DNA of 58,191 bases, the filler included, from Perkinsus olseni (lineage: Eukaryota): the NCBI GenBank assembly GCA_013115125.1. It is 4 parts of 4 records of this genome, joined end to end, with 100 filler letters (N's around TTAATTAATTAA, not from the genome) between each part and the next. Parts side by side here need not be neighbours in the genome. Positions count along the whole stretch, not along the records: positions 1 to 14,516 come from JABANN010000728.1; positions 14,617 to 29,125 come from JABANN010000729.1; positions 29,226 to 43,722 come from JABANN010000730.1; positions 43,823 to 58,191 come from JABANN010000731.1. One strand, given 5' to 3'. Below are positions 1 to 58,191 of the stretch, piece after piece. The stretch's first letter is position 1, and the number at the start of each line of letters is the position of its first letter. A program made the translations under genes and the position numbers. Below the pieces are notes generated by a model, which saw only the letters and a program-made list of their open reading frames with translations, was not told the origin of the DNA and did not search any database.

Positions 1-640
1 TGTGTTCTTATCTTTATTATTGGTAAAGCCTGGTCAAGTAGTAGTGCGATCCACTTCCCTACGTACCTTGACATAGCTTTTTTGTGCGGAAGGTATTGTG
101 CAGGTCACGCGGCGGCATCCCTGCAATGATGTCGGTCAGCGGAAGGCGAAAGCGTACAGGCAATGGAACTCCGGTAGACTTCACGCTTTCGAAAGCGGAA
201 CAATTTGTAAAGAATCTTGGAACGCGTGTCAACTAAGGCTTATTCAGGGGTGCATTAAGCGTGCACCATATCGCCCACGGACTCGGACAGTGACACCGAC
301 GGCATCCTTTCAGGATAGAAATGCTTGTGCGCAGACGAGGTTATCGCTCGCCCATCGCCATTGTCGGATCGCGGACTCGGCATAGTGGTCCATGAGCAGT
401 CGAGATGTAGTCGTCTACTCGCGTGAACGGTTTCAGAGCTCAAGAGCTCAACTGTGCCCTACTCGATACCAAGAAGATCAGTGGGATGGTGAACGCGAGT
501 TCAAGTGATGGTGTTCACGCTCGTCAACCACAAAGGCCGATCGACTCCTGAGTATACTCGAACTCAACGACTCTCAGGTTGCCAACAACGAAGAGTATCT
601 TTCAAGTTTGGATACCACCAAGATATGCAGCACAGCTTGA
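1..640 (+). CDS. 3' part of an unidentified spliced gene (hypothetical)
   Basis: Several cag acceptors followed by short open frames; the last exon reads VANNEEYLSSLDTTKICSTA* after ctctcag (577). No family recognised. Confidence 0.3.
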
Positions 641-676
641 CGTCGCAATTTTACTATGACCATGCAGACACCGCTA

Positions 677-2348
677 TCAAAATTTCTGAAAGAGGAGTTG
701 GTCTCTGTCGTTAATGCTAGGTGTTGAGCCTTCCGACGATTCAGGGTACCTATGATCATACCCCTCCTTTCGCAAATCACACAGCACACTGAGCTCACTT
801 GTCGAACATCGATGTATCGTCTTCTCCTCTGACTTTCGGTATGAAAGGTGGAGCCAACTGCCGCGCCAAGACCTGCTCCCACTCGGCTCCCTTGAACCTG
901 TGGTGAGATTGTCTTGGCGTCTGCTTTGTGCACTTCTGAAACTAATATCTTAGCTCAGCACGTGCTATCTCAAGCTACTAAACTCCGAGTTAGTGGCAAG
1001 GTCCGATTGAAGACTAATCATCCTCAATAACTTCGTGTGAGTTGAGTGGCGGTGATGAACAAGAAGATTCGCTACAAACCCAGTAATCGCGGCCGACTGT
1101 ACAGACAACGCACTCGAAAGATTCTCACCATTTGTGTTTCTTGATATCATCAGCCCCATTCTTAAGACAACCAAATCGTTTGGAACGGTCATGCGCCAGC
1201 AACCGCTTGATGAGGTCCTTCCCTTTCACGTCGAAGTGGCGCGGGAAATCTATCTTCCCCGCCAGGATCTGAGATTCTCAAATCCACACAATCGACACGC
1301 CTGGGCTGCCAACCTTCTGATAAATTCCGAAAGGATTCTCATGATAGAAGGGCGGATAACCCGCAAGCATCTCGAAGATGAGGACTCCGAGGGCCCACCA
1401 ATCGACCGACTTGCCATGGCCTGACGACATGGAAGAAGTCATCGGATATCTCCCCGAGCATCTCCACCTTTCGACTGGATAATTTCCGGTGCTAAGTACT
1501 CGGGAGTTCCACACAAAGTCCAGGTTCGATCTTCAACCACTTTCGCAAAACCAAAGTCGGTGACTTTGACGTGGCCTGACGAATGACGACCGGTCGATGG
1601 AAGTATCGCCGAGGTCCATTCTCTCACCAGTGGAATCAATCAACAGGTTCTCAGGTTTCAAATCTCTGTAGACGATGTTCATGTCTGAGGTAAGCCGAAG
1701 GTCCCAGGTTCGAACCCCGGGAAAGACATACCATGCAAATATTGAAACGCCAGGATGATCTCAGCCGCATAGAACTTCGCATGGTCGTTCGATAGCCGCC
1801 CTTCCTTGCGGAGATGAGAGAACAGCTCCCCTCCATTAACGTATTCCATCAACATGTACAAACGCTTGTCATCCTGGAACGCCGTGAGCCTGAAGTCAGG
1901 GTGCTAGCGGCGTATCTTAGGTTGACCCCTGCATCACTCGGAATAGCTTACAGGTTGACAATATAAGGGTGCTCGATCATAGACAGGATCATCTTCTCCG
2001 CTTTAACATGCTCAACCTGAGGATGGACGCTAAGTAAGACAATTTCGTGGCGCGTGACGCTTACTTGTTTCAATCGAATCACTTCTGATTTTTTGAGCAT
2101 CTTCAGAGCCATCGGTGAGCCATCGTCCGAGTCCTTCAACTTCACCACTCGAACTCTCCCAAACGTACCTGCAGTCGGCCACTTTCTGACACCTCTAGCT
2201 CCACAATAGCTACACCTCACCAGTCCCGACAGTATCGCGCAGCTCGAACGAATTCACACTGAGTGCTCTCCCTTCCAACAGGCCTTTGAAACGAGCTATA
2301 TGGCTCTGAGAAAAACGTCACTGCGCCACGAAATTATTTCACCTCCAT
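677..2348 (-). CDS. PKA-C: cAMP-dependent protein kinase catalytic subunit (AGC kinase), about 10 exons
   Basis: Spliced translation includes [77 protein letters not shown] and C-terminal PPFIPK..DTSMFD..FQKF*. All introns are GT-AG and keep the frame. Confidence 0.96.
1691..1728 (+). pseudogene. tRNA 3'-half fragment (variable loop, T-arm, acceptor strand) inside a 47-nt PKA intron, antisense to the mRNA
   Basis: taagccgaAGGTCccaGGTTCGAACcccgggaaagaca fills most of intron 1685-1731. Confidence 0.75.
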
Positions 2349-2909
2349 CTCACATTGTCAGTGAGCTGATCAGCCGTGGGAGAGTCGGCCAAGATGCTGC
2401 TACCTTTCACTGAAAATGAGCACAGCGAAATCGTTCAACAGAGAGACGCGACCACACACAGTCCACGCCGCGGAAATTCTTATCAATATGTAGGGGCGAG
2501 GCTTCTCAGGGGAAAATTTTCCAAAAAAAAATCATGCAAATTTTTCACAATCTCGCTGAAGAAAGATACTTTTACTGGATCTCTTCATTAGCGCATGGAA
2601 CTCTTAAGGCTCGTCACTTACACGAAGATCCTCCTCCGCCACTTTCAGTCGACTTAGACGATTTCTTGCTACTGCCGAACATTCACAAACGCAGCAAAGA
2701 CCCTACAATGACAGAGATGCTGAAAATTTACGCAATTTAAAATCAACATAAACGACTCGATCTCCATGAGGGACCGCGAGAAGAACTCGAAGCGCGATCT
2801 TAAAAACGTGCAAAGATTCCGCGCATTCGGCCGACTGAAGGTTGTCATTGACAACACTACCAGAAATGACGTTTGAGAAACGTTTCTCGCTCGGTTCAAG
2901 GAACAAAAA

Positions 2910-5482
2910 CTACTCAATGATCTTCAACGACTTTTCAAAACTCACAGAAGCAATCTTGTCATCTCTGAAAAAGCAACAATAACAGCCGCACCCTGGCGAT
3001 CGGAAAGACGAAGATCTTTCTGACACCTCTAGCTGTGAACTTACATCTTGGAGAAGCACATATGCCGAATCGCGCCTCGTTCATGTACTGGTATTGTCAT
3101 CACTTTTTGTTGAGAGAACGTCTCGAATACGGCAAGACTGCCAATGTATGATCCTGAGCAGGAGAATCTTAGGTTGATCCATGCGCTACGCGAGTAGCCA
3201 GGGAAGCAGACGAGGGACAGATCTTGGCAATAGTAATGACATGATGTTACTGACGTACCGCTCTTATCCGTAGTGGTGGAGAGGACGAAGCTTCTATCGG
3301 CCGACACGGCAAGGGAAGGGTTGTCGTACTCGTCGATATCGATTCCGTAGTATCTACAAGGAATTAAGTGGAGCTATTTTGTATCTTGCCCGCGCAACCT
3401 CAAGATATGGTTACGTTCGGATAGGGGAGTGATGGAAGGCTCGGAACAGCAGAAGCTTATGCGCATCAGTGGCACAGAGGATGAAGGTGTGACCGTCCAT
3501 CGACCACGACAACCTGATCACATGGAAGGTCGCGGGTTCGAACCCCAGTGCATGCATTTTACATGTCTCGAATCCTGAAGCTGACATGTCTATCCAACTT
3601 ATGAGGATTCAACGAGTAATCACCAATGTTCTTCAGCGTCTCGCCCGAGTAGTAATGCATGTACCTGGACAGGGCGCATGAGTTCCGAAAGGAGTGGTAT
3701 GCACGAATGCACACGACTTACGGATCATTCTCAATCGCCATAGCCAATACTGGCTCATCACACTCAAGCCACGTAGCGGCAGACACTGGTTGAGCTTGAC
3801 GGAATAACCCAGTCTTTCTCCATTCAAAATCTAAGCACGATGTAAGAAGCGCGCGCCATAGTGATCGATTTCTCTCACCTTGCGTTCCCTCAACACGTGT
3901 CCGTTCGTAAAACTGGACGGTCATGTCGCGACACGCACTGAACAAAAGTAGCTCTCCATCACCCCTAACTTGTGGGTAGAATTGGCAGCGCAGAACCTGA
4001 GAGCGTTGAGGAAATGCAAGATTGCAAGATATAAAAATCTCTCACGTGTGTTTTGGTAGGGTGGGATGACTTGCCAACTTCTTCACCCGTCGCAGCGTCG
4101 AACGCCAACTGAAATCGAGCGGAAATCAAAAAAGGGAAAACCCGCGAGCTCTGAGAGAAACACCGAACTCTCGATCAGCTGCAGGAGATTTACCGGAAGG
4201 AAACAAAAATTGATGGCGATAATGACGCAGTTGGATTCTCCCAGAGAAATCTATCTTCACTCATTAATCATCAATTCTTTCATCAATTCAGAACGATAAA
4301 GTTGGTATCGCTATCCCGGTATCCTCAGGCGATAAACATATTTTGAGGATGGTGATGACGATAAGATGAACGAAAGGTGAGCATGATGCTCATTAATACA
4401 TCTGTGTGTGATACGAAATCGGCATGATAAGGCGTAATGTCGTAATTAACACGGATTTACCCACTATATTATGCCATCGATATCTTAGGTCGAAGCTGAA
4501 CAAATGCAGAGATAAAGATACCTACAACTTCGCCACCCATACACCCAACAGCAATGAATGCACCATCTGGGCTCCAGTCGAGGGACAGTACAGGAGAGGG
4601 GGCGCGGAAGACGAGGCCAGTGGGTTCGATGCCGGCTGAACGAAAATGGATCTTCGAACGTCCAGAGGGACGCTGCATTGGTACCTTCACTGTCCCTCCA
4701 AAGTTTAACTTCTCTATCGGCACCCCCGGTGGCCAGCAACGTCGAGTCCGTTGGATGGAATACCACGCAGGTCGGGTTGGCTCTAGCACCATGTGGAGCT
4801 GTGGTCGAGCGGACTGAGGCAACACTCTCCATCCCCGACCTCTAAACCCGCGCAGGTTCCATCCCACCCTACCGACTGCATGTGGAGTTACTCCAGGCTC
4901 CTTCACGATGCCTTCCAACAGATCCTCCGGTCCTCCTTCCGACTCATCACTATCACCATTGGCCGCGTACTGAGCTGAATACCTGAGCTGGCAAGCATCT
5001 CCCAGGAGAGTGGCAACACGGCCGTCGTCCCCCAAGGCAACTCATTGGCCACCGAAAGACCCACACGAATAGCCCTCTCAGACAGGGGCCCTACTACTGG
5101 ATAATTACCCGCCTACTGCAACCAGGATGAACAGGGTGGTGGTGTCAGTATAACTCATACCACTCCAACCACTCCCAACTTACCACATATCGATGGCCCT
5201 ATCCAAAATGCTGCAGTCGCTGCTGCCTTCGGTGAACTTAATGCCAGATTCACGCTGCAGAGTAGAGAACGCCTCGAGGTACTCGTGCTCCAAAAGATAC
5301 CTAACAAGCTCAACCTCGTGAGAATCTTTGATTCTGTGTTCATCACGGATCAAGCTTGGATACTACTGCAAAATAGCCTGTAACTGCGCATGTTTGGGCT
5401 TCTGCAAAACACCGCTCTCGCTGGATGAGGGGATGGACGCGGCCGCGCCTTCAATGATGATCTCGGGCTTGATGGTGGTCAT
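2910..5482 (-). CDS. LisH-domain WD40-repeat protein, multi-exon
   Basis: Spliced LisH motif LQAILQYLLEHEYLEAFSTLQRESGI. WD blades: CVVFHPTDSTLLATGGADREVKLW, VLSLDWSPDGAFIAVGCMGGEV, LLFSACRDMTVQFY, LSWSMDGHTFILCATD, IASVSFEKSLKIIE*. Confidence 0.85.
3518..3560 (+). pseudogene. tRNA 3'-half fragment with TTTT tail inside a 49-nt WD40-gene intron, antisense to the mRNA
   Basis: tcacatggaAGGTCgcgGGTTCGAACcccagtgcatgcaTTTT fills intron 3514-3562. The flanking exons join in frame (RDM|LSWSMDG). Confidence 0.75.
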
Positions 5483-5635
5483 ATAGGGGAGTCGAACCTC
5501 GCCGTTGAGGAAATGCAAGATTGCAAGATTGCCCACAACCCAACACTTGGTCGTATGATGAACAACGTAGCATGAACATGGCGCCAAAAAATGAGCAACT
5601 AATCGGAACTCCCGAAAAGCAAGTCAGAAGACTTC

Positions 5636-5661
5636 AAAATACCCTCACCAGGGATTGAACC
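5636..5661 (-). pseudogene. tRNA T-loop/3' end fragment directly after the stop codon of the neighbouring gene
   Basis: Minus strand reads TAG-GTTCAATCCCTGGTGAGGGTA-TTTT. Confidence 0.5.
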
Positions 5662-7998
5662 TACGCGGCCTCCGCTCCTTCGGCTTCCTCCTGAGCTGCA
5701 GCAGCCGCTGCCCCTTCGCCATCCGCAGCGGGGGCCTCTTCAACAGCCTGAGAGACACCTTTCTCATCCATCTCTCAACGAGGTCCTGCCTACCTGCTCA
5801 GCTTCAGTCGGCTTCTCGTCGACAACCTCTGCAGCTTGCTCCTCGTTCTTGCTCTCTTGCGATTCCTCAACGGTGGCATCATTCACAGGCTCTTCAGACT
5901 GGCCTCCATCTTGCTCCTGGCCTTCCAACGCTGCATCTCCCTCATTCTTGCTCTCTTGCGATTCCTCAACGGCAGCTTCAGCTGCAGCCTCTTCCTTCTC
6001 ACCCACCCCAGCTTCCTCCTCCTCACCCTCCCCCGACTCCTCAGCCACCGGCTGCGCATCCCCAGAATCTTGTTCATTCTTGCAATCTTGCGATTCCTCA
6101 ACGGCAGCTCCAGCTCCCTCATCACCCCCCGAGTTCTCATACTCGTCATACAACTTGTGTAGCTCCTTCCCACGCAGGCCTTCTACCATATTCCCGCGCG
6201 CCTGTTCAAAATAAAATCGCCAAAAAACTACCACCCGCCGACCAGCATCACCTTCGTTTTGATAGCCTGTGTTTGATAATAGATTTTCTTCAACTCCTTC
6301 TCCGTAGTGCCGGGGAACTTAGACACATCATCGTGGAACAGAGCTTCGCAGATCTGCATGAAGGTGACCACGTCGATCGAGCTTTCTTGGCCCTGAGAGT
6401 AGAAGAAGATAAAGAGACAACACTCGGCGATTCGGGCAAAGAGTCGTATCCACCAAACACGATTTTCATATCATTACCGATTCAGACGGGCCTATCAATT
6501 CTGCGGGGACCCGCAGAGACGCCAATGCATGATTGATCACTGATGAATACGGAATGGCAACCACCTCCTCCAAAACCATACCACATTTCTCCTAATTCTT
6601 CGACACCAGTTGCACTTCTTTCATACTATCAAATGCGCTTAAAAACCAGAATCTCCTATCTTCATGGTCACCAATAAAGCTGCCTTTTCGGCCTACCCAC
6701 CCCGGCAACCGACCAGATCCGAAGTCGAAGGCAACATCATATCAACCGCGCGAGCTTCACCCCTCCCCTCTCTCGAAACACTAAAAGCCCTCCATGACGC
6801 CTGCCCAGCCTGCTAAGAATGGGTACTATGCATGTCGGCTATGATTGCAGGCTTCGAGACCATCTGAGCCCTCATTCGGCCATGTTACACAAAAACGGAG
6901 GCCACAATGTCTTCCATCACAACGCTTTCAGCTCTAACGACGTTTCGAATTCTACGCGAGGATCAGAGCAACTGCCACCCCAACCACTCAAACCTACTAC
7001 CGTTAGATATCTCACGAGTAATATTTTTTGGATTTCAGCGTGAGAAAATTCATAGGGGAACTCTAAAGCCCTCAGAAGCGTAATCGACCGATCGAATTTT
7101 CTTTTCCTGAATCTTGATTTCAGCTTCAGACTTCCCTCAGCTTACCACGTCCCGAGCGTCGCATAAGTATTGGATTTGAGCGTGAACCGGCTGCAACTTC
7201 CCTCCAGCGGTCGCCAACTCGGCCAGGATCCCCTTCACGTATCTTCAGCGGAGGGTAGTTGGTGCTCGGTGAGACGAAGTAACCCCACCTGACAGGCAGC
7301 TTCCCTCCTTCATCCCTGTTCTCCGCCTGGTCGAATTGAGCCGCATAGGTAGGATACTTCTCACGGTACCTTTCCAGTGGATGAAAATAACAATAACAAC
7401 TTTCCGTAAAATCGCTAAAGAATGATAGCCGAGCATGAGCAGCGAACGATGGCGCTGTGAACCAACCGATAAGAGTCAATCCCTACTCACCCTTCCTCGC
7501 CTAACTCCGCCGCTGCAGATGCTTGGCCGTCCGCCGCCGCTTCAGCGCCACTGCTGTTAGCTTCGACCTGAAAACAATATATATAACGAGAATCGAACCC
7601 ACGACCTCGGGATAGTAAACGTGAATTACTATCCGACTGAGCTAAGCCCACTAACATTTAAACGGTGTGGAAAGACGATACCCCACCTGAGTTTCCTCTC
7701 CTCCCGCCTTCTCCTAACAACAAAAGGAAATCCTCCCGCAGCCACGATACCCCCACAAACTACCTCAACATCCGAGTTCAACTGCGGGAGCTCTTCCTGC
7801 GTCTGCTGAGTAGGATCTTCACCGGCCTGTTCGGTCTGACCAACGGCAAGTCGCCCTGCAACTCACTGTAGTCCGACAGCCATCCACTTCTACCGTAATC
7901 GGTTTGGACTCTTCCACTGTTTCTTTAGCATCAGCTGTGTCCTTGGCAGCCACCACTGCATTAGAATTACCTTTAGCGGCAGAAGCCCCGCAGCCCAT
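5661..7998 (-). CDS. Hypothetical protein with N-terminal myristoylation/palmitoylation motif and acidic C-terminal repeats
   Basis: Starts MGCGASAAK; multi-exon; EF-hand-like segment SIDVVTFMQICEALF; three VEESQ(D/E)(C/S)KNE repeats in ORF 5764-6234; ends AEGAEAA*. Middle exons are less certain. Confidence 0.6.
7585..7649 (-). pseudogene. Decayed tRNA-like sequence in intron 7568-7686
   Basis: GGGCTTAGCTCAGTCGG (A box) ... GAGGTCGTGGGTTCGATTCTCG (B box). The anticodon arm is replaced by the hairpin GGATAGTAA-n7-TTACTATCC. Confidence 0.7.
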
Positions 7999-8007
7999 TA
8001 GAGTAAA

Positions 8008-8050
8008 GCAGTGCGGTAATACTGAGAAGAACCCGGGTTCGATTCCTGCC
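8008..8050 (+). pseudogene. tRNA-like fragment with B box just upstream of the MGCGAS start
   Basis: gaagaacccgGGTTCGATTCCtg. A similar cccgggttcgtttccg lies at 8210-8226. Confidence 0.5.
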
Positions 8051-8247
8051 CTTTGAACACCCACAAGAGTGGTCAGGTTTTATATCGGGCCAACGGTAAA
8101 GTCCCGCTCACCTACGTCCGACGACGAAGAGACTTCCGACGGAGACTCGGAAACCAAACAAAATAATCGATTGCAATGGCGAGCGCTTCTTGCAGCATCG
8201 TCAGCGCGCGCCCGGGTTCGTTTCCGTTTTGAAAGGCTGTCATATTC

Positions 8248-10882
8248 ATGACGTTCGTGGATGATGGTGAGCCGATAGAGCAGCTCAAAGCTCCTTCATC
8301 GGCACTGTTAGGTGATCAGTAGCCCACCTCGATGTTTGCATGCTCAACTGGAGGAACTGGAGAGGGCGTTACAGACCCCTCACAACCGTGAGTTACCAAA
8401 GGAGTGGTATGGACACGTCCTGGGTATAATAACCCGCCTGTACAGATCCGATGGGGCGGATCTCTTGTCTTGTCAAGTTGGTTGCAAAGATGCTTTGCCT
8501 CACCCGTCGGTGTCCCAGCCAGCCCATCTTCTTACTGCCATCGTTCTCTCCTGATTTCCCAAAAATGTGGTATCTAATTTATTTCGTTTTTTAATATTGT
8601 ATACTGAATAATGCTTGTATCTGAAGTCAAGATATATCTGATTCTGAGTGTGAAGGAAGAAGCTCGTACAGGTCAAATCCCATGTGTTTCAGTCCGGAGT
8701 GACAAGGACGCCGCCAAGGGAACGATCATCTCACCGACGGGCCGAGGAGGAATCTTGAGGTCGGGACTCGACCTGGCCAGACTTGAGTTCAAAACCAACA
8801 AGTTGGAAGCGCTGTTAGAGGTGCCCTTGGTGGCCTTCCAGTGGGCGTGATTGCTCTCATATGAGCAGGCTAAAGGCCTCAGTGAAGAAACCGAGTCTGT
8901 GAAAAAAGAAGTTGATGAAAAATTTGTGATGTCGAAGTGAGTGATACGTCCGTACGAACGATGGACCACGCGTGGCGCAGGATGCTACCGGATGATGAGA
9001 TCAGGCAGGTTAGCGATTTGACACAAAAGCTAGCGCGGATAGTACAGGAGAGGAAAGAGCAGGAGGGTGAGTCGAGAAGGGGGTGTGAGGAAATGGGAAC
9101 TGGGTTTGGAATGGGTAGAGAAACACTTCAGTTGGGGGAGCATCGGTGGGCTAGGGTTTCGAGTAATCGTATGGTCCCCGGTTTGATTGCTGTTGGCGAA
9201 TATTTTTCGCACGAGTAATTTCACCCGCCCTTCTCAGACGAGACAAACCGACTAGTGCAGGAGCTGAGTATCTCCCAGCTGAAAATAGCGGAGATCGAAA
9301 GAAAACACGGGCGCGTAGCGAAAGACTTCACCGGCAACACTGCCAGTGAACGTCATCACCCGATAGGTGCCCGAAGGGGATGAGCAGCTCCAACCACCTC
9401 CAGAAAATCTCTACGATCTTTACGCTCGGCAAGAGGACCTCGACCGACGCATCCTCCTCCGTGAGCTCGCTAATAGCGACTCTGTAGGAGATGCTCGTGG
9501 GGCGCGGACTAGGAAGAGATGAGTTTCGCCTCAGCCGATGGATCGCCTCGAGGCAGAGAAGTACCACTGGATAACGCACAAGCTGACCGCGGGGCCAGCA
9601 CAGTTCCAAAACGATAGTGAGGATTGGTTCTGTGGAAAGACGTGGGAGTATTGTCGTTTGCATAGAATGGCTGGATGAGCAAATAGAGGAACTGAAGCGG
9701 GCCAGCTTTGAGAAAAACGGAGAGGAAGAGGAAGAGATTGATACAAAGCGATTTCTCGAACTCGCACAGAAACAGCTCATTACCATTAGAGAACGGGTAC
9801 GTTGTTGTGATTCGCCTGTGGATTGTTAGATGTTGGGCAAAGGGTTTGATGGTATCTTCTCGTCCTTGCCAGCGCGAGGCCATTCACGCGAGGAGGGGGA
9901 GGGATGTGGGTGTGAACAGGGGAGATCTCCTGAAGGAGGTCATGTACCCTAACCAGTTCGAGGAGCTCATGTGAGTGCATGGGCGGAGTTCTGATCTGGT
10001 GGAAATGTGGTACGGCGAAGTCGGTCTTGCGGAACCCCCCGATGGAAGAACAGTGGCAGTAGCGGACGATTATGTCTTATTCTCAACCTTGTCCTCGCAT
10101 CTTCCCGTCGTTGCATTAGACCTCCTCTCGGCACGTTCGAATGACTTGAGCACTCGTTCCCAGTTTCCATTTTTCCTCAGAGTCCGAGCTCAAACAGAGA
10201 AACTGTTGATGACTTCACAGACCACGCTAGTCGACAATTACCTAAACTCTCGCAAGGTGCAGTTTGGCGGTGTAGCGAGTTGGACAGGGAGCGCCTTCAG
10301 GGCCGCGAGCTAGATCTACCAATAGCAGATCCAGTCGTTGAGAAGACTTTTCATCCGCCGAAAAAAGACCGCAGGAAGAAGGCCAAGGCATTCCTCTTCC
10401 TCGTTCTACACAAACGCCACTCCCGCCTCTCTTTCAGGCGTTGTTGCACGACCGAGCGGGCCCTAATGATGCTGCTAACGAGGAAGCGTGCGAAACATGG
10501 GCCAAATATGATCCTGCTGTGAGCGTCGAGCCGGTCTGGTGTGCTTTTAATGGGAAACTCGCAGGTTGTGAATCCGATGACACGCGAGGCTCGACAGATG
10601 TTGGACGACCTCAAACGAGAGAAGGAAGAGTGGGTGAAAGTAGCTCTTGAACAGTGGGAAGAAGTTGCAGAAAAAAATGAAGGTGAGAGGCTGTGAAATC
10701 GGGCTGTCTTTTATTTTTATCCGTCAGCTGCAGAGGAGGAGATTATCTGCGATGATGTGCCGTTGCCAGACGAGAGAGTTGCTGATGATGATTCGGTCGT
10801 TTTAGTCGGCATTGACGATCCCCATGAGAGTACTGTTGTTGTGCAGCACGTTGTTGACCATGACGAAAATAATAATGCCTGA
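8248..10882 (+). CDS. Hypothetical coiled-coil protein (one or possibly two multi-exon genes)
   Basis: Series of GT-AG bounded E/K/L-rich exons (ARLEFKTNKLEALLE, EWLDEQIEELKR, RQMLDDLKREKEEW) ending DENNNA*. No family recognised. Confidence 0.5.
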
Positions 10883-11160
10883 TGTGACAAGGATGTTGTT
10901 TTAGTTTTCAGTGTAGTCGGTCAGCAGCTCGCGTCGTACGTGTTTCCGCTCCGTGTGGACGAGGTAACAGTCCAATGCAACTACCGTGAGGGTGTATCAG
11001 GGTATACAGGCTCTCATCCCGAAGCTCATTCGGCGGTCGCACTAGTATCGTACTCATACCTCTCGACCTTCATACTAGGGCCGGCCACGGTTGACCAGCA
11101 GCCACTAACGCAACTCTGGTCGAGTAGACATCAACAACACCCTTGCCACACATACACCCG

Positions 11161-11912
11161 TCAATGTCTTCTTGGACGCTTTCCCTCCCCCTCCTCATCT
11201 CTCATCTTTCTCTTGTGCGAGGACCGAGAGGCCTCCTTACGTTCCTTCTTGCTTCTTATTTTCTCAATCTCATGCAACATGTCATCTCTGACACTTTCAT
11301 AGAACGCCGTCAGCCAGCTCAAGCCTCGAAAACGGCCCACGTACTTCCCCGGGGGGTTGTCGATCAGCTCCTCGGCAATGCTGATGCATCGTTTCATATT
11401 CGTGTGCACGTCCGTGCTGTTCTTCAACGCGTTGCTCATCAGAATTTCCTTGCTCGTTTCAGAGAGCATCCTCCAGGGCGAAAAGCGCTGCATCTTCTCA
11501 CGGCGTCGAGTCCTACCACTCCTTGTCCAACTCCCAGGCTTAGCTACTATCAGTAGGACGTCCTCGTCTGTGAACTCCCTGAAAGGGATTCTGCGGAATA
11601 CGGGTGATGTCGCAGCGACCTCACACGGTGTATGAGTAACCATGGACTGAGTCCGACAACCACGATGTAGCGAGGCCATCTCTTTCATTGATTTTAACGG
11701 TGTACGACAAGAAGGGTTTACTTTGATAAAAGGCACACTCCAGTCTCTCGGTGGGGCTGACCATGATCTGAACAAGAGGGCAAGTAGGGAGAGGGTCTAA
11801 GGTGATATCGTCGTACTCTCTCATCTCTCAAGATCCTACCATCGAAGATGCGGGCAGTGGACGACGCAACCGATCCGACGGTAGAGGCGAAGAGAATAAA
11901 GTTGGAGACCAT
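11161..11912 (-). CDS. Hypothetical protein, possible signal peptide and basic C-terminus
   Basis: ORF 11161-11775 with a helical core and KKERK..KRPRRH tail. An upstream frame begins MVSNFILFASTVGSVASS. Confidence 0.4.
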
Positions 11913-13420
11913 GGTCACGATTCGGAAACGTGGAGAACGGGCGAGAATACAGGGTGTCAAGCACATTCTGCTGATGATCAGCAGCAGCAGCAGCTGATAC
12001 TATCTTGCCTCTACGCTGAAGCGGGCTAAGTGGGGGATGACAAGAAGGCGGCAGACGAAGGTTATGACCCCGGATGGCAAAACTCGGGTGTTATCTTCTG
12101 AATGAGTCGGCCCCTAGCCAAGGGTATCATGCGAGTAAACACAACAAGACAACGTCATGCATCCCCATGAAATAGCATCTCCGACCGCGAGGTCGTAGCT
12201 GGTGGGAGATAGCATGTCTCGCCATACTCAGTACTCATCTCGAGTCCACAAGAACACCTACCTTAACAGGGCTACATGCATATCTTATCTTCTGGCTTCT
12301 TCCACATCATTCTTTACGATTTCATCCGCCCCTTGTTTCACTCTTCATTCTTCATCGACGACCAGAACCAGTTGAACTGGCGAGAGGGAGTAGCAAAGCG
12401 TCTGCAAGGGCGTCCAGTTAACTCGAAACCCGAACTCATACATCAGTGTCTGTTTTCAAAAAATGGCGGTCCATCTTCGGCAAGTTGCGGTAAAGTAAAC
12501 CTCGACCAACTCCCGTGGGTTGAGCTTGGGGCCCTCACACTTTGAAGGACCCCTACACTACACGACTCATGACTCGTGTCAATGCCCCCTCAGCTGACGA
12601 ACGCGCCATGAGAACACGAGAAGCAGAGCTGAGCTAACCGTAGCTGAGCTGACTGGAACCTTATGGAAGCCAAGCTTACACGGCATAGCTGCCGTCTCCG
12701 CGTTCCCCAGGGAGGCGAGACGTGACCGCCTTGCTGAGGCGTGCGCGAAAGCCAGCCAGGTACGTACGACTGGGGAGAGGATAGCCAAAACATCCGCGAG
12801 AATTCGCAGAGCGTAGCTTATGGGCTGCGTGTAGAGCATATGCGTTCTTTGAGTTGCGTGCGCTCCCCGTAGCCCCACGCGCACTTACAACCAAATTCCA
12901 AGGGAAAATTCCGCTCGTCCGCACTGGCCAAAGGCACTGACCAGAATCCAAGGACTCTGACCGAAATCCAAGGCGGGCGACCAACGTGCTTCCTGTAAAG
13001 TTTACACTGCGCGGCCCTCGGCCTTTAGGTCGCCCCGAAGGCGAGCTGAGTCGGGTATCGGGTTCACAGGGGTTACGGTCAGCACTCCCCACAGACTGGA
13101 AAACAGACGCCTTGCCCTGGGTGAGACGCTTTCGCTCACCCTGCGCTGTCTCCGGGGACATCCCCTTGGATTTTGTACTTTTGTACTTTTGTACCCTTCG
13201 ATTCTGGTCAGCTGTCCCGGAATTTGTACTTTGCCCGTTCAGAGCGCGTATTTTTGTGCGCAAAATGGTAAAGAGGAATTCCGGGAGGGTAATTAGCAAA
13301 ACACGTTCAAAATGCTTCCATGGGAGCATCTTCAGGGATCGCCCCGGGTAACAGTTCCGGGACCGGGTTTCGGGAAGGGTTTCTGGTGTCTTATTCCTGC
13401 CTTCACCCGCAATTCAGGTT

Positions 13421-13498
13421 TCTTGTCTTGTCTTGTCTTGTCTTGTCTTGTCTTGTCTTGTCTTGTCTTGTCTTGTCTTGTCTTGTCTTGTCTTGTCT
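13421..13498. repeat. (TCTTG)n pentanucleotide microsatellite running into an assembly gap
   Basis: About 15 perfect TCTTG units before the N run. Confidence 0.95.
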
Positions 13499-14278
13499 AG
13501 NNNNNNNNNNNNNNNNNNNNNNNNNNNNNNNNNNNNNNNNNNNNNNNNNNNNNNNNNNNNNNNNNNNNNNNNNNNNNNNNNNNNNNNNNNNNNNNNNNTG
13601 AAGACAACACAAGAAACCTGAGTGCCTTCGCCTGCTTGTCGCGCGTGCTCGGGTGGATCTTGTTCTTCACTCGTTAGCGCTCAGTCGGGGTTCCGCTGAA
13701 TTAATTCGCACGTCTCCGCCGCCGGCGGAGTAGGTGCGGTGACAAGGCCAACTGGGTGGCAGCGGCGGCGGCATGTAGGGACGTAACAATATGAAGTACC
13801 TCTGCAGCTTGAAGGGTGCTTCAGCGAGTCCACTATGATGAGAAAAATTAAACACCAAGTTTTGTTTTTTCCCTGAAATACCCTTTATACAGAGAGGCAG
13901 AGTCGCAGAAGCATACCAATGATGCAAACAAGCTGTTTGGCTGTTTGGCTGTTGAACAGCTGCTTACCATCAGTTTACACCGTCACCTTAGGACTCTGTG
14001 TGAAGTTGAGAGCTTATGACTTATACGGCCTGACGATACAAGGAGAACTATTAACCGATTTGCTGAATCATTTGGCTTCTCCTTATGTCACTGAGAGTTG
14101 CCCTCTAGGCTGAAATGATCATGGTGAAGAGGCGTAGCTCAACAGTGGGGAGCCTTGTCACTTGAAGGAAATCTATTTGCTAGCATGGCGATTCATGATA
14201 CTGGTAGATAGGGCTTTTGTCTATCGACGAAAGGATATTCGCTCTCGGCATGCATGTAGTTCTCCTTAATCAACACTC

Positions 14279-14516
14279 ATGATAGTAACTGCACTCTCAT
14301 TGGCGGCGGCACTGCAGTCGGCTTCGGCTTCCCCAGCGCTTCGTGTTCCGATGAAGCGAAACCACGTAGAGATGGAATTTGACGGTTGGCCTGTGCGGCT
14401 GTTCGTGGACACTGGGAGCGATAGATCATATCTAGTTTATGGTGGTTGGTATGAGAGCATCTACGGCCTTGGGTCTTGCCAGTACCTTCGCACCGGTTGC
14501 TACTTCTGCCCTCCGA
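14279..14516 (+). CDS. Secreted pepsin-like aspartic protease, N-terminal part (truncated by gap)
   Basis: Signal peptide MIVTALSLAAALQSASA followed by VEMEFDGWPVRLFVDTGSDRSYL with the catalytic DTG motif and a CxxxxxGCYFC segment. Confidence 0.85.
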
Positions 14517-14560
14517 NNNNNNNNNNNNNNNNNNNNNNNNNNNNNNNNNNNNNNNNNNNN

Positions 14561-14572
14561 TTAATTAATTAA
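14561..14572. other. Artificial contig linker TTAATTAATTAA within Ns (also 29170-29181 and 43767-43778)
   Basis: Six-frame stop linker flanked by N runs. Confidence 0.97.
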
Positions 14573-15853
14573 NNNNNNNNNNNNNNNNNNNNNNNNNNNN
14601 NNNNNNNNNNNNNNNNGCCCTCGCGGGGCCCTTCCCGCTCGGGCTAACATTTGTGAGGTACCCCGCATGGAACTCGCCCTCCGTTCACCGAGTGTGATGA
14701 GAGCATGGAGCTGGCTACCTAGAGACCGAACGTACAGAGGCCGCTAGCAGCTTGAGACGGGGCAAAAACTACCGCTTAGCTGGCAGCGGAGTAGCACGGG
14801 AGTCTTGTAAGTCGCGGAATCTACCCCAGGCCTTTGCGCTGAAGTACAGACGAAGCCGAACGGGCAAGGCTGCGGCGAGGTAAGGAAGGAGAGAACAGCA
14901 CGACAAACGAAGAGCAACACAGAATACAGCGGGAAACTTGAAACACATACAGCGGCCCGGGTAAGCGCCCACACGTGGTCTCTTACCCGGGCCGCAGGAG
15001 GCAACGGTTGACGTTCGTAGGATGGTGGGCGTGCGCTGCCGAAGCTGCGCAGTTGTACGTCGCGCGCGGCTGTCCCTGTTGTGCGGCCATGATGTGCGGT
15101 GCATTTAGCGCGCGCCCGCCGAGCGAGCTGGACGGTGTAGATCTCTGTAGGGGCATATATGCGAGGGGAGAGTGGACAAAAGCAGAGGCTCGTGGACGAA
15201 ACAAGTGTTCGGGGGAGCATAGAGCATATAAAAGCCGTGGTAGTCCACGAACGACGTACGCAAGCTCCCGCGCGGTGTGTGGAGCGCAGTTGGCGCCATA
15301 CGAAGCGGATACTCGGCCAGTACGTTGCACAGGTTGCTCGAAGTTTGTTTACAAAGTTTTACGCCACCAGGGCCCCGCCTGGTACAGATATACGTGCGTG
15401 ACGTCGAAAGGAGACAGCGAAAACTGGAAAACATGCGGCGTCACATGAGCGGAGCGATTTTTCATTGGTGACGTAACTTTGCACACTTATTTTGAGCTAA
15501 CTAGGCTATAGATTGAGACCGCGACAAGTCGAATCTGATTATTTTTCGGGTATGTGTAATCGTGCAAAGTTTGAGGAAAATTGATAGGTGAACAGGAAAA
15601 ATCGGCTTTGTAGGGGGAATTTTGATACAGTTTAAACGGTGGACCGCCACCCGAAAAGCGCGCGCCCGCACGGGCCCCTCCCCGCGCGGGCGAAAAGTGT
15701 GTGCATGGGTGGGGGTGGGATCAACGCTTTTCCACCGTCCACCAAGATTGGTTGAATAATGAGCCACTAGCTCCCGGGCAGCAGCGGTGAGTCATCACTA
15801 GCGAAGACGAGTACCGAGGACCTGCCACAATATCAAACAATTAATTAATTTAA

Positions 15854-16432
15854 TTAATTGTTTAAATTGAAATAAATCCGACAGAGCAGAGCAACTACCT
15901 TGGTATCTTCATCATCCACTTTGCACGTGACCTTTCTTTTCTCTGAGAGAAATTCTCTCCTCCGTCCTCCATGGCGCTTGCCAGATTTGCGAGCACGGCG
16001 TTGAGTATTTCCCGCCGATATAGTCAAGACCCTTCTTGGACCCAGAGGCTGATCTTGACTGGTGAATGCTCTATTGAATAATCTCAGAAAGAAACTCTTG
16101 TGCTCTGTCATATACCCCATACCTATCAGCCACCCCACGGTTTCGAGATAATTCCTCCAGTACGTACCGGCCGTTTTATAGCCCTTGGACGTTGCAGGAT
16201 CGTACAAGGAACGGAGCACAGCTTGGTCTCTTGCCACAGCGGCGAAGTGATCAGCAATGCCTCTGACACGTGAACCACCGTCCGCGGCCTGAACAATAAC
16301 GAGTACTTTCTCGTGATTCTTTATGGCACGGAAGGCGTCCTCGCGCATAGAAAATCGGCCGCCCTCGGCTCCTCTGAGCTCACTGCTCAGAGCAGTGAGC
16401 TCCCGAATATGAGACCAAATATCTCCGACCAT
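15854..16432 (-). CDS. Intronless hypothetical ORF, probably TE-associated
   Basis: 192-aa ORF with protein-like composition in a TE-rich block. No family recognised. Confidence 0.3.
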   Translation of the reverse strand: MVGDIWSHIRELTALSSELRGAEGGRFSMREDAFRAIKNHEKVLVIVQAADGGSRVRGIADHFAAVARDQAVLRSLYDPATSKGYKTAGTYWRNYLETVGWLIGMGYMTEHKSFFLRLFNRAFTSQDQPLGPRRVLTISAGNTQRRARKSGKRHGGRRREFLSEKRKVTCKVDDEDTKVVALLCRIYFNLNN

Positions 16433-17859
16433 GTTGAGTTACTGACTGACTGCCAGTAGCCAGTTTTACTGTCGGACAACCAAGTCGCGCTGTTAACATG
16501 TAACGTACTAACCGAACAAGGGCTACGAAAATACGTCTTCGCTGAAAACCTTTTTAGAAGGGCGCGTGAAGTGTTACTACAGTAGTGGCGCGCTTAACTT
16601 TAAAGCGCTGGCGTGAATAAATGCCAGTACATGATAAAGATTCGTAGCTAGTTGCGCTGGGCGCCGTTTGACTGAAGCCGTCAAAGATTCTCGTTTCCTA
16701 TTCCTATCCTGGTTTCTCTTGACCCTTTTCGCTAGAGCAGGAGTAGATCGGCCCGCGCAACCATCACGAATCGCCTCCCTCTGTTTGGCCTCATATCGAC
16801 GGCCGTTTCGCGTTCTTTCATTTGGAAATCAGGGGCGGTAGCACGCTTTAGAGCCGTGAGAGACGGCAGGGGAGGGAGAGCCAAATGGGAGCGTGAGAGT
16901 CCCGAGAGCCGTGAGAGACGGCAGGTTAGGGAGAGCCCCAAGGAGAGAGCGGCGGAGCAAGGTGAACTCAACCTGGCGGGAGCTGCAAACCGAGCTCGTG
17001 TCCGGAGCGACGTAGGTCAAAAACATCGACAGGACACCCGGCACTACCGTGCCAGACGCTGACCTCTCACGATGAACGGCTCGGTGACGTACCCCGCCTC
17101 GCACGCATACACACGATTGTCTCCTGCAGCGGACTACCGTGGATTTTCCTTCGACACACAGAGTGTATCGATTACTATTTATTTCGCGTACAAGATGAAG
17201 TTGGACAGACAGACGCCAACACTTGCGCGTGCAAAAGTTGGTTTTTCGGTCGTTTGACCCTCATATGAGGAAGGGAAGGGCCAGAAAAAAATTTCCACGG
17301 GGTTTTCGAGCCGTCATGAGACTGATTATGAGAAGAATCGCTTCCTTCAGACGATCCATCATCACCTCCACCATCACCAGAAGGACCCCCAGCGGGAATT
17401 TCCGCAGCACTACTGGTAGAAGGTACACGAACGGTACCACCCGGAGAAGGAGTCCCTCTCACACCTTTTTCTTCCGAAGATGATCGAGACACGTCAGAAG
17501 CACGTCTACTTCTAGCAAATTCATTAACCGGCACACCATGAACAGACCGGGTCTGTCAGACCCATCACACAAGGATAACAGCTAACCATCATACTGAATA
17601 GCCAAGTGCTCAATATTGGAAAGGAAAGACGTCAACTACGGTTGCATACTGGTGACCAGTAACTGGTCTGATTAAGACAAGTGAGAGCCGGTAACTTAAC
17701 CGCGCCCATATAAGGGCGACCCTTCCTCGGAGCACCAACCACCCCAAACACCTTGTTCGACCCAAACGTATGGCGTCCGAGCATCCTTCATCCCAATCTG
17801 CAGATCATCTTAATAAGAGCCCCAACAACAGCCTGATGATCATTATTTACATGCCGGCT

Positions 17860-18400
17860 AACCACAATATCCTCCCCTCCATAATCTCCAATTATTGGAG
17901 TCCAATATCAAAACCTTGATCAGCATCACCCTCAACATCATAACCACTGCAAGCCAAAACATCCTCCTGACCAACCGAACCACCCACTTCATCATAGGCA
18001 GTAGAAGATAACACCTCAAAATCACGTAACATCTTTGACAGCTTATCAACATAATGAAACTCATCCATAACATAATCGCCAAACTACCAAGTACCACCAC
18101 CAGTAGTAGAATAGAACCTCAAATGCTCCCTCACTAAGTCGGCCGCAGTAACACCTTCGGTCCACCGTGCGTAGTCAGCAATGGCTTCCAAGCGCACCAT
18201 AGCATCTGCCAATAAGCGTACACCTGTTCTTCTCATATTGTGAGACGTCTTCTTTCCGACTTCGTCGTCTTCTTCCAACTGCCCAGTGAAGACCGTTCTC
18301 ACCAAGTAGTTGATATCCTTACGGAGCTGCGAATAGGTTGCAACAAACAAAGATCATCGTTTCTGACTATCCTCCAAGGTAGACAGCATTTGTTCCATTC
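17860..18400 (-). mobile_element. Degenerate tyrosine recombinase (C-terminal catalytic part) of a YR-type element (DIRS/Ngaro/Crypton-like)
   Basis: KKTSHNMRRTGVRLLADA...IADYARW...HLRFY matches the HxxR...(H/W)...Y signature. In-frame stops occur on both sides. Confidence 0.65.
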
Positions 18401-18464
18401 TATGCGGCGCACACGCATTAAGGAAAAATACGGAAAAATAGCGCGTTTTCACGCCTTCCCTTTC

Positions 18465-18987
18465 TGTTATAATGCGCTGAAGATGGCGCCGGAGGAGGGG
18501 CGAGTGCCGCAGGTGAGGAACTAGACGAGGAAGCCGGAACCGCATTGCCGGCTCCATCAGTTGCCCCTACGCGAGCTGCCTCACCTACTCCGTCATGAAC
18601 CGTACCGTCGTTGTCGATGCCAGTACCGTCATCGCCGTTGTCACCATGATGGTCAGCAGAAGTAGCAGCAGCATTGTCGACAGCGTCAGCGTAGTCGGTG
18701 CCGGCGTTCTCAACTCTTGCTTCTTCTTCGAGAGCCATAGCGTTAAACTCCGCGAAAGAGATGAAGTCGGGGGCGTTGCCATCCTCGCCTTCGTCAATCC
18801 TGGGTCTGGGCACCATGTTGTGATGGTGCGACGCAACACGTAAAGTGGTGAAGGAAAAGGAGCAGCAATGAGCAGGATCGAGCCAAGATGCCTACGAACA
18901 ATAATAGATCCATCGATCGATATCACCGCAGCTTGAAAGGCGAGCGCTACTCGCGTGGGCGAGCGCCATCTTCAGCGCATTATAACA
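18465..18987. mobile_element. 523-bp non-autonomous element with TG...CA ends, 25-bp perfect TIRs and a 5-bp TSD
   Basis: TIR TGTTATAATGCGCTGAAGATGGCGC at 18465-18489 with its reverse complement at 18963-18987. CTTTC is duplicated at 18460-18464 and 18988-18992. Confidence 0.9.
18877..18896 (-). other. Relic of the Perkinsus spliced leader
   Basis: Minus strand CGTAGGCATCTTGGCTCGAT versus SL (AC)CGTAGCCATCTTGGCTCAAG, 17/20 identical, about 60 nt upstream of the ATG of ORF 18418-18816. Confidence 0.55.
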
Positions 18988-19717
18988 CTTTCCGCCCCAA
19001 TTCACCACTGTTTATTAGGGTTAAACGACGAAATTTTCGGCTTCTACGCAAAATACACGTTATAACTGTGCTCGCCCTCCGCCTCTGACAGAGGCCCTTT
19101 GTTCTCTCTGTGGCAAGGGACCTATAGGGATGTCGCGTCACGCGTACGCATGCGCAAGTGTGAGTCACACAAAGGGTGTCAAGTGTGAGCCACACTGATC
19201 AGACGTCACACTGTATGACGCCTTATCATACTCCTTACCAAATCTTCTCCTGAGATTGTCCTTTGTCTTAACTACATCGATCCTCTTATCAGTGGCATAC
19301 TAGTAAATTTCCAAATGTTCGGCACCTGGTATCTGACAGCGGCTTCTATCATCTGCGTAGCTTATTGACTCTATCTCTTAAAGAGATTCTCTTCTCCCTA
19401 ATGATGGCTGCCTGAGCCGGGTATTGAGGTTCGAGTTCAATTCAATCGAAGCTTTTGCTTTAAAAGTGCTGTTGCCAATATCGAGAGAGTACCGATATAT
19501 AATACGTCTCCGCTGGTTCTGGGGCGCTTTCTGAGCAACGTCGCTGGCGAAACCTGCCGGGATACGCACAAAGAAACTTCGGATTAAGTCGAAAGAATTT
19601 TTCAGAAAACGCACTATTTTCCCGCTATTTTTCCTATTTTTCCACGTTACCAGAACTTTTTTACGAAAATTACCAGAAAGAAAAATAATTTTTTTTTCCA
19701 CGTTTATGCCAATACTG

Positions 19718-19776
19718 CCACGCCCTTTCGGACTGGCGCCTAAAGCCAGCGCCTTGGACCACTCAGCCAAACTGAC
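19718..19776 (-). pseudogene. tRNA-Leu(UAG), 3'-truncated
   Basis: GTCAGTTTGGCTGAGTGGTCCAAGGCG-CTGGC-TTTAGGC-GCCAG-TCCGAAAGGGCGTGG. The T-loop and acceptor 3' strand are missing. Confidence 0.85.
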
Positions 19777-19811
19777 GGTAGGTGCTGCAGTTTTTATAGC
19801 AGAGATATATT

Positions 19812-20391
19812 CAGGGTGCACCAATGTCCTGCAAAATGAAAGAATATTTTTCCGCAAGAAATTTGCGCAAAATACTCGCAAAATGCGCAAAATAACCGTA
19901 AAATACGAAAGTTTTTCCTGTCGCCTCTGCCGAGGCGACTGAGAAGATCCGAGTGCTGCTAGGACGATGCAGGTGATCATGGAAGGAGCAGGCAACGCTA
20001 CGCTTATCGCGAGGCATCACGAGCACCCGTAGCCCGCATAAACAACTTCCGAACCATATGCAACGCATCGCACTCGTCGAGCTGTGCATGAACTTAGCGC
20101 GCGCCCACCTGATCGATGGCAATTTGCATCGGTTCGCATCGCAAGGCCTACCGTGAGAGAAACAAGTGTACAGCGGTATTACCGCCGTTGATACAACTGT
20201 CAATCACGCTTACGGGCGAAGGTGATGATCTGTAGGCACTCGGCCTACTTGTGTACGCTCAAGGCTCGAATTTTAGGCTTTTTTTGGCAATTTTCGTATT
20301 TTTCCTATTTTTCGCCTATTATTTTTCTTGCCGCAAATTGGGGCAAAATTGCAGATGGACAATGTCCAAATTTGGACAGTGGTTCACCCTG
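19812..20391. mobile_element. MITE with CAGGGTG termini (Tc1/mariner-like) inserted in the tRNA-Leu 5' flank
   Basis: CAGGGTGCACCAATGTCC ... GGACAGTGGTTCACCCTG with AT-rich inverted subterminal tracts. The empty site (gagatatattgtggg) is seen in the paralogous flank near 20664-20678. Confidence 0.75.
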
Positions 20392-20516
20392 ATATATCAT
20401 ATATTGTGGGTTTCGTCGATTGGCAGATTCTGGCGACGCAAAAGTTTCGAGCTCATTCTGTGCGAGCTGCAAGCGATTATGGCGGTATACTTTGCTGGTA
20501 TTATGGTACAATACCC

Positions 20517-20638
20517 TGACAACTGTGGGGTTCGAACCCACGTCCTTTCGGACCGACAGTATGGCCGAGTGGTGCAAGGCGCTGGCTTCAGGCACTGGCG
20601 GCTAAAGCCAGCGACTTAGACCACTCAGCCAAACTGTC
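20517..20638 (-). pseudogene. tRNA-Leu(UAG) interrupted by an inverted 5' half of a tRNA-Leu(CAG)
   Basis: Minus-strand 5' part 20594-20638 and 3' part 20517-20553 join into a full Leu tRNA. The plus-strand insert GACAGTATGGCCGAGTGGTGCAAGGCGCTGGCTTCAGGC lies at 20555-20593. Confidence 0.85.
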
Positions 20639-20651
20639 GGTAGGTGCTGCA

Positions 20652-20659
20652 GTTTTTAT
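20652..20659 (-). promoter_or_regulatory. TATA-like element upstream of tRNA-Leu copies (also ~19791-19798)
   Basis: TATAAAAA lies about 14-22 nt upstream of both tRNA 5' ends in a conserved flank. Confidence 0.45.
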
Positions 20660-20759
20660 AGCGGAGATATATTGTGGGTTTCGTCGATTGGCAGATTCTG
20701 GCGACGCATAAGTTTCTCAGATGGTTCCGAGCTCATTCTGTGCGAGCTGCAAACGGGGG

Positions 20760-21600
20760 GGAACCGTCCTCGCCTGGGGTCGCGCCTATCAGAACACCGT
20801 CCGAGGACGGTGCTCTAGGACTACAGCAGTCCTCACCTTGGCGCCATGGTCGATGATGTAGAGGATGCACCATTCTAGTCTCAGCCGGGTCGTCAGATCG
20901 TAGTTGTTGTTGTTGTTGTTGATCTTGAATGTTGATGCCATCTTGTGGAGTGGCTTGGCCTTCTGGGCTGGTCTTAGAATGGTCGTTGACAGAGTCTTGA
21001 GTCTTGAATTGGTCTTGAACAGAGAGCATATTGACTTGCTGACCTTGATTAGAGTCTTGAATACGCAGAGAGGTGGTAGCATCAGTCCCCTGCTGCGACA
21101 GACGACTCGTCTGAGACCAGTCTGCTCGTTGAGAGTGTCGTCGTCAGAGGCACGCGAATCTTGTGAATGTTCAGCTAGACTAGCGTCAGTAGTTGCCTTA
21201 GAGTCATGAGGTTGTTGAACAGGAGCTTCTTCACTAGAGGTCTTCGAACCACGTGACTTCGTTCTGGATCGTCTTCAGTAGGGGCTTCTGACCATTAGAT
21301 GTCTGGTCTTGGTCGTTGTCGTTAGGCTCCTCCGGGTCATGCGGAGGGTTAGGATTCTTGTTATTACCAGGAGAGACGAACTCGGAACGGTCGTTGTCGT
21401 CATCGTCGTTGTCACGGCGGTTTCTTCTAGTCTTGATAACCATAGTGGATAAGGGCGAATAAATCCCGGTAGAATGTGGAGAACGTTGGCGATGGGGTAG
21501 AGATAACCGAAGAGGGAGTAGTCGGTTACTGGTGTAGACCTAGTGGTTCTGGTGATAAGCTGACTTAGAATCCCTTCTCCAAGTAATAAGCAACTCAATC
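20760..21600 (-). mobile_element. Degenerate low-complexity ORF, possibly a retroelement gag-like 5' region
   Basis: MVIKTRRNRR start, D/N/Q-rich frames broken by stops and frameshifts, no introns. Confidence 0.3.
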
Positions 21601-21643
21601 TAAAGCGGATTTAGGCTGCCTTGTTCTCAGGAGTTTGCTCGTT

Positions 21644-21992
21644 CTACAGTGAAACGGTTAGATTATCTAACCGTTTCACTGTAGCCTAGCGCTAGTCGAT
21701 TATCTAACTTAGATTATCTAAGTTAGATATGCGAAACTGTGGGGGCGACCATCAAGCATATGATACTACGCTTAACCCATCTTGATATGCGTGACCGGTA
21801 CGAGGGTAATAATATCTGGTAATACCAGATATTATTACCCTCGTACCGGTCACGCATACCAGACTGGTATGCTTACGCTGACCGCAGGCTGCATTATCGT
21901 GGGTTCACAATGGCAATCCTAGAGAACCACAGCTAACCCGTTATTCTCAAGCCAGATATCCGTGATTTCAAATCACCAAATCACTGATTTGG
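21644..21992. repeat. Cluster of perfect palindromes with 1-nt centres
   Basis: Arms of 20 bp (21644-21684), 14 bp (21701-21729) and 36 bp (21786-21858), plus 7-9 bp ones at 21854-21872 and 21962-21992. Confidence 0.95.
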
Positions 21993-22711
21993 CAAAACAA
22001 CGATTAACCCATCTCGATGTGTACTAATGATTACAAGGATTAGTGACCAATCCTTGAACACCCGGCCCGTTAAAACGAGCAAATACGAAAAATGGTTGAT
22101 GAAACAAGTTCATTCGGTCGGACGAAAAAACTCGAGACGAAACGAACGGCGAATCAAACACTTTGGCACCGAACCTACCCTGGACGAAAGTTTCGTTGAC
22201 CGATTCGTCCATGAGCGTTTCGTCACGAAGCTCATGGACGAATCGCGGTACACTCTCTACGACGAAGGACGTATCGTAGCCGGCAAAAAAAACTTTCTTC
22301 GTGTCTCCTTCGCGCCGTTTGTTCAGAAATTGCGGTGGCGGTTCTTAACTGACGCTGCGTTGCCTGAAGTACTACTTTAGAAGTAGTGTCGATGTCCCTT
22401 ACTTGCTCCAGTAACTGGAGTCCAGTTTGTGGGTTCCCGCAGTCCACGGCTCTTGAAATCCACGGCAGCTGTGGATTTCGACCCCATTAATAATGGGCCA
22501 TTATGAGCCATCCCGGTAGCTACTCGCTACTAGCAAGTTGCTCTCTGCAGAAAAGGGAGGCCCGGGTACTTCGAGAGACAACATAAAGCCCGATTGATAC
22601 CAACTCAAGGTTGGCAACTCAACCGCCAATGGCGGTCCGCCATTGGGGGACAGCCAAAAAGGCATCGCAAACCAACGGTAATTCTCCGAAACTCAGACTT
22701 TGATATTACAA

Positions 22712-22997
22712 CAACGCACGAGAAACTCTCACATCAGGGAGCAGACCTAGTACAGAAGAACCAATCAGGTGCCGCTACTTTATTGTATTTTGATGACCAT
22801 CATCTAGGAAATAGCAGAATGAGACTTCTTGATCGGCGTGAGACGACCAAGTGATCTTACGCCAACGCACGAGGAACTCTCACACCAACGAGCGGACCTC
22901 ACACAGAAGAACCTTTCAGATGCCGCTACCTCACTGTATTTTGACGACAAGCATCTAGGAAATAGCAAAATGAGACTCCTTGATCGGCGTGAGACGA
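22712..22997 (+). repeat. Diverged ~150-bp direct tandem duplication
   Basis: Two copies of caacgcacga..aactctcaca...catctaggaaatagca.aatgagact.cttgatcggcgtgagacga. Confidence 0.9.
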
Positions 22998-23432
22998 GTC
23001 ATGCGGCATGACAACACCTACGCCGTAGGTGTTGACAACACCGTGTAGCACGGTCCGTGTTGTCAATGTCAGCCATAGGTCCTACGGCTCCCAATGGACG
23101 TCCCAATATTGTCATGGCATGACTCATGGCATGCATTGACTTTCCGTCAGAAGTTGCCACAGCTGGTATATACATGTAAGCCACTAGAGGCCTAGCCTCA
23201 AACAAAACCCAGGTACTTTATAGAATTACTTCGATAAAGTTTGACAACATCTTTAAATGACAAATCAAAATCGAAATCATGCCTGATATTGTCAGGCTGG
23301 TAGTCACGACTCCGAGTCGTCGACTCGGGACTCACGAGGACTGCCTCGCGGAGCGTCCTGATTCTCGGCGAAAGCGGACTTGTCAAATTATCCCGTCGAG
23401 GGGCCAATGCATTCCCCCGACCGAGAGCTTCC

Positions 23433-24731
23433 TTAGATAGGCCAAATGCTGCGTTCCACCCAGGTGTTGCAGCTCCACCCGTCTCTAAGACTCTCGTTCT
23501 TAGCACTCTCGAACTTCTCCTGCGTGACAGTAACATCTGGGTCCATACGCAGAGCCGATTCCCGCCGGTAACACCTCGGGAAGCTGTTGAGCAGCAATAT
23601 AGCAAGGCAAACATTCTCGTCAGTGGACGTTGTCGTTGTAACCTCCAATCTCCGGAGATTTATACACGACTCAACAAGATTGAGCAAGTCAGTGAGGTGC
23701 CTGCCTTTGATGGCCGGAAGCTTGAGAACCTCCAGAGAAGAAGTCAATTGGCTGCGTACAGCCAGCTCATCCAACTCGATTTTTTTGATACCCTTCATGT
23801 TCAGGTACCTCAATCTAGAATGAGCGAAACTTCGCAGAATCTCACGATCGACCTCACAGGACCCGTCCAAAGTAAGGCCCTGTAAATGCGCGACCTCCCC
23901 TAGGCTGCACAGTATCAGTCCGGTCTCTCCAGAGCGGATCCCAGACAAGCCGATATACACCAAAAACTCGCATTTACGCAGGGCGCTGACCATTCTGCCG
24001 AGCTCTTTGTCATTGCATCTCGCGTAGAACCGAAAGTCCCTTAAGCTCCTCCGTGAAGATAGTACTGCTTGCACAACACTATCGGCGAGATCAGAGTAGG
24101 ACACCACCCATCCAGGATAGATTCTCAGCCGCAAGGACAGAAATTCCCACGGCCTCGATAGCCAATCCATATGAATTGGCCCGCTGCCAACTTGTAGAGC
24201 CAGATCGAGCTGAACAAGCCCTGGCAATCCCTGGAGCAAGACTTCTATAGACTCCCACGACGTCATTGCGTAGCTGCGGCACTTGAGTCGTCGGAGGGAC
24301 CTAGGCCCTATCAAGGGCGGGTCGAGCACGAGGTTGAGGTCTGGTAAGGTGAGTGTCTCAACATAAGTGAACTCACACGGTTTCCCCGGAATGAGACGGC
24401 GAAGACTGGCGGTGACAGCCGGAGAATCTCCGCCGAGAAGAATAAGATAAGCGAGGTTTTTGCCATACCGCCTCGGAACCTCGGTGAGATCAACATGTCG
24501 GTGCACGGCAGGCGAAGACTGAATCAAGCGCAGCAGTGCCCTGCACGTAAGACGCAGCCTCAGCAGTGTTGGTATAGTGGGAAGGAAGCTTAGAACGTTG
24601 CTGATGAGTAGGTCCGCAGGTAGTGCTAGAAGAATAGACGCTTCGAGGACCGGTTCATTGAGCTGCAGCTCACATGGCATAGCCATTGAAGAATCCTCAA
24701 TAGTCGCAACTTCGAGAGCAATATGAGTCAC
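23433..24731 (-). CDS. F-box / leucine-rich-repeat protein, intronless
   Basis: F-box LLALPADLLISNVLSFLP..LLRLRLTCRALL followed by LRR-like repeats (LPGLVQLDL, LQGLTLDG, LRYLNMKG, LEVLKLP, CINLRRLEV). The true start is probably at MAMP. Confidence 0.85.
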   Translation of the reverse strand: MTHIALEVATIEDSSMAMPCELQLNEPVLEASILLALPADLLISNVLSFLPTIPTLLRLRLTCRALLRLIQSSPAVHRHVDLTEVPRRYGKNLAYLILLGGDSPAVTASLRRLIPGKPCEFTYVETLTLPDLNLVLDPPLIGPRSLRRLKCRSYAMTSWESIEVLLQGLPGLVQLDLALQVGSGPIHMDWLSRPWEFLSLRLRIYPGWVVSYSDLADSVVQAVLSSRRSLRDFRFYARCNDKELGRMVSALRKCEFLVYIGLSGIRSGETGLILCSLGEVAHLQGLTLDGSCEVDREILRSFAHSRLRYLNMKGIKKIELDELAVRSQLTSSLEVLKLPAIKGRHLTDLLNLVESCINLRRLEVTTTTSTDENVCLAILLLNSFPRCYRRESALRMDPDVTVTQEKFESAKNESLRDGWSCNTWVERSIWPI

Positions 24732-24813
24732 ATCACAAGATCGGAGTCGGGTTATTTCGCTAGGATATAATTATGATATTATCATATATGCCATATGATG
24801 TCAATGATTGAGA

Positions 24814-24904
24814 CTCAACCCAGTGAATACTGTAATAGTATTCACTGGATTGAGGTGGATGATATCACGCACCGTGTGTGAATGGTATTACTATTCACAC
24901 ACGG
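24814..24904. repeat. Two near-perfect hairpins with 1-nt centres
   Basis: 20-bp arms at 24814-24854 (2 mismatches) and 16-bp arms at 24872-24904 (1 mismatch). Confidence 0.9.
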
Positions 24905-24999
24905 AAGATGATATTCATAGCCTACCCACGCCCTGAATTATTGACGGTTCATTCTCAGGGCCTGTCTTCTTTCAGGGCATTCTCAGTACTCTAGGCTGC

Positions 25000-26710
25000 A
25001 CTCTCTATCTGAGCGCTCTAGCTCATTGGAATTCGTCATGAAATCAGTCACGCGTTTCCAGCCTGCAACAGCTGACATGTGAACAAGCAGCGTTAAGCTG
25101 ACGGTCAGCTGCCGACCTGAAGCGCAGTTTGGTCACCACTTCAGTCCTGCACACTCGAGGCTGACCTAAGAAAGTCTAGAACGACGAGGAAGAGGAAGAT
25201 CCAGGTGTAACCGGAACCGCAGAAGCATTGCCCCAGAAACACGCATCGTCAGCCTGCAGCGAAAACAAAGTTCTCGGAACTTCCTTCAGCGTAGATATCA
25301 GATACCTAAGCTGCAGTTTCCTACTGATTTGCTGAGATTCTAAACACCCGATCAAGGAATTGAACGTGTTGTGCTCAACATGAAATGGCCACTGCAATCC
25401 GTCAAGCCTGAGGTTCCTCACTGACGTGAATCTCATCACCGAGGTAATTTCACAGTGATTCAGCTGAGAAAGAATATAGAAGCGATGATCGCCGGTTTCA
25501 CATGCACGCGTAATACCTGCCACTTACACTCAAACTGCGCCACAGCTACTGGGCCAATATCTCCACTCCGTTCGGATATAGCAGAACTGATCATTATATA
25601 TTCAGCTATCATTTCCGAACCGGTAGCACGGCCGTCAGACAGAGTGTAAACTCTTGGAATCGCTTTGAAAGTTTGCACTCGTTTGACGGGTGGGACCAGT
25701 TCTCATCATAAGGGGAAGCGATGAACGCAAGGAGAATTGATAGACTCAATCCTAGGCTGCCACATCCGACTTGGAAGTCCCGAGGAGCTCTTTTGTAACT
25801 TCCAAGAAATCCTCGGCGGTGGCAGCCTCTCAACGCGCTCCTCATACATTTCATAACCAGAAGGTGCCAGACGGAGTCCGCGGTCTCGCGGCGCAGAGCA
25901 CTAGTAGTACTGCACTGGGTAATACCCAGTGGGTATTGCAGCAGCATCAAACACTCTGAGACCCCACTCAAACACAGTTGCACAGTACGATGCTATGAAT
26001 GTAAGAACTGGCATCGTGGAAAAACTCAGTCGGGACGCTACGTTATGAGCCGCTTATCGTAAGTGGAGAGATCCGGATGGCGGAATTTTCGCGGTAATTC
26101 CAATAACAGATTGTTGATGTGGGTGCAGAGTCCACGCAGCTTTAGAATAGTGGTCCCTACGGAGAGATTAGTGAGCATCCAGTCCACAATAATATCAGAA
26201 GGTATAACCCGAAGCTGAAGACACGCAGAGCTCAAGTAGACGGGCGTAGCACCGAAAGACCGTAGGCGATCATTACATATGAGAATTGATTCTCCTTGTG
26301 GATGAACACTTGGCCGTGATGAATAAGACATCTGATTCTCTTCTTTCAAGCGGATCGAGATTCCTGCCAATCTTAAACCTCTTCTATACTCGAAATCCGA
26401 CTCACTATCGTCCCTTTCCGTCGGAGTTAGTAAACCAGTATTTGCAGCGTAATGCTTCTAGCCTATTACGACAGTTTGATCTCATCATGCCTGAGCAGCC
26501 TGGGAACGTTAATCACTAGTGAGCCATCGAGCTGAGTGGAGACGGGCTACTCCAACCGAAACAAAAAACGCAGACAAGTTTGCCCCGATCCAGGCCTTAG
26601 ACTCTAGGGTCCCTAAAATTGCTTGATGTTGAAACCTTCGTCTATGATGAGCTTCTTGGATCCCACAATTCTTGAGACCATCAGTGGAGTGCCCTGTATA
26701 ATGGTCCATT
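25000..26710 (-). pseudogene. Probable decayed LRR-type gene
   Basis: Fragmented frames with LRR-like pieces (VRNLRLDGL, LQLRYL, TILKLRGLC) on the same strand as the adjacent F-box/LRR gene. Confidence 0.35.
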
Positions 26711-27065
26711 ATTAATGGAGACCATATTTACAACCAATTTATTCGTGAGAGCGATAATCCGCATAGCGGGAAGTGAGAATAAGTCCGAATCACTCGTTTC
26801 CCCGTTTCTCCATCCCTTGCTCCGGTATTTAAGGGTGACATTCTGTCGCCCTTCGAGGTTAACTGTGATCAGTCATACGCAACAGCGACGGTCGGCAACT
26901 CTGTAATAACATGAGGAGCGAATCACCATACGCTAAGTCTCATCTCTATTACGTACACAGCGATACCATCGATCAGAATGTCGGGCGACGCAAGGGTGGC
27001 TAACCGCACCTCTCGGATTTGACTTATCCTCGTGTTGTGAAGTGTTGCTTTCTGGTATCAACATA

Positions 27066-28089
27066 ATGGGCTGGTTCTCCTCATCTCCCTCCGAGCCATC
27101 TACTGCTAACGACAGTACTCCCCAAGAGGTACTCGTCCGTCGCGGGTCGTTGTAGGGCTCTTATCAATCGCTTGAGCGGTGATGTCATAGCATGGCAGGC
27201 GCGTGGGCTTGATTCTGCCAGGCAGTCGATCACATCGTGATCAACAGGCCGTTATATCGTGACCGCTCAGTATTGTCGAATAGGGTGCACATCTAGTCGT
27301 GGGATAACCTGATGGCTTCGTCTATGTTTGAGGGTCTGTAATAGAGACTATCCTGAACCCTTCCATTATCAGGTTGAACACACCCCTAGAGAGCAGGCCA
27401 TGAGATCAGTTCTCTCGGCAAGGATGAGAATGATGGACGAGATCGACAAGGTCGGTGCGGCCATGTCGAAGAAGACGCTTGCGGTAATGAAGGGCCGATC
27501 CGTGGACGTATCTTCGACGTGTTTGCGTGTCTGCCCCCGTAGCGTGTTGAAAATGATCAACGATGTCGAATGGAATTTGAAATGGTGATGTGCCTTGACT
27601 GAGCCTGGGGATGTCCCGCGATTCCACCAAAGAATTTAGGAGTTAGTCCTAAGGTTGTATGCAACGCACCGAAATCGACGTTGTTGAGACGCTCTCGGGC
27701 AGTAAAGGCGTTGTAGTTGTCAACTACTTGTTGAATGACTCGGCTTACAACGGGATTCATTTCTGCCGGCCGTAACGCAAGGCTGATTTCGGGCACCCTC
27801 GGAAGGCTATTTCGAGATCCCGTTTACCACGGCTGCGCGTCTCCAAACCGGCGCTTGCTAGTTACGTCGCCGGACGTTTCAAGGCGGCATCAACTGCATC
27901 GATAGCTGTAACGGCGATCCTGATGTGGCCGATAGGTACGAGGAGGACATCATATCAGCGTAGTTCTATGTTTCCCAATCCACCAGGTGCATTGATGACG
28001 TCCAGAAGGATCTATCGCAAGTAACCGACCTGGCAACAGCTTTCGGGGAGGATGTCATGAAGAGGGTTGGCGAATGCATGGAGAAGTGA
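27066..28089 (+). CDS. Small helical Cys-containing hypothetical protein (weakly FAM136A/DUF842-like)
   Basis: MGWFSSS start; exons DYPEPFHY..., VLKMINDVEWNLK, GINCIDSCNGDPDVADR|CIDDVQKDL...VGECMEK*. One junction may need a GC donor. Confidence 0.55.
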
Positions 28090-28165
28090 CTTCACATCGG
28101 CAACTGGTCGAAGGATTTCCCCTCATCTCACACAGTGATCAAAATCGACATTAATTCCCGTCAGA

Positions 28166-28559
28166 CAATTCGTTATGCAGTGGGAATTCCGAGTACTCGG
28201 TCGGCAACTCATTTGACCATTCAGAATTGCACGCGAGGGGTTGTTATTTTGGTCTGACGATGTGGCAGCTTTATCGCTTCAGTTGTATGGGTAACGACAA
28301 GACTGCTGCCGACTGGCAGGCGATGGAGGACTCGAAGTATATTGAGCGAATGAAGCTTGTCGAGCGATGCTATGACGACCAGGTAGTCGTTATAGATTAC
28401 TGCCGCGCAGGACTGCCCCCAAAGTTTGTTCCGTTCGCTCCCCCCTGTGGTTTCCTGGTCATTGTCGTTATGAGAGTATGTCAGATACCGTTTATCAAGG
28501 GTGAGGGATCACGTAAATGGGCCACTCAAATCGATGAGGTTTTGAAGAAGAGCAATTGA
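28166..28559 (+). CDS. Small hypothetical protein, start not resolved
   Basis: Spliced frame YAVGIPKLHARGCYFGLTMWQLYRF...CYDDQ|IPFIKGEGSRKWATQIDEVLKKSN*. Confidence 0.45.
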
Positions 28560-28608
28560 CTTTCCTTAACTTCTCGCTAATTGCACTGCCGTTTCTTGAG
28601 TGAAGGAA

Positions 28609-29125
28609 ATGTTGAGCATTAGTGGCAATCTGGATGATCTTCTTAGGCTTAGTCTTCCCTCTTCTTTGTTGTTATTGATGAAGCCAGTGTCCAGTCAAGT
28701 CCACGAGGCCTTCGGTAAAGCATTGAGGACTACCATGCCCTCGACACTGCAGGTAATAATAATCGGGATGATAACAGATGCCACTTGAATGATGGTGGTA
28801 GGCTTCTTGTCCCGACCCGATGGTCGCTACGGCGAATCCTAAATTTGGTGATTACCAATGCAACAACGCGATGGGATTGGCCAAGAAGTTCAAGTCGGAA
28901 CTTCCTGATGGAATGAAAATCCCAAAACAAATCGGCGAGAAGATCAAATCCAATTTGATGGAAGGTGAGTGGAAGAGCAAGTGTGACGCCATGATGCGTG
29001 ACGATGGTCAGAATCCCCTGAGGAGTTTGAAAGTGTTACTGTCGCCCCTGCCGGCTTTGTTACGGTGAAGCTTTCTTCTGGATGGATCGCCAAGCAGTTG
29101 ACGTCGAGTGTAACACAGAAGATAC
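28609..29125 (+). CDS. RARS: Arginyl-tRNA synthetase, N-terminal (Add-1) domain, truncated by gap
   Basis: PKFGDYQCNNAMGLAK, PKQIGEKIKSNL and VTVAPAGFVTVKL motifs. Confidence 0.88.
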
Positions 29126-29225
29126 NNNNNNNNNNNNNNNNNNNNNNNNNNNNNNNNNNNNNNNNNNNNTTAATTAATTAANNNNNNNNNNNNNNNNNNN
29201 NNNNNNNNNNNNNNNNNNNNNNNNN

Positions 29226-29295
<70 letters not shown>
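29226..29295. repeat. (ACT)n microsatellite
   Basis: About 23 perfect units at the contig edge. Confidence 0.95.
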
Positions 29296-29300
<5 letters not shown>

Positions 29301-29390
29301 TCATAGCCCTTGCGTTACTCGAGTAATCCAATCTCGCCATGCCCGAGTGAACCGACTGGTTTTGCTCCAGGGCGGGTGATTACCTCTTCG

Positions 29391-32164
29391 ATGTCTGAGG
29401 CAACTAGCGGGCTGCAGGAGATCATAGAAGTCCCGGGAGTGAACTCTCTCGAGGGCCGGGCCAGCGCGATGCCGACCTACCTAGGGCTCGGCCCACCGGA
29501 TCTCTGCAGGCTAACTAAGGTAGTGCCGTCCTATGGGAGAAGTCGCGATTGCCCGACCCCATACTGCCTGCGTACTCAACCCGTTGCTGCGTGTGCTCAT
29601 TAGCTCTCTTATAGACTGAATTGCTTTCGGCTTTTGCTATTTTGGTCTTGGTTTCTTCTTCTACTTGTATCGGTCAGAATTGGTGTAGATACCGAAGAGT
29701 AGTAGGAAGAGTGCAGAGAAGGGGAGGCCAAGCTACTTCCACTATGTGGTCGGAATCGACGTCGGCAGTGCATCAGCAATATCGGGTTACATATCCAACT
29801 TGATATCTCGGCAGGTGGGTCGGAAACTGGCCGCCGTAGTCACTTAGGATCCTCTCAGGAGGGTGTTGGCTTTCTGGCTAGTTCGGCCTTCAAGATCGAG
29901 TCCGGTGTGTACTGCTCCTGGGATGTATTCCATCAATGTGATGTCCGTGTAGAGGTAGGATAGGCGATTTGGGGAAGGAGTGGTATCAGTATGTTGCTCC
30001 CGGCCCTGAGGTACGACCTGGTGGCTACCCAGCGGTACGAGCCTTTATGGTGGACTGTGATGGCAACACCGTGGAGGAGATAGGGAGATCGATCTGGGAG
30101 GTGAGGTAGTGAGGGCGATAGGCCGCTCCTGCTGCCTTCCTGGAGTTGATACTTCTCAGGGGGTACAGCTTTCGGCATGGCTGAGGTCCATCAAGCCACC
30201 GATCGTACCGGGCTTAGTCGTGGGAGGTGTATGCCCAATACGTGGCGTCCCAGCTAACTCAGAGGTACCTCAGCCCTCCAGAGTACTGGTTAGGAGGCGG
30301 GAAGCTGTCAGATGCTGCGAGACTTCATCACACTTGCCTCCAAGTTCATAACGGCAAGCTCCTCCTTTGCTGGACCATCAGGGTCCCTCTCTCCCACTGA
30401 TATCTATGCCCACGAGGAGGAGGGAGATGTGGGACGCCTTGGCACTACCATAGTCACTGAGGTCATCGCAGACGGTCTCATCAGGAGCAGGTACTACGGT
30501 AGTAGCGAGGAGCGATCGCCCTGCACCGGTGCCTGCTACTCGAACATGATGAGCATGTACCACGCTAGGCCAAGTGATTGTAGCATCTTCCTTGATACTC
30601 GTCTTGCCGCTATAGAGTCCTCCAGGCTACCCTGTTGTGCAACAGAAGAGTAGCGTCGTCATCACTCTACAGTCCCTCAGACGGCTACGGTTGTGCCCAG
30701 AAGTCTTCAACTCCCTGCAGAGTGCTGCGCCACATGTGATGATTCATATCGCCAGGAGCTATCGTCGGATGGGTATTAGCTCCAGGCCCGAGCCTTCCTC
30801 GTCGCCACCATTTTTCAGGTCGATTGGATGCTTGCATGTCGGCCTTGGCTCGGTGTCTGCATGAGATCCCAGCTGATGGTCATGTTCTGCACTACCAGGC
30901 CAAGACGCTGCTGGCCATACCGGACGACCCAGCTGCCTGGGAGCTAGCTATCACCGCAGCACGCCTCGCAACGGAGTCGATACCGATGGACCCTAAAGTC
31001 TGGGCTACGCTGGCGGAGGCTTATAGACGGACGCTCAATTTCGAACAGGCCCTCATGGCCTTGAACAACTTCCCTACCAACGAGGGGGCTGAGGTCCCCT
31101 GGACAGGCGATGAGAGCATTCCTTGGAGCCTAGGCATCCCCGATGTCAGCCAGTGTCAGCAGACTATCCCTGACAAGAAGCATGCCGGTGGGAATGATCC
31201 GGTAGTAGGGTACTTGTGCCTCGACCCTATTAGACAGACCCCGGCCTACGAGATGCTACCCAAGCTGCAGCAGCGTGGCCTGGACGAGAACGACCGGATA
31301 GTGCTGGGCCGAGGAGTTGGCTTCAACTCTCACTTGGACGAGGGACAGTTTGTGTCGGCGTTCGAGGGTGATACGGCGGCGCAGGGCAGTACAGGTCAGA
31401 TGACCGAGTACGAGGCGAGGATCTATAGCGTCCTTGTTGGCATCTGCCAGGACATTGGGTGGGACTTTTTGATAGTGGCTCGAAGTCGTGTGTTCATTAT
31501 GGATGACGATGGTGCTGAGGGCACTGAGGGTGTGGATCTGAGGGAGGTGTACAGACAGAGACAGCAAAGGCTCAGTAGTAGGCCACGGACTGTGTCTGAC
31601 AGTCAGCGTGGCGACACGGCCCCGACCAGCAGGGCACGGGCCTTTAGGAAGCGCTTGTGTAGTAAAACCTTGGAGAGGCTTTTCCGTCAGCTATTCGTGG
31701 ATCTGAATCAGTCAATAAAGTGGCAGCAGGAGGTGGCCGACGGGCAAGTGCCTCGAAAGAGTTGTGATATGTGGTGCTACTTGGCTGGTCTGGCAGAGAG
31801 GCTGCAGAGCGGCGATGCTACACTAGAGTTGGCCTGTCGGATGATCCAGGCGCACGGTTGCTGCCCTAGGGCCTCGACGATGCTGCTACGGCTCTACACT
31901 AGGAGGAGAATGACATGCCCAGCGATAACGCAGGCATTAGGCATGATACGAGTATTCCAGTACAGAGCTGGAGGCCAGGCCCCCGTGCCCCTGTGGCTGC
32001 TGGACCAAGTGGCTGATCTTGTGTATACTGTTGGACTGAGCGTTGTGAGGCAAGAGCTCGTGGCTGCGAGGGGCGAGCGTACGGAGTTGAGAGAGGATGA
32101 GAAGGCCTTGGAGAGAGTACTAGAAGAGCTTGTGAGTATGGAAATTGATGGTATTGAACGATGA
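29391..32164 (+). CDS. ChAPs (Chs5p-Arf1p-binding, Bud7/Bch1-like) exomer cargo-adaptor family protein with TPR region
   Basis: GLGPPDLCRL, FHYVVGID, IESGVYCSWDVFHQCDVRVEV, and TPR-like WATLAEAYRRTLNFEQALMALNNFP, later GWDFLIVARSRVFIM and RKRLCSKTLERLF. Confidence 0.85.
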
Positions 32165-32259
32165 CCTTTTTCTATATCCCGTCCTTGGGTTCCTGTAGGC
32201 ATTACCGGACTTCCTGATAGTTTTTTTTAAGTCCCGAAGGCGGCGCTGGTGCTACAATA

Positions 32260-34786
32260 ATGGCTACTGGCGACCATCGGCTGTTATTACTACTGGAAGT
32301 GTCGCCGTGGAGGTTGTCCTCACCGCTGGCCACCCCTGAGCAAATCGAAGAGGAGCTACAGGCCAGTCTAATGCGGTTTCTGCCTGGGAAGAATGTCCCC
32401 GATAACCCCGTCGTGAGCCTCCATCGCACTCGTTTGTTGTCGCTTGACATCGCTCATCTGTAGGGTATGAGAATGGCTGTACGAGAAGCCGCCAGCAGTA
32501 TCCTGTACGGGACTAACGATGAGGCGGAGGCCTTCAACAACACTCTAAAGGAGAAGTGAGGGAGCAGAAGGAGGGGAATTTCGGGGCGCGCGACACTTCG
32601 ATTCCAATAGATTCCTGGAATCGGGCGTGAACTCCTATCAAGTGCGTATGGCCAGGTACTCCTCATTTTTATCGGCTTTGGTACAGGCTGTCCGGGAGTT
32701 GACGCCGGTGGCCAAGGCCGCGGACCAAGTCGAAGTGGGATTCTTTCATGACGTGACCTGTGAGGAGACGTTGTGCAGTATCAGCAGCCAGTGGTGGAGG
32801 GGAGTCACCAGCCCGTTTATCTTTGGAAAGGGACAGTAAGAGACGTGCGTTTCGGTCTTTCCAGCACTGCCTTCTCCGTGTAGATATGACCCTGAGCGAG
32901 CGAAGGACTACATCATTGGTACTGGCCGGGAGATTCCTCCCCCTCCTCCGGCCCCGCTATGGTGCCAAGTGGAGGCTTCCGCTGCCTCTAGGGTTCTCAT
33001 TATCACCATTGGTGGCGACTCAGCCAATTCCCAGCTCGCTCACCCGCCTGTCAGCCGAGCCCGAAGGCATCTTGGCGAGGATCTGCCACACATCTCTGTT
33101 TTGCACCTCGGGCCCGATCCGAGCACTGAGCACCTGGCTGAGGTCGAGGACTTGTGCGCTGCTACTGGTGGTTTTCTGTTAACCTGCGAGTCTATTCACT
33201 CTGTGGCCTCCACCATCAGCAGCCTGACGCAAGCCTTCCTCGCCAGAACTGAAGGCTTGTCGCGGCTCTTGCAGCAGAGGCGAGAGAATCATGCCAGGCT
33301 TGACAAGTTAAGGGGGTGCCATGCCGAGCTGCTGCCTAATGGCACCGCTAGTGCGGCCTGCCCGAGAGGAGCGCTGCTTCCCAGTGCTCGCATGCTGGAG
33401 GGCTTACGGGATGTCACTCAGTCTATACCCTGGCTATGGGGCCGAGCCATCCGGGAGTGGCGAGCGTGGGCCTTTGGCGTCCGTGATGTGGCGTTCTCCG
33501 AGCCCGGTCCTCTGGGATTGGACGTAGCGGCCCCTCCGCCGTCCTGGCGGGTCGCAGCCACACATCCCCCTGCCAGCGTTTTGGCGTTACCACCACAGAC
33601 ACCTATCACAGCAATAGGGTCAATGGCGATAACACGATCGACTAGCCGGCGCACCTTCAGTAGAGCCCTGGCTATGCGGCCGGTAGGTCTCACCCTCGGT
33701 GACCCCTACATCAGGGACCTCCCCACAACGCTGGTCGGCCATCTGGCCTGCCTTGTCGTGGCGGAGGTCATGGCAGCTCGGGTAATCGAACCGTACAAAC
33801 ACAATCCCCCGCCGGTCCCCTTGAAAGACCAATCGACGGGCCTCAGCGTGGACGGTGATGTAGCTGGTCTTCCTACTAGAGTCCTCGTGTTGGTGGTGGA
33901 GTACGCTTGTGACCTCTTGCTGGTGGGTAGACTAGGGCTGTCCTGCAAGGCGATGCATCAAGCCATCCTTGTCGATTCCCGGACAGATCGGAAGTCTCCG
34001 GGCTCCAAAATGATACGCTACTGTCTGCGTAATGGTGCTCTCAGTGGACGAGCATTCCGGGCTGCATTCCTGGCTTGGTGCCATGCTGATATCGCGTCCA
34101 AAGACACTGATAGACAGACGTTCCTCGCAGAGGTCTGGCTCGGTTTTTCGCCGACTGACGCTCTTGCTCAAGTCGCTACAGAGGACCTGCGAGGCAGCAC
34201 AGCAGCTGTTCCCTCTGATTGGCTCTGTCTCCATCGACGGCGGTGCCTTCGACGGCTCAGCCTCCTAGTAGACTTGGCAATGCCTGCGTACTTCGGGGCC
34301 TTGGACGGTCGGCTGGCGGGGAGGTTGAGGGCCGAGGGCGTCAGCGTCGAGCTAGCGGTGGCGAACCTGGCCATCACCACTGGACTGGGTGGTGCTGGTG
34401 TGCTGTCTGACGTGGCTGCTTGGGAGAGTATCTTCTGGTCGGAGAGTGAGCCTTTGTGTGAGTTGCTCTTCCCTCTGAGACTTGTCATTGCGGCGATATT
34501 GGTGCACAAGCAGTGGGTATTGGAAAACACAGCTGAGAATGTGAGGAGGGCTTCGGAAGGCTCCACAGTAGTCGATCTCATTGTCGTGGATTCCCGAGAA
34601 ACCGTCAGCCAACCTGCCGAGATAGTTACCCTAGCTCTTGTGGTTCAGGTGATGCGTAAGCTGATGGACGTGCAGACCTTCCAAGACGCCATCGTGATCT
34701 CCGAGGCCATACGTATCAAATTGAATCGGAAGTGGCTGAGCGAGTGGAAGAGTGTACAAGGCCTAGACCCCAGCAGTGCCGCTTGA
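32260..34786 (+). CDS. Multidomain hypothetical protein: vWA-like, PDZ-like, F-box-like and degenerate TBC-like segments
   Basis: RVLIITIGGD..ISVLHLG..LCAATGG (vWA-like); VAFSEPGPLGL..ITAIG..RPVGLTL (PDZ-like); LPTRVLVLVVEY..LGLSCKAM (F-box-like); LAGRLRAEGV..AWESIF..LRLVIAAIL (TBC C-terminal-like). The terminal exon is a 605-aa ORF. Confidence 0.6.
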
Positions 34787-34885
34787 TTTCTTCGTCCAGT
34801 TTGTTGCGCTGTCCTGCAGAGGTTACGGTGCCGCTCCTCGCAGTTGTTCTGATATTCGTCTTTGTATCACTAGCGTCATCGATAC

Positions 34886-35917
34886 ATGGTCTCACGTTTT
34901 CGTCTCGGCTTCGGAGTAACCATGCTGGCCGTAGCAGCGGGCCTCTACTATAAATTTGGTTATCTTTTGAGTCTGCACTCTATTAAGGTTAATAGAGACT
35001 GGATAGCTGCTGAGGTAAGGGCTGAGTCGCTCGTTACTTCCTTCTATGGGCGGTCATCCCTCGCAGGTCGAGAGGAACTTTTGGCTGTCGGCATGTATTT
35101 ACATGCTTGCGATGTGCCTCGATATCGGTCTCACAATACCGGGAGCGACTACCCTGTCATTCGCGGGAGGGCTTTTCTTCGACCAGCCCTACGCGGCCAT
35201 ATTTTCTTACATGGGGTGGGTAACGAGGACGCTCCGCAGCACCAGCCTTTATGACCTTTCCGCTCCGTCAGGTATGTTATTGGAGCGTGCGTATCGTACT
35301 TGCTGGTCCGAACAGTACTCGCAGACTTCGCAAAGTGGCTATTGAATACGGAAAGTCGGTTGTACAAGAAGTTGGAGAGGAACTTGAAGAACAATGCATT
35401 CATCTATCTCATCGCTGCAAGATACACATTGGTCGGTCGTCGGACTCTATACGCGGGCAGCTCCGTGCACCTCGGCTTCCCTTTGTAGGTTTTCCCTTTC
35501 TGGTTCGTCAATGGTTGCGCGGCGTTAATTGGTGTGCCATTCACCACCTTTATGTCGGCCACCGCCGTTGCAGTGATACCGGGCTCTGTCCTCTACACTA
35601 CTGCTGGCCGCGCCATGACCAACGTTCTCGCCACTCTGGACCAGGACACGAAAGTCTCTGTGACTGATGTAAGAGAGCCTTCAAGCGATCGAGTCCTGAG
35701 ATGTACGGCTGCCCGATGTCTGCAGGTTCTGATACAATCGATGGGCTCGGACGACGTGAGAGCTTCTGCAATGTCCCTCGCTGTTTGCGGTATTATCCCT
35801 GTACTGATGAAAATACGAAGCCACCGGAAGAAGATGGCCAAGGCCCACAATGAGGCTGGTGGGCTTGGGAAGGCAGCGAGCGAGGAGACTTCTCAACAGC
35901 AGAAGAAAACTTCTTAG
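34886..35917 (+). CDS. VTT/DedA (SNARE-associated Golgi, TMEM41/TVP38-like) membrane protein
   Basis: TIPGATTLSFAGGLFF, IGACVSYLL, YLIAARYTL|VFPFWFVN..LIGVPFTTFMSATAVAVIPGS across GT-AG introns. Confidence 0.9.
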
Positions 35918-37289
35918 TGCTCGTTGGAATGCATTGTCGATAGTTGCCTTTTTTGCAAATGATGCCATTTTGTCGAACGCATGTGTTGTGTCGAGAGTTG
36001 TCCCCGTGCTGCTGGGGCGTGGGATACTGGAAATGGCGGGGATACAGTCAACCCCTGAACACTACTCTCTGTGCATGTCAGTTTATAGTCCAACGCCGTC
36101 GCCGGAATAGTTAGACTTGATGCCGATTTGCTAGCAACTTAACGATGAGCTCTGTGTTGCGTTATTCAGTTGGCTGCCCGAACGCTGCCTGGCAGCGAGC
36201 AGAAATTGCAAATCAGGCCATCTCAATCTCTTCTGGCAAAATCCACTCCTCACCTCGGGGCTGTGTCCAACTACCGAAATACTGGCACTGCCGCGGCTGA
36301 CCACACGAGTTTCATCTCCAGGATACGAGAATTCAATGACCCAGCTGCTCCTCACTGCTCACGTGTGCAGTCATTCCTCAGCTTCAGATTCAAGAAGGGA
36401 GCTCTCGTTCCCTAAGGCCTTAGCCTTGAATGCCATCGTTAGTTTTGTACAGGAGTCCGCAACCGCTGCTCATCGGCTCACACTTATTGTTAGCTGCCCA
36501 AAAGTACCACCAGCGTTCATAAACGGAGAACGTCGACGGTTCGATGTAAGAGGTCGAGAGATGGAATGTCCCATCTCCTACGCAGAGCAACCTACTTGAC
36601 CCTCGATCCAACGACATCCAGAGAGCTTTTGCCTTTAGTGTATGCGTGTTGGTGCCCAGCGAGGCTCAAGGCATGCATACTCTCTTTCAAGTCTTGCGTA
36701 CGTATGATTCGGCGATCTTTGAAATTGATGGACAAAGTGAGTTAGGGCGTAGACATTTGACGCTGTTCCTATCACAATTAGGTCTGTCTTATCTCTGGAG
36801 AATGTGAATGCTCCTGTTGATCGTACTCCAACCCTCAGAGCAAAGCTTGTATTGGGATTCTGCGCGGATGTTCGTGAATGTGTGCTGTGGCCTCGCAGAA
36901 TAGCGGTGGCACCGCCGCGGTGCTGCCGGCCTGTCGTTGGGGTCGTTAATAACGACTCGTGATCTCGGCTAACTCTGTGATCCTCTGATCATTCTCCCCT
37001 CTCATTGTCTTCTACGAAGACTCTTCTTCTTCTTCTTCTTCTCAATCTTGGACGCGGCACGGCCATTCTCTGGCCATTTGCCGCCAACATGATTCCTTTT
37101 GTAACCGCCCTTCTGTGGCTCGTCAGTCTCTTTTCCATTTCGTCCCGCAATTCATCCACACGGCCATTCAAGATGACTCATCCTCGCTGTTCGGCAGACG
37201 GCATCAGTCTCTGAAGACCCTTTCCGTCATTCGTAGAAACCCCTAAAGTACCATCGCCAGATCCCGGCTTCTAGTAACAGTGTCCCCTT

Positions 37290-39475
37290 GAGGGGGCCAC
37301 GTTAGCCCTCGCAGATTCATTTCTCGAACTGATGCCACCCGTTGACTCTTCCATCGCTCTCACTCGTACAGAAGATGTCTCACATCCTTCGTGACCCGAG
37401 CGTCACAGTTCGGACATTCAGCACTGCGCCCATCAACCCGGCTCCGGTAGTATCGCAGCCGGCTCTGCTTTGAAATAAGTCCCCAGAGATTTCGGCAGCC
37501 TCCTAGTCCCCTGAGCATCTTCAGAGCTGATGCGGTGAGCACGAACTCCCTGATTGACCTTCCTTGTTTCCTGACCTCTCTTTCATACAGTGCGTCCGAC
37601 TGCTGCTCGACGGATGTCCTAACCCTCTCAGAGACCACCCTGCGATCTACGGGTACGATAAACGTCGGGTCATCGCCGTGTAGCGAGAGCAGCTTCGCCA
37701 GCTGGTCCGCTCGGCGGGTCCCTACGCACGACTTTGACCTAACGTACTGCAACTCCACATCCAAACGCAAGTCCAGTGCGCGCTGCCGGATGTACTGCAT
37801 TACAATTCCACGACAGAGCCTCCGCTTGGCAAGCCCAACTAGAATGTCGATTGCCCATTGCCAGTCCGTGATGACACATATCTCCCCGAGTCGCATCTCC
37901 CCCCCGGCCTCTACTGCACGAAGGGCTTCCAAGAGCTCAGCCTCTAGTGGAGTTGAATGTGCAAGCAATTTCCAGCCCTACGTATTCCACTCACCTTACT
38001 GCGTCTTCAACTCCGCCGCGCATCCAGCAGTTTAATCCCGCGATGCTGCCCCGTCAGTATAGAATACCCACTTTATGCAAGGACTTTCTCCGCCGCCACT
38101 CATGGCGAGAGGCCTAAGCTCTCCCGCCGCCGAGACTGGGAAATCGACCGGAGCAACGGGTCATGCAACGAGGATACCGCGGGAAAGCCTGTCACGGAAA
38201 GCCGATGTTTTATGAATTGGAATACGCATAGGAGGTCCTAGGTATCCCGTCCGCTCCTGTGTGTGACACAAAGGAGGTAGGGGTACGTGTCCTTAACCTC
38301 CGAGCCCTCCGATAGAACCGAGCCTGTAGCGCCCTCAGCTGCTTTGCAATCCTGGCGCGAAGGGCCGCGAGTCCCCAGCAGCCAACCGCGTGCAGCAGGC
38401 AGCCCCGAGCCACTGCCTTAAAGAGCACCAACGCGACATCAGTGCCCAACCCCCATGAGCTTCGGATATGCGCTTTCACAGAGTGGTAAATACCCTCCAG
38501 CCGACTGAGAATGTTCGAGGCATTAGCACCCCACCTGAATTTCTGATCCAGTGCCACTCCAAGCCATCGTACTGGCGACTCCACAATCACGTGATCACCC
38601 ATGTTGATGTGGCACGCAATACCTCCTCGCGCCCGGCATTTGGGAAAGCACATTAATTGTGTCTTCGGCAGCATGGATTGCTCAAGCGGCGTCCTGTACC
38701 TCTTCCCCGGTCTTATACTGGAAGATCAACGGCATCAACAGCATACGTCACGTAGGCCCAGGGCGATAGAACGTCGCTCCGGGACAGCATGAAACAGTTT
38801 AATATCCAGGGGGACAACACTCCTCCTTGCGCCGTCCCCCGCGTGAGCTCCATCGTGGAGACATCTCCTGCATGGTGCAGGGAGACTCGTCGGCCACTTA
38901 GATAATCGGAGAGTAGAACAAGGTAATCATCCCCGACCCCATGGGCTTTCATCTCCTTGAGGGTTGCCCAAGGACTGCACTTGTCGAATGCTCCTTCAAC
39001 GTCGAGAAAGATGCATCCTGCACTGTAGCCATTCTGCGGCAGAATTTCTGCCAGATCTTCCTTACTTCACTCTCAAGGTTTGCGATCGCAGTATCATACC
39101 CTTTGCCCGGAAGGTAGGCATGAAAGGAGTCTGGAACCTCTATCAGCCGTTCAACTGGCCGATATACGAGTCGCTCGAACACGCGAGTGAGCGCAGTCAG
39201 TACAGTTATCGGCCTCCATGACTTCACTTTCCATGCTGGACTATCATGCCCTTTTGGCAGCGTTATAACGTAGCAGCTCTCAAGATCACAAGGCAGCTGC
39301 CGATGGTGTAGGAATGCGGTGAACATCTCACAGTACACCTGAGGCTCCCTCTATCGTGAGCTGCATTGCGCTATCCGGAACCGAGTCTGTTCCCGCACAT
39401 GATGATGCCCTCACTTCTTTCGCACTAGCCAGGAGCTCTGCTTTAAAGACGGGTTCAACCTCGGGGGTTCCCTCT
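37290..39475 (-). mobile_element. 5'-truncated, frameshifted non-LTR retrotransposon: RT, RNase H and C-terminal CCHC finger
   Basis: LPKG..KSWRPITVLTALTRVFERL, GTAQGGVLSP, YAVD (YADD-like), RWLGVALDQKFRW; RNase H EAEL..VITD..RADQLAK; CPNC..DVRHLLYE. Confidence 0.9.
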
Positions 39476-40166
39476 CATTGTCACAAGTACTAGCTCAACT
39501 CAAGGCCCTTTGTAGTGTTCACCAGTGAGTACAGCCCCGCATCCCTTCCTGCGTATCAACACGAACCCCGCTACAAGCTGTCTACTTATTTCCGGTGTCA
39601 CGTTCCTACCTCGGCTGTATACAATCTTACTACCCGCCGCCCCCCTCCACACGAAGATCGATAACGCTGTGACCGTTTGTGACTGACATTTGTGACTGGT
39701 TGATGCGACTGTAACGCTTCAACCTCCCCTTCTGAGTCGTCTTCATGTAGCCACATCCTAGCCTGGGATTCCTAGGGTTACAGTGACGGAGCGAGCTCTC
39801 GCACTGGTAGACAGCAGCGTGTCTCTTCGCACTACAATTATTCAACTGATCCGCAGCTCGTTGCAGCGCTAGTAGCAGCTCTAGAAAGCAATGGCTTTGA
39901 ACGGCAAGATTCTCTTTCTCTTGAGGATAAATGTCCGGGCCGTAAAACCTTTCAGCCTATCAAACCTGAACACTATCACGCACGCAATCGTGTGAATAGA
40001 AGGCACATAGTGTGGCATAGGGATGGAGGCGATTCGCTATGGTTCCCGAAACCCTCAGGCCCTTCCCGTGTTGCTCAACAAATAGGGTGGAAATCACTAG
40101 CGGCAGCAGTTGGACCGGGCGTCTCGTTGCCGTTGAGTCTTACGACTCAGTTCTCTCAATAGTAAG

Positions 40167-40586
40167 ATGGTATTCCGTAACATCATTCGTGGTCTCTCTA
40201 TTGTGATCCTGGTGATTAGCTCTCCCCCGCCTCCTAGCGGACCCTTTTCTACGGTGATCGCTCAACACCCCTCATTCATCTGTGCGCAAGTCACTTGGAG
40301 TGAAGATCCGCATGAGGACGTCTCACTGGGTGTGAAGTGCGGTATCCCCGAGAGCGAGTCCGACTACTTGACTGTTGATAAGGTGGCACCCTCGGTCTAT
40401 AAGCTTGATGACGCTAGCCGCAATGAATACAATTTCTTCCGTAATTATGTGAATCAGCGATGCCAAGGATTGTTGGTTATGCAGGATGGCGACTTGGCTA
40501 CCTTCAACTACGATAGAACTAGCCAGTCCATGATGGTTCCGTTTGAAGGGGCCGAGCAAAATCTCTCAGCTGGAGCATGCTTCTGA
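40167..40586 (+). CDS. Small secreted Cys-containing protein of a lineage-specific family, intronless
   Basis: Signal-peptide-like N-terminus then PPPPSG; four Cys; 139 aa. A paralogous 5' end lies at 43517-43648. Confidence 0.7.
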   Translation: MVFRNIIRGLSIVILVISSPPPPSGPFSTVIAQHPSFICAQVTWSEDPHEDVSLGVKCGIPESESDYLTVDKVAPSVYKLDDASRNEYNFFRNYVNQRCQGLLVMQDGDLATFNYDRTSQSMMVPFEGAEQNLSAGACF

Positions 40587-41619
40587 AGCATAGGCTCGTT
40601 GCCGTACTCAACTTAGAAACGACCCCACGATTTTATTTCGGGCTTCCGGACTGGAAGTGCTCCCCTCTCGGTATCTTTTTCACCCTCACGCTGAATTTTC
40701 GTTGACAGTTTCCCTGGCACTGCTTATGATCATTAACTCATCATCGATGTCATGGATTCAACAGGCCTTCGTCGTTCGTTTACCATACGCGACTATCTTA
40801 TTTCATATTCCTAGTCGAGTTGCGTATGTTAATTTTAATCAGTTAGTCATTGTCGACCTCCGATTCATGATCTTGCCCCTATTTGCCTGCGAGAGTGCAA
40901 GGCGCACCTGCACTAATCTCTGATCGAAGTCCTCCGGTTTCGCGACCAAGACAGAGGAGGCTAAACTATCACGTGCAGTGTGATTCACGACAGAATACAC
41001 CAGCATTAGACTAAGCTGCTACTGAACAAAATAGAACGGGATACTCGTAGGCTAGTCGAAAGAATAGGTGTTAATGGGGTGAATCCAGCAAAGGCACAGC
41101 CTCACTGTGACACTGTCATGCAGATCGTACCAAGACTGCGGCCAACGTACCTCAGACCGACGAACTTGTTCTACGATATGCGAGTAGGAGCTAGGAAGCG
41201 TGAGGGAAGGCAATCGCTTCGGTCTGCTCTCACAAAATTTGGCGCTAGAAATGTCTGAGCCTTCGACCTCCGACTTGGAGGCGAGGTTTCGGAGGTTGAA
41301 ATGTCGAAGAGGACCCTTGTGGAAGCTACTCAAGACTGGTGAGCGAGGCCGAATACCACCTTAGAGAGCCCGTCCTCTACCCTAAATAGCCCTCGGTTTG
41401 ATCGTAAGAGCCGAACCATTATTGCGGCCTTGAGGGCATTTTCGGCCGTCTGTCCCGTGTAAACTCCACTGAAGTGCCAAAATCACGGCTTAAATTTTTG
41501 ACAGATAGTGTGAGCCACGGCATGCGAATATGGCCTTGAAAATTTGTGTACGAGTCCTACACATAGGTATCTATAATCGGTTTTTTTCTTGGGGCACTTT
41601 GATTTTCGGCGGCACCGTG

Positions 41620-41896
41620 CGACGTGAAAGCCTCTGCAATGTCCCTCGCTGTTTGCGATATCATCCCTGTACTGATGAGAATACGAAGCCACCGGAAGAA
41701 GATGGCCAAGGCCCACAATGAAGCTAATGGGGTTGGGAAGGCACAAAGCAAGGAGACTTCTCAGCAGCAGAAGAAAACTTCTTAGTGCTCGTAGCAATGC
41801 ATTGTCTATAGTTGCTTATTTTTGCTAATGATGCCATTTTGTCGAACGCAGGTATTGTGTCGAGAGTTGTCCCCGTGCTGTTGGAACGTGGGATAC
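41620..41896 (+). pseudogene. Diverged copy of the last exon and 3' flank of the VTT gene (35752-36028)
   Basis: Directly alignable, e.g. ctgcaatgtccctcgctgtttgcg..gaagatggccaaggcccacaatga..gagagttgtccccgtgctg. Confidence 0.9.
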
Positions 41897-43516
41897 CGGG
41901 TTCGGTCTACAGCCAACCTTCAATCACTTCATAACCCCCTGGAGAAAGCGATTGCTCCTCTCGATAGTACCCCAACGGTCGAGGCCAGTATTCAAAGCTT
42001 CTATGTTACCACCGAGCGTTGGACTCACGAACCGCGATAGGTGGTGATTCCGACTTGGAAGAACCGTGTTGTACATTTTTGCCGCCAGGTGCTACAATTC
42101 ACGCATCTGATGGCTGTTGATGATCTACAAATCGGAGCTTCACCCGCGATATGAAAAAGACTGGGGAAATACACATCTCAGATCGCGATTTTCTTTGGGA
42201 GAACGGCCCTTCACTTATTACGGGTGAAACTTCACTGATCCTGGTCCACTGTCCCCATGCCTCTTGCAGCTGACGGAATCACCGCAATGCAAAGTTATCA
42301 GAGTTGGTCGGTCAAGGCCCAGCATGAGGCTGGTGATCAGAGAGGCAACGAGCCAGAGGGATTCTCAGGGGAGAATCGAGAATACTCGAGATGCGTTATC
42401 GATGGTAATCTTGCATCATTGACAAGCAAGTTTGTCCAATGGCTGGGTTGTGCCGAGAAAATCTCGGCTCCGAGAGCTTGAGGATCATACTACAATCAAC
42501 AAGTTCACCAACCCTTGGCGAGCTGAACCGAGGACTCGTTCAACGAGTTGGGATCCCCGAAAGATGTTCTCCGGTGGGCGCGTCGAGTGAAGCACTGTAG
42601 TCGTGTCCCCAGTGACGCGGCCCCCTCCCTAGCTTCAATTGTATCTCGAAGCTATAAAGCTAGCAAGCATAGTGGCCGCTGAAGGAAACCCTCTGGGCCA
42701 CATGGGGTTCCTGCTCCCAATGTACACGCTCAACTCTGTTGCATACAGACGGAGCGACGTATCCGAGGTGTGCTCAAGCGTATGCGCAACAACTCGATAG
42801 TGAGATAGCCTTCAGATTAGGAAATTCACGAGGTTCGAGTTTAGGATTACCACAACCATCCGCAGGGAGGCCCCCGAATCCCTCTCGACCCCTGTCCTTT
42901 CCTCAATCTACCCGACTATCAGAGGAGAACGTCGGACCCAGTTGGCATCCCAATGAGCGATCTTATCGTCTCATAGGACCTGTCTCGCACCAACGATCCA
43001 GTACTCGAGTGTCATGAAGCTAGAAGAGCTCAGTCAGTCGGACGTAATCGGTTTGGGTGTCACCCGCGATCTGCCTACGTGTCTCCAGTGTCACGTTCCC
43101 ATTACCCGTGCATACGATCTCGATATCTGTGCCCCAGTCGCAGATCGATGCGCGCGACTGTGACGCTTCACTCCTCTCTCCTGAGTGTAGTCCCATCATA
43201 GTGTTTGTCATACAGTATTGGAGTAAAGGGCAACTGGTAGACAGCAGCCTGCCTCCGGCGCCACGACACTCTAGCTCTGCGATAGCCTGCTGCCGGGCTA
43301 TAAGGTCATGAGGGGCAAGTTCGTAAAACGGGAGAACGCTCGGGGCCACGAGACCTACGTCGCGCCGGACACTGGAGAGTGCACAACACCGACTCAGAGC
43401 ACTCCCTCGTAGGCGATCACATACGCTATGTGGCACAACATAATGAGGCATAGCTGTGAAGACGATCCGTGTCCGCTCCCGGAATCCTCTGGCCCCGAGT
43501 TGTGAGACTCAAGGAA

Positions 43517-43650
43517 TGGGGTGCACGTCACTCGTGGCGGCAGCCGTTCTGAGCGTGATGTTTCCGTCATCTTACAACCTTAGTTCTTTGAATGATATGA
43601 TGGTATTCCGTAACATCATTGGTGGTCTCCTTATTGTGATCTTGGTGGTC
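43517..43650 (+). pseudogene. Truncated paralogue of the secreted protein 5' end
   Basis: atggtattccgtaacatcatt.gtggtctc..tattgtgatc.tggtg is shared with 40167-40214, and the upstream flank is also similar. Confidence 0.7.
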
Positions 43651-43883
43651 AGGGCGTTTCCTAAGAAGATTTCTATAGCGGATCTACATGTTCATGAGTT
43701 GCAGTATAATTTGAACGACCGTNNNNNNNNNNNNNNNNNNNNNNNNNNNNNNNNNNNNNNNNNNNNTTAATTAATTAANNNNNNNNNNNNNNNNNNNNNN
43801 NNNNNNNNNNNNNNNNNNNNNNCTCCATCGCAACACAATGAAGCCAGACTCGACATCGCACGGCTAGCGGCTTTGCTGCGTGT

Positions 43884-45545
43884 GTGTGCCTAGGTCTTAA
43901 AAATATTTACAACAGCTTTGACCCGTCGTCTCCCTTCCTCGTTGGAGCCCGGCGTGAGTACGGCGTGCCCGTCATGCCGTCGATTTCTGTCGATGGTCAC
44001 TTCAAATCGATAAGAGGGGTTGGCATGATAGCGACCGTATCGATATTACACTATACACTGAAGAGTGACGGCGAGATGGGGTGGTCCGCTGCTCCCGCTA
44101 TCACCGGAGTGGGATTTTCGGAGTCGAAGGCATGTATTGCCTTTCTCTTGGAACGTCTACGTGATATCGTTAATGTATTCTTCGGAGGGGATGAGAAATG
44201 CCGAGATCTATGCGCTGGTCCAAGGCCTTCGTACCTTGTAGCTGATGCTGCTCCCGGGATCGTAACGGGAGCGAGAGAGACCTTTGGCGCCGACCTTATG
44301 TGCATACGGTGCGAATTTCACGCATCAGAAAACTTGAGTAGCGTCTCGGTGGGGTCTCCCGCCGATAAGGAGCTGTTTCTGGCGTACGCTAAGGAGAAAC
44401 TCGGAAGGTTGGTTGAGTGTGCAGGCTGGGAGTGTTACGAGTGTTACGTCAAACTCTTACTACCAGAAGTGGAGGCCGAATTCGGGGAAGGACCGAGGAA
44501 GACTCTCACCCTCTCTTGGTTGACTAATGTCGGAGAATACGGAGGAATGTATCACTTGGCACCGATGGATGTTTTGCGGCGACGCATTCTTGGGTGCACA
44601 CCCGTTACCAATAATTGTACTGAGAATGGCTTCAAGACCTTCCGAGTTCACTTTCTCGAACAGCAACGCATTAACAGTCTAGTTGGTGATGAAGGAGCCA
44701 TCTGCGTGGTGAAGAAATATTTGAGGGCCGTCGGAGACTGTGCGGCTGGTAGCCGCATTACGTCCACTGCAACTGGTTGGATGAGGGTTGTCGCGGCCCA
44801 GATTGAGAGGAAAGCAGCGGTCCGCATCGAAGAACACGGTCACAACATCCGCAGGGTGCTGCATGAGATGGACCCAACTCCAGATGGTCATCGTATGTTC
44901 TGTGTTTCATCCTCTCGTCGAACTTCGCCTCTGTCGCCGCAGGACATGCAGAAAAGGGTGGAATTTGATCTAGCACCACGCCCCGAAGTCTTTCGCTCGG
45001 TAAAGGAGTTCGAAGATGTCGTCTTGGGTATCCACTTGGTTGTTTTACCCAGAACTGTCGCTGGCCCGCCTACGAGGCCACTTTGCACTTGTCGGGGTTT
45101 CGCCTCTTGTCTGCGCTGTAGCCACACGCTCATGGTAGAACACGTACTGGGAAGACGGAAGCTTGCAACATCCATTCCAATACCAGTGCAAACAAGGGGA
45201 CGCCCAACACGGAGCCATAATCTTGGCCCTCTCGAGCGACATCCTACTGATATTGAGGCGCACCGCAAGAACATCGATGCTCCCAAGTTGCTGTCCGAGG
45301 CTGCATTATTGGCGGCAGCGGGGTCCTACAGAAGCCCACGAGACCAGTCGCCTCTCGACTGGGAATGGACTGCCCCACTCGGTGCTGACAAGAAGGTTAC
45401 TGGTCTGCATCATCCAACTGACGTCGCCGCTCAGCGTGAGATAGATGACATTGCTGAGTTGCTCGCCGAAGATGCGCTGCAGGCTGGGGAAATCAACCCG
45501 GAAAAGCTTCTGGTTCCAGTGGGGAAAATAGGTGAGTCCGGTTAA
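43884..45545 (+). mobile_element. Mutator (MULE) transposase with DDE core and SWIM zinc finger; 5' end lost in gap, possible second exon to 45871
   Basis: ISVDGHF, FSESK, LVADAAPGI..A..F, CEFH, TNNCTENGFKTFR, CTCRGF..CLRCSH. Confidence 0.92.
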
Positions 45546-46789
45546 TGTTCTGGGGCGTGAGGGAGTTTTGATTTTTTTCAGGTCCGGAGTCTACTATGTC
45601 GGAGGAAGGAGAAAAATTTGATGCTAAAAATGAAGAGGCGAAGAAGACTGAAGGTGAGACAGGAGAAAGCAACCTTGACAGGTTGGGGAACTTCATTGCA
45701 GATGAGAAGGAGAACGGCTTTGACGACGGGAATCGCAGAGAAAACCCTTCAGGAGAAGAATGCGATTCTGAAAATGAAGAGGTGAAGAAGCGCGGGCGGA
45801 GCACTCCCGACTGTAGTCCGGGGAAAGGTAAGGAGACAGCCGAGGCTCCAAATAAGCCGAGGCTAAACTAAAGGCCCTCTCAGATATGGGGTCAAGGGAG
45901 AAGAAGAAGAGTAGAGAAGCAGAGCGTAGAGGATTCGAGAGCTCTGTTCGTGAGCGGCCCCGCCGTAACAGGCCCCCTCCTGCCCGCTATGCAGCCTAGC
46001 CCATGCGCATCTCATACAGTAATGAAGTGCATCCGCCATTACAAAGGTGCTTTAATTTACCAAACGGACTCTGGAAAGAAGTCCTAGTCTGACCCAGGAG
46101 TGTCTGGATTAGGCAACTAGAGGTCGTCTGACGACAAGTGAGACGACTCGTCTCACTTGTTACCAGCCGTTATAGTAACCATGCATTTGCGAAGAACTTC
46201 ATTTTCGTAACAAGGAGTTCGGTTTGAATTCGCGAGTGAGGGTTGCGGCAAGGACCCGCAAAAAAGTGGTCATTCAATATGGGTGTCTCGTGCATCGTCA
46301 GCAGGCACACTCTTGCTCTACTCCGCCTCCTTCACTCGGAAGGAGGTAGGGGAGACAAGAGCAGGGAGATGTGACCAACCCGATATTCCTGAGCAAGCCA
46401 ATCAGACCTGTTTTTCGGAGAGTGAAGGTTATTGAGTTCCCAGTGGCCGTATCTAAATCGGAGATCTAAATCGGAATAAATTAAATCACAGAGATTTTAA
46501 ATTAAAATTCATACCTGCCATTCGGGCGCGAGCTACTACCCGAGTGGAGACTGAAAGAGGGGCTATAAGCGATAATCCGAAACAGGAGCTGTTATCCGGG
46601 TGCGGACTGTTTCCCCGGTGCGAGAAGGAAAAAAACCGGCGATTGCAAGTGAGAGCCCCCATCCCGGGCAGAGCTGTTATCCGCGTGCGGACTGATACCC
46701 AACAGTCCGATTGCGGGACTGAAAGGGAACATGTCAGGTATGGTACCATGTCAGAGGTTTATAACTCAGTTTCCGCTCAAAAAAACATC

Positions 46790-47058
46790 GCTTAGATTTT
46801 CACCGTCTCCAGCTTAGATTTTAACCGCTTAGTTTTTCGCCGCTTAGATTTTCACCGTCTCCAGCTTAGATTTTCACCGTCTCCAGCTTGGATTTTAACC
46901 GCTTAGTTAATCGCCGCTTTGATTTTCACCGTCTCCAGCTTAGATTTTCACCGTCTCCAGCTTAGATTTTAACCGCTTAGTTTTTCGCCGCTTATTCTCG
47001 GGCGTGCGCTTTTCTTCTTTAGATTTTCGCCCTCTCGCTTAGATTTTCACCTCCTACC
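46790..47058. repeat. Modular subterminal tandem repeats, likely the MULE terminal region
   Basis: Interleaved units cttagattttcaccgtctccag (22 bp), cttagattttaaccg and cttagtttttcgccg, ending at cacctcctacc. Confidence 0.75.
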
Positions 47059-47164
47059 TTGGATTTGGAGAGGTCGCGGACCGCGATCCGATAACGAGGT
47101 TGCCATATCTTGCGCTCTTAGAGTTCCCTTACACGACCGAGCAGGATTTGAAATGGTCAGCGGC

Positions 47165-47586
47165 CCTCTGCCTTGGACACGCTACACTCCTATGCATGGC
47201 CTNNNNNNNNNNNNNNNNNNNNNNNNNNNNNNNNNNNNNNNNNNNNNNNNNNNNNNNNNNNNNNNNNNNNNNNNNNNNNNNNNNNNNNNNNNNNNNNNGC
47301 CTCATGTACGGGAAGTAGTGGCCTCGGTAGGGCACAAGCCGCCAAATTCGGTCTGGTGTCTCGAACTGTTCGAATCGAACAAAACGATCCTCAAGACGCG
47401 CGCCACTTTTCGAGGCGCGTGAGCCTCTGCCTTGGACACGCTACACTCCTATGCATGGCCTCATGTACGGGAAGTAGTGGCCTCGGTAGGGCACAAGCCG
47501 CCAAATTCGGTCTGGTGTCTCGAACTGTTCGAACCGAACAAAACGATCCTCAAGACGCGCGCCACTTTTCGAGGCGCGTGAGCCTC
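47165..47586. repeat. 160-bp tandem repeat spanning an assembly gap
   Basis: The unit cctctgccttggacacgctacac...cttttcgaggcgcgtgag is repeated almost identically. Confidence 0.92.
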
Positions 47587-48808
47587 ATCGCTCAACTCAA
47601 CTTGTCTCAACGCCGTGTCAAGAACACTCCCGAGAAAGTCATCCCGCATGATCACACAGACCGCCGTTCGTGTTGATCGTGCCTAGTAAAAACCCTCGCA
47701 GGATTGACTCCAACTAAGCGCCGCCTTTTTCCTTCCCATATCCTTGACCATCTTCGCAGTCTGAGGCTGTTCATCTTTCTTTTCTCATCATGGTCGTGGC
47801 TACCGATCTACAGGCCAAATTGTTCTTCGGAATGCGGTGTTTTCTACCGGACCCAGAAGTGGTAGGGTTCGGCCTTCCTCTTCAGTTGCCATCACCCTCA
47901 TCTTGCATCAGGTCTGCGGAAACGACGGCCATTGTGTCGGCAGAGGCTGCGTTTGCGACTTCTGGACCGAAGGGCAACGATGCGAACATTACTCCTGGTG
48001 GGTTATCAACTGTGAAGCAGCTTCATCGTTCCTGGCAGGCCTGTATGGTTGTTCATATCCCTCGCCATCTTGCTCACGGTAACCGTTCTGGTCTGGGCAG
48101 CTATGTGCGGCGTTCGCTCATGTAAGAGCCATCGACAAGTACGGGTGAAGTCTGAAAGCGCCACTAGAGGCTCTTATGACAGAAACGGCGGTCTTGGACC
48201 CGTGCCGCTCCCGCAGCATGCAGAAGAATCGTAAGTCTCGCTTCCCCTGTTATAAGCCATGCGTCCACGTTTCTACTATGCAGTTGACGTTTTTATCATT
48301 TCTCTTTCAGGATCCATCCCTTTGCTTAATCAATCTTGCCGCCAACGTGGGTGTCAGTTAATCTGCCATCATCACGGTCGATCATAAATTTGGGATTATT
48401 ATTATTATTTTTAGTCGGCATGCATGCCTGTCGTCGAGCGTTGAGCACCCTAGGGCCACCCGTTTATTGGTTAGTTAACTTCTTGCCGCAAGTAAGTTTA
48501 GTAAGTAATTCTGACCGTCATATCGTGTATTCTTACCGATGGCCATGATTGAGCACAAGTTGAGCGGAAGCAGCAGCCTTCGACCTTGTGCGCTCCCCGA
48601 GGGATTCCTTACCTCTACCTTATTCGGAATCTTTTTATTTCATCAACCTGTGCCGTGTTTAGTCATCTCAACCATTTCTGGCACATTGACACATTGACAT
48701 TTCAACATTGTTAGCCTTATTCGGTGACGAGTCTCGCGTAAGGAGTAGCCGACATTGAGGATCTTCTGTGCAGACCGATGCGAGTCTGTCCGACCGTTCA
48801 GCACATGA

Positions 48809-49050
48809 TTGTGCGCGCGTGCATTTGTAAGCATGCTCGGGCCGAGCTATGGCCGTTCTCAATTATTTTCTCTTTCTACGAGTCTCCGCACGTTTCTGTG
48901 CGCGCGTGCGCTAATGAGCATGCTGCCTTTACTCTGGCCGAGCTATGGCCTTAATCCTTTATTTTCTCTCCGTACGGGTCTCTTTCAGCGCGTTGTTGTG
49001 CGCGTTCTCTTGTAAGCATGCTTGTTTTGCTCGAGCCGAGCTATGGTCGG
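48809..49050. repeat. Three diverged ~90-100 bp tandem units
   Basis: gtgcgcg...agcatgct...gccgagctatgg recurs at about 48811, 48898 and 48998. Confidence 0.8.
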
Positions 49051-50789
49051 CTTTCGTGATGTGCTCGGTACACGAGCCGTATGTGATATTTGATAAGAGT
49101 GGTTTTCACTCCTCCCACTCCTCAAGTTAGCCCCATCTTGAGTCTTCACGGGCCCTGCGTTTAATCATCGGTGAGTACTGTAGGGTAGCACCACAGCCAA
49201 GTGCCTAGAAGAGAAACCAATCCACTATCAATAATGCTTCATGACTATTGAAGTATGGCTAGAGGATATTCACGCTAAATGGACAGTGCTAGTACACTAC
49301 TGTTTAGCACATACTCTACAGTACATTAACCCAGCAATGGCAGCATGCCGGATCACTCGAGCCAATGGAGGATTTGACGGGCTTGGACCTGTTCAAGAAG
49401 TTTTGAAACACTCTTCCCGCGGTGTCGTTGATGGGAGCCTGTATCTTTGTTAGCATGCGTGACTGTAAGTTGATGGTAGGCTTATACTGCTTGCTTGGTG
49501 CAATTCGGAGCCTCGAGGCTTCTCCTACATACTACTGGACTATGTAGTTACCGTTTTGAGATACCGCTGAAATCACTCGCTAACCTCATGCAGCAAGTTG
49601 CTGCCAGCAACCCTTCTACACATTCCCATCACTCAAACCCAGTACGTACCTATTACTATATCAGCCGAAAACTGCGCTGATTCCTTGGTCAAACCCAATA
49701 CGTACCGCCGGCCCGTAGTACTAGATAAGTACCCTAGAACTATTCCTCTTGGGTCAACCCCTATGGCCCATAGTCTATGGGAGAATACCGTGTTAACTCC
49801 CACTAGCTGTATTGCCTACACAATCTGCCGAAGTAACTACACAACACTGACGCCACGGCCATCTTGGGTCTATCATGCCTGACTAAGTCTCTGGCGTCGA
49901 CATTAAAACCACACACAGATGAGTCGCAAATACGTTCCGATCACTACACAAGTCTGAGCGTGTATCGGGCTATTGATTGCGATAGAGGCAGGGTGAGCGA
50001 GAGCGTCCACCTAGTCTAGGAGAGCTTCAGCGGGCTCCAATTTGTCCACGGTGAGGCGCGCTTCATATGATTACGATCGTGCCTGAGCACACACTGGAGG
50101 GACAGGATTGCGTCCTGTTGGGAGCGCCTTGACCTGGTCACTCTTCGGCACACACTTCACGGAAGATCGTTGGTGAAGGAGTCCTACGAAGAGCATATCG
50201 AGGAGTTAAGCCCAATATGTTTCAACACGGAGCCATTCTTTCCTCCAAGCCTACTTGTGTTGATGCTGAAGGGAGGTTCTCCCGATCCTCATCCGATGGA
50301 GACGAGTAAAGGAAAAGCTTGTCCTCGGACGTGCGAGGGTTATGGCGGGGCTGCTGTTATGCCGTTCATAAATAAGGAACGCCCTGGATTATTGTGAATG
50401 CAGTGATGACGTGTCCATACACATATCGCTTACAGTCTGTAAGAAAGAAAATGCAACATGCAAAATGGAGCCACTGAGCCACAGGGCAAAGCAGCAGCAT
50501 CAGGCGACGATCGAAGCAACACTCAAATAGTCGCGCAGTGCTTCAGTTATTCGACCACCGTCCTGTCACGTGGCATAGTGGCCTCATTCTTGCATGTTGC
50601 ATAGTGGCCTCATCTCTGCATGAAGATACTTCAGCGTTTGTGTCGCGACTTTCGTCCAACCTCGAAGGCACCGATGTATCGAACACCTGCTGACTGCCCA
50701 ACACAACAAGTACTATTAAAACCTCATCCTCGTCACTTTCTTCTCACAAATAGAGTACTTAAAAATGCAGTTTGTCCATCAGAACAGTG

Positions 50790-52250
50790 TCACTTGACAT
50801 GAACAAAATCGTCAGCATCTTTAGCGTCGGCGGAGCGATGTCGTGTGGCGATATCTTTGTACGACGGACCATCACCGCTTGAGGCTGACACTGGGGACGC
50901 GGCTTCTCTTGGGACAAACTAAAGAGAACTTACATACACAATCGTCTCAGTAGGCATTCTTGAGACCATAGTTAGAGCAATAAATCCTCGGCGTCATCTC
51001 AACACTCTTGACACTTTCCATGGAGACTTCCCAGAACGATATACCAATTTTTTCATAAAACCTAGATGCTCTGAAGCATATAACACTTGAAATTTACTGA
51101 TGTAGGAAATATTGATAATACTGGAGATCGAGATTTTATTGACAATCTTTACCGGTGGACTTTCTATCCCGTGCAAAGAACATCGCAGCAGGAATCTTGG
51201 ACTCACCTCCCAATCTTCTTCGTCCCTCCTAAGAGCTGGGAACTTCTTCTGATACTCCTGCGCGGACATGGCAGGTCCGGAGTCCTCAGTGGTTGAATCC
51301 CTATCAGATCCTCCTCCCTCGCGACTTAGTTTCTGAACAACAATCTAGCATGAAGCCAGTGGACGGCCAGAGGCAGCCAGAATCGTGCATCTTGCTCTGG
51401 AGTGATTCATGAACGTGAAGCTTACCAAAAGCGCCTCGGCTGTGGCCTGCTTATCAAGGTTCGAACCGAGATACAAATCTTGTACTAACTCGGGGTCGAA
51501 ATTGGAGAACATATCTTTCAACTCGGCGAGATCCAACTCCAACCTGCTGCAACAGATAAGAAAGATGGTCTACATTGACCCTGCGGACTGACTTTGTCGC
51601 TGCTTTCTCCTGGTCCCGTTGGTCGCCCTCTTGTTGCGCCACTTCAATCTCAGCATCTTCATTTTGAAGGCCTTCGTACATCTTTTGCGACTCGGCAGCC
51701 AGGCGTCTGAATGCAAAAAAGTTGTGATATTCTGTATCTTGCAAGGCTGAACTCAAGATTCTTTTACCCATCGTTAGGACGATAATCTTCAACAACATCA
51801 GTGTAGTTCAGGCGAGGCCTCGCCGACTCCTTGCCTCGGCCCCTCCGCTTGTTACCTAGCAGAGAGAGGGGCAATACGATGCCATTTGGGGTATGCGAAT
51901 CGTCAACGAATAGCGTGTATTCCTATCAATGTCGATTTGACAGAACCTAAGACCATCGAGTACGAGGCTGATCCGGATGACGTAGATGCACTAGTCTGGT
52001 TGGAGCTAGTATTCCTGCACCTCGAAGTGACTCCCAGCGCGATGGTGCATCGACAAGAAGAAAATAATTCACCATCATTTCTACCACTACATACTAGTCT
52101 TCACTCAGTCAGTAAACGCTTATGTCCATCTTATGTCTTCACTCGACCCATTACGAGTCCAAGCATCCTCTTACTTTTCACTGGGCTTGAATCAACCTCC
52201 TTAGTATCTTCAGCCTCTTTAGAAGGAACCTCCTCAAAATCTGAATTCAT
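50790..52250 (-). CDS. CUE (ubiquitin-binding) domain protein, multi-exon
   Basis: DLAELKDMFSNFDPELVQDLYLGSNLDKQATAEALL; starts MNSDFEEV and ends DADDFVHVK*. Confidence 0.75.
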
Positions 52251-52339
52251 TTTGAATTAAATAACGCTTGTAACACTATTAAAGTGAAGCTAAACGTGGC
52301 AAGCCACTGTATCATCACTAGCGTCTCTAGTCTCTAGGG

Positions 52340-52374
52340 AAAGGTCCTAGGTTCGACTCCAGCACCCGGCATTT
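52340..52374 (+). pseudogene. tRNA 3'-half-like fragment between divergent gene starts
   Basis: aaAGGTCctaGGTTCGACTCCagcacccggcattt. Confidence 0.6.
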
Positions 52375-52423
52375 CTACTGCAATTATTTTTAGAATCGTT
52401 CGCGAAGTGCCACCATCACGACT

Positions 52424-55400
52424 ATGTCCAGCATTCACGAAGCAGCTGCTGCTGGAGACCACCGTCGTATCATGAGGATGGTCTACTCGGGTGAGGAGCG
52501 ACCTTTGCATTTCTTATCACAGAAACTATATTTTTTTTTCATCTGGCGCCAACTGTTTACGGATTTTTCAAGAAAGCAATCCGATAGTAGCGACATGGGG
52601 GCGTTACAGCATAGGCCTGATTCGCTGGTGGATCATGCGATTGAAGACTGATTCGCAGATGCGGGATTGAAGGTCGAAATGCGTCGATTTCTTCTAGCTG
52701 GCAAGGGCGCGTAGAAACTGACTGCGGTTTGCGGCAAAATGTATGCATCTTGATGAATCACGCAATCTTACTAAGTGTGATTGAATTTTTGCTCATGAAA
52801 GCAAAGCTTTAAAATTGGCAGTAGGTGAGGGATCTCCGGATCGACTCACGGTCACTTGCTCGCCTTGAGTCGGATAACTGTGCGTCCTTCTGTGGAGGCC
52901 CTTCATGATATGACCGAAGGAATCTTTCTTTGATCTCGACCTGACCGACATTCAATCACCCTTCGATCAGGTATGGATGTCAACTCTGTTGACGAGTATG
53001 GACGGACGCCTCTGCACGTGGCTGTACAGGAAAAGCAATTGGACGCGGTAGTGCCGAGGCGGTTCGTCTTCTCAGGAATCTCTTGCGGTCTTCTTTCGAT
53101 GTGTTGCTGAATTTTCGGGAGATTTATGGTATTAGAATGTGAGCATTCCCGTTCTCCTATCAGGTGAAAGCTCTAGTGATGTGTCGAGCTCGGGCAGACA
53201 TAAAAGATTCTCTCGGGAAATCTTGTGACCGATTGGCGGAAGAAGTCTGGTTCGAATTGAGTTCTCAGGGTGAGTGCTGGTCCATCACGGACTTTCCTTA
53301 ATAGTCCTTTGCTGAGCTTTCTGCTATAGAGTTTCCCGAAAATCAGTGGATTGATTCAGCTGAGTATGTCGTCCTCTGTGCTGGGCGCGCGTCAACTTCC
53401 GCCAGGGAGCACCTGATTGAGGCTCTCGAGTGTTGATTGCGAATCTGTCATTTTCTCATGGGTTCCCATTGTTTCCTTTCTTTAATTGCAGTGATTACTC
53501 AGCTTCGCCGCGCTCATACGGTAGCAGTTCCGTTCGGTGCCGTTGCTGGAGGCATTTAGTGGTTGAAGAAGATTCGTTTCTGCGGGGATTGGTCGCTCTC
53601 AGGTTGCCCTGAGAAAAGCAAGCTCGGTGAAAAGATACGCTATTTTGTAGCGCTTTATCCTGGGGGGAAGAGAGTTGCGGACACGAGGAAGATCATGATT
53701 CAGAATCAACATCTACCGCGATTTCCTCCATTCCTTCCTGCTAGTGGCCCGGAGGGTGAGAATCTTGCGGCTGCGCGAAAGCGATAAAGAGAAAAAATGC
53801 TTGATATGAGGTTCGAGCCATGGGCCCTTTGGTTGCAGGTCAGCCGCTCATCCGGAAGGCCATAATCATCGGGCAAGCGCACTATGAAGCGAACGGGCAG
53901 AGCATCCATCACGCCTTGGCCGATTCCCAAATAGTTGCACATCGTCTGAGTCGTATAGGGTATGATGTCACTGTAGGTATCAATTTGGAGACAGAGGAAC
54001 TGCGGAGGTATCTTCGAACCCTATACAGAGCGTGAATCAACTTAAGATACGCCTTAGATGCCTGATGGATGGACTTGATGAGCTGGAGCCCGGCCCTCTT
54101 CGACTGGTTATATATTTCATCGGTATGGTCGAGAGGAGAACCGATGCGGCCGGACGGAGGGAATCTTTGCTGTGCGGCGTGAACCGTCGGTAGTACATCA
54201 ATGGCGAATACGGTTTGCGGCCGATCGTGATTGAGAGATAGCATCTCGAGTCCCCTTCCCGGTTGAGAGTGTTGACGCAAGAATATCTTCTTACTCGCCC
54301 AGCCCTCGGTGAACCTCGAAGATGCCTGAAGATTTCTGTTGCAGATTTTCGCCTGCCCGAATGCCCGAGGACCTCGCTCTTGAGGAGTTACTCAAAACTC
54401 TGGAAGGGAAAATGAAATTCGGTTCGACTGCTCTGATGGTTGTTGATGCCACCAGGTGCGTCACTGCGCCACGAAATTAGCGCCGTCGGAGGTAGAACTC
54501 TTTTAGATCTTTCTCGACCGTTCCGGGAGGGCTTGAGCGAGGATCTCCGTCGTGTGGCGTCGTTACACCACCGATGGTCACGCACAGCGAAGGATTCTTG
54601 GATGCCGAGCAGGCAGCATTGGCGACTGTGCTCGGGAGAATACCGTCATCATCAATGGGGCTGAGGTCATGGTACTGCGGGAAGAAGAAGATATGTTTTT
54701 GTCAGGCGCCACGAAATTATGTAAGGCTGGAGAGTTTCTCAATTTTCAGCGTCGGCATGAACCAGTTTTCTCCGGACCGCAGCTTCCCCTCGGACTTCTA
54801 CAGTGGGGCCTCTGTCCGATCCGATTTAGACTACGTGGCATCATGCGGGCCTTATCCTGCTGAGGTAATCGATCACCTGATCGATTTTATCTGGGAGTAT
54901 CTTTCTGTCAGGTTGGAAGAGGTATTTCTTTGCTGTGCGCGCATCTACCAAATAAACTACTACCTGCAGAATTTTTCGAGCCTTTGTCAATGATTTTCTC
55001 GGACGGTCAGTATTCCTATTTCGCAATTTTCCTTACTTTGCTGCATTCAGAGTCGACTACATCCCTTCTAGCTCCGGAAAAGGCTCAGATTGACCGAATG
55101 GTGGAGCTCTCAGGAATCACCAGGAATTGCTCCGTGAAGGTGATAACCCTTGGAAGTTTGTCGGTGTATTGTCTGAGTCTCTGGTGGCCACGAGCTTGCT
55201 GCTGCGGGGTGTTGCTCGTCACTGTCCTTCAACAAGTTATTACGTTATTTATCCCATTCTTGTGTGACGGTGGCTAAGCTCGGATATTCCTGCGGAGTTT
55301 GTGTAGTATCCAAGCTTGAGCTGTATCAAACCAGGGTGGGGTATCTTTGTGAATATCGTATCATATTGGGCTTTCAGTCGAGGGAAACGCTCAGGAAGCG

Positions 55401-55728
55401 CAGCGCGAAGATTCTCAATTTGCCAGAAGATTCTCCCCCGGCTTCGATATTTGGAGTATGTTTAGACGCGGCTCTTGAAAAGTTTGCGGACGATTATGAA
55501 CGGGTAAAACTATCCGCATTTGGCTTGTAGTAACCCGTTGCCCTCAGGTGTGTACCGGTGTATCTGCTGACGTTAGTGAGGCTACCGGAAGAGTTCAGCG
55601 ACCTTGGTCACGGCTTGCCTGATTTTACCATGTTCTCAACTTCACGGTGTTCTCCAATTCTGATGCGCGTTTGTTCAGGAGGGCGGTGAAGAAGGGCTGC
55701 ATCGTTGTTCTCAGCTGGTCCCCATGAT
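52424..55728 (+). CDS. Ankyrin-repeat protein fused to a catalytically dead caspase-like (C14/paracaspase-type) domain; 3' end uncertain
   Basis: [35 protein letters not shown]; in-frame spliced link to [39 protein letters not shown] and LMVVDATR. Confidence 0.7.
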
Positions 55729-55792
55729 GGGCGAGTCCGGGTATGGGAGGATCTTGGATTTTTCCGCAGCCGGAAGATTTTTGGCGTCCTCG

Positions 55793-57822
55793 ATGGCCTT
55801 ACTCGCGTCCTCGCTGCTGTCGAACGTTTTCGGCGCTCCCTGCGAGTTGGACCTTCAAATCGATGCCGAGCCGGGCAGGAAGAAAGCGCCGGTTACTCGT
55901 GACAAAAAGGGAGAACTCGGATACATCTTTACTGTATTTGCGCACAGCGAAGGATTCAGGATACCTTTTCTATTGGCAGGATGGCGAGGACGTTTGTGGC
56001 ACGGCGACGGTCCGTCTGAAGGGCGACAAGCGGTTGGAGCATCAGGGAATCAGAGTCGAACTCATTGGGCAAGTTGGTAAGAAAGTGAGAGTTTGAATTT
56101 CTCCGGACCGGTTATTGGTTGCCTCGGGTTTGGTACTTGAGCTGTTATGTATCATCCTTGCTTCGACCTTAGATATGCTCTATGACCGATCGAGCTCGTA
56201 CGACTTCTTCTCGATCGCCAAGGATCTGGAGCCTCCGGGAGTCCTCACTGAAACTCGAAGCTACAAATGGAAGTAGTACTCCATTCTCATCTTCGGTGTG
56301 TTGCACACAACCCAGCGGAATACGTGTACACAGTCGCCGTTCCACCACTCCCTAGTGCGGTGACACTGTGTGTGTAGTGTCACCACTCCCTAGTGCGGTG
56401 ACACTGTGTGTGTAGTGTCANNNNNNNNNNNNNNNNNNNNNNNNNNNNNNNNNNNNNNNNNNNNNNNNNNNNNNNNNNNNNNNNNNNNNNNNNNNNNNNN
56501 NNNNNNNNNNNNNNNNNTGTGTAGTGTCACCACTCCCTAGTGCGGTGACACTGTGTGTGTAGTGTCACCACTCCCTAGTGCGGTGACACTGCGTGTGTAG
56601 TGTCACCACTCCCTAGTGCGGTGACACTGTGTGTGTAGTGTCACCACTCCCTAGTGCGGTGACACTGTGTGTGTAGTGTCACCACTCCCTAGTGCGGTGA
56701 CACTGTGTGTGTAGTGTCATCACTCCCTAGTGCGGTGACACTGTGTGTGTAGTGTCACCACTCCCTAGTGCGGTGACACTGTGTGTGTTGTGTCACCACT
56801 CCCTAGTGCGGTGACACTGTGTGTAGTGTCACCGCACCGTAGTGCGGTTCCATCACCACGGAGTGAAATTATCGACAACAGCCACTCTCCGGGAAGACGC
56901 GCGACGTGACGGATGGCCGGAGCGAGAATCGCCGAGTATGATTATCCCTCCCGCATCTCTCAGGTTCTCTTCGGTGGATAAAACGTGCGAGACTTATAAT
57001 GGAATCAATGTCCGCCTCCGATACTTAGTCCGACTGGTTGTGCAGAGGCCGTATGCGACGTAATAGTAAAGAATAGCTAGAGGTGTCAGAATAATGAGTC
57101 CATCAGGAATGTTTCCAAGGAGGTCGATTTTGCAGTGCAGCTTGTCCAGCCCCAGCCCGAAATGAATACCAGTATCAAAATGGAGGTAGGAGAAGGCAAC
57201 GGATCGGGCCATGAGATTTCCCCTGCAGGTCGGGATTGAAGATTGCCTTCACATCGAGTTTGAGTATTCCCAGTCGAAATTCAACCTGAAGGATGTCGTC
57301 GTTGGGAAGGTGTATTTCCTTCTGGTGAGGCTCAAAATAAAAGTAAGTGACGACGGTTTCAGTCGGCGCCAGGAATAGATGCTCGTTTGCAGCACATGGA
57401 GTTGGACATTATTCGTCGCGAGGTCACGGGCGCTGGTGCCGGCTCCAATCAACTCGGTGGTACAACAGATAATGAAACTGTCACCAAATTCGAGATTATG
57501 GATGGAGCACCAGTGAGAGGTAGTGAACTGTGAACTCGATGTATCGCTGCTGCACGCGGTTCACTAGCTTATTGAGTATCATCTGTTATTTCCTGCTCAG
57601 CCGAATGCATTCCAGTCCGCCTTTACCTGTCCGGGTTCGACCTCACCCCTACCTATAAAAATGTCCAGGTGGGCATGAGTACGAGCAGTGAAGTGGGTGA
57701 TTGTGTGGTTTCAGAATAAATTCTCGGTGAGATACTTTCTCAATTTGGTGTTGGTCGACGAAGAGGATCGGCGATACTTCAAACAGCAAGAGATCACGTT
57801 GTGGCGGAAGACTATTGGATGA
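55793..57822 (+). CDS. VPS26: Retromer subunit VPS26
   Basis: [91 protein letters not shown]. Confidence 0.97.
56343..56833. repeat. 38-bp hairpin-containing minisatellite inside a VPS26 intron
   Basis: Unit caccactccctagtgcggtgacactgtgtgtgtagtgt; at least 10 copies visible around an N gap. Confidence 0.95.
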
Positions 57823-57918
57823 ACGATTCTCTTCTTGCGTGGGATGGTAATACTGTTTCCTTGAGAGTAGCTGTTGGATTGGTTAGTTGGGTGGTTATGA
57901 TGAGGGTGGCTCCACATA

Positions 57919-58000
57919 CGACACCTGAGGGATTCGAACCCTCGCGGGCAGAGCCCAACGGCCTAGCAGGCCGCCGCCTTAACCACTCGGCCAAAGTGTC
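57919..58000 (-). tRNA. tRNA-Ser(GCU)
   Basis: GACACTT-TGGCCGAGTGGTTAAGGCG-GCGGC-CTGCTAG-GCCGT-long variable arm-GAGGGTTCGAATCCCTC-AGGTGTC-G; full cloverleaf, 82 nt. Confidence 0.95.
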
Positions 58001-58088
58001 CGTGGGTTGAGGTTCTGGGGTCAGCTGTCACGGGAGAGCTGAACTTACTTATTTAGTGACTGCACTGCTTTCCCTCAGAATAAAGAGC

Positions 58089-58191
58089 ATGTGGCAGCTT
58101 CGTCGACAGCTGCTCGGACACTTGGTGGACCACTTTATACTGGTCGAGGGTGAGTGTACATTCCAAGGCGCGCGGAGAAAGCAGCTCTACT
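58089..58191 (+). CDS. Probable glycosyltransferase family 17 (MGAT3-like) protein, partial
   Basis: MWQLRRQLLGHLVDHFILVEGECTFQGARRKQLY resembles the GT17 motif VDxFVxVESxxTFxGxxKxLY. Confidence 0.5.
   Translation, partial: MWQLRRQLLGHLVDHFILVEGECTFQGARRKQLY

Follow-up and report, generated by a model that had tools for sequence, protein, structure and literature searches.

A 17-nt word, AGCTAGAGGTGTCAGAA (motif A), recurs without a single mismatch in three short introns of Perkinsus olseni, reads sense to the host gene in each of them, and matches the consensus of eukaryotic LSU rRNA over its full length. Motif A appears to belong to a set of exact blocks with sharp limits (the others being B, C, F, and tRNA-like stretches) that recur among these short introns. 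We consider it a serious possibility, one that stops short of probable, that motif A is a dispersed intron-resident short repeat from an rRNA-like template.

The window, that is, the whole stretch of DNA analyzed, is 58,191 nt in length, filler included, and joins parts of four contigs of the assembly GCA_013115125.1. AGCTAGAGGTGTCAGAA was found in it three times, always exact: at 2184–2200 and 3018–3034 on the minus strand and at 57075–57091 on the plus strand. A search at 1–3 mismatches revealed no near-copies in the window, only the same three exact copies. With up to 3 mismatches, three matches were observed against 0.17 expected, and none of 100 shuffles reached three; with up to 2 mismatches, 100 dinucleotide shuffles contained no match at all. 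A chance origin of the three copies is excluded by these shuffles. The two minus-strand copies are identical over 19 letters (2182–2200 and 3016–3034), with an extra A and G on the 3′ side. All three copies are in GT-AG introns, in the sense direction of the respective gene, confirming the initial annotation, which had reported the same word in three introns in the direction of the host mRNA; with three copies, chance alone would give this orientation with a probability of 1/8. The perfect identity without degenerate copies fits purifying selection as well as youth.

The copy at 3018–3034 is located in the last intron of a WD40-repeat gene (2965–3044, minus strand, 80 nt, GT-AG), defined by the RNA contig joint 2964>3045. 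This joint (CT..AC on the plus strand, GT..AG on the minus strand) was present in all three RNA-like runs (X7, X8, and X11) and absent from the one DNA run (X1). Of runs X9–X20, which contain small shares of the sampled words, X11 alone entered the contig comparison. The copy at 2184–2200 is located in an intron of the gene for the PKA catalytic subunit (2169–2220, minus strand, 52 nt, GT-AG), identified by the continuity of the frame and of the Pkinase profile: removal of the intron joins ...GTG to TFGRV, restoring a kinase glycine loop split by the intron, and the profile match starts at profile position 10 directly after it. No RNA joint for this intron was among those listed from the contig comparison. 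The third copy is located in an intron of the VPS26 gene (57060–57106, plus strand, 47 nt, GT-AG), also identified by frame and Vps26 profile continuity; the intron starts with in-frame stops, and the ORFs on its two sides match profile positions 101–132 and 128–162 in different frames. Protein comparison places the source organism as a Perkinsus close to P. olseni, and the proteins of the three host genes are 67–77% identical in sister species. The smallest of the 12 RNA-confirmed introns was 48 nt, and the shortest intron reported for P. marinus is 39 nt. Intron prediction for the window from GT..AG sites and ORFs produced 885 clusters, which were far too noisy and were discarded.

Outside the 17–19-nt block, the three introns (52, 80, and 47 nt) are unrelated. 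The position of the block within them varies (10, 15, and 20 nt from the donor; 53, 15, and 15 nt from the acceptor). Folding of the introns gave z-scores of +1.26, −1.56, and −1.55, with 187, 13, and 16 of 200 shuffles folding at least as well, and did not reveal a common fold. A mirtron or hairpin intron was rejected, there being no stable hairpin and the context of motif A differing among the three folds. Visual inspection of the copies revealed neither terminal inverted repeats nor consistent target-site duplications, and a MITE was rejected on these grounds; 4-nt direct repeats were seen at the borders of the WD40 intron (AGAT) and next to the PKA copy of the block (GTGG), with none in VPS26. 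The lack of such termini and duplications, together with the sharing of 17–19 nt rather than of whole introns, counts against reading motif A as a repeat.

The Rfam consensus of LSU_rRNA_eukarya (RF02543) at model positions 2795–2811 is agcuagAGGUGUCAGAA, identical to motif A in 17 of 17 positions, and continues with AAGUUACCAcAGGGAUAAC; this is the continuation given in the initial annotation together with the proposed LSU match. The reference here is the consensus of the eukaryotic family rather than the host's own LSU rRNA; contigs resembling human DNA were excluded from the contig comparison, and a true rRNA contig could not appear there. Published methylation sites of yeast LSU rRNA (G at 2791, 2793, and 2815) were used to set the register. 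All three fall on G in one alignment only, assuming no yeast indel across 30 nt, and motif bases 6 and 8 are accordingly taken as the putative snR48-guided sites, so that motif A would cover the two G's methylated via yeast snR48, in agreement with the earlier proposal that it belongs to the region targeted by this guide. Box C/D guides have 10–21 nt of complementarity next to box D or D′ and follow the +5 rule relative to box D. Under this rule, pairing of the guide that serves the first snR48 site would begin at motif base 2, close to the limits of the block. A neutral repeat predicts neither the 17/17 identity nor a start within one base of the predicted guide pairing. The snR48-type modification is common to yeast and Arabidopsis.

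Among 19 metagenome loci retrieved with the 17-mer, it lay inside Rfam-called LSU rRNA at 5. The remaining 14 were non-rRNA according to Rfam (13 if L023, LSU-like by eye, is set aside) and represent about seven independent events: a repeat family (4 loci), one pair, a conserved gene (3 loci), and 4 singles. By a rough estimate of database size, the non-rRNA loci are about as many as expected by chance. No Perkinsus-like contig was found among the retrieved loci. The 17-mer had five matches in viral contigs, none of them in rRNA and none related, and we found no paper containing it. Comparison of the blocks with Perkinsozoa spliced-leader sequences revealed no resemblance.

When the window was compared with five fragments of the LSU 3′ half by blastn-short, the three copies of motif A were the sole matches, which argues against a general scatter of LSU pieces in the window. 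The window contained no match to a snoRNA family, either at the gathering threshold or at E ≤ 1; the Rfam search identified two tRNAs and sub-threshold miRNA-like matches on palindromes and minisatellites. The PKA intron searched alone had two chance-level matches (E of 0.68 and 1) and no LSU match because the piece is too short.

Other blocks were encountered in the same genes and elsewhere in the window. Block B was present in four copies and in both orientations. One (2041–2059, minus strand; CGTCAC-GCGCCACGAAATT, one base shorter) is sense in PKA intron 2017–2064, and matches of 18–21 further DNA contigs end or begin there. Another (2316–2338, plus strand; CGTCACTGCGCCACGAAATTATT; 14–19 further contigs) is antisense to PKA and lies 10 nt upstream of acceptor 2306 of the first PKA intron (donor 2342 or 2353). 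The third (54459–54479, plus strand), 21/21 identical to 2316–2336, stands directly behind the donor of a likely intron, predicted from sequence, that ends at 54506. A partial copy (54706–54720, plus strand; GCGCCACGAAATTAT) lies in either an intron or an exon, the ORF being open across it. Block C, 27 nt in length (ATCTTGCAATCTTGCATTTCCTCAACG on the minus strand), occurs twice on that strand: at 4004–4030 in WD40 intron 3997–4045, supported by RNA contigs, and, 27/27 identical, at 5503–5529 in the likely WD40 intron 5497–5545, where an X8 contig piece ends at 5496. The latter copy is common to nine further DNA contigs. Block F (GTAGTATCCAAGCTTGA, donor site included) also has two copies; it forms the first 17 nt of WD40 intron 5301–5366 (5350–5366, minus strand, supported by RNA contigs) and of the predicted, likely intron 55303–55377 (55303–55319, plus strand). 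A PKA intron of 47 nt (1685–1731, minus strand) consists mostly of a tRNA T-arm-like stretch (GGGGTTCGAACC...), and a similar stretch was found in a WD40 intron of 49 nt (3514–3562, minus strand), the latter supported by RNA contigs. The tRNA likeness of block B was noted by eye only, with no Rfam match to the block, and block C resembles a neighboring coding repeat rather than a structural RNA. Neither B nor C had matches in viral contigs.

In the WD40 gene, 5 of the 12 RNA-confirmed introns had an exact match of at least 14 nt elsewhere in the window, compared with 1 of 11 internal exons. After masking of tandem and segmental repeats, 37 distinct 16-mers recurred more than 200 nt apart, versus a mean of 0.78 (maximum of 5) in 40 Markov-3 simulations; they group into seven families. 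The blocks that are not rRNA behave like motif A, and an explanation specific to rRNA is therefore not required. The interpretation first offered, capture of an rRNA fragment or a snoRNP-binding site, thus stands in its LSU identity, intronic location, and sense orientation, and loses ground in its dependence on rRNA and for want of a snoRNA in the window.

Further genomic copies were evident in DNA run X1. The matches of eleven contigs continue to position 3036, beyond which the contigs diverge (consensus agreement of 0.45); this count is biased, since contigs were included only if they matched beyond the 17-mer. The flanks of these contigs and of the three copies in the window are unrelated, so the copies do not extend into a longer repeat family. 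In the same run, 14–21 contigs diverge at the ends of block B and 9 at block C. On other contigs, blocks were found joined in several arrangements (B head-to-head with B, B-C, C-B, B-spacer-B, and C-spacer-C) at a depth of 79–98, versus 85–87 for long contigs, i.e., at about single copy. The spacers in such strings are 19–26 nt, and some of the strings are present in RNA-like runs. On one contig, A and B are separated by 22 nt; this contig has a depth of 83.8 in DNA and of 2653 in the RNA-like run X7. In the PKA gene, A and B occur in the same order and orientation as on this contig (2338–2316 ... 2201–2183). The rough chance of this adjacency is 0.02 if blocks may fall at any place in the window and about 0.1 if only the intron-rich 10 kb is considered, and it could be a coincidence.

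According to the preferred reading, that of a dispersed repeat, short, sharply bounded, exact blocks would be common to very short spliceosomal introns and to other single-copy loci, with motif A as one family. Its immediate source would not be the rDNA array; more likely, it would be a strongly expressed, rRNA-like single-copy locus in which 22 nt separate A from B. The blocks may have spread via some copy-and-paste process, the copies being seen in DNA that is transcribed and spliced out. With the block removed, no more than 30 and 35 nt would be left of the 47- and 52-nt introns; the block therefore probably arose together with the intron or took the place of older intron sequence, rather than being inserted into a working intron. 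The identification of the source locus, the way in which the blocks spread, and the view that the block itself need have no function are our inferences.

The rRNA identity itself suggests another explanation, namely that the block is retained since the pre-mRNA offers 17 nt seen by a box C/D snoRNP of the snR48/snoR1 type or by an rRNA-binding protein. Methylation of the intron, slowed or steered splicing, or titration of the snoRNP would be the predicted effects. The complete match to the LSU consensus, the single register placing the snR48 sites at bases 6 and 8 with guide pairing near the block limits, the modification common to yeast and Arabidopsis, the constant sense orientation, and the absence of degenerate copies from the window are all consistent with it. 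However, blocks B, C, and F, which are not rRNA, are equally sharp, exact, and intron-bound; block B occurs in both orientations, the distance of motif A to the splice sites varies, and the window contains neither a snoRNA at the thresholds used nor other LSU 3′-half fragments. We regard this explanation as rather unlikely.

The sizes of the blocks (17–28 nt; the tRNA-like ones measure about 30 nt), their sharp ends, and their rRNA- and tRNA-like origins point toward small RNAs: the blocks could be DNA copies of abundant, discrete rRNA and tRNA fragments pasted one at a time or as strings at repair or at intron birth, or targets of small RNAs from the block-string loci. The strings with 19–26-nt spacers at other loci, some of them in RNA-like runs, agree with such a link, as does a plant small-RNA library that contains miRNA-labeled RNAs from exactly the same rRNA hairpin, as judged against the LSU consensus. 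The resemblance of block C to a coding repeat, rather than to a structural RNA, and a tRNA likeness of block B that is visible by eye and blank in Rfam count against a small-RNA link, which we consider unlikely. It appears decidedly unlikely that minimal introns are built or patched from small-RNA-sized units (an LSU rRNA fragment with snR48 sites and tRNA-derived pieces), the rRNA unit being kept exact by the intron engaging the matching snoRNP or small-RNA machinery. If true, this would be an undescribed link between ribosome-modification guides and the origin or splicing of introns.

We consider it very unlikely that the 17-mer is a target-mimic end left in introns by a mobile element of the Dada type that targets LSU rDNA beside this word. 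No element body, inverted partner, or duplication was found at the three copies of motif A, and the known Perkinsus Dada families target tRNA genes and not rRNA. Dada sub-terminal repeats of 7–9 bp also occur in the U6 and U1 genes that the elements target, and P. marinus has five Dada families, both of which would favor such an element. In the expressed rRNA-like locus, the likeness to the rRNA consensus ends directly after ...CAGAAA, and a metagenomic LSU rRNA (L021) is interrupted directly after the same word, but L021 belongs to an unrelated organism (GC of 0.61) and has no second copy of the word. A clean MITE in the window (18465–18987), with 25-bp inverted ends and a 5-bp duplication, indicates that DNA transposons are present in the genome.

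Three independent captures of rRNA or rDNA as break-repair filler, chance, or an assembly artefact are scarcely credible and already disfavored: rRNA is plentiful, and other systems are known to use distant templates for filler DNA, but shared ends in three copies and at least 11 more copies are not expected from capture, the shuffles dispose of chance, and an artefact is contradicted by the precise excision of a motif-bearing intron in RNA and by six DNA runs from two studies, possibly including the assembly source, that contain all sampled words of window positions 1500–4500.

It is a long-standing question how new spliceosomal introns originate and with what they are filled, and Perkinsus adjoins the dinoflagellates, in which introner elements are rampant. 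Introns of 47–60 nt with exact internal blocks of sharp limits, one of them matching a conserved and methylated segment of LSU rRNA at every base, provide a compact and countable test system for two questions: whether reusable units make up the introns, and whether the ribosome-modification machinery reads an intronic rRNA look-alike. If the blocks are neutral repeat debris, they would still warn against assuming a regulatory role for every intronic word that is identical to rRNA.

Introners and introner-like elements of Micromonas, Aureococcus, fungi, Amoebophrya, and other dinoflagellates are intron-confined repeats in sense orientation, with several families per genome. One report places introners in sister lineages of Perkinsus and describes those of Amoebophrya as having inverted repeats of 8–20 nt at the intron ends and direct repeats of 3–5 nt (PMC7789003). 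Beyond that paper, which includes Perkinsus for comparison only, our literature search revealed no work on intron motifs or introners of Perkinsus, although supplements of introner surveys might list it. Motif A resembles introners in being intronic and sense in all three copies of the window and in belonging to one of several block families. Unlike introners, which are alike over the whole intron, the introns described here share only an internal 17–19-nt block, with unrelated flanks and no end repeats; an introner or introner-like element was rejected for lack of whole-intron likeness and of common end pairing.

In 1997, Mauro and Edelman reportedly described short rRNA-identical stretches in mRNAs and primary transcripts and proposed that they affect expression. 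Motif A is likewise a short rRNA-identical stretch inside Pol II transcripts, but those matches were scattered and varied in position and orientation, whereas the introns described here repeat a single word whose ends are fixed. Among box C/D snoRNAs, SNORD115 acts on the 5-HT2C pre-mRNA, and similar cases are known. In the same manner, a guide of the snR48/snoR1 type could pair with the pre-mRNA segment, since the word would cover the snR48 sites by register; unlike the SNORD115 case, the mimic would be of the rRNA target itself. We know of no described intronic mimic of a snoRNA's rRNA target.

Dada transposons are 4.7–11 kb in length, carry target-mimic sub-terminal repeats of 7–9 bp, and target U6, U1, and tRNA genes (PMC3706591). 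Motif A is, similarly, a short exact copy of a structural RNA gene, in a genus in which the Dada family occurs; however, it is 17 nt in length and is seen without any element. The nuclear introns of Toxoplasma contain insertions of organelle DNA, with many short fragments from a mosaic source. The likeness lies in short foreign fragments in alveolate introns and in a mosaic source; in contrast to organelle DNA, the word found here is of the eukaryotic cytosolic LSU type, and the loci with joined blocks have single-copy nuclear depth.

Motif A, a 17-nt word (AGCTAGAGGTGTCAGAA), has exact copies at 2184–2200 (-), 3018–3034 (-) and 57075–57091 (+); the two minus-strand copies have 19 nt in common. 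A motif search of the window reproduced the coordinates of the initial annotation, give or take an optional extra A, and found no fourth copy at up to 3 mismatches; 11-nt sub-words of A led back to the same three sites. The WD40 intron (2965–3044, -) is defined by the joint 2964>3045, CT..AC on the plus strand and GT..AG on the minus strand. When public contigs were aligned to window positions 1–13500, this joint was seen in all three RNA-like runs (X7, X8, X11) and was missing in the DNA run X1; with eleven further like joints it defines a minus-strand WD40-repeat gene. The PKA intron (2169–2220, -; GT...AG) was assigned from reading frame and the Pkinase profile, with no RNA joint among those listed. 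Once it is removed, GTG and TFGRV meet to give the kinase glycine loop; the profile begins at position 10 immediately after the intron. The VPS26 intron (57060–57106, +), also assigned from frame and profile with no RNA joint among those listed, has in-frame stops at its start; the ORFs on either side match Vps26 profile positions 101–132 and 128–162 in different frames. Thus, as first proposed, all three copies are intronic and sense to their hosts (RNA joints for WD40, frame and profile for the others), an orientation that has a chance of 1/8 by itself. A VPS26 intron holds a 38-nt minisatellite (56300–56850), and another, complex minisatellite is at 46750–47320.

The claimed rRNA identity holds at the level of the eukaryotic consensus: A equals positions 2795–2811 of the Rfam LSU consensus model (17/17), since the printed consensus reads ...gaagcuagAGGUGUCAGAA.AAGUUACCAcAGGGAUAAC...., and the continuation given in that annotation is the same as in the consensus. 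Bases 1–8 of A form the 3' strand of a hairpin there, and the remainder is a single-stranded junction. Among the window's repeat families, A alone matched the LSU 3' half. A mouse 28S qPCR primer overlaps its letters (excerpt of PMC9757062). Metagenomes were also scanned for A followed by AB, with B standing for any base except the canonical next one. This gave 19 loci; the LSU_rRNA_eukarya model spans A in five of them (L007, L010, L011, L013, L021), and a sixth (L023) is LSU-like by eye. Loci L008, L012, L014 and L019 (GC 0.41–0.44) carry the 18-mer at one same point of a common repeat, with similar sequence after it, and probably go back to a single chance match that a repeat of some eukaryote has multiplied.

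With tandem and segmental repeats masked, the number of distinct 16-mers that recurred more than 200 nt apart was 37, versus a mean of 0.78 (maximum 5) in 40 Markov-3 simulations. They form seven families: A, three other intron blocks (B, C, F), one made by the inverted ends of a MITE, and two in which a pair of copies lies in probable coding DNA. Exact matches of at least 14 nt elsewhere in the window were present in 5 of 12 RNA-confirmed WD40 introns versus 1 of 11 internal exons. Block B, CGTCAC(T)GCGCCACGAAATTA, lies in sense in the PKA intron 2017–2064, in opposite orientation at 2316–2338 upstream of the acceptor of the first PKA intron, at 54459–54479 immediately after the donor of a predicted intron (no RNA joint among those listed), and partially at 54706–54720; its likeness to the 5' part of a tRNA is by eye only. 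B (2041–2059) and its reverse complement (2316–2338), about 257 nt from each other, flank PKA exons 2–3 and the A intron as inverted copies that might pair over about 19 bp in the pre-mRNA. Block C (27 nt) occurs in two WD40 introns, at 4004–4030 (-) and 5503–5529 (-). Three 19–28-nt units related to C, in opposite orientation, were observed at 5846–6109 as the coding repeat VEESQE/DSKNE of an acidic-protein ORF (5764–6318, -) with good coverage in the RNA-like runs. Block F is the opening 17 nt, donor included, of the WD40 intron 5301–5366 (-) and of the likely intron 55303–55377 (+; no RNA joint among those listed); these belong to different genes, and their sequences diverge past the 17 nt.

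The MITE-like element (18465–18987, about 523 bp) is clean, with perfect 25-bp inverted ends (18465–18489, 18963–18987) and the 5-bp direct repeat CTTTC at both flanks. An exact 17-mer recurs 1.36 kb apart (54581–54597, 55941–55957) in probable coding DNA, one copy being VPS26 exon; about 0.15 such chance words are expected per window. ORF 37363–37977, beside a reverse-transcriptase (RVT_1) fragment (38716–39066, -), has a 16-mer in common with a PKA exon (at 2094–2109), both encoding ALKML. Introns 1685–1731 and 3514–3562 are mostly tRNA T-arm-like; reversed T-arm/variable-loop-like stretches fill these and ~52330–52365, all short introns or intron-like GT..AG. P. marinus reportedly has a very large number of tRNA genes, as well as Dada transposons that target tRNA genes (excerpt of PMC3706591 for Dada). 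A 122-nt tRNA (20517–20638) was called by Rfam (36.9 bits) and not by ARAGORN, with several local duplications around it (19.6–20.8 kb).

Further copies were found in the DNA run X1, where at least 11 contigs follow the window to 3036 and then diverge; divergence occurs at B ends in at least 14–21 contigs and at C in at least 9, all lower bounds biased by the required match past the bare block. The flanks at A, B and C are unrelated, because consensus agreement past the block is 0.37–0.47. Joined blocks lie on contigs of about single-copy depth (79–98 versus 85–87 for long contigs, among those listed), arranged as head-to-head B, B then C, C then B, B–spacer (19–26 nt)–B and C–spacer (24 nt)–C. 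The head-to-head joints 2059>2316 and 2060>2316 were each present in at least 2 DNA contigs, the first also in at least 1 X11 contig. On one contig, reverse-oriented A is followed, after 22 other letters, by B. This contig reaches a depth of 83.8 in DNA and of 2653 in X7, compared with about 380 for the WD40 mRNA in that run. In the A sense, this RNA tracks the LSU consensus through ...CAGAAA and departs immediately afterwards, its upstream part loosely resembling the consensus by eye; we took it for a diverged rRNA-like single-copy locus. The order and orientation of A and B are alike in the PKA gene, where 114 nt, including an exon, separate them (rough chance estimate 0.02–0.1).

Without the block, the host introns of 47 and 52 nt would measure 30 and 35 nt. 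The shortest RNA-confirmed intron here is 48 nt, and the intron-rich genes of P. marinus have introns mostly below 100 bp with a minimum of 39 (excerpt of PMC3101222); block-less introns would fall under both minima, likewise for the 48–52-nt introns with B and C. Since known minimum lengths would be undercut, the block was apparently not simply inserted into a working intron and would have arrived at intron birth or replaced older sequence. Our tentative reading is that A is a short repeat, dispersed and resident in introns, whose copies derive from an rRNA-like template. This fits best because the copies are exact, sharply bounded and restricted to introns, belong to one of several such families, recur elsewhere with unrelated flanks and also stand joined to other blocks. 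However, neither a mechanism nor end repeats or duplications were seen, the likeness does not span whole introns, and the exact copies with no degenerate ones beside them, combined with the coincidence of A and a snoRNA footprint, suit selection.

That footprint rests on yeast 25S, in which snR48 guides Gm2791 and Gm2793 and snR38 guides Gm2815 (excerpt of PMC5199042), with an equivalent site tabulated for Arabidopsis snoR1 (excerpt of PMC3511168). On the Rfam consensus, a single register places G at each of the three yeast sites. Presupposing no yeast indel across these 30 nt, this register makes A yeast 2786–2802 and puts the snR48 sites at bases 6 and 8 of A, so the proposed snR48 overlap is probable; an Rfam search of the window gave no snoRNA of any family. 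Given the box D +5 rule, pairing of a guide for the first site would presumably start at base 2 of A. A snoRNP or RNP decoy would account for the limits and sense orientation of A, but it leaves B, C and F unexplained and has no guide RNA in the window; we consider it rather unlikely.

An Araucaria small-RNA pair catalogued as the novel miRNA Aang-nmiR055 also overlaps A (excerpt of PMC6448024). Its arms, as excerpted, match both sides of the LSU hairpin (model ~2760–2817) and, judged by sequence, are most likely rRNA fragments. The blocks might be copies of discrete RNA fragments or small-RNA targets, with which their sizes and strings agree, although we regard this as unlikely.

In L021 (1–441, GC 0.61), a metagenomic eukaryotic LSU rRNA, the rRNA sequence ends directly after ...GTCAGAAA and 422 nt of unrelated DNA follow, which marks an insertion or an intron there. 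A break after ...CAGAAA, present both in L021 and in the expressed A–B locus, would suit relic ends of an rDNA-targeting element, analogous to the target mimics of Dada transposons (excerpt of PMC3706591); we find this quite improbable. Independent capture, chance or artefact is disfavoured as very improbable; A-like matches at up to 2 mismatches appeared in 0 of 100 dinucleotide-preserving shuffles.

Elsewhere in the window, a ChAPs (exomer cargo-adaptor) domain protein is encoded, in an alveolate, at 30743–32161 (473 aa; identity 96% with a Perkinsus olseni protein, 77% with P. marinus, 67% with P. chesapeaki); a protein search gave only these three Perkinsus homologues of similar length. 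Perfect palindromes with one base between arms (21786–21858, 36+36 nt; 21644–21684, 20+20 nt) gave Rfam miRNA-family matches below threshold. (AAGAC)n and (ACT)n runs lie beside N stretches (13421–13500, 29226–29290).

Blocks common to Perkinsus introns were not described in the article texts searched. The nearest known kind is the introner, which the account for Amoebophrya gives as repeated introns with inverted ends of 8–20 nt and direct repeats of 3–5 nt. The three A introns have neither whole-intron likeness, which defines introners, nor introner-type end repeats; therefore, the A blocks, read as a dispersed repeat, are not an introner family, and they may work like introners.

Follow-up and report, generated by a model that had tools for sequence, protein, structure and literature searches.

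Fragments of tRNA pseudogenes and tRNA-derived repeats occur in the introns, untranslated regions and spacers of eukaryotes, and split and permuted tRNA genes, with tRNA halves encoded apart, are known in Nanoarchaeum and Cyanidioschyzon. As for newly gained introns, they include one derived from mitochondrial DNA and the intron gains of Daphnia, and introners have been found in Micromonas, Aureococcus and dinoflagellates. Perkinsus is a parasite of oysters and clams; perkinsids branch at the base of the dinoflagellates, a lineage with known cDNA recycling and introners. In the related parasite Amoebophrya, the introners are described as families of whole introns with inverted repeats of 8–20 nt at the intron ends and direct repeats of 3–5 nt at the borders (PMC7789003).

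In the 58,191-nt stretch of Perkinsus olseni DNA analysed here (the window), two short minus-strand introns of neighbouring genes contain sequences similar to the 3' part of a tRNA in antisense orientation. The original prediction that both introns are real, and that each holds an antisense stretch covering the tRNA from about the anticodon loop through to the discriminator, was borne out, and the quoted sequences of both introns were found in the window as written; the accompanying interpretation by tRNA insertion is partly supported. A 47-nt GT-AG intron (1685–1731, minus strand) interrupts the gene for a PKA catalytic subunit after AFQYLH in phase 1. Because 47 nt is not divisible by 3, its removal is required for the frame, and the spliced product is equal in length to 7/7 fetched homologues, none of which has an insertion at the intron site. 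The RNA depth over 1502–1752 was 0 in the X7, X8 and X13 runs, so the PKA junction rests on frame and homology.

The proposed RNA-seq check was exact for the second intron, a 49-nt GT-AG intron (3514–3562, minus strand, phase 2) located between FRIRDM and LSWSMDG of a LisH/WD40 gene. Contigs of X7, X8 and X13 (RNA or RNA-like runs from three studies) skip 3512–3560, which with a +2 shift corresponds to 3514–3562, CT..AC on the plus strand, whereas the DNA run X9 retains the intron. Joining the 12 RNA-supported junctions of this gene, all of them CT..AC on the plus strand, yields a single open frame of ~440 aa, and RDM/LSWSMDG is read across the junction by the P. olseni protein model P0093 and the MMETSP transcript ORF P0092. 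Both introns have the GT...AG borders of U2-type introns.

The tRNA-like stretch of the PKA intron (1692–1728, plus strand) corresponds to tRNA positions ~37–73, occupies 37 of the 47 nt and consists of AAGCCGA, AGGTC, the T arm CCAGG-TTCGAAC-CCCGG, GAAAGAC and A. That of the WD40 intron (3525–3560, plus strand; 32–36 of the 49 nt) corresponds to tRNA positions ~42–73 in 3525–3556 and consists of GA, AGGTC, the T arm GCGGG-TTCGAAC-CCCAG, TGCATGC and A, followed, as predicted for one of the pieces, by TTTT (3557–3560). Both pieces thus have, on the plus strand, the variable loop AGGTC, a T arm with GGTTCGAACCC, a 7-nt acceptor strand and C72-A73, and they are identical at 20 of 22 positions over the variable-loop and T-arm core. 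Outside the core they differ, both in the acceptor-like strand (GAAAGAC-A in PKA versus TGCATGC-A in WD40) and on the anticodon-stem side (AAGCCGA versus ACATGGA).

Such motifs are enriched in the window 7- to 40-fold. With one mismatch or less, GGTTCGAACCC gave 10 matches versus 0.95 expected, a number reached in 0/100 shuffles; since the core is palindromic, these are five places on two strands. RGGTC-N4-GTTCRA was found 4 times (0.105 expected) and the B-box-like GGTTCRANYC 15 times (2.08 expected), and each of these counts was reached in 0/200 simulations. The B-box-like motifs, ~7-fold enriched, are located mostly in non-coding DNA. In addition, a degenerate 22-mer pattern built from both introns was scanned against prokaryote loci and matched at least 116 of them; 111 of the 118 listed matches fell within tRNA genes called by ARAGORN, with strand and place in agreement. 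Among the matches listed, the exact 22-mer of the WD40 intron is present in >100 prokaryote tRNA genes, and an identical 22-mer is carried by Gly, His, Asp and Val tRNA genes. AAGCC, the flank upstream of the PKA piece, which lay outside the search pattern, was the commonest flank of these listed tRNA matches (38/117). With C at its first degenerate place (the F1 spelling), the 22-mer was found in 0/118 of the prokaryote matches listed.

Neither piece was called by ARAGORN at default thresholds or by the Rfam tRNA model, and no meaningful Rfam E-value was obtained for either. The PKA piece matched the Rfam model only as a cut stretch with truncated matches allowed (11.9 bits, E 3.2, model positions 38–71), and the WD40 piece had no match. 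The T stem is paired at 4/5 positions in the PKA piece (CCAGG/CCCGG) and at 3/5 in the WD40 piece (GCGGG/CCCAG), a five-pair stem being found in neither. Folding of the PKA intron gave z -1.55 versus shuffles, from the T-arm hairpin only, and that of the WD40 intron was no better than shuffles (z +0.16). A 5' tRNA half or A box is absent from both introns, and no complete cloverleaf was found at either, the DNA 5' of the fragments being coding exon. The lack of a significant Rfam score, the mismatched T stems and the missing 5' half therefore characterise the pieces as dead fragments. The match to tRNA is collinear through variable loop, T loop, acceptor strand and discriminator, with bit scores that are not significant. 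Judged by their sequence, the contents of both introns are tRNA-like and appear as tRNA-derived pseudogene fragments.

The original prediction also implied new introns made by insertion, and this is contradicted for PKA. The perkinsid-like protein P0003 reads YLHG-QSAIRSDIGSS-DLRIVYRDL, which fits an in-frame 36-nt intron of phase 1 ending TCA/G; P0096 breaks at YLHG; and P0008 has a long read-through insert at the PKA intron codon, where P0011 is spliced. A translation of the T loop is absent from the read-throughs of P0003, P0008 and P0096. This evidence, which consists of translated read-throughs of gene calls and not of DNA sequence, suggests that the intron position (phase 1, codon after YLH) recurs in the perkinsid-like P0003 and P0096 with unrelated content, and probably in P0008. 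Since the position appears to be shared with introns of unrelated sequence, the tRNA piece would have entered a pre-existing PKA intron. Moreover, two metagenome PKA genes, L155 and L184, have an intron just 5 nt from this position, which marks this part of the PKA gene as an old intron region. Both introns exist in the diverged DNA relative X9, where the PKA intron is ungapped and changed only at 1721 and 1722. The X9 difference table, which comprises the best-supported differences only, lists 2 changes in the 47-nt intron versus 34 in the 875 nt of the whole contig piece, and these counts give no sign of special constraint on the PKA intron. Inspection by eye, with no statistics, revealed a flanking duplication of only 4 nt, CATG, at the PKA site.

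Several other tRNA-like loci were detected in the window. A near-full-length decayed tRNA-like sequence lies in sense orientation (7583–7652) in a 119-nt intron (7568–7686, minus strand) of the next gene (MGCGAS...). It has an A-box-like TAGCTCAGTCGG and a B-box-like GGTTCGATTC, and ARAGORN calls it as Val-CAC (7579–7660) only at 90% thresholds. The intron is implied by the protein model P0093 (EKAGGE.TQ/VEANSSG); 7489–7835 is unspliced in an X7 contig, and the intron is thus a prediction from the protein model. A T-arm-like fragment, CCGGG-TTCGATT-CCTGC (8030–8058, plus strand), is antisense to the minus-strand MGCGAS gene, 20–50 nt upstream of its ATG (7999), and a fragment similar to a tRNA 3' half only, AAAGGTC-CTAGG-TTCGACT-CCAGC-ACCCGGC-A-TTT (52338–52372, plus strand), lies between two plus-strand ORFs. 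A composite tRNA-Leu-like gene (20517–20638, minus strand) scores 36.9 bits with the Rfam tRNA model, the alignment having a long insert, and shows self-matches; a second 5' half of Leu type is copied in inverted orientation within its variable region. The sole intact tRNA gene of the window is a tRNA-Ser(GCT) (57919–58000, minus strand), found by ARAGORN at default settings and scoring 58.6 bits with Rfam. The TTTT after the WD40 piece had been taken to indicate a gene or pre-tRNA source; the run is present, but it is weak evidence, because this bona fide tRNA-Ser has no four-T run within ~70 nt downstream.

Compared with the known systems, the two pieces resemble tRNA pseudogene fragments as dead copies with a recognisable B box and broken stems, which occur in either orientation, but here the fragment makes up ~70% of a near-minimal 47–49-nt intron and represents the 3' part only. 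A tRNA-derived SINE was considered and rejected, as the pieces have no A box or 5' half, no body or tail, and end at the splice signals. The rearranged halves of the Leu-like composite at 20517–20638 resemble split and permuted tRNA genes, whereas each piece in the introns has a mismatched T stem and no partner half, leader or complementary joining sequence. Like the Amoebophrya introners described in PMC7789003, the locus shows repeated sequence within alveolate introns and raises the same question of mobile-element-like spread; the likeness here, however, is limited to a 22-nt core (20/22) with unrelated flanks, within 58 kb. Neither terminal inverted repeats nor target-site duplications were seen at the borders of the two introns. 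An introner family was also rejected, the PKA position being apparently old, common to P0003, P0096 and probably P0008, with no whole-intron likeness within the 58 kb. Intron gain through break-repair filler, as described in PMC3020277 and PMC3443670, likewise gives a short foreign fragment as the body of a spliceosomal intron, whereas at this locus the PKA position appears to predate the fragment and flanking repeats of the end-joining type were not seen. Extra-TFIIIC (ETC) sites are described as B boxes that lack a tRNA gene (PMC3395662). Both introns contain GGTTCGAACCC, a perfect match to the GGTTCGANTCC-like B-box consensus away from any functional tRNA gene; here, however, the surroundings are a decayed tRNA 3' part and not a bare B box.

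Exact blocks are shared among other introns of the window. The sequence AGCTAGAGGTGTCAGAA(AG) is common to introns 2169–2220 (minus), 2965–3044 (minus) and 57060–57106 (plus), and GTCAC.GCGCCACGAAATT is found 4–6 nt from the GT in introns 2017–2064 (minus), 54456–54506 (plus) and 54695–54749 (plus), and inverted in intron 2306–2353 (minus). Introns 5301–5366 (minus) and 55303–55377 (plus) are identical in their first 17 nt, and intron 3997–4045 has 27/27 nt in common with 5503–5529. Arithmetic on the window size gives ~0.2 exact matches of at least 17 nt as the chance expectation. Orientation relative to host transcription is kept in most block copies. In addition, an X9 contig joins the PKA tRNA-like block (to 1717; the shorter side has 26 letters) directly to the block at 4003. 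The occurrence of exact 17–27-nt blocks in several local introns hints at a possible wider patchwork turnover. It bears on the claim that the two pieces derive from different tRNAs by independent events: their flanks differ as those of two tRNAs would, but short exact blocks are common to further introns nearby, which leaves independence insecure.

The reading that we prefer, with a probability of about one half, is that these are ordinary U2-type short introns, of older position in the PKA gene, in which an antisense dead tRNA fragment was inserted and then decayed and was trimmed. The PKA intron position would predate the tRNA sequence, and in PKA, at least, the intron would not owe its origin to the tRNA. 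A copy of a tRNA gene, or one derived from a pre-tRNA, would have been inserted into an existing intron antisense to the host gene. What would survive of it is the variable loop and T arm, flanked on one side by the 3' part of the anticodon arm and on the other by the 3' strand of the acceptor with some bases of trailer. Point mutations would then have disrupted the T stem, and deletions would have cut the intron back to ~47–50 nt, the usual local size, so that the remnant would form a ~30-nt spacer separating the 5' splice site from the region of the branch and 3' splice site. The near-full-length tRNA-like sequence of the 119-nt intron may show this decay at an earlier stage, and the fragments in untranslated and intergenic DNA the same debris at other places. 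Insertion followed by trimming, as well as the lack of a present function, is what we infer. The same orientation and near-same end points of the two fragments are not predicted by simple decay. The shared geometry pointed out in the original prediction is present in both introns but is partly forced by intron size and recognisability, because a 47–49-nt intron leaves ~30 nt of interior and a recognisable fragment must include the T arm.

Given the shared 17–27-nt blocks, the two pieces may instead be related through intron-to-intron copying, blocks of ~17–27 nt being passed between introns (by conversion, by templated repair in patches or as copies derived from introns) after a single entry of the tRNA-like 22-mer into the pool. 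The excess of exact blocks in unrelated introns over the ~0.2 expected, their mostly constant orientation relative to the host and the X9 contig linking the PKA and 4003 blocks speak for such copying. We nevertheless regard it as rather unlikely, since the tRNA-like blocks are 20/22 identical while the other blocks are exact, the PKA piece remains tRNA-like for 5 nt past the shared block and also has the T-stem partner G65 and C72-A73, and different tRNAs (Gly, His, Asp and Val) naturally have this core; the comparison, moreover, spans ~58 kb. In a third reading, the introns were created de novo: on two independent occasions, antisense tRNA gene or pre-tRNA sequence, from two different tRNAs, was inserted into an exon, perhaps as filler in double-strand-break repair, and happened to be spliceable. 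This would explain why most of each intron is fragment and why the pieces are unlike beyond the core that all tRNAs conserve, and the TTTT after the WD40-piece discriminator fits a gene or primary transcript. Gain by break repair is described as an accepted route (PMC3020277, PMC3443670), and relict spliced leaders in Perkinsus genes are described as evidence of cDNA recycling in the genus (PMC3101222). This origin is unlikely, however, in view of the PKA position common to perkinsid-like PKA genes with other intron content, the L155 and L184 introns 5 nt away, the presence of both introns in the diverged X9 and the lack, by eye, of flanking duplications beyond CATG.

The perfect T loops (11–12 nt) beside broken stems could reflect selection on the B box instead of neutral decay, the fragments being kept as putative extra-TFIIIC (ETC) sites, known in yeast (PMC3395662), or for a small tRNA-half-like RNA of the plus strand. 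The B-box match (GGTTCGAACCC) is perfect in both T loops, next to mismatched stems, B-box-like motifs are enriched and mostly non-coding, and X9 has no change in the PKA T arm among the best-supported differences of its table. But recognising decayed copies through this very motif can by itself yield two with an intact 11-nt stretch, and an A box and a Pol III start context are missing, which makes a working B box quite improbable. It is very unlikely that GC-rich short introns happen to hold the palindrome GGTTCGAACC by chance. Although the Rfam tRNA model found nothing significant and one GGTTCGAACC lies in a coding exon, the motif counts went unreached in all randomisations, the two introns agree at 20/22 positions, the exact 22-mer stands at the right place in >100 tRNA genes among the matches listed, and the AAGCC flank also agrees.

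If the preferred reading of an inserted and trimmed fragment is correct, a near-minimal intron needs little, and ~30 nt of dead tRNA gene suffices as a spacer between splice signals. Striking content would then be no guide to intron age, because the position here, in PKA, is older than its filling. A broader and tentative possibility is that the interiors of Perkinsus short introns are continually overwritten by copies of ~17–37 nt, so that positions are old and contents are young mosaics. The sources would include tRNA genes, coding repeats nearby and an RNA expressed at a very high level, copied perhaps by templated end joining or by template switching where there are palindromes like that of the T loop. 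Of such genome-wide patch copying, the two tRNA-half introns would be just the recognisable tip, and the inverted-half tRNA-Leu locus another product. If the shared blocks and scattered tRNA fragments hold, they would point to active rewriting of intron interiors in perkinsids.

The good tRNA genes of the window are of class II only, Ser and Leu-like, and no parent of either intron piece was found in the window. A sequence similar to the 5' two-thirds of tRNA-Leu(TAG) is located at 19721–19777 (minus strand) and ends within the T stem. Fragments of tRNA genes occur in the window at ~1 per 7–10 kb, and the coding-exon copy of GGTTCGAACC is located at 51458.

Two minus-strand genes occupy the initial 6 kb of the window, encoding the catalytic subunit of cAMP-dependent protein kinase (PKA) and a LisH/WD40 protein. 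The two sequences named as introns in the original prediction were found exactly at 1685–1731 (47 nt, PKA gene) and 3514–3562 (49 nt, WD40 gene), both with GT..AG ends on the minus strand. The exon at 1733–1888 showed the highest similarity with 'cAMP-dependent protein kinase catalytic subunit, putative [Perkinsus marinus]' (92% identity), and the E value was ≤1e-5 for 91 of the 110 candidates in the protein search. The P. olseni model P0093, which has a Pfam WD40 match, was 100% identical to the exon part of the query and, in a by-eye comparison, nearly identical to the window translations over its full length. Introns of the two genes are typically 45–62 nt long and end with (T)CAG. A simple intron predictor run over the whole window proposed 699 candidates, found only 8 of the 17 known introns and was dropped.

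The WD40 sequence is an intron: it is skipped by contigs of sequencing runs X7, X8 and X13 from three studies (X13 is RNA on record, X7 is RNA by guess, and X8 has no type on record) and retained in contigs of X9, a DNA run of a diverged relative. All 12 listed junctions of the WD40 gene have CT..AC ends, and joining them gives one open frame of ~440 residues. The junction reading RDM|LSWSMDG was found in both P0092, an ORF of an MMETSP transcript, and P0093. As for the PKA sequence, the region 1502–1752 had no RNA contig in four runs, so that its junction is neither supported nor opposed by RNA. Reading through the 47 nt, a length not divisible by three, shifts the frame; splicing in silico gives a 20-residue protein stretch across the junction. 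In all seven fetched PKA homologues, exactly three residues lead from YLH/YMH to [IV]xYRDL with no insertion. Frame, spliced translation and homologues support the assignment of the PKA sequence as a predicted intron. Both sequences classify as spliceosomal introns by their GT..AG ends; removal from RNA was observed for the WD40 intron.

In the plus-strand reading, the PKA intron is CTGAGGT-AAGCCGA-AGGTC-CCAGG-TTCGAAC-CCCGG-GAAAGAC-A-TAC and the WD40 intron is CTGATCACATG-GA-AGGTC-GCGGG-TTCGAAC-CCCAG-TGCATGC-A-TTTT-AC. In both, a tRNA-like variable loop and T arm are followed by a seven-base acceptor strand that ends in C72, then by A73 and a few trailer bases. Only the PKA intron also has the anticodon arm's 3' side, and the tRNA 5' half is absent from both. 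The T stem pairs at four of five positions in the PKA piece and at three of five in the WD40 piece. A degenerate 22-mer spanning both cores matched at least 116 prokaryote loci. Among the 118 matches listed, 111 were located inside same-strand tRNA genes called by ARAGORN and 7 in none (tRNA types: Gly 80, His 14, Asp 7, Val 6, single others). With the host genes on the minus strand and the pieces on the plus strand, the antisense tRNA-like 3' part proposed for both introns is borne out. At the first degenerate place, all 118 listed matches have the WD40 spelling and none the PKA spelling. AAGCC (5 nt before the PKA core, outside the search pattern) was the commonest upstream 5-mer (38/117 listed tRNA matches).

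Searching for GGTTCGAACCC with ≤1 mismatch revealed five places in the window, which count as 10 matches since the core is palindromic, against 0.95 matches expected; none of 100 shuffles reached 10. B-box-like motifs numbered 15 (simulated mean 2.08, maximum 8), and copies of the variable loop plus T loop numbered four (simulated mean 0.105, maximum 2); none of the 200 first-order Markov simulations equalled either count. Rfam covariance searches of the whole window (E ≤10) and of 141-nt stretches gave no tRNA match at either intron. With the stretch cut at the fragment start, the Rfam tRNA model scored the PKA piece at 11.9 bits (E 3.2, truncated mode only) and gave no tRNA match for the WD40 piece; Rfam scores are not usable as positive evidence for tRNA origin. 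We conclude from the sequence comparisons that both pieces are putative dead tRNA-gene fragments, neither tRNA genes nor chance resemblances; they were classified as tRNA-derived fragments and, within 58 kb, not as functional tRNA genes or tRNA-SINEs. The TTTT previously taken as a terminator pointing to a pre-tRNA or gene source is present in the WD40 piece; as a terminator relic it is weak, since the intact tRNA-Ser of the window has no four-T run within ~70 nt downstream.

ARAGORN at 85% thresholds with introns allowed made 64 calls in the window. A 94-nt 'tRNA-Arg' at 3463–3556, called at 90% thresholds, was rejected: its 5' half is coding exon, its acceptor pairs at 5/7 positions, and at 90% the program also makes overlapping calls at 36876–36979. 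A shared RNA hairpin behind the common geometry was likewise discarded (PKA fold z −1.55, 18/200 shuffles equally good; WD40 fold z +0.16, 102/200 equally good).

Other tRNA debris was detected in the window. At 7583–7652, motifs resembling an A box and a B box mark a tRNA-like sequence of nearly full length, which lies in sense within the 119-nt intron 7568–7686 of the next gene (the minus-strand MGCGAS gene); this intron is predicted from P0093, and the region is present unspliced in an X7 contig. A fragment with the tRNA 3' part only (52338–52372) is located between two plus-strand ORFs. A T-arm-like piece was found at 8030–8058, and more doubtful ones at 5648–5664 and 5485–5500. Antisense tRNA 3' parts were considered as ready-made branch/pyrimidine/AG modules. 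Such a module agrees with both introns and with the fragment that lies at 8036, upstream of the MGCGAS gene, but not with the fragment at 52342, which is in sense between two plus-strand ORFs, nor with the sense copy in intron 7568–7686; the proposal was dropped as not general. A truncated Leu(TAG)-like piece comprising the 5' two-thirds (19721–19777) has the same flank as a composite tRNA-Leu-like gene (20517–20638). The variable region of the latter includes a second Leu-type 5' half as an inverted copy, which makes a long hairpin. Repeated flanks near these loci are 19776–19800/20638–20662 and 20399–20440/20667–20708. By their appearance, tRNA genes were rearranged here through template switching or fold-back. 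The sole intact tRNA gene of the window is tRNA-Ser-GCT (57919–58000).

Judging from translations, the Perkinsus PKA intron position appears to be common to several related PKA genes, with a different filling among them. P0003, a public-assembly ORF call with 84% identity over the exon, reads FQYLHG-QSAIRSDIGSS-DLRIVYRDL and yields the normal YLH-DLR-IVYRDL only if a phase-1 intron of 36 nt, ending TCA|G, interrupts the codon that follows YLH. P0008, a partial P. olseni model of a paralogue, reads YMHS-KSGLEKG, then ~55 residues, then RNG-LDVVYRDL; the start of its insert, AGT AAG TC, agrees with A|GTAAGTC in phase 1, as read from the 5' end alone. P0011, a partial P. olseni model with flanks as in P0008, is spliced to YMHSLDVVYRDL. 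P0096 (78% identity) breaks at YLHG. A T-loop translation was sought in the read-through tails of P0003, P0008 and P0096, and none was found. The position is shared among related genes with differing fillings, so the intron would be older than its tRNA piece. The implied idea of a PKA intron newly made by insertion is contradicted by these translations, the same position occurring with other content in P0003, P0096 and probably P0008.

In metagenome PKA loci L155 and L184 and in ORF calls P0101, P0208 and P0128, the break lies five bases further, following the second codon in phase 0. L155 (2560–2650) and L184 (3430–3515) are unrelated metagenome PKA genes that form a near-intron pair with the Perkinsus site in a very conserved kinase segment. 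Twelve of the 20 ORF calls fetched were uninterrupted up to the YR/YRDL motif or the ORF end, and four break within one or two codons with the phase unclear. Among the 80 metagenome PKA loci, 77 were uninterrupted at the site, mostly short intronless transcript-like contigs; four (L185, L186, L188, L190) have clear introns elsewhere and none at the PKA site, and L191 has a frame change at residue 181. When protein representatives were searched with the read-through ORF, the best match ended by query residue 61 for 145 of the 150 proteins listed; the remaining five ended at 67 (P0008, P0171, P0185), 66 (P0160) and 63 (P0236). Intron-tail residues 68–74 were reached by none of the 150, and no orthologous intron translation was recovered. 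X9 differs from the window at 34/875 positions across the PKA region; its PKA intron has no gap and differs solely at 1721 and 1722, and the WD40 intron is also present.

The two tRNA-like cores are identical at 20 of 22 positions and their flanking sequences differ; the 22-mer core is common word for word to tRNAs of different amino acids. This pattern favours two putative source tRNAs. The original prediction of different tRNAs is favoured by the differing flanks and the shared core; that of independent events is less secure, being complicated by block sharing between introns. A 19-mer is common to 2169–2220 and 2965–3044; a 17-nt part reappears at 57060–57106, inside a GT..AG stretch of 47 nt. 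GTCAC.GCGCCACGAAATT occurs 4–6 nt from GT in 2017–2064, 54456–54506 and 54695–54749, and inverted in 2306–2353. The first 17 nt are identical in 5301–5366 and 55303–55377. A 27-mer of intron 3997–4045 recurs at 5503–5529, and an inverted copy (24/26 identical) lies at 6078–6103 in the coding repeat (VEESQDCKNE) of the neighbour gene. The chance expectation for matches of ≥17 nt, from the window size, is ~0.2. Most of the shared blocks point the same way with respect to transcription of the host gene, and sometimes their distance from GT is equal; the remainder of the introns is unrelated.

In an RNA-type X7 contig with a depth of ~2653, blocks 2182–2201 and 2316–2338 are only 22 nt apart; they are arranged likewise in X9 DNA (depth ~18). 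The X7 contig is an abundant RNA sharing sequence with several introns. In an X9 contig, the PKA tRNA-like block runs straight into the 27-mer block. Given these two pairings, the tRNA-like core could, on the evidence of 58 kb, be one more block passed between introns.

We consider it about an even chance (probability of roughly 0.5) that tRNA debris landed in existing introns, decayed and was then trimmed to spacer. Copies of tRNA genes or of primary transcripts would arrive in non-coding DNA, existing introns included, and die; deletions would shorten them until the intron regains its usual length, the leftover tRNA piece being intron spacer. The common orientation and end points of both pieces are only partly explained by debris and trimming. 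The similar end points are accounted for in part because a 47–49-nt intron has a free interior of ~30 nt, which must include the T arm for a fragment to be recognised.

Block copying from intron to intron is the strongest competitor, though unlikely: exact blocks of 17–27 nt are common to unrelated introns against ~0.2 expected, and the PKA block is linked straight to the 27-mer block in X9, but a core identical across tRNAs of different amino acids and the differing flanks of the two pieces speak against it. Somewhat less likely still is the birth of each intron from a captured tRNA fragment, given that the PKA position is shared with related genes whose introns differ in content. Retention of B-box function at the two putative sites is improbable, and a tRNA resemblance by chance is the most improbable reading, since no shuffle (0/100) or simulation (0/200) reached the observed motif counts.

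Ordinary tRNA pseudogene debris is among the nearest described systems to the intron pieces; filler-DNA intron gain, as described in PMC3020277 and PMC3443670, is another. A third is the introners of the related Amoebophrya, which, as presented in PMC7789003, have terminal inverted and direct repeats and form whole-intron families, in contrast to the Perkinsus introns. Within 58 kb, neither intron was found to belong to an introner family. Literature searches on Perkinsus introns and spliced leader, introners, the P. olseni genome and tRNA-derived intron gain brought up no paper about tRNA-derived or tRNA-filled perkinsid introns. In intron 3997–4045 (49 nt), the first seven nt, GTGAGAG, can pair with the last seven, CTCTCAG (fold z −2.2; 6/200 shuffles equally good). 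This pairing brings the splice sites together, as in Amoebophrya introners, and may be a mere consequence of the splice-site consensus.

Position 5499 is the spliced-leader acceptor of the WD40 gene: RNA contigs have a loose end here that gives, in gene-strand reading, CTTGGCTCA and then genomic AG. CTTGGCTCA agrees with PmaSL1, a Perkinsus spliced leader shown in PMC3101222, at its 3' end; the contigs thus end with the final bases of the L-type leader. The organism is accordingly a perkinsid, most likely P. olseni or a close relative. The acceptor AG sits within the T-loop-like GAGGTTCGACTCC. In the public P. olseni model FOZ60_005319 (P0093, 785 aa; window ~2900–8000), the MGCGAS, acidic-repeat and WD40 genes are fused. 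This is probably a mis-merge of three separate genes, because in the RNA data the WD40 gene begins with its own spliced-leader site.

Other repeats of the window include an array of 38-nt tandem repeats with internal inverted symmetry, broken by an N run (56343–56848), and a near-perfect 70-nt palindrome (21787–21857). Both came up solely through spurious microRNA-like Rfam matches. Local segmental duplication was observed between 35765–36011 and 41633–41880 and between 39803–40187 and 43233–43620, with identical blocks of 16–42 bases and copies ~5.9 kb and ~3.4 kb apart.

Follow-up and report, generated by a model that had tools for sequence, protein, structure and literature searches.

Short blocks shared by tiny introns of Perkinsus olseni look more like copied patches than a mobile intron family

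Why do tiny introns of unrelated genes in Perkinsus olseni, an oyster parasite, carry the same short stretches of sequence? The window analysed here is a stretch of 58,191 nucleotides (GCA_013115125.1; four parts of four records joined with filler). The initial annotation had noticed about ten short introns in five genes that share a tRNA piece, an rRNA-matching word or another motif, and had proposed that an insertion or repair process copies abundant RNAs or nearby DNA into breaks. Our census lists 33 introns, 4.5% of the window, in the PKA, LisH-WD40, caspase and Vps26 genes, and these intron counts leave out the middle 47 kb. Twelve introns are RNA-confirmed, 13 are backed by orthologous proteins and 8 come from ORF logic. 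The 12 introns of LisH-WD40, a minus-strand gene, are skipped by contigs of the X7 and X9 runs, and all 12 have GT..AG ends. Comparison with proteins of P. olseni and P. chesapeaki indicates that seven caspase-gene introns and eight Vps26 introns are non-coding. We rejected the further idea that the protein alignments demonstrate intron positions common to the window and P. olseni, as they indicate no more than that the segments are non-coding in the window. The eight PKA introns are predicted solely by ORF and kinase-motif logic, and the gene is nearly uncovered in X9 and in X7, presumably an RNA run. Removal of 2017-2064 joins ..EVIRLKQ with VEHVKAEK.., the intron at 2169-2220 interrupts GTG|TFGRV, and in-frame removal of the predicted 48-nt intron at 2306-2353 deletes two stop codons. 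Four of the five host genes proposed earlier hold such introns; in the fifth, an acidic gene, the related sequence is coding.

Blocks shared among unrelated introns

With 12 known repeat or duplication blocks masked beforehand and 60 Markov shuffles per order as the null, we found eight long-range exact matches of at least 17 nt, against a mean of 0.12 to 0.27 and a maximum of 2 in the shuffles. Seven of the eight fall into five motif families. These five and a tRNA-like pair make six strong families, and 13 of their 15 copies lie inside the 33 listed introns. A strong module is present in 14 of the 33 introns and any module in 19, so the earlier figure of about ten was correct as to sharing but an undercount. 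The block sizes of the families are 17, 17-19, 19-21, 22 and 27 nt, and the remainder of each intron is unalignable. Self-BLAST between introns returned blocks of 15-28 nt and nothing longer, with unrelated flanks. For all matches of at least 15 nt, 12 were seen against 2.6-3.0 by chance.

Expectations for single motifs were derived from 100 shuffles. M1 (CGTCACTGCGCCACGAAATTA) had 2 exact matches against 0.00 expected, and its 13-nt core had 5 matches at up to 1 mismatch against 0.0. An exact 21-mer copy lies at 2316..2336 (+) in PKA intron 2306-2353, in the opposite sense to its host gene, and one with a 1-nt deletion at 2041..2059 (-), 6 nt into PKA intron 2017-2064; this pair is inverted and 275 nt apart. 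Further copies are found at 54459..54479 (+), 4 nt into caspase-gene intron 54456-54506, a segment missing from P. olseni P0001, and, as a variant, at 54701..54720 (+) within the 78-nt caspase-gene intron 54672-54749. M2 (AGCTAGAGGTGTCAGAAAG), which is LSU-rRNA-like, had 3 matches at up to 3 mismatches against 0.03 expected: 2182..2200 (-) in PKA intron 2169-2220, 3016..3034 (-) in the RNA-confirmed WD40 intron 2965-3044, and a 17-nt copy at 57075..57091 (+) in Vps26 intron 57060-57106, which is backed by P. chesapeaki Vps26A. M7 (GTAGTATCCAAGCTTGATCCGT) forms the opening 22 nt of the RNA-confirmed WD40 intron 5301-5366 (5345..5366, -) and recurs with 2 mismatches at 55303..55324 (+) within the 238-nt caspase-gene intron 55140-55377.

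M10, a 26-mer at 3679..3704 (+) in the RNA-confirmed WD40 intron 3665-3721, has imperfect copies at 8389-8414 (+, 3 mismatches) and 754-779 (-, 5 mismatches). M12, a 20-mer at 13125..13144 (+), matches the reverse complement of 49988-50007 with 1 mismatch; GTG precedes both copies, which by their look are candidate intron starts. M2 (3 of 3), M3 (2 of 2) and M7 (2 of 2) each always face the same way with respect to their host genes; M1 (3 to 1) and M10 are mixed. Of 14 pair distances, nine are below 5 kb and five are 37-55 kb, where gene clustering alone predicts about half within a cluster.

It is very improbable that chance, convergent splice signals or an assembly artefact explains these blocks. 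Such an explanation would suit the weak family M9 (TCAACCTAAGATACGCC; 1909..1925 (-) in PKA intron 1890-1951, with relatives at 54037-54053 and 3161-3177), which had 4 matches against 1.66 expected and may represent branch-site context. It would also suit the 15-16-mers at 2094/37512 and 38384/57547, which are at chance level. For the strong families, however, chance is refuted: they stand well clear of the shuffled sequences. Against an artefact, all words sampled from 900-7000 were found in six independent DNA runs, the region is collinear in diverged strains, and RNA contigs splice the introns out.

In the 32 introns examined for them, we found no terminal inverted repeats (TIRs), the best terminal inverted match being 8 of 14, and no target site duplications (TSDs), as junctions slide by 0-3 nt and no flanking repeat goes beyond AG|GT. 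Both absences had been noted before, as had the conclusion that these are not introners, which agrees with the missing hallmarks and the lack of full-length alignability.

Exon, coding-repeat and stable-RNA sources

One pair of copies runs from exon to intron. M8 (CGCACAGCGAAGGATTC) lies at 54581..54597 (+) in a coding exon of the caspase gene (..THSEGF..), conserved in P. olseni P0001, and exactly again at 55941..55957 (+) in Vps26 intron 55934-55979, which is backed by P0002. Both copies had been taken as intronic, which is incorrect for the first. Because 54581-54597 is a conserved coding exon, it is, as far as sequence can tell, probably the donor and the Vps26 intron copy the recipient. 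The exon lies 1.36 kb upstream, in line with the earlier suggestion of copying from nearby DNA.

A second nearby relation concerns M4. This 27-mer lies at 4004..4030 (+) in the RNA-confirmed WD40 intron 3997-4045, where its gene-strand end falls 7 nt short of the 3' splice site. The exact second copy at 5503..5529 (+), also described as intronic before, is in fact non-intronic; it precedes the WD40 ATG by 21-47 nt and adjoins a T-arm-like stretch. Read inverted, both copies agree in 24 of 27 positions with a repeat in the coding sequence of the acidic gene, 0.55-2.1 kb away (6077..6103, -), which has weaker M4-like copies at 5846-5872 and 5945-5971.

Other modules resemble stable RNAs. M3, a 22-mer like a tRNA T-arm or B-box, had 3 matches against 0.01 expected, which bears out the tRNA piece of the initial annotation. 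Two are antisense to their hosts, at 1697..1718 (+) in PKA intron 1685-1731 and at 3525..3546 (+) in the RNA-confirmed WD40 intron 3514-3562; the third is a tRNA-like gene at 20517-20638. Neither ARAGORN nor Rfam called a tRNA at the M3 sites 1697-1718 and 3525-3546, which hold a 22-nt T-arm-like stretch only, where a tRNA-derived SINE would have a tRNA-like head with A and B boxes and a body, in many copies. The reverse complement of M2 is a conserved stretch of snoR1, the consensus of an Rfam box C/D snoRNA family; this stretch can be read as an rRNA guide. The putative 28S link of M2 has indirect backing from this Rfam consensus. Rfam placed snoR1 at 57073-57110 (-) with 12.5 bits against a gathering score of 49 (E = 1.3), below the family threshold. 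An Rfam scan of 2296-2356 gave no match for M1, and an E-value scan of 1650-4100 gave four weak hits, all unrelated. A single metagenome match to the M1 20-mer, in a bacterial-looking ORF, and viral-contig matches to the M2 17-mer at five loci, none of which reached the gathering score of an Rfam family, were judged to be chance. No module matched the spliced-leader exon PmaSL (21/22 nt) at up to 3 mismatches.

Three side observations were made. By eye, 2384-2403 looks SL-like, with a 2-nt indel. The tRNA-like gene 20517-20638 repeats its own 5' half in inverted form, and three near-perfect palindromes with a 1-nt spacer lie at 21644-21861; both are fold-back signatures.

One contig brings two modules together. 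It is RNA-like, with a depth of 2653 in X7, and holds reversed M2 and M1 with 22 nt between them, its joint linking window positions 2201 and 2316. Its DNA depth (17.7 in X8, 76 in X10) is about single-copy. A C-box-like motif precedes one of its modules, an order also seen in the snoR1 family. To our knowledge it has no verifiable likeness to SRP RNA, U4, U6 or organellar LSU rRNA. In one orientation it complements two PKA modules, the M1 of intron 2306-2353 and the M2 of intron 2169-2220, two introns that flank one exon, and it is also complementary to M2 of the WD40 and Vps26 introns.

This contig, abundant as RNA and about single-copy in DNA, would fit an origin of the blocks as filler, in which reverse-transcribed abundant RNAs (tRNA, rRNA, snoRNA, highly expressed mRNAs) were captured at breaks. 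The tRNA-like M3, the snoR1 stretch in M2 and the presence of a reverse transcriptase ORF in the window point the same way, as do the more than 100 intron-less genomic copies of the spliced-leader exon reported in P. marinus (PMC3101222). We nevertheless consider such capture quite unlikely. The pieces are much shorter than known small-RNA retrocopies, their copies have identical ends, whereas independent captures from RNA would not give the same boundaries, and the M8 donor is a weakly expressed neighbour and no abundant RNA. The only reverse transcriptase ORF in the window looks degenerate and sits between LTR-like direct repeats; it is therefore not a LINE and gives no support to the LINE enzyme acting in trans that had been proposed earlier.

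The same contig raises the question of function. Modules kept by selection as pairing sites for a trans-acting RNA, or as protein sites (TFIIIC at the B-box-like M3), would account for their exact conservation within otherwise unrelated introns, for the complementarity to the contig around one PKA exon and in WD40 and Vps26, and for the acceptor AG just downstream of M4 in both contexts. We regard this as very unlikely, as one M8 copy is coding, the snoR1 score is far from its gathering score and M1 has no Rfam match. A more specific version, that the single-copy abundant RNA acts in trans on the intron modules as putative pairing sites, two of them flanking the PKA exon antiparallel, seems highly doubtful to us. 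We attach the same slight credence to its extension, in which the captured fragments would amount to a network of guides and targets by which tiny introns are marked or regulated. If the abundant RNA does pair with the modules, there would be an unrecognised layer of intron control.

Patchworks, strains and the proposed copying

Outside the window, contigs of X8 and X10 carry modules side by side at other loci, with spacers of 0-24 nt. The joints are the T-arm followed directly by M4; M1, 5 nt, M4; M4, 4 nt, reversed M1; M1, 21 nt, M1; and M1 touching reversed M1. They imply an arrangement M1-M4-reversed M1 at another locus, whereas the window copies are solo and without duplications. M1 alone is matched by 3-9 contigs per run, yet four copies lie within the 58-kb window; its edges are sharp at 2041, 2059 and 2335/2336. 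M11, a 34-mer present once in the window (3374..3407 (+), WD40 intron 3354-3414), is matched alone by five contigs each in X8 and X10, with loose ends at 3374 and 3407.

These patchworks, with M1, M4 and reversed M1 in a row and M1 touching reversed M1, could suggest that small mobile elements once inserted into introns, or created them, and that the modules are the best-conserved parts left of these elements. Candidates are a MITE-like element with M1 as its TIR, maybe a SINE with a tRNA-related head (M3), or a decayed introner family. The sharp M1 edges, the B-box-like core within M3 and the single orientation of M2, M3 and M7 would agree with this, and introner elements occur in related syndinean parasites (PMC7789003). 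We still think it unlikely. TIRs and TSDs are absent from all 32 introns examined, 17-27 nt are exact inside and random outside, unlike uniform decay, the source of M8 is a conserved exon and M4 is similar to a coding repeat, the contig with M1 and M2 is about single-copy by DNA depth, and no tRNA was called at the M3 sites.

The strain comparison covered the window region 1-13400. Contig 18 of X8 spans 1621-2495, with five PKA introns, at 34 differences and no gaps, from a strain about 4% diverged. No presence or absence of introns and no insertion polymorphism was seen across these five introns. As the contig is collinear and gap-free over the PKA introns, the patches are older than that split. 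This finding lends no support to the earlier proposal that the inserts help to create introns, and the evidence fits patches placed in introns that were already there no worse than it fits the birth of new ones.

Taken together, the shared modules look more like the product of copy-and-patch mutation than like a mobile intron family. The reading that we tentatively prefer, with a little less than even confidence, is that break repair or replication copied them in as short templated patches, with nearby DNA and the genes of abundant RNAs as sources. In its favour are the excess of exact 17-27-nt blocks and their concentration in otherwise unalignable introns, the exon-to-intron direction of M8, the inverted likeness of M4 to a coding repeat, the occurrence of both direct and inverted copies, the patchworks, the few but clustered M1 copies, the fold-back signatures and the lack of TIRs and TSDs. 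Tiny introns and the untranslated sequence next to them would gain patches of about 17-27 nt when a 3' end that is broken or stalled primes for a moment elsewhere, copies about two dozen bases and comes back; this would be template switching of the Pol-theta or MMBIR kind, during end joining or replication. The templates would mostly be nearby DNA, such as a neighbouring exon, a coding repeat of a neighbouring gene or other introns; further templates may be genes or transcripts, thus DNA or RNA, of very abundant tRNA-like and rRNA- or snoRNA-like species. A patch could be recopied, giving families with the same or nested ends; this secondary copying must be assumed because the same ends within a family would not be expected of independent switches. 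Patches would last where the sequence is nearly free, in introns and beside splice acceptors. Besides the common ends, several observations speak against templated patches: five families connect opposite ends of the window, 50-55 kb apart, which is far for known local templated insertions, M2, M3 and M7 each have a uniform orientation, the M1-M4-reversed M1 arrangement resembles a small inverted-repeat element, and the X8 contig shows no insertion polymorphism.

If patches keep rewriting tiny introns, Perkinsus would preserve, naturally and in fixed form, the traces of a type of repair otherwise mostly studied at induced breaks, and intron sequence could turn over or arise without mobile elements. 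In practice, exact 17-27-mers common to introns and exons could cause errors in repeat finding, in the design of primers and in the mapping of short reads.

Comparison with known systems

Introner and introner-like elements are known from Micromonas, Aureococcus, fungi and dinoflagellates. They have also been described in Amoebophrya (PMC7789003). The modules are like introners in that related sequence recurs across introns of unrelated genes, with one orientation in some families, but they lack full-length similarity and terminal repeats, have few copies and include one exon donor.

Relict spliced leaders occur in Perkinsus and dinoflagellate genomes. Those of P. marinus, with more than 100 reported genomic copies of the 21/22-nt exon without intron (PMC3101222), likewise stem from an abundant small RNA and are dispersed in units of about 21 nt, sometimes in tandem and with variable flanks. 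The modules, however, are not SL and sit in introns rather than in 5' UTR arrays, a residence that mRNA retroposition leaves unexplained. They also share with small-RNA retrocopies and chimeric retrogenes the presence of stable-RNA pieces within introns. SnoRNA retroposons and U6 chimeras are near full-length RNAs with LINE hallmarks, whereas the fragments here are about 20 nt and the window has no LINE.

In Daphnia, introns have been gained through break repair with filler DNA by an end-joining route. Short foreign sequence within introns and a proposed end-joining route are common to both cases; unlike in Daphnia, the X8 contig is gap-free over five PKA introns and flanking repeats do not go beyond AG|GT.

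Templated insertions made by Pol theta alternative end joining or MMBIR are short, copied from elsewhere in direct or inverted orientation and often from nearby donors, with patchwork junctions and perfect hairpins as by-products. The 17-27-nt blocks are likewise identical to sequence elsewhere in both orientations, with donors that may often be near, and with patchworks and hairpins. In contrast to such insertions, the window copies form small families with common ends, some partners are 50-55 kb away or at other loci, and the copies are fixed, mostly in tiny introns and beside acceptors.

Recurrence of short blocks

Short blocks recur in the window, as the initial annotation had noted, and their exact or near-exact copies are far above chance expectation. 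The module M2 (AGCTAGAGGTGTCAGAAAG) gave 3 matches versus 0.03 expected and M1 (CGTCACTGCGCCACGAAATTA) gave 2 exact matches versus 0.00, with a 13-nt M1 core matching 5 times (0.0 expected). M3, a 22-mer resembling a tRNA T-arm, matched 3 times versus 0.01 expected, one of the three being the tRNA-like gene itself. M4 (a 27-mer) and M8 (a 17-mer) each have two exact copies in the window, and M7 is exact over 17 positions and alike at 20 of 22. After masking of 12 larger-repeat blocks, 8 long-range exact matches of at least 17 nt were left, whereas 60 Markov shuffles per order averaged 0.12 to 0.27 such matches and never gave more than 2; seven of the eight belong to these families (the set of M1 to M4, M7, and M8). 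We therefore give hardly any credence to chance or artefact as the origin of the modules. Matches of 15 and 16 nt in the window showed no excess and were at chance level.

The eighth match is a perfect 25-nt inverted pair (18465-18489 and 18963-18987, 473 nt apart), which is unrelated to the intron modules and possibly marks the ends of a small element. A 13-mer encoding SLLC is common to two caspase-gene exons (54160-54176 and 54923-54939) and resembles the M8 reverse complement, at a significance no better than chance.

Genes of the window and residence of the modules in introns

The window is nuclear DNA of Perkinsus. Two of its open reading frames have as sole database relatives proteins named Vps26A, from P. 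olseni (71% identity) and P. chesapeaki (91%). A Pfam search of 286 open reading frames of at least 70 amino acids places a PKA-like protein kinase gene (~1.2-2.4 kb) and a WD40 gene (2.9-5.5 kb) on the minus strand, F-box, ArgRS, ChAPs, and VTT genes in mid-window, a caspase-domain gene starting at 53.8 kb, and Vps26 starting at 55.8 kb; an acidic repeat gene lies at 5.6-6.4 kb. The window holds one tRNA-Ser gene and one odd tRNA-like gene. The public P. olseni model P0001 (compared with 53569-56084) merges the caspase-domain gene and the third Vps26 exon into one protein, whereas in P. chesapeaki and in the window the two genes look separate. A tandem array of at least ten 38-nt units, with an N gap inside, fills the long third intron of Vps26 (56257-56897); a second one, built of 22/30-nt units, is found at 46790-47051.

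In the WD40 gene, 12 segments are skipped by contigs of two runs tentatively labelled RNA-like (X7 and X9). All 12 have GT..AG ends on the minus strand after the reported cut shifts, and they include the introns with M2, M3, M4, M7, M10, and M11 (a 34-mer single in the window). Seven segments of the caspase gene are absent from P0001 and eight of Vps26 are absent from the P. chesapeaki Vps26A protein (P0002); all listed introns of both genes have GT..AG ends. For PKA, which has almost no RNA cover, eight introns are predicted from open frames and canonical kinase motifs, and removal of one (2169-2220) restores the kinase motif GTG|TFGRV. The resulting census covers 33 introns of these four genes, together 2634 nt or 4.5% of the window; it excludes two further Vps26 introns and any intron from 7 to 53 kb. 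A strong module is present in 14 of these introns, and any module, including M11 and the weak M9 family, in 19. The claim that the modules sit in introns holds for 13 of the 15 strong-family copies (six families), but one M8 copy (54581-54597) is coding and one M4 copy (5503-5529) lies outside introns.

The first bases of several introns (5366, 54190, ~56273, and 55303) are GTAGTA(C/T), which is unusual for a 5' splice site; the donor of the spliced-leader RNA is reported as G|GUAG (PMC3101222). Upstream of the PKA coding exons, 2384-2403 (minus strand) resembles by eye the P. marinus spliced-leader exon, matching it over 5 and 9 bases on either side of a 2-nt insertion, and may be a relict spliced leader.

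Sources, orientation, and copies at other loci

The coding M8 copy encodes part of a 15-residue stretch kept in the P. olseni protein, and an exact copy lies 1.36 kb further down that strand, in the Vps26 intron 55934-55979. As the exon copy is conserved, the exon is probably the source and the intron copy the recipient. The M4 copy at 5503-5529 closely precedes the WD40 start codon and adjoins a T-arm-like stretch, and M4 is alike, inverted, at 24 of 27 positions to a coding repeat of the neighbouring acidic gene. The orientation of M1 is three to one, because the copy at 2316-2336, in a predicted 48-nt PKA intron, is reversed; that of M10 is mixed.

The M2 stretch, a putative 28S rRNA match, is presumably part of a universally conserved LSU region. 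In Rfam, the M2 site at 57055-57115 is matched best, on its opposite strand, by snoR1, a box C/D family, at 12.5 bits (E = 1.3), far under the gathering score of 49. Downstream of the C box, the snoR1 consensus includes a stretch equal to the M2 core in reverse complement. We regard it as improbable that the modules function as sites of pairing or binding.

Six DNA runs contain every word sampled from 900-7000, and in the diverged strains of X8 and X10 the region is present with about 4% difference. Across 1621-2495, an X8 contig has 34 differences and is gap-free, so the five module-bearing PKA introns showed no polymorphism at that depth. Many X8 and X10 contigs match one module alone, with flanks unlike the window, and loose contig ends accumulate at 2041 and 2059 (5-9 contigs), 2335/2336 (3-5), 3374 and 3407 (5 each), and 3680 (5). 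Contig joints, given as left>right window positions, place modules side by side at loci outside the window region: T-arm then M4 directly (1717>4003), 2059>4002 (5 letters apart), 4030>2312 (4), 5530>2320 (11), tandem M1 21 letters apart (2059>2042), and M1 against reversed M1 (2058>2311). One contig (2201>2316, 22 letters between) joins reversed M2 to M1, with a C-box-like AGATGA upstream of the reversed M2 at a spacing like that of the snoR1 consensus. Its depth is 2653 in X7, 17.7 in X8, and 76 in X10, the latter two being about those of single-copy contigs of the same runs.

Possible origin and comparison with known systems

We lean, tentatively, toward reading the intron modules as short templated patches: a patch would be laid down when end joining or replication switched template, and would occasionally be copied again. 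We favor this because the blocks are short, exact, direct or inverted, few, clustered, and set in unrelated flanks, and because at least one was copied from a neighbouring exon and other loci have patchwork arrangements. Counting against it, family copies end at the same positions, five families span both window ends (50-55 kb), and M2, M3, and M7 each keep a single orientation. If the modules were left over from decayed introners or from a small inverted-repeat element, this would fit a locus for which contig joints imply the order M1, M4, reversed M1, but we consider such an origin unlikely given the exon donor, the single-copy depth, and the absence of TIRs and TSDs, which the initial annotation had noted and which held in the introns examined. 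Less likely again is reverse-transcribed filler from abundant RNAs. The sole reverse transcriptase of the window (a weak RVT_1 match, 38716-39066, minus strand) lies between direct repeats of ~277 nt (35752-36030 and 41620-41899, 5.87 kb apart, 91% alike), and is therefore probably part of a degenerate LTR retroelement, not a LINE. A second repeat pair lies at 40146-40219 and 43579-43652. The capture interpretation put forward earlier is partly supported: introns may plausibly have received copies of nearby DNA and of RNA-gene-like sequence. Intron creation, a LINE reverse transcriptase, and Pol theta are hypothetical components of it.

Fold-back products also occur in the window. Three near-perfect hairpin palindromes with 1-nt spacers lie in a row, apparently intergenic, at 21644-21861 (arms 20, 19, and 39 nt long, with 100%, 89%, and 97% identity, respectively). 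The tRNA-like gene (20517-20638, minus strand; Rfam tRNA, 36.9 bits; anticodon loop Leu-UAG by eye) carries after its anticodon stem an inverted ~40-nt copy of its own 5' half (roughly 85-88%), and another copy, 86 nt long and comprising that half together with sequence upstream of it, lies at a distance of 860 nt (associated coordinates 19732-19817 and 20552-20593).

We found no description of shared short modules in Perkinsus introns in literature on Perkinsus introners, intron gain, templated insertion, and repeats or assembly, as far as accessible and supplementary tables aside; PMC9399869 contributed nothing further on introns. Introns of 39-1622 bp, mostly below 100 bp, are reported in PMC3101222, as are more than 100 genomic copies of the 21/22-nt spliced-leader exon of P. 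marinus lacking its intron, often in tandem. None of the modules is the spliced leader, but these copies are a precedent for dispersed units of ~21 nt derived from RNA. Amoebophrya introners, as described in PMC7789003, carry inverted and direct repeats, unlike the window introns. On the reading we tentatively favor, the modules would be a variant of known templated-insertion phenomena.
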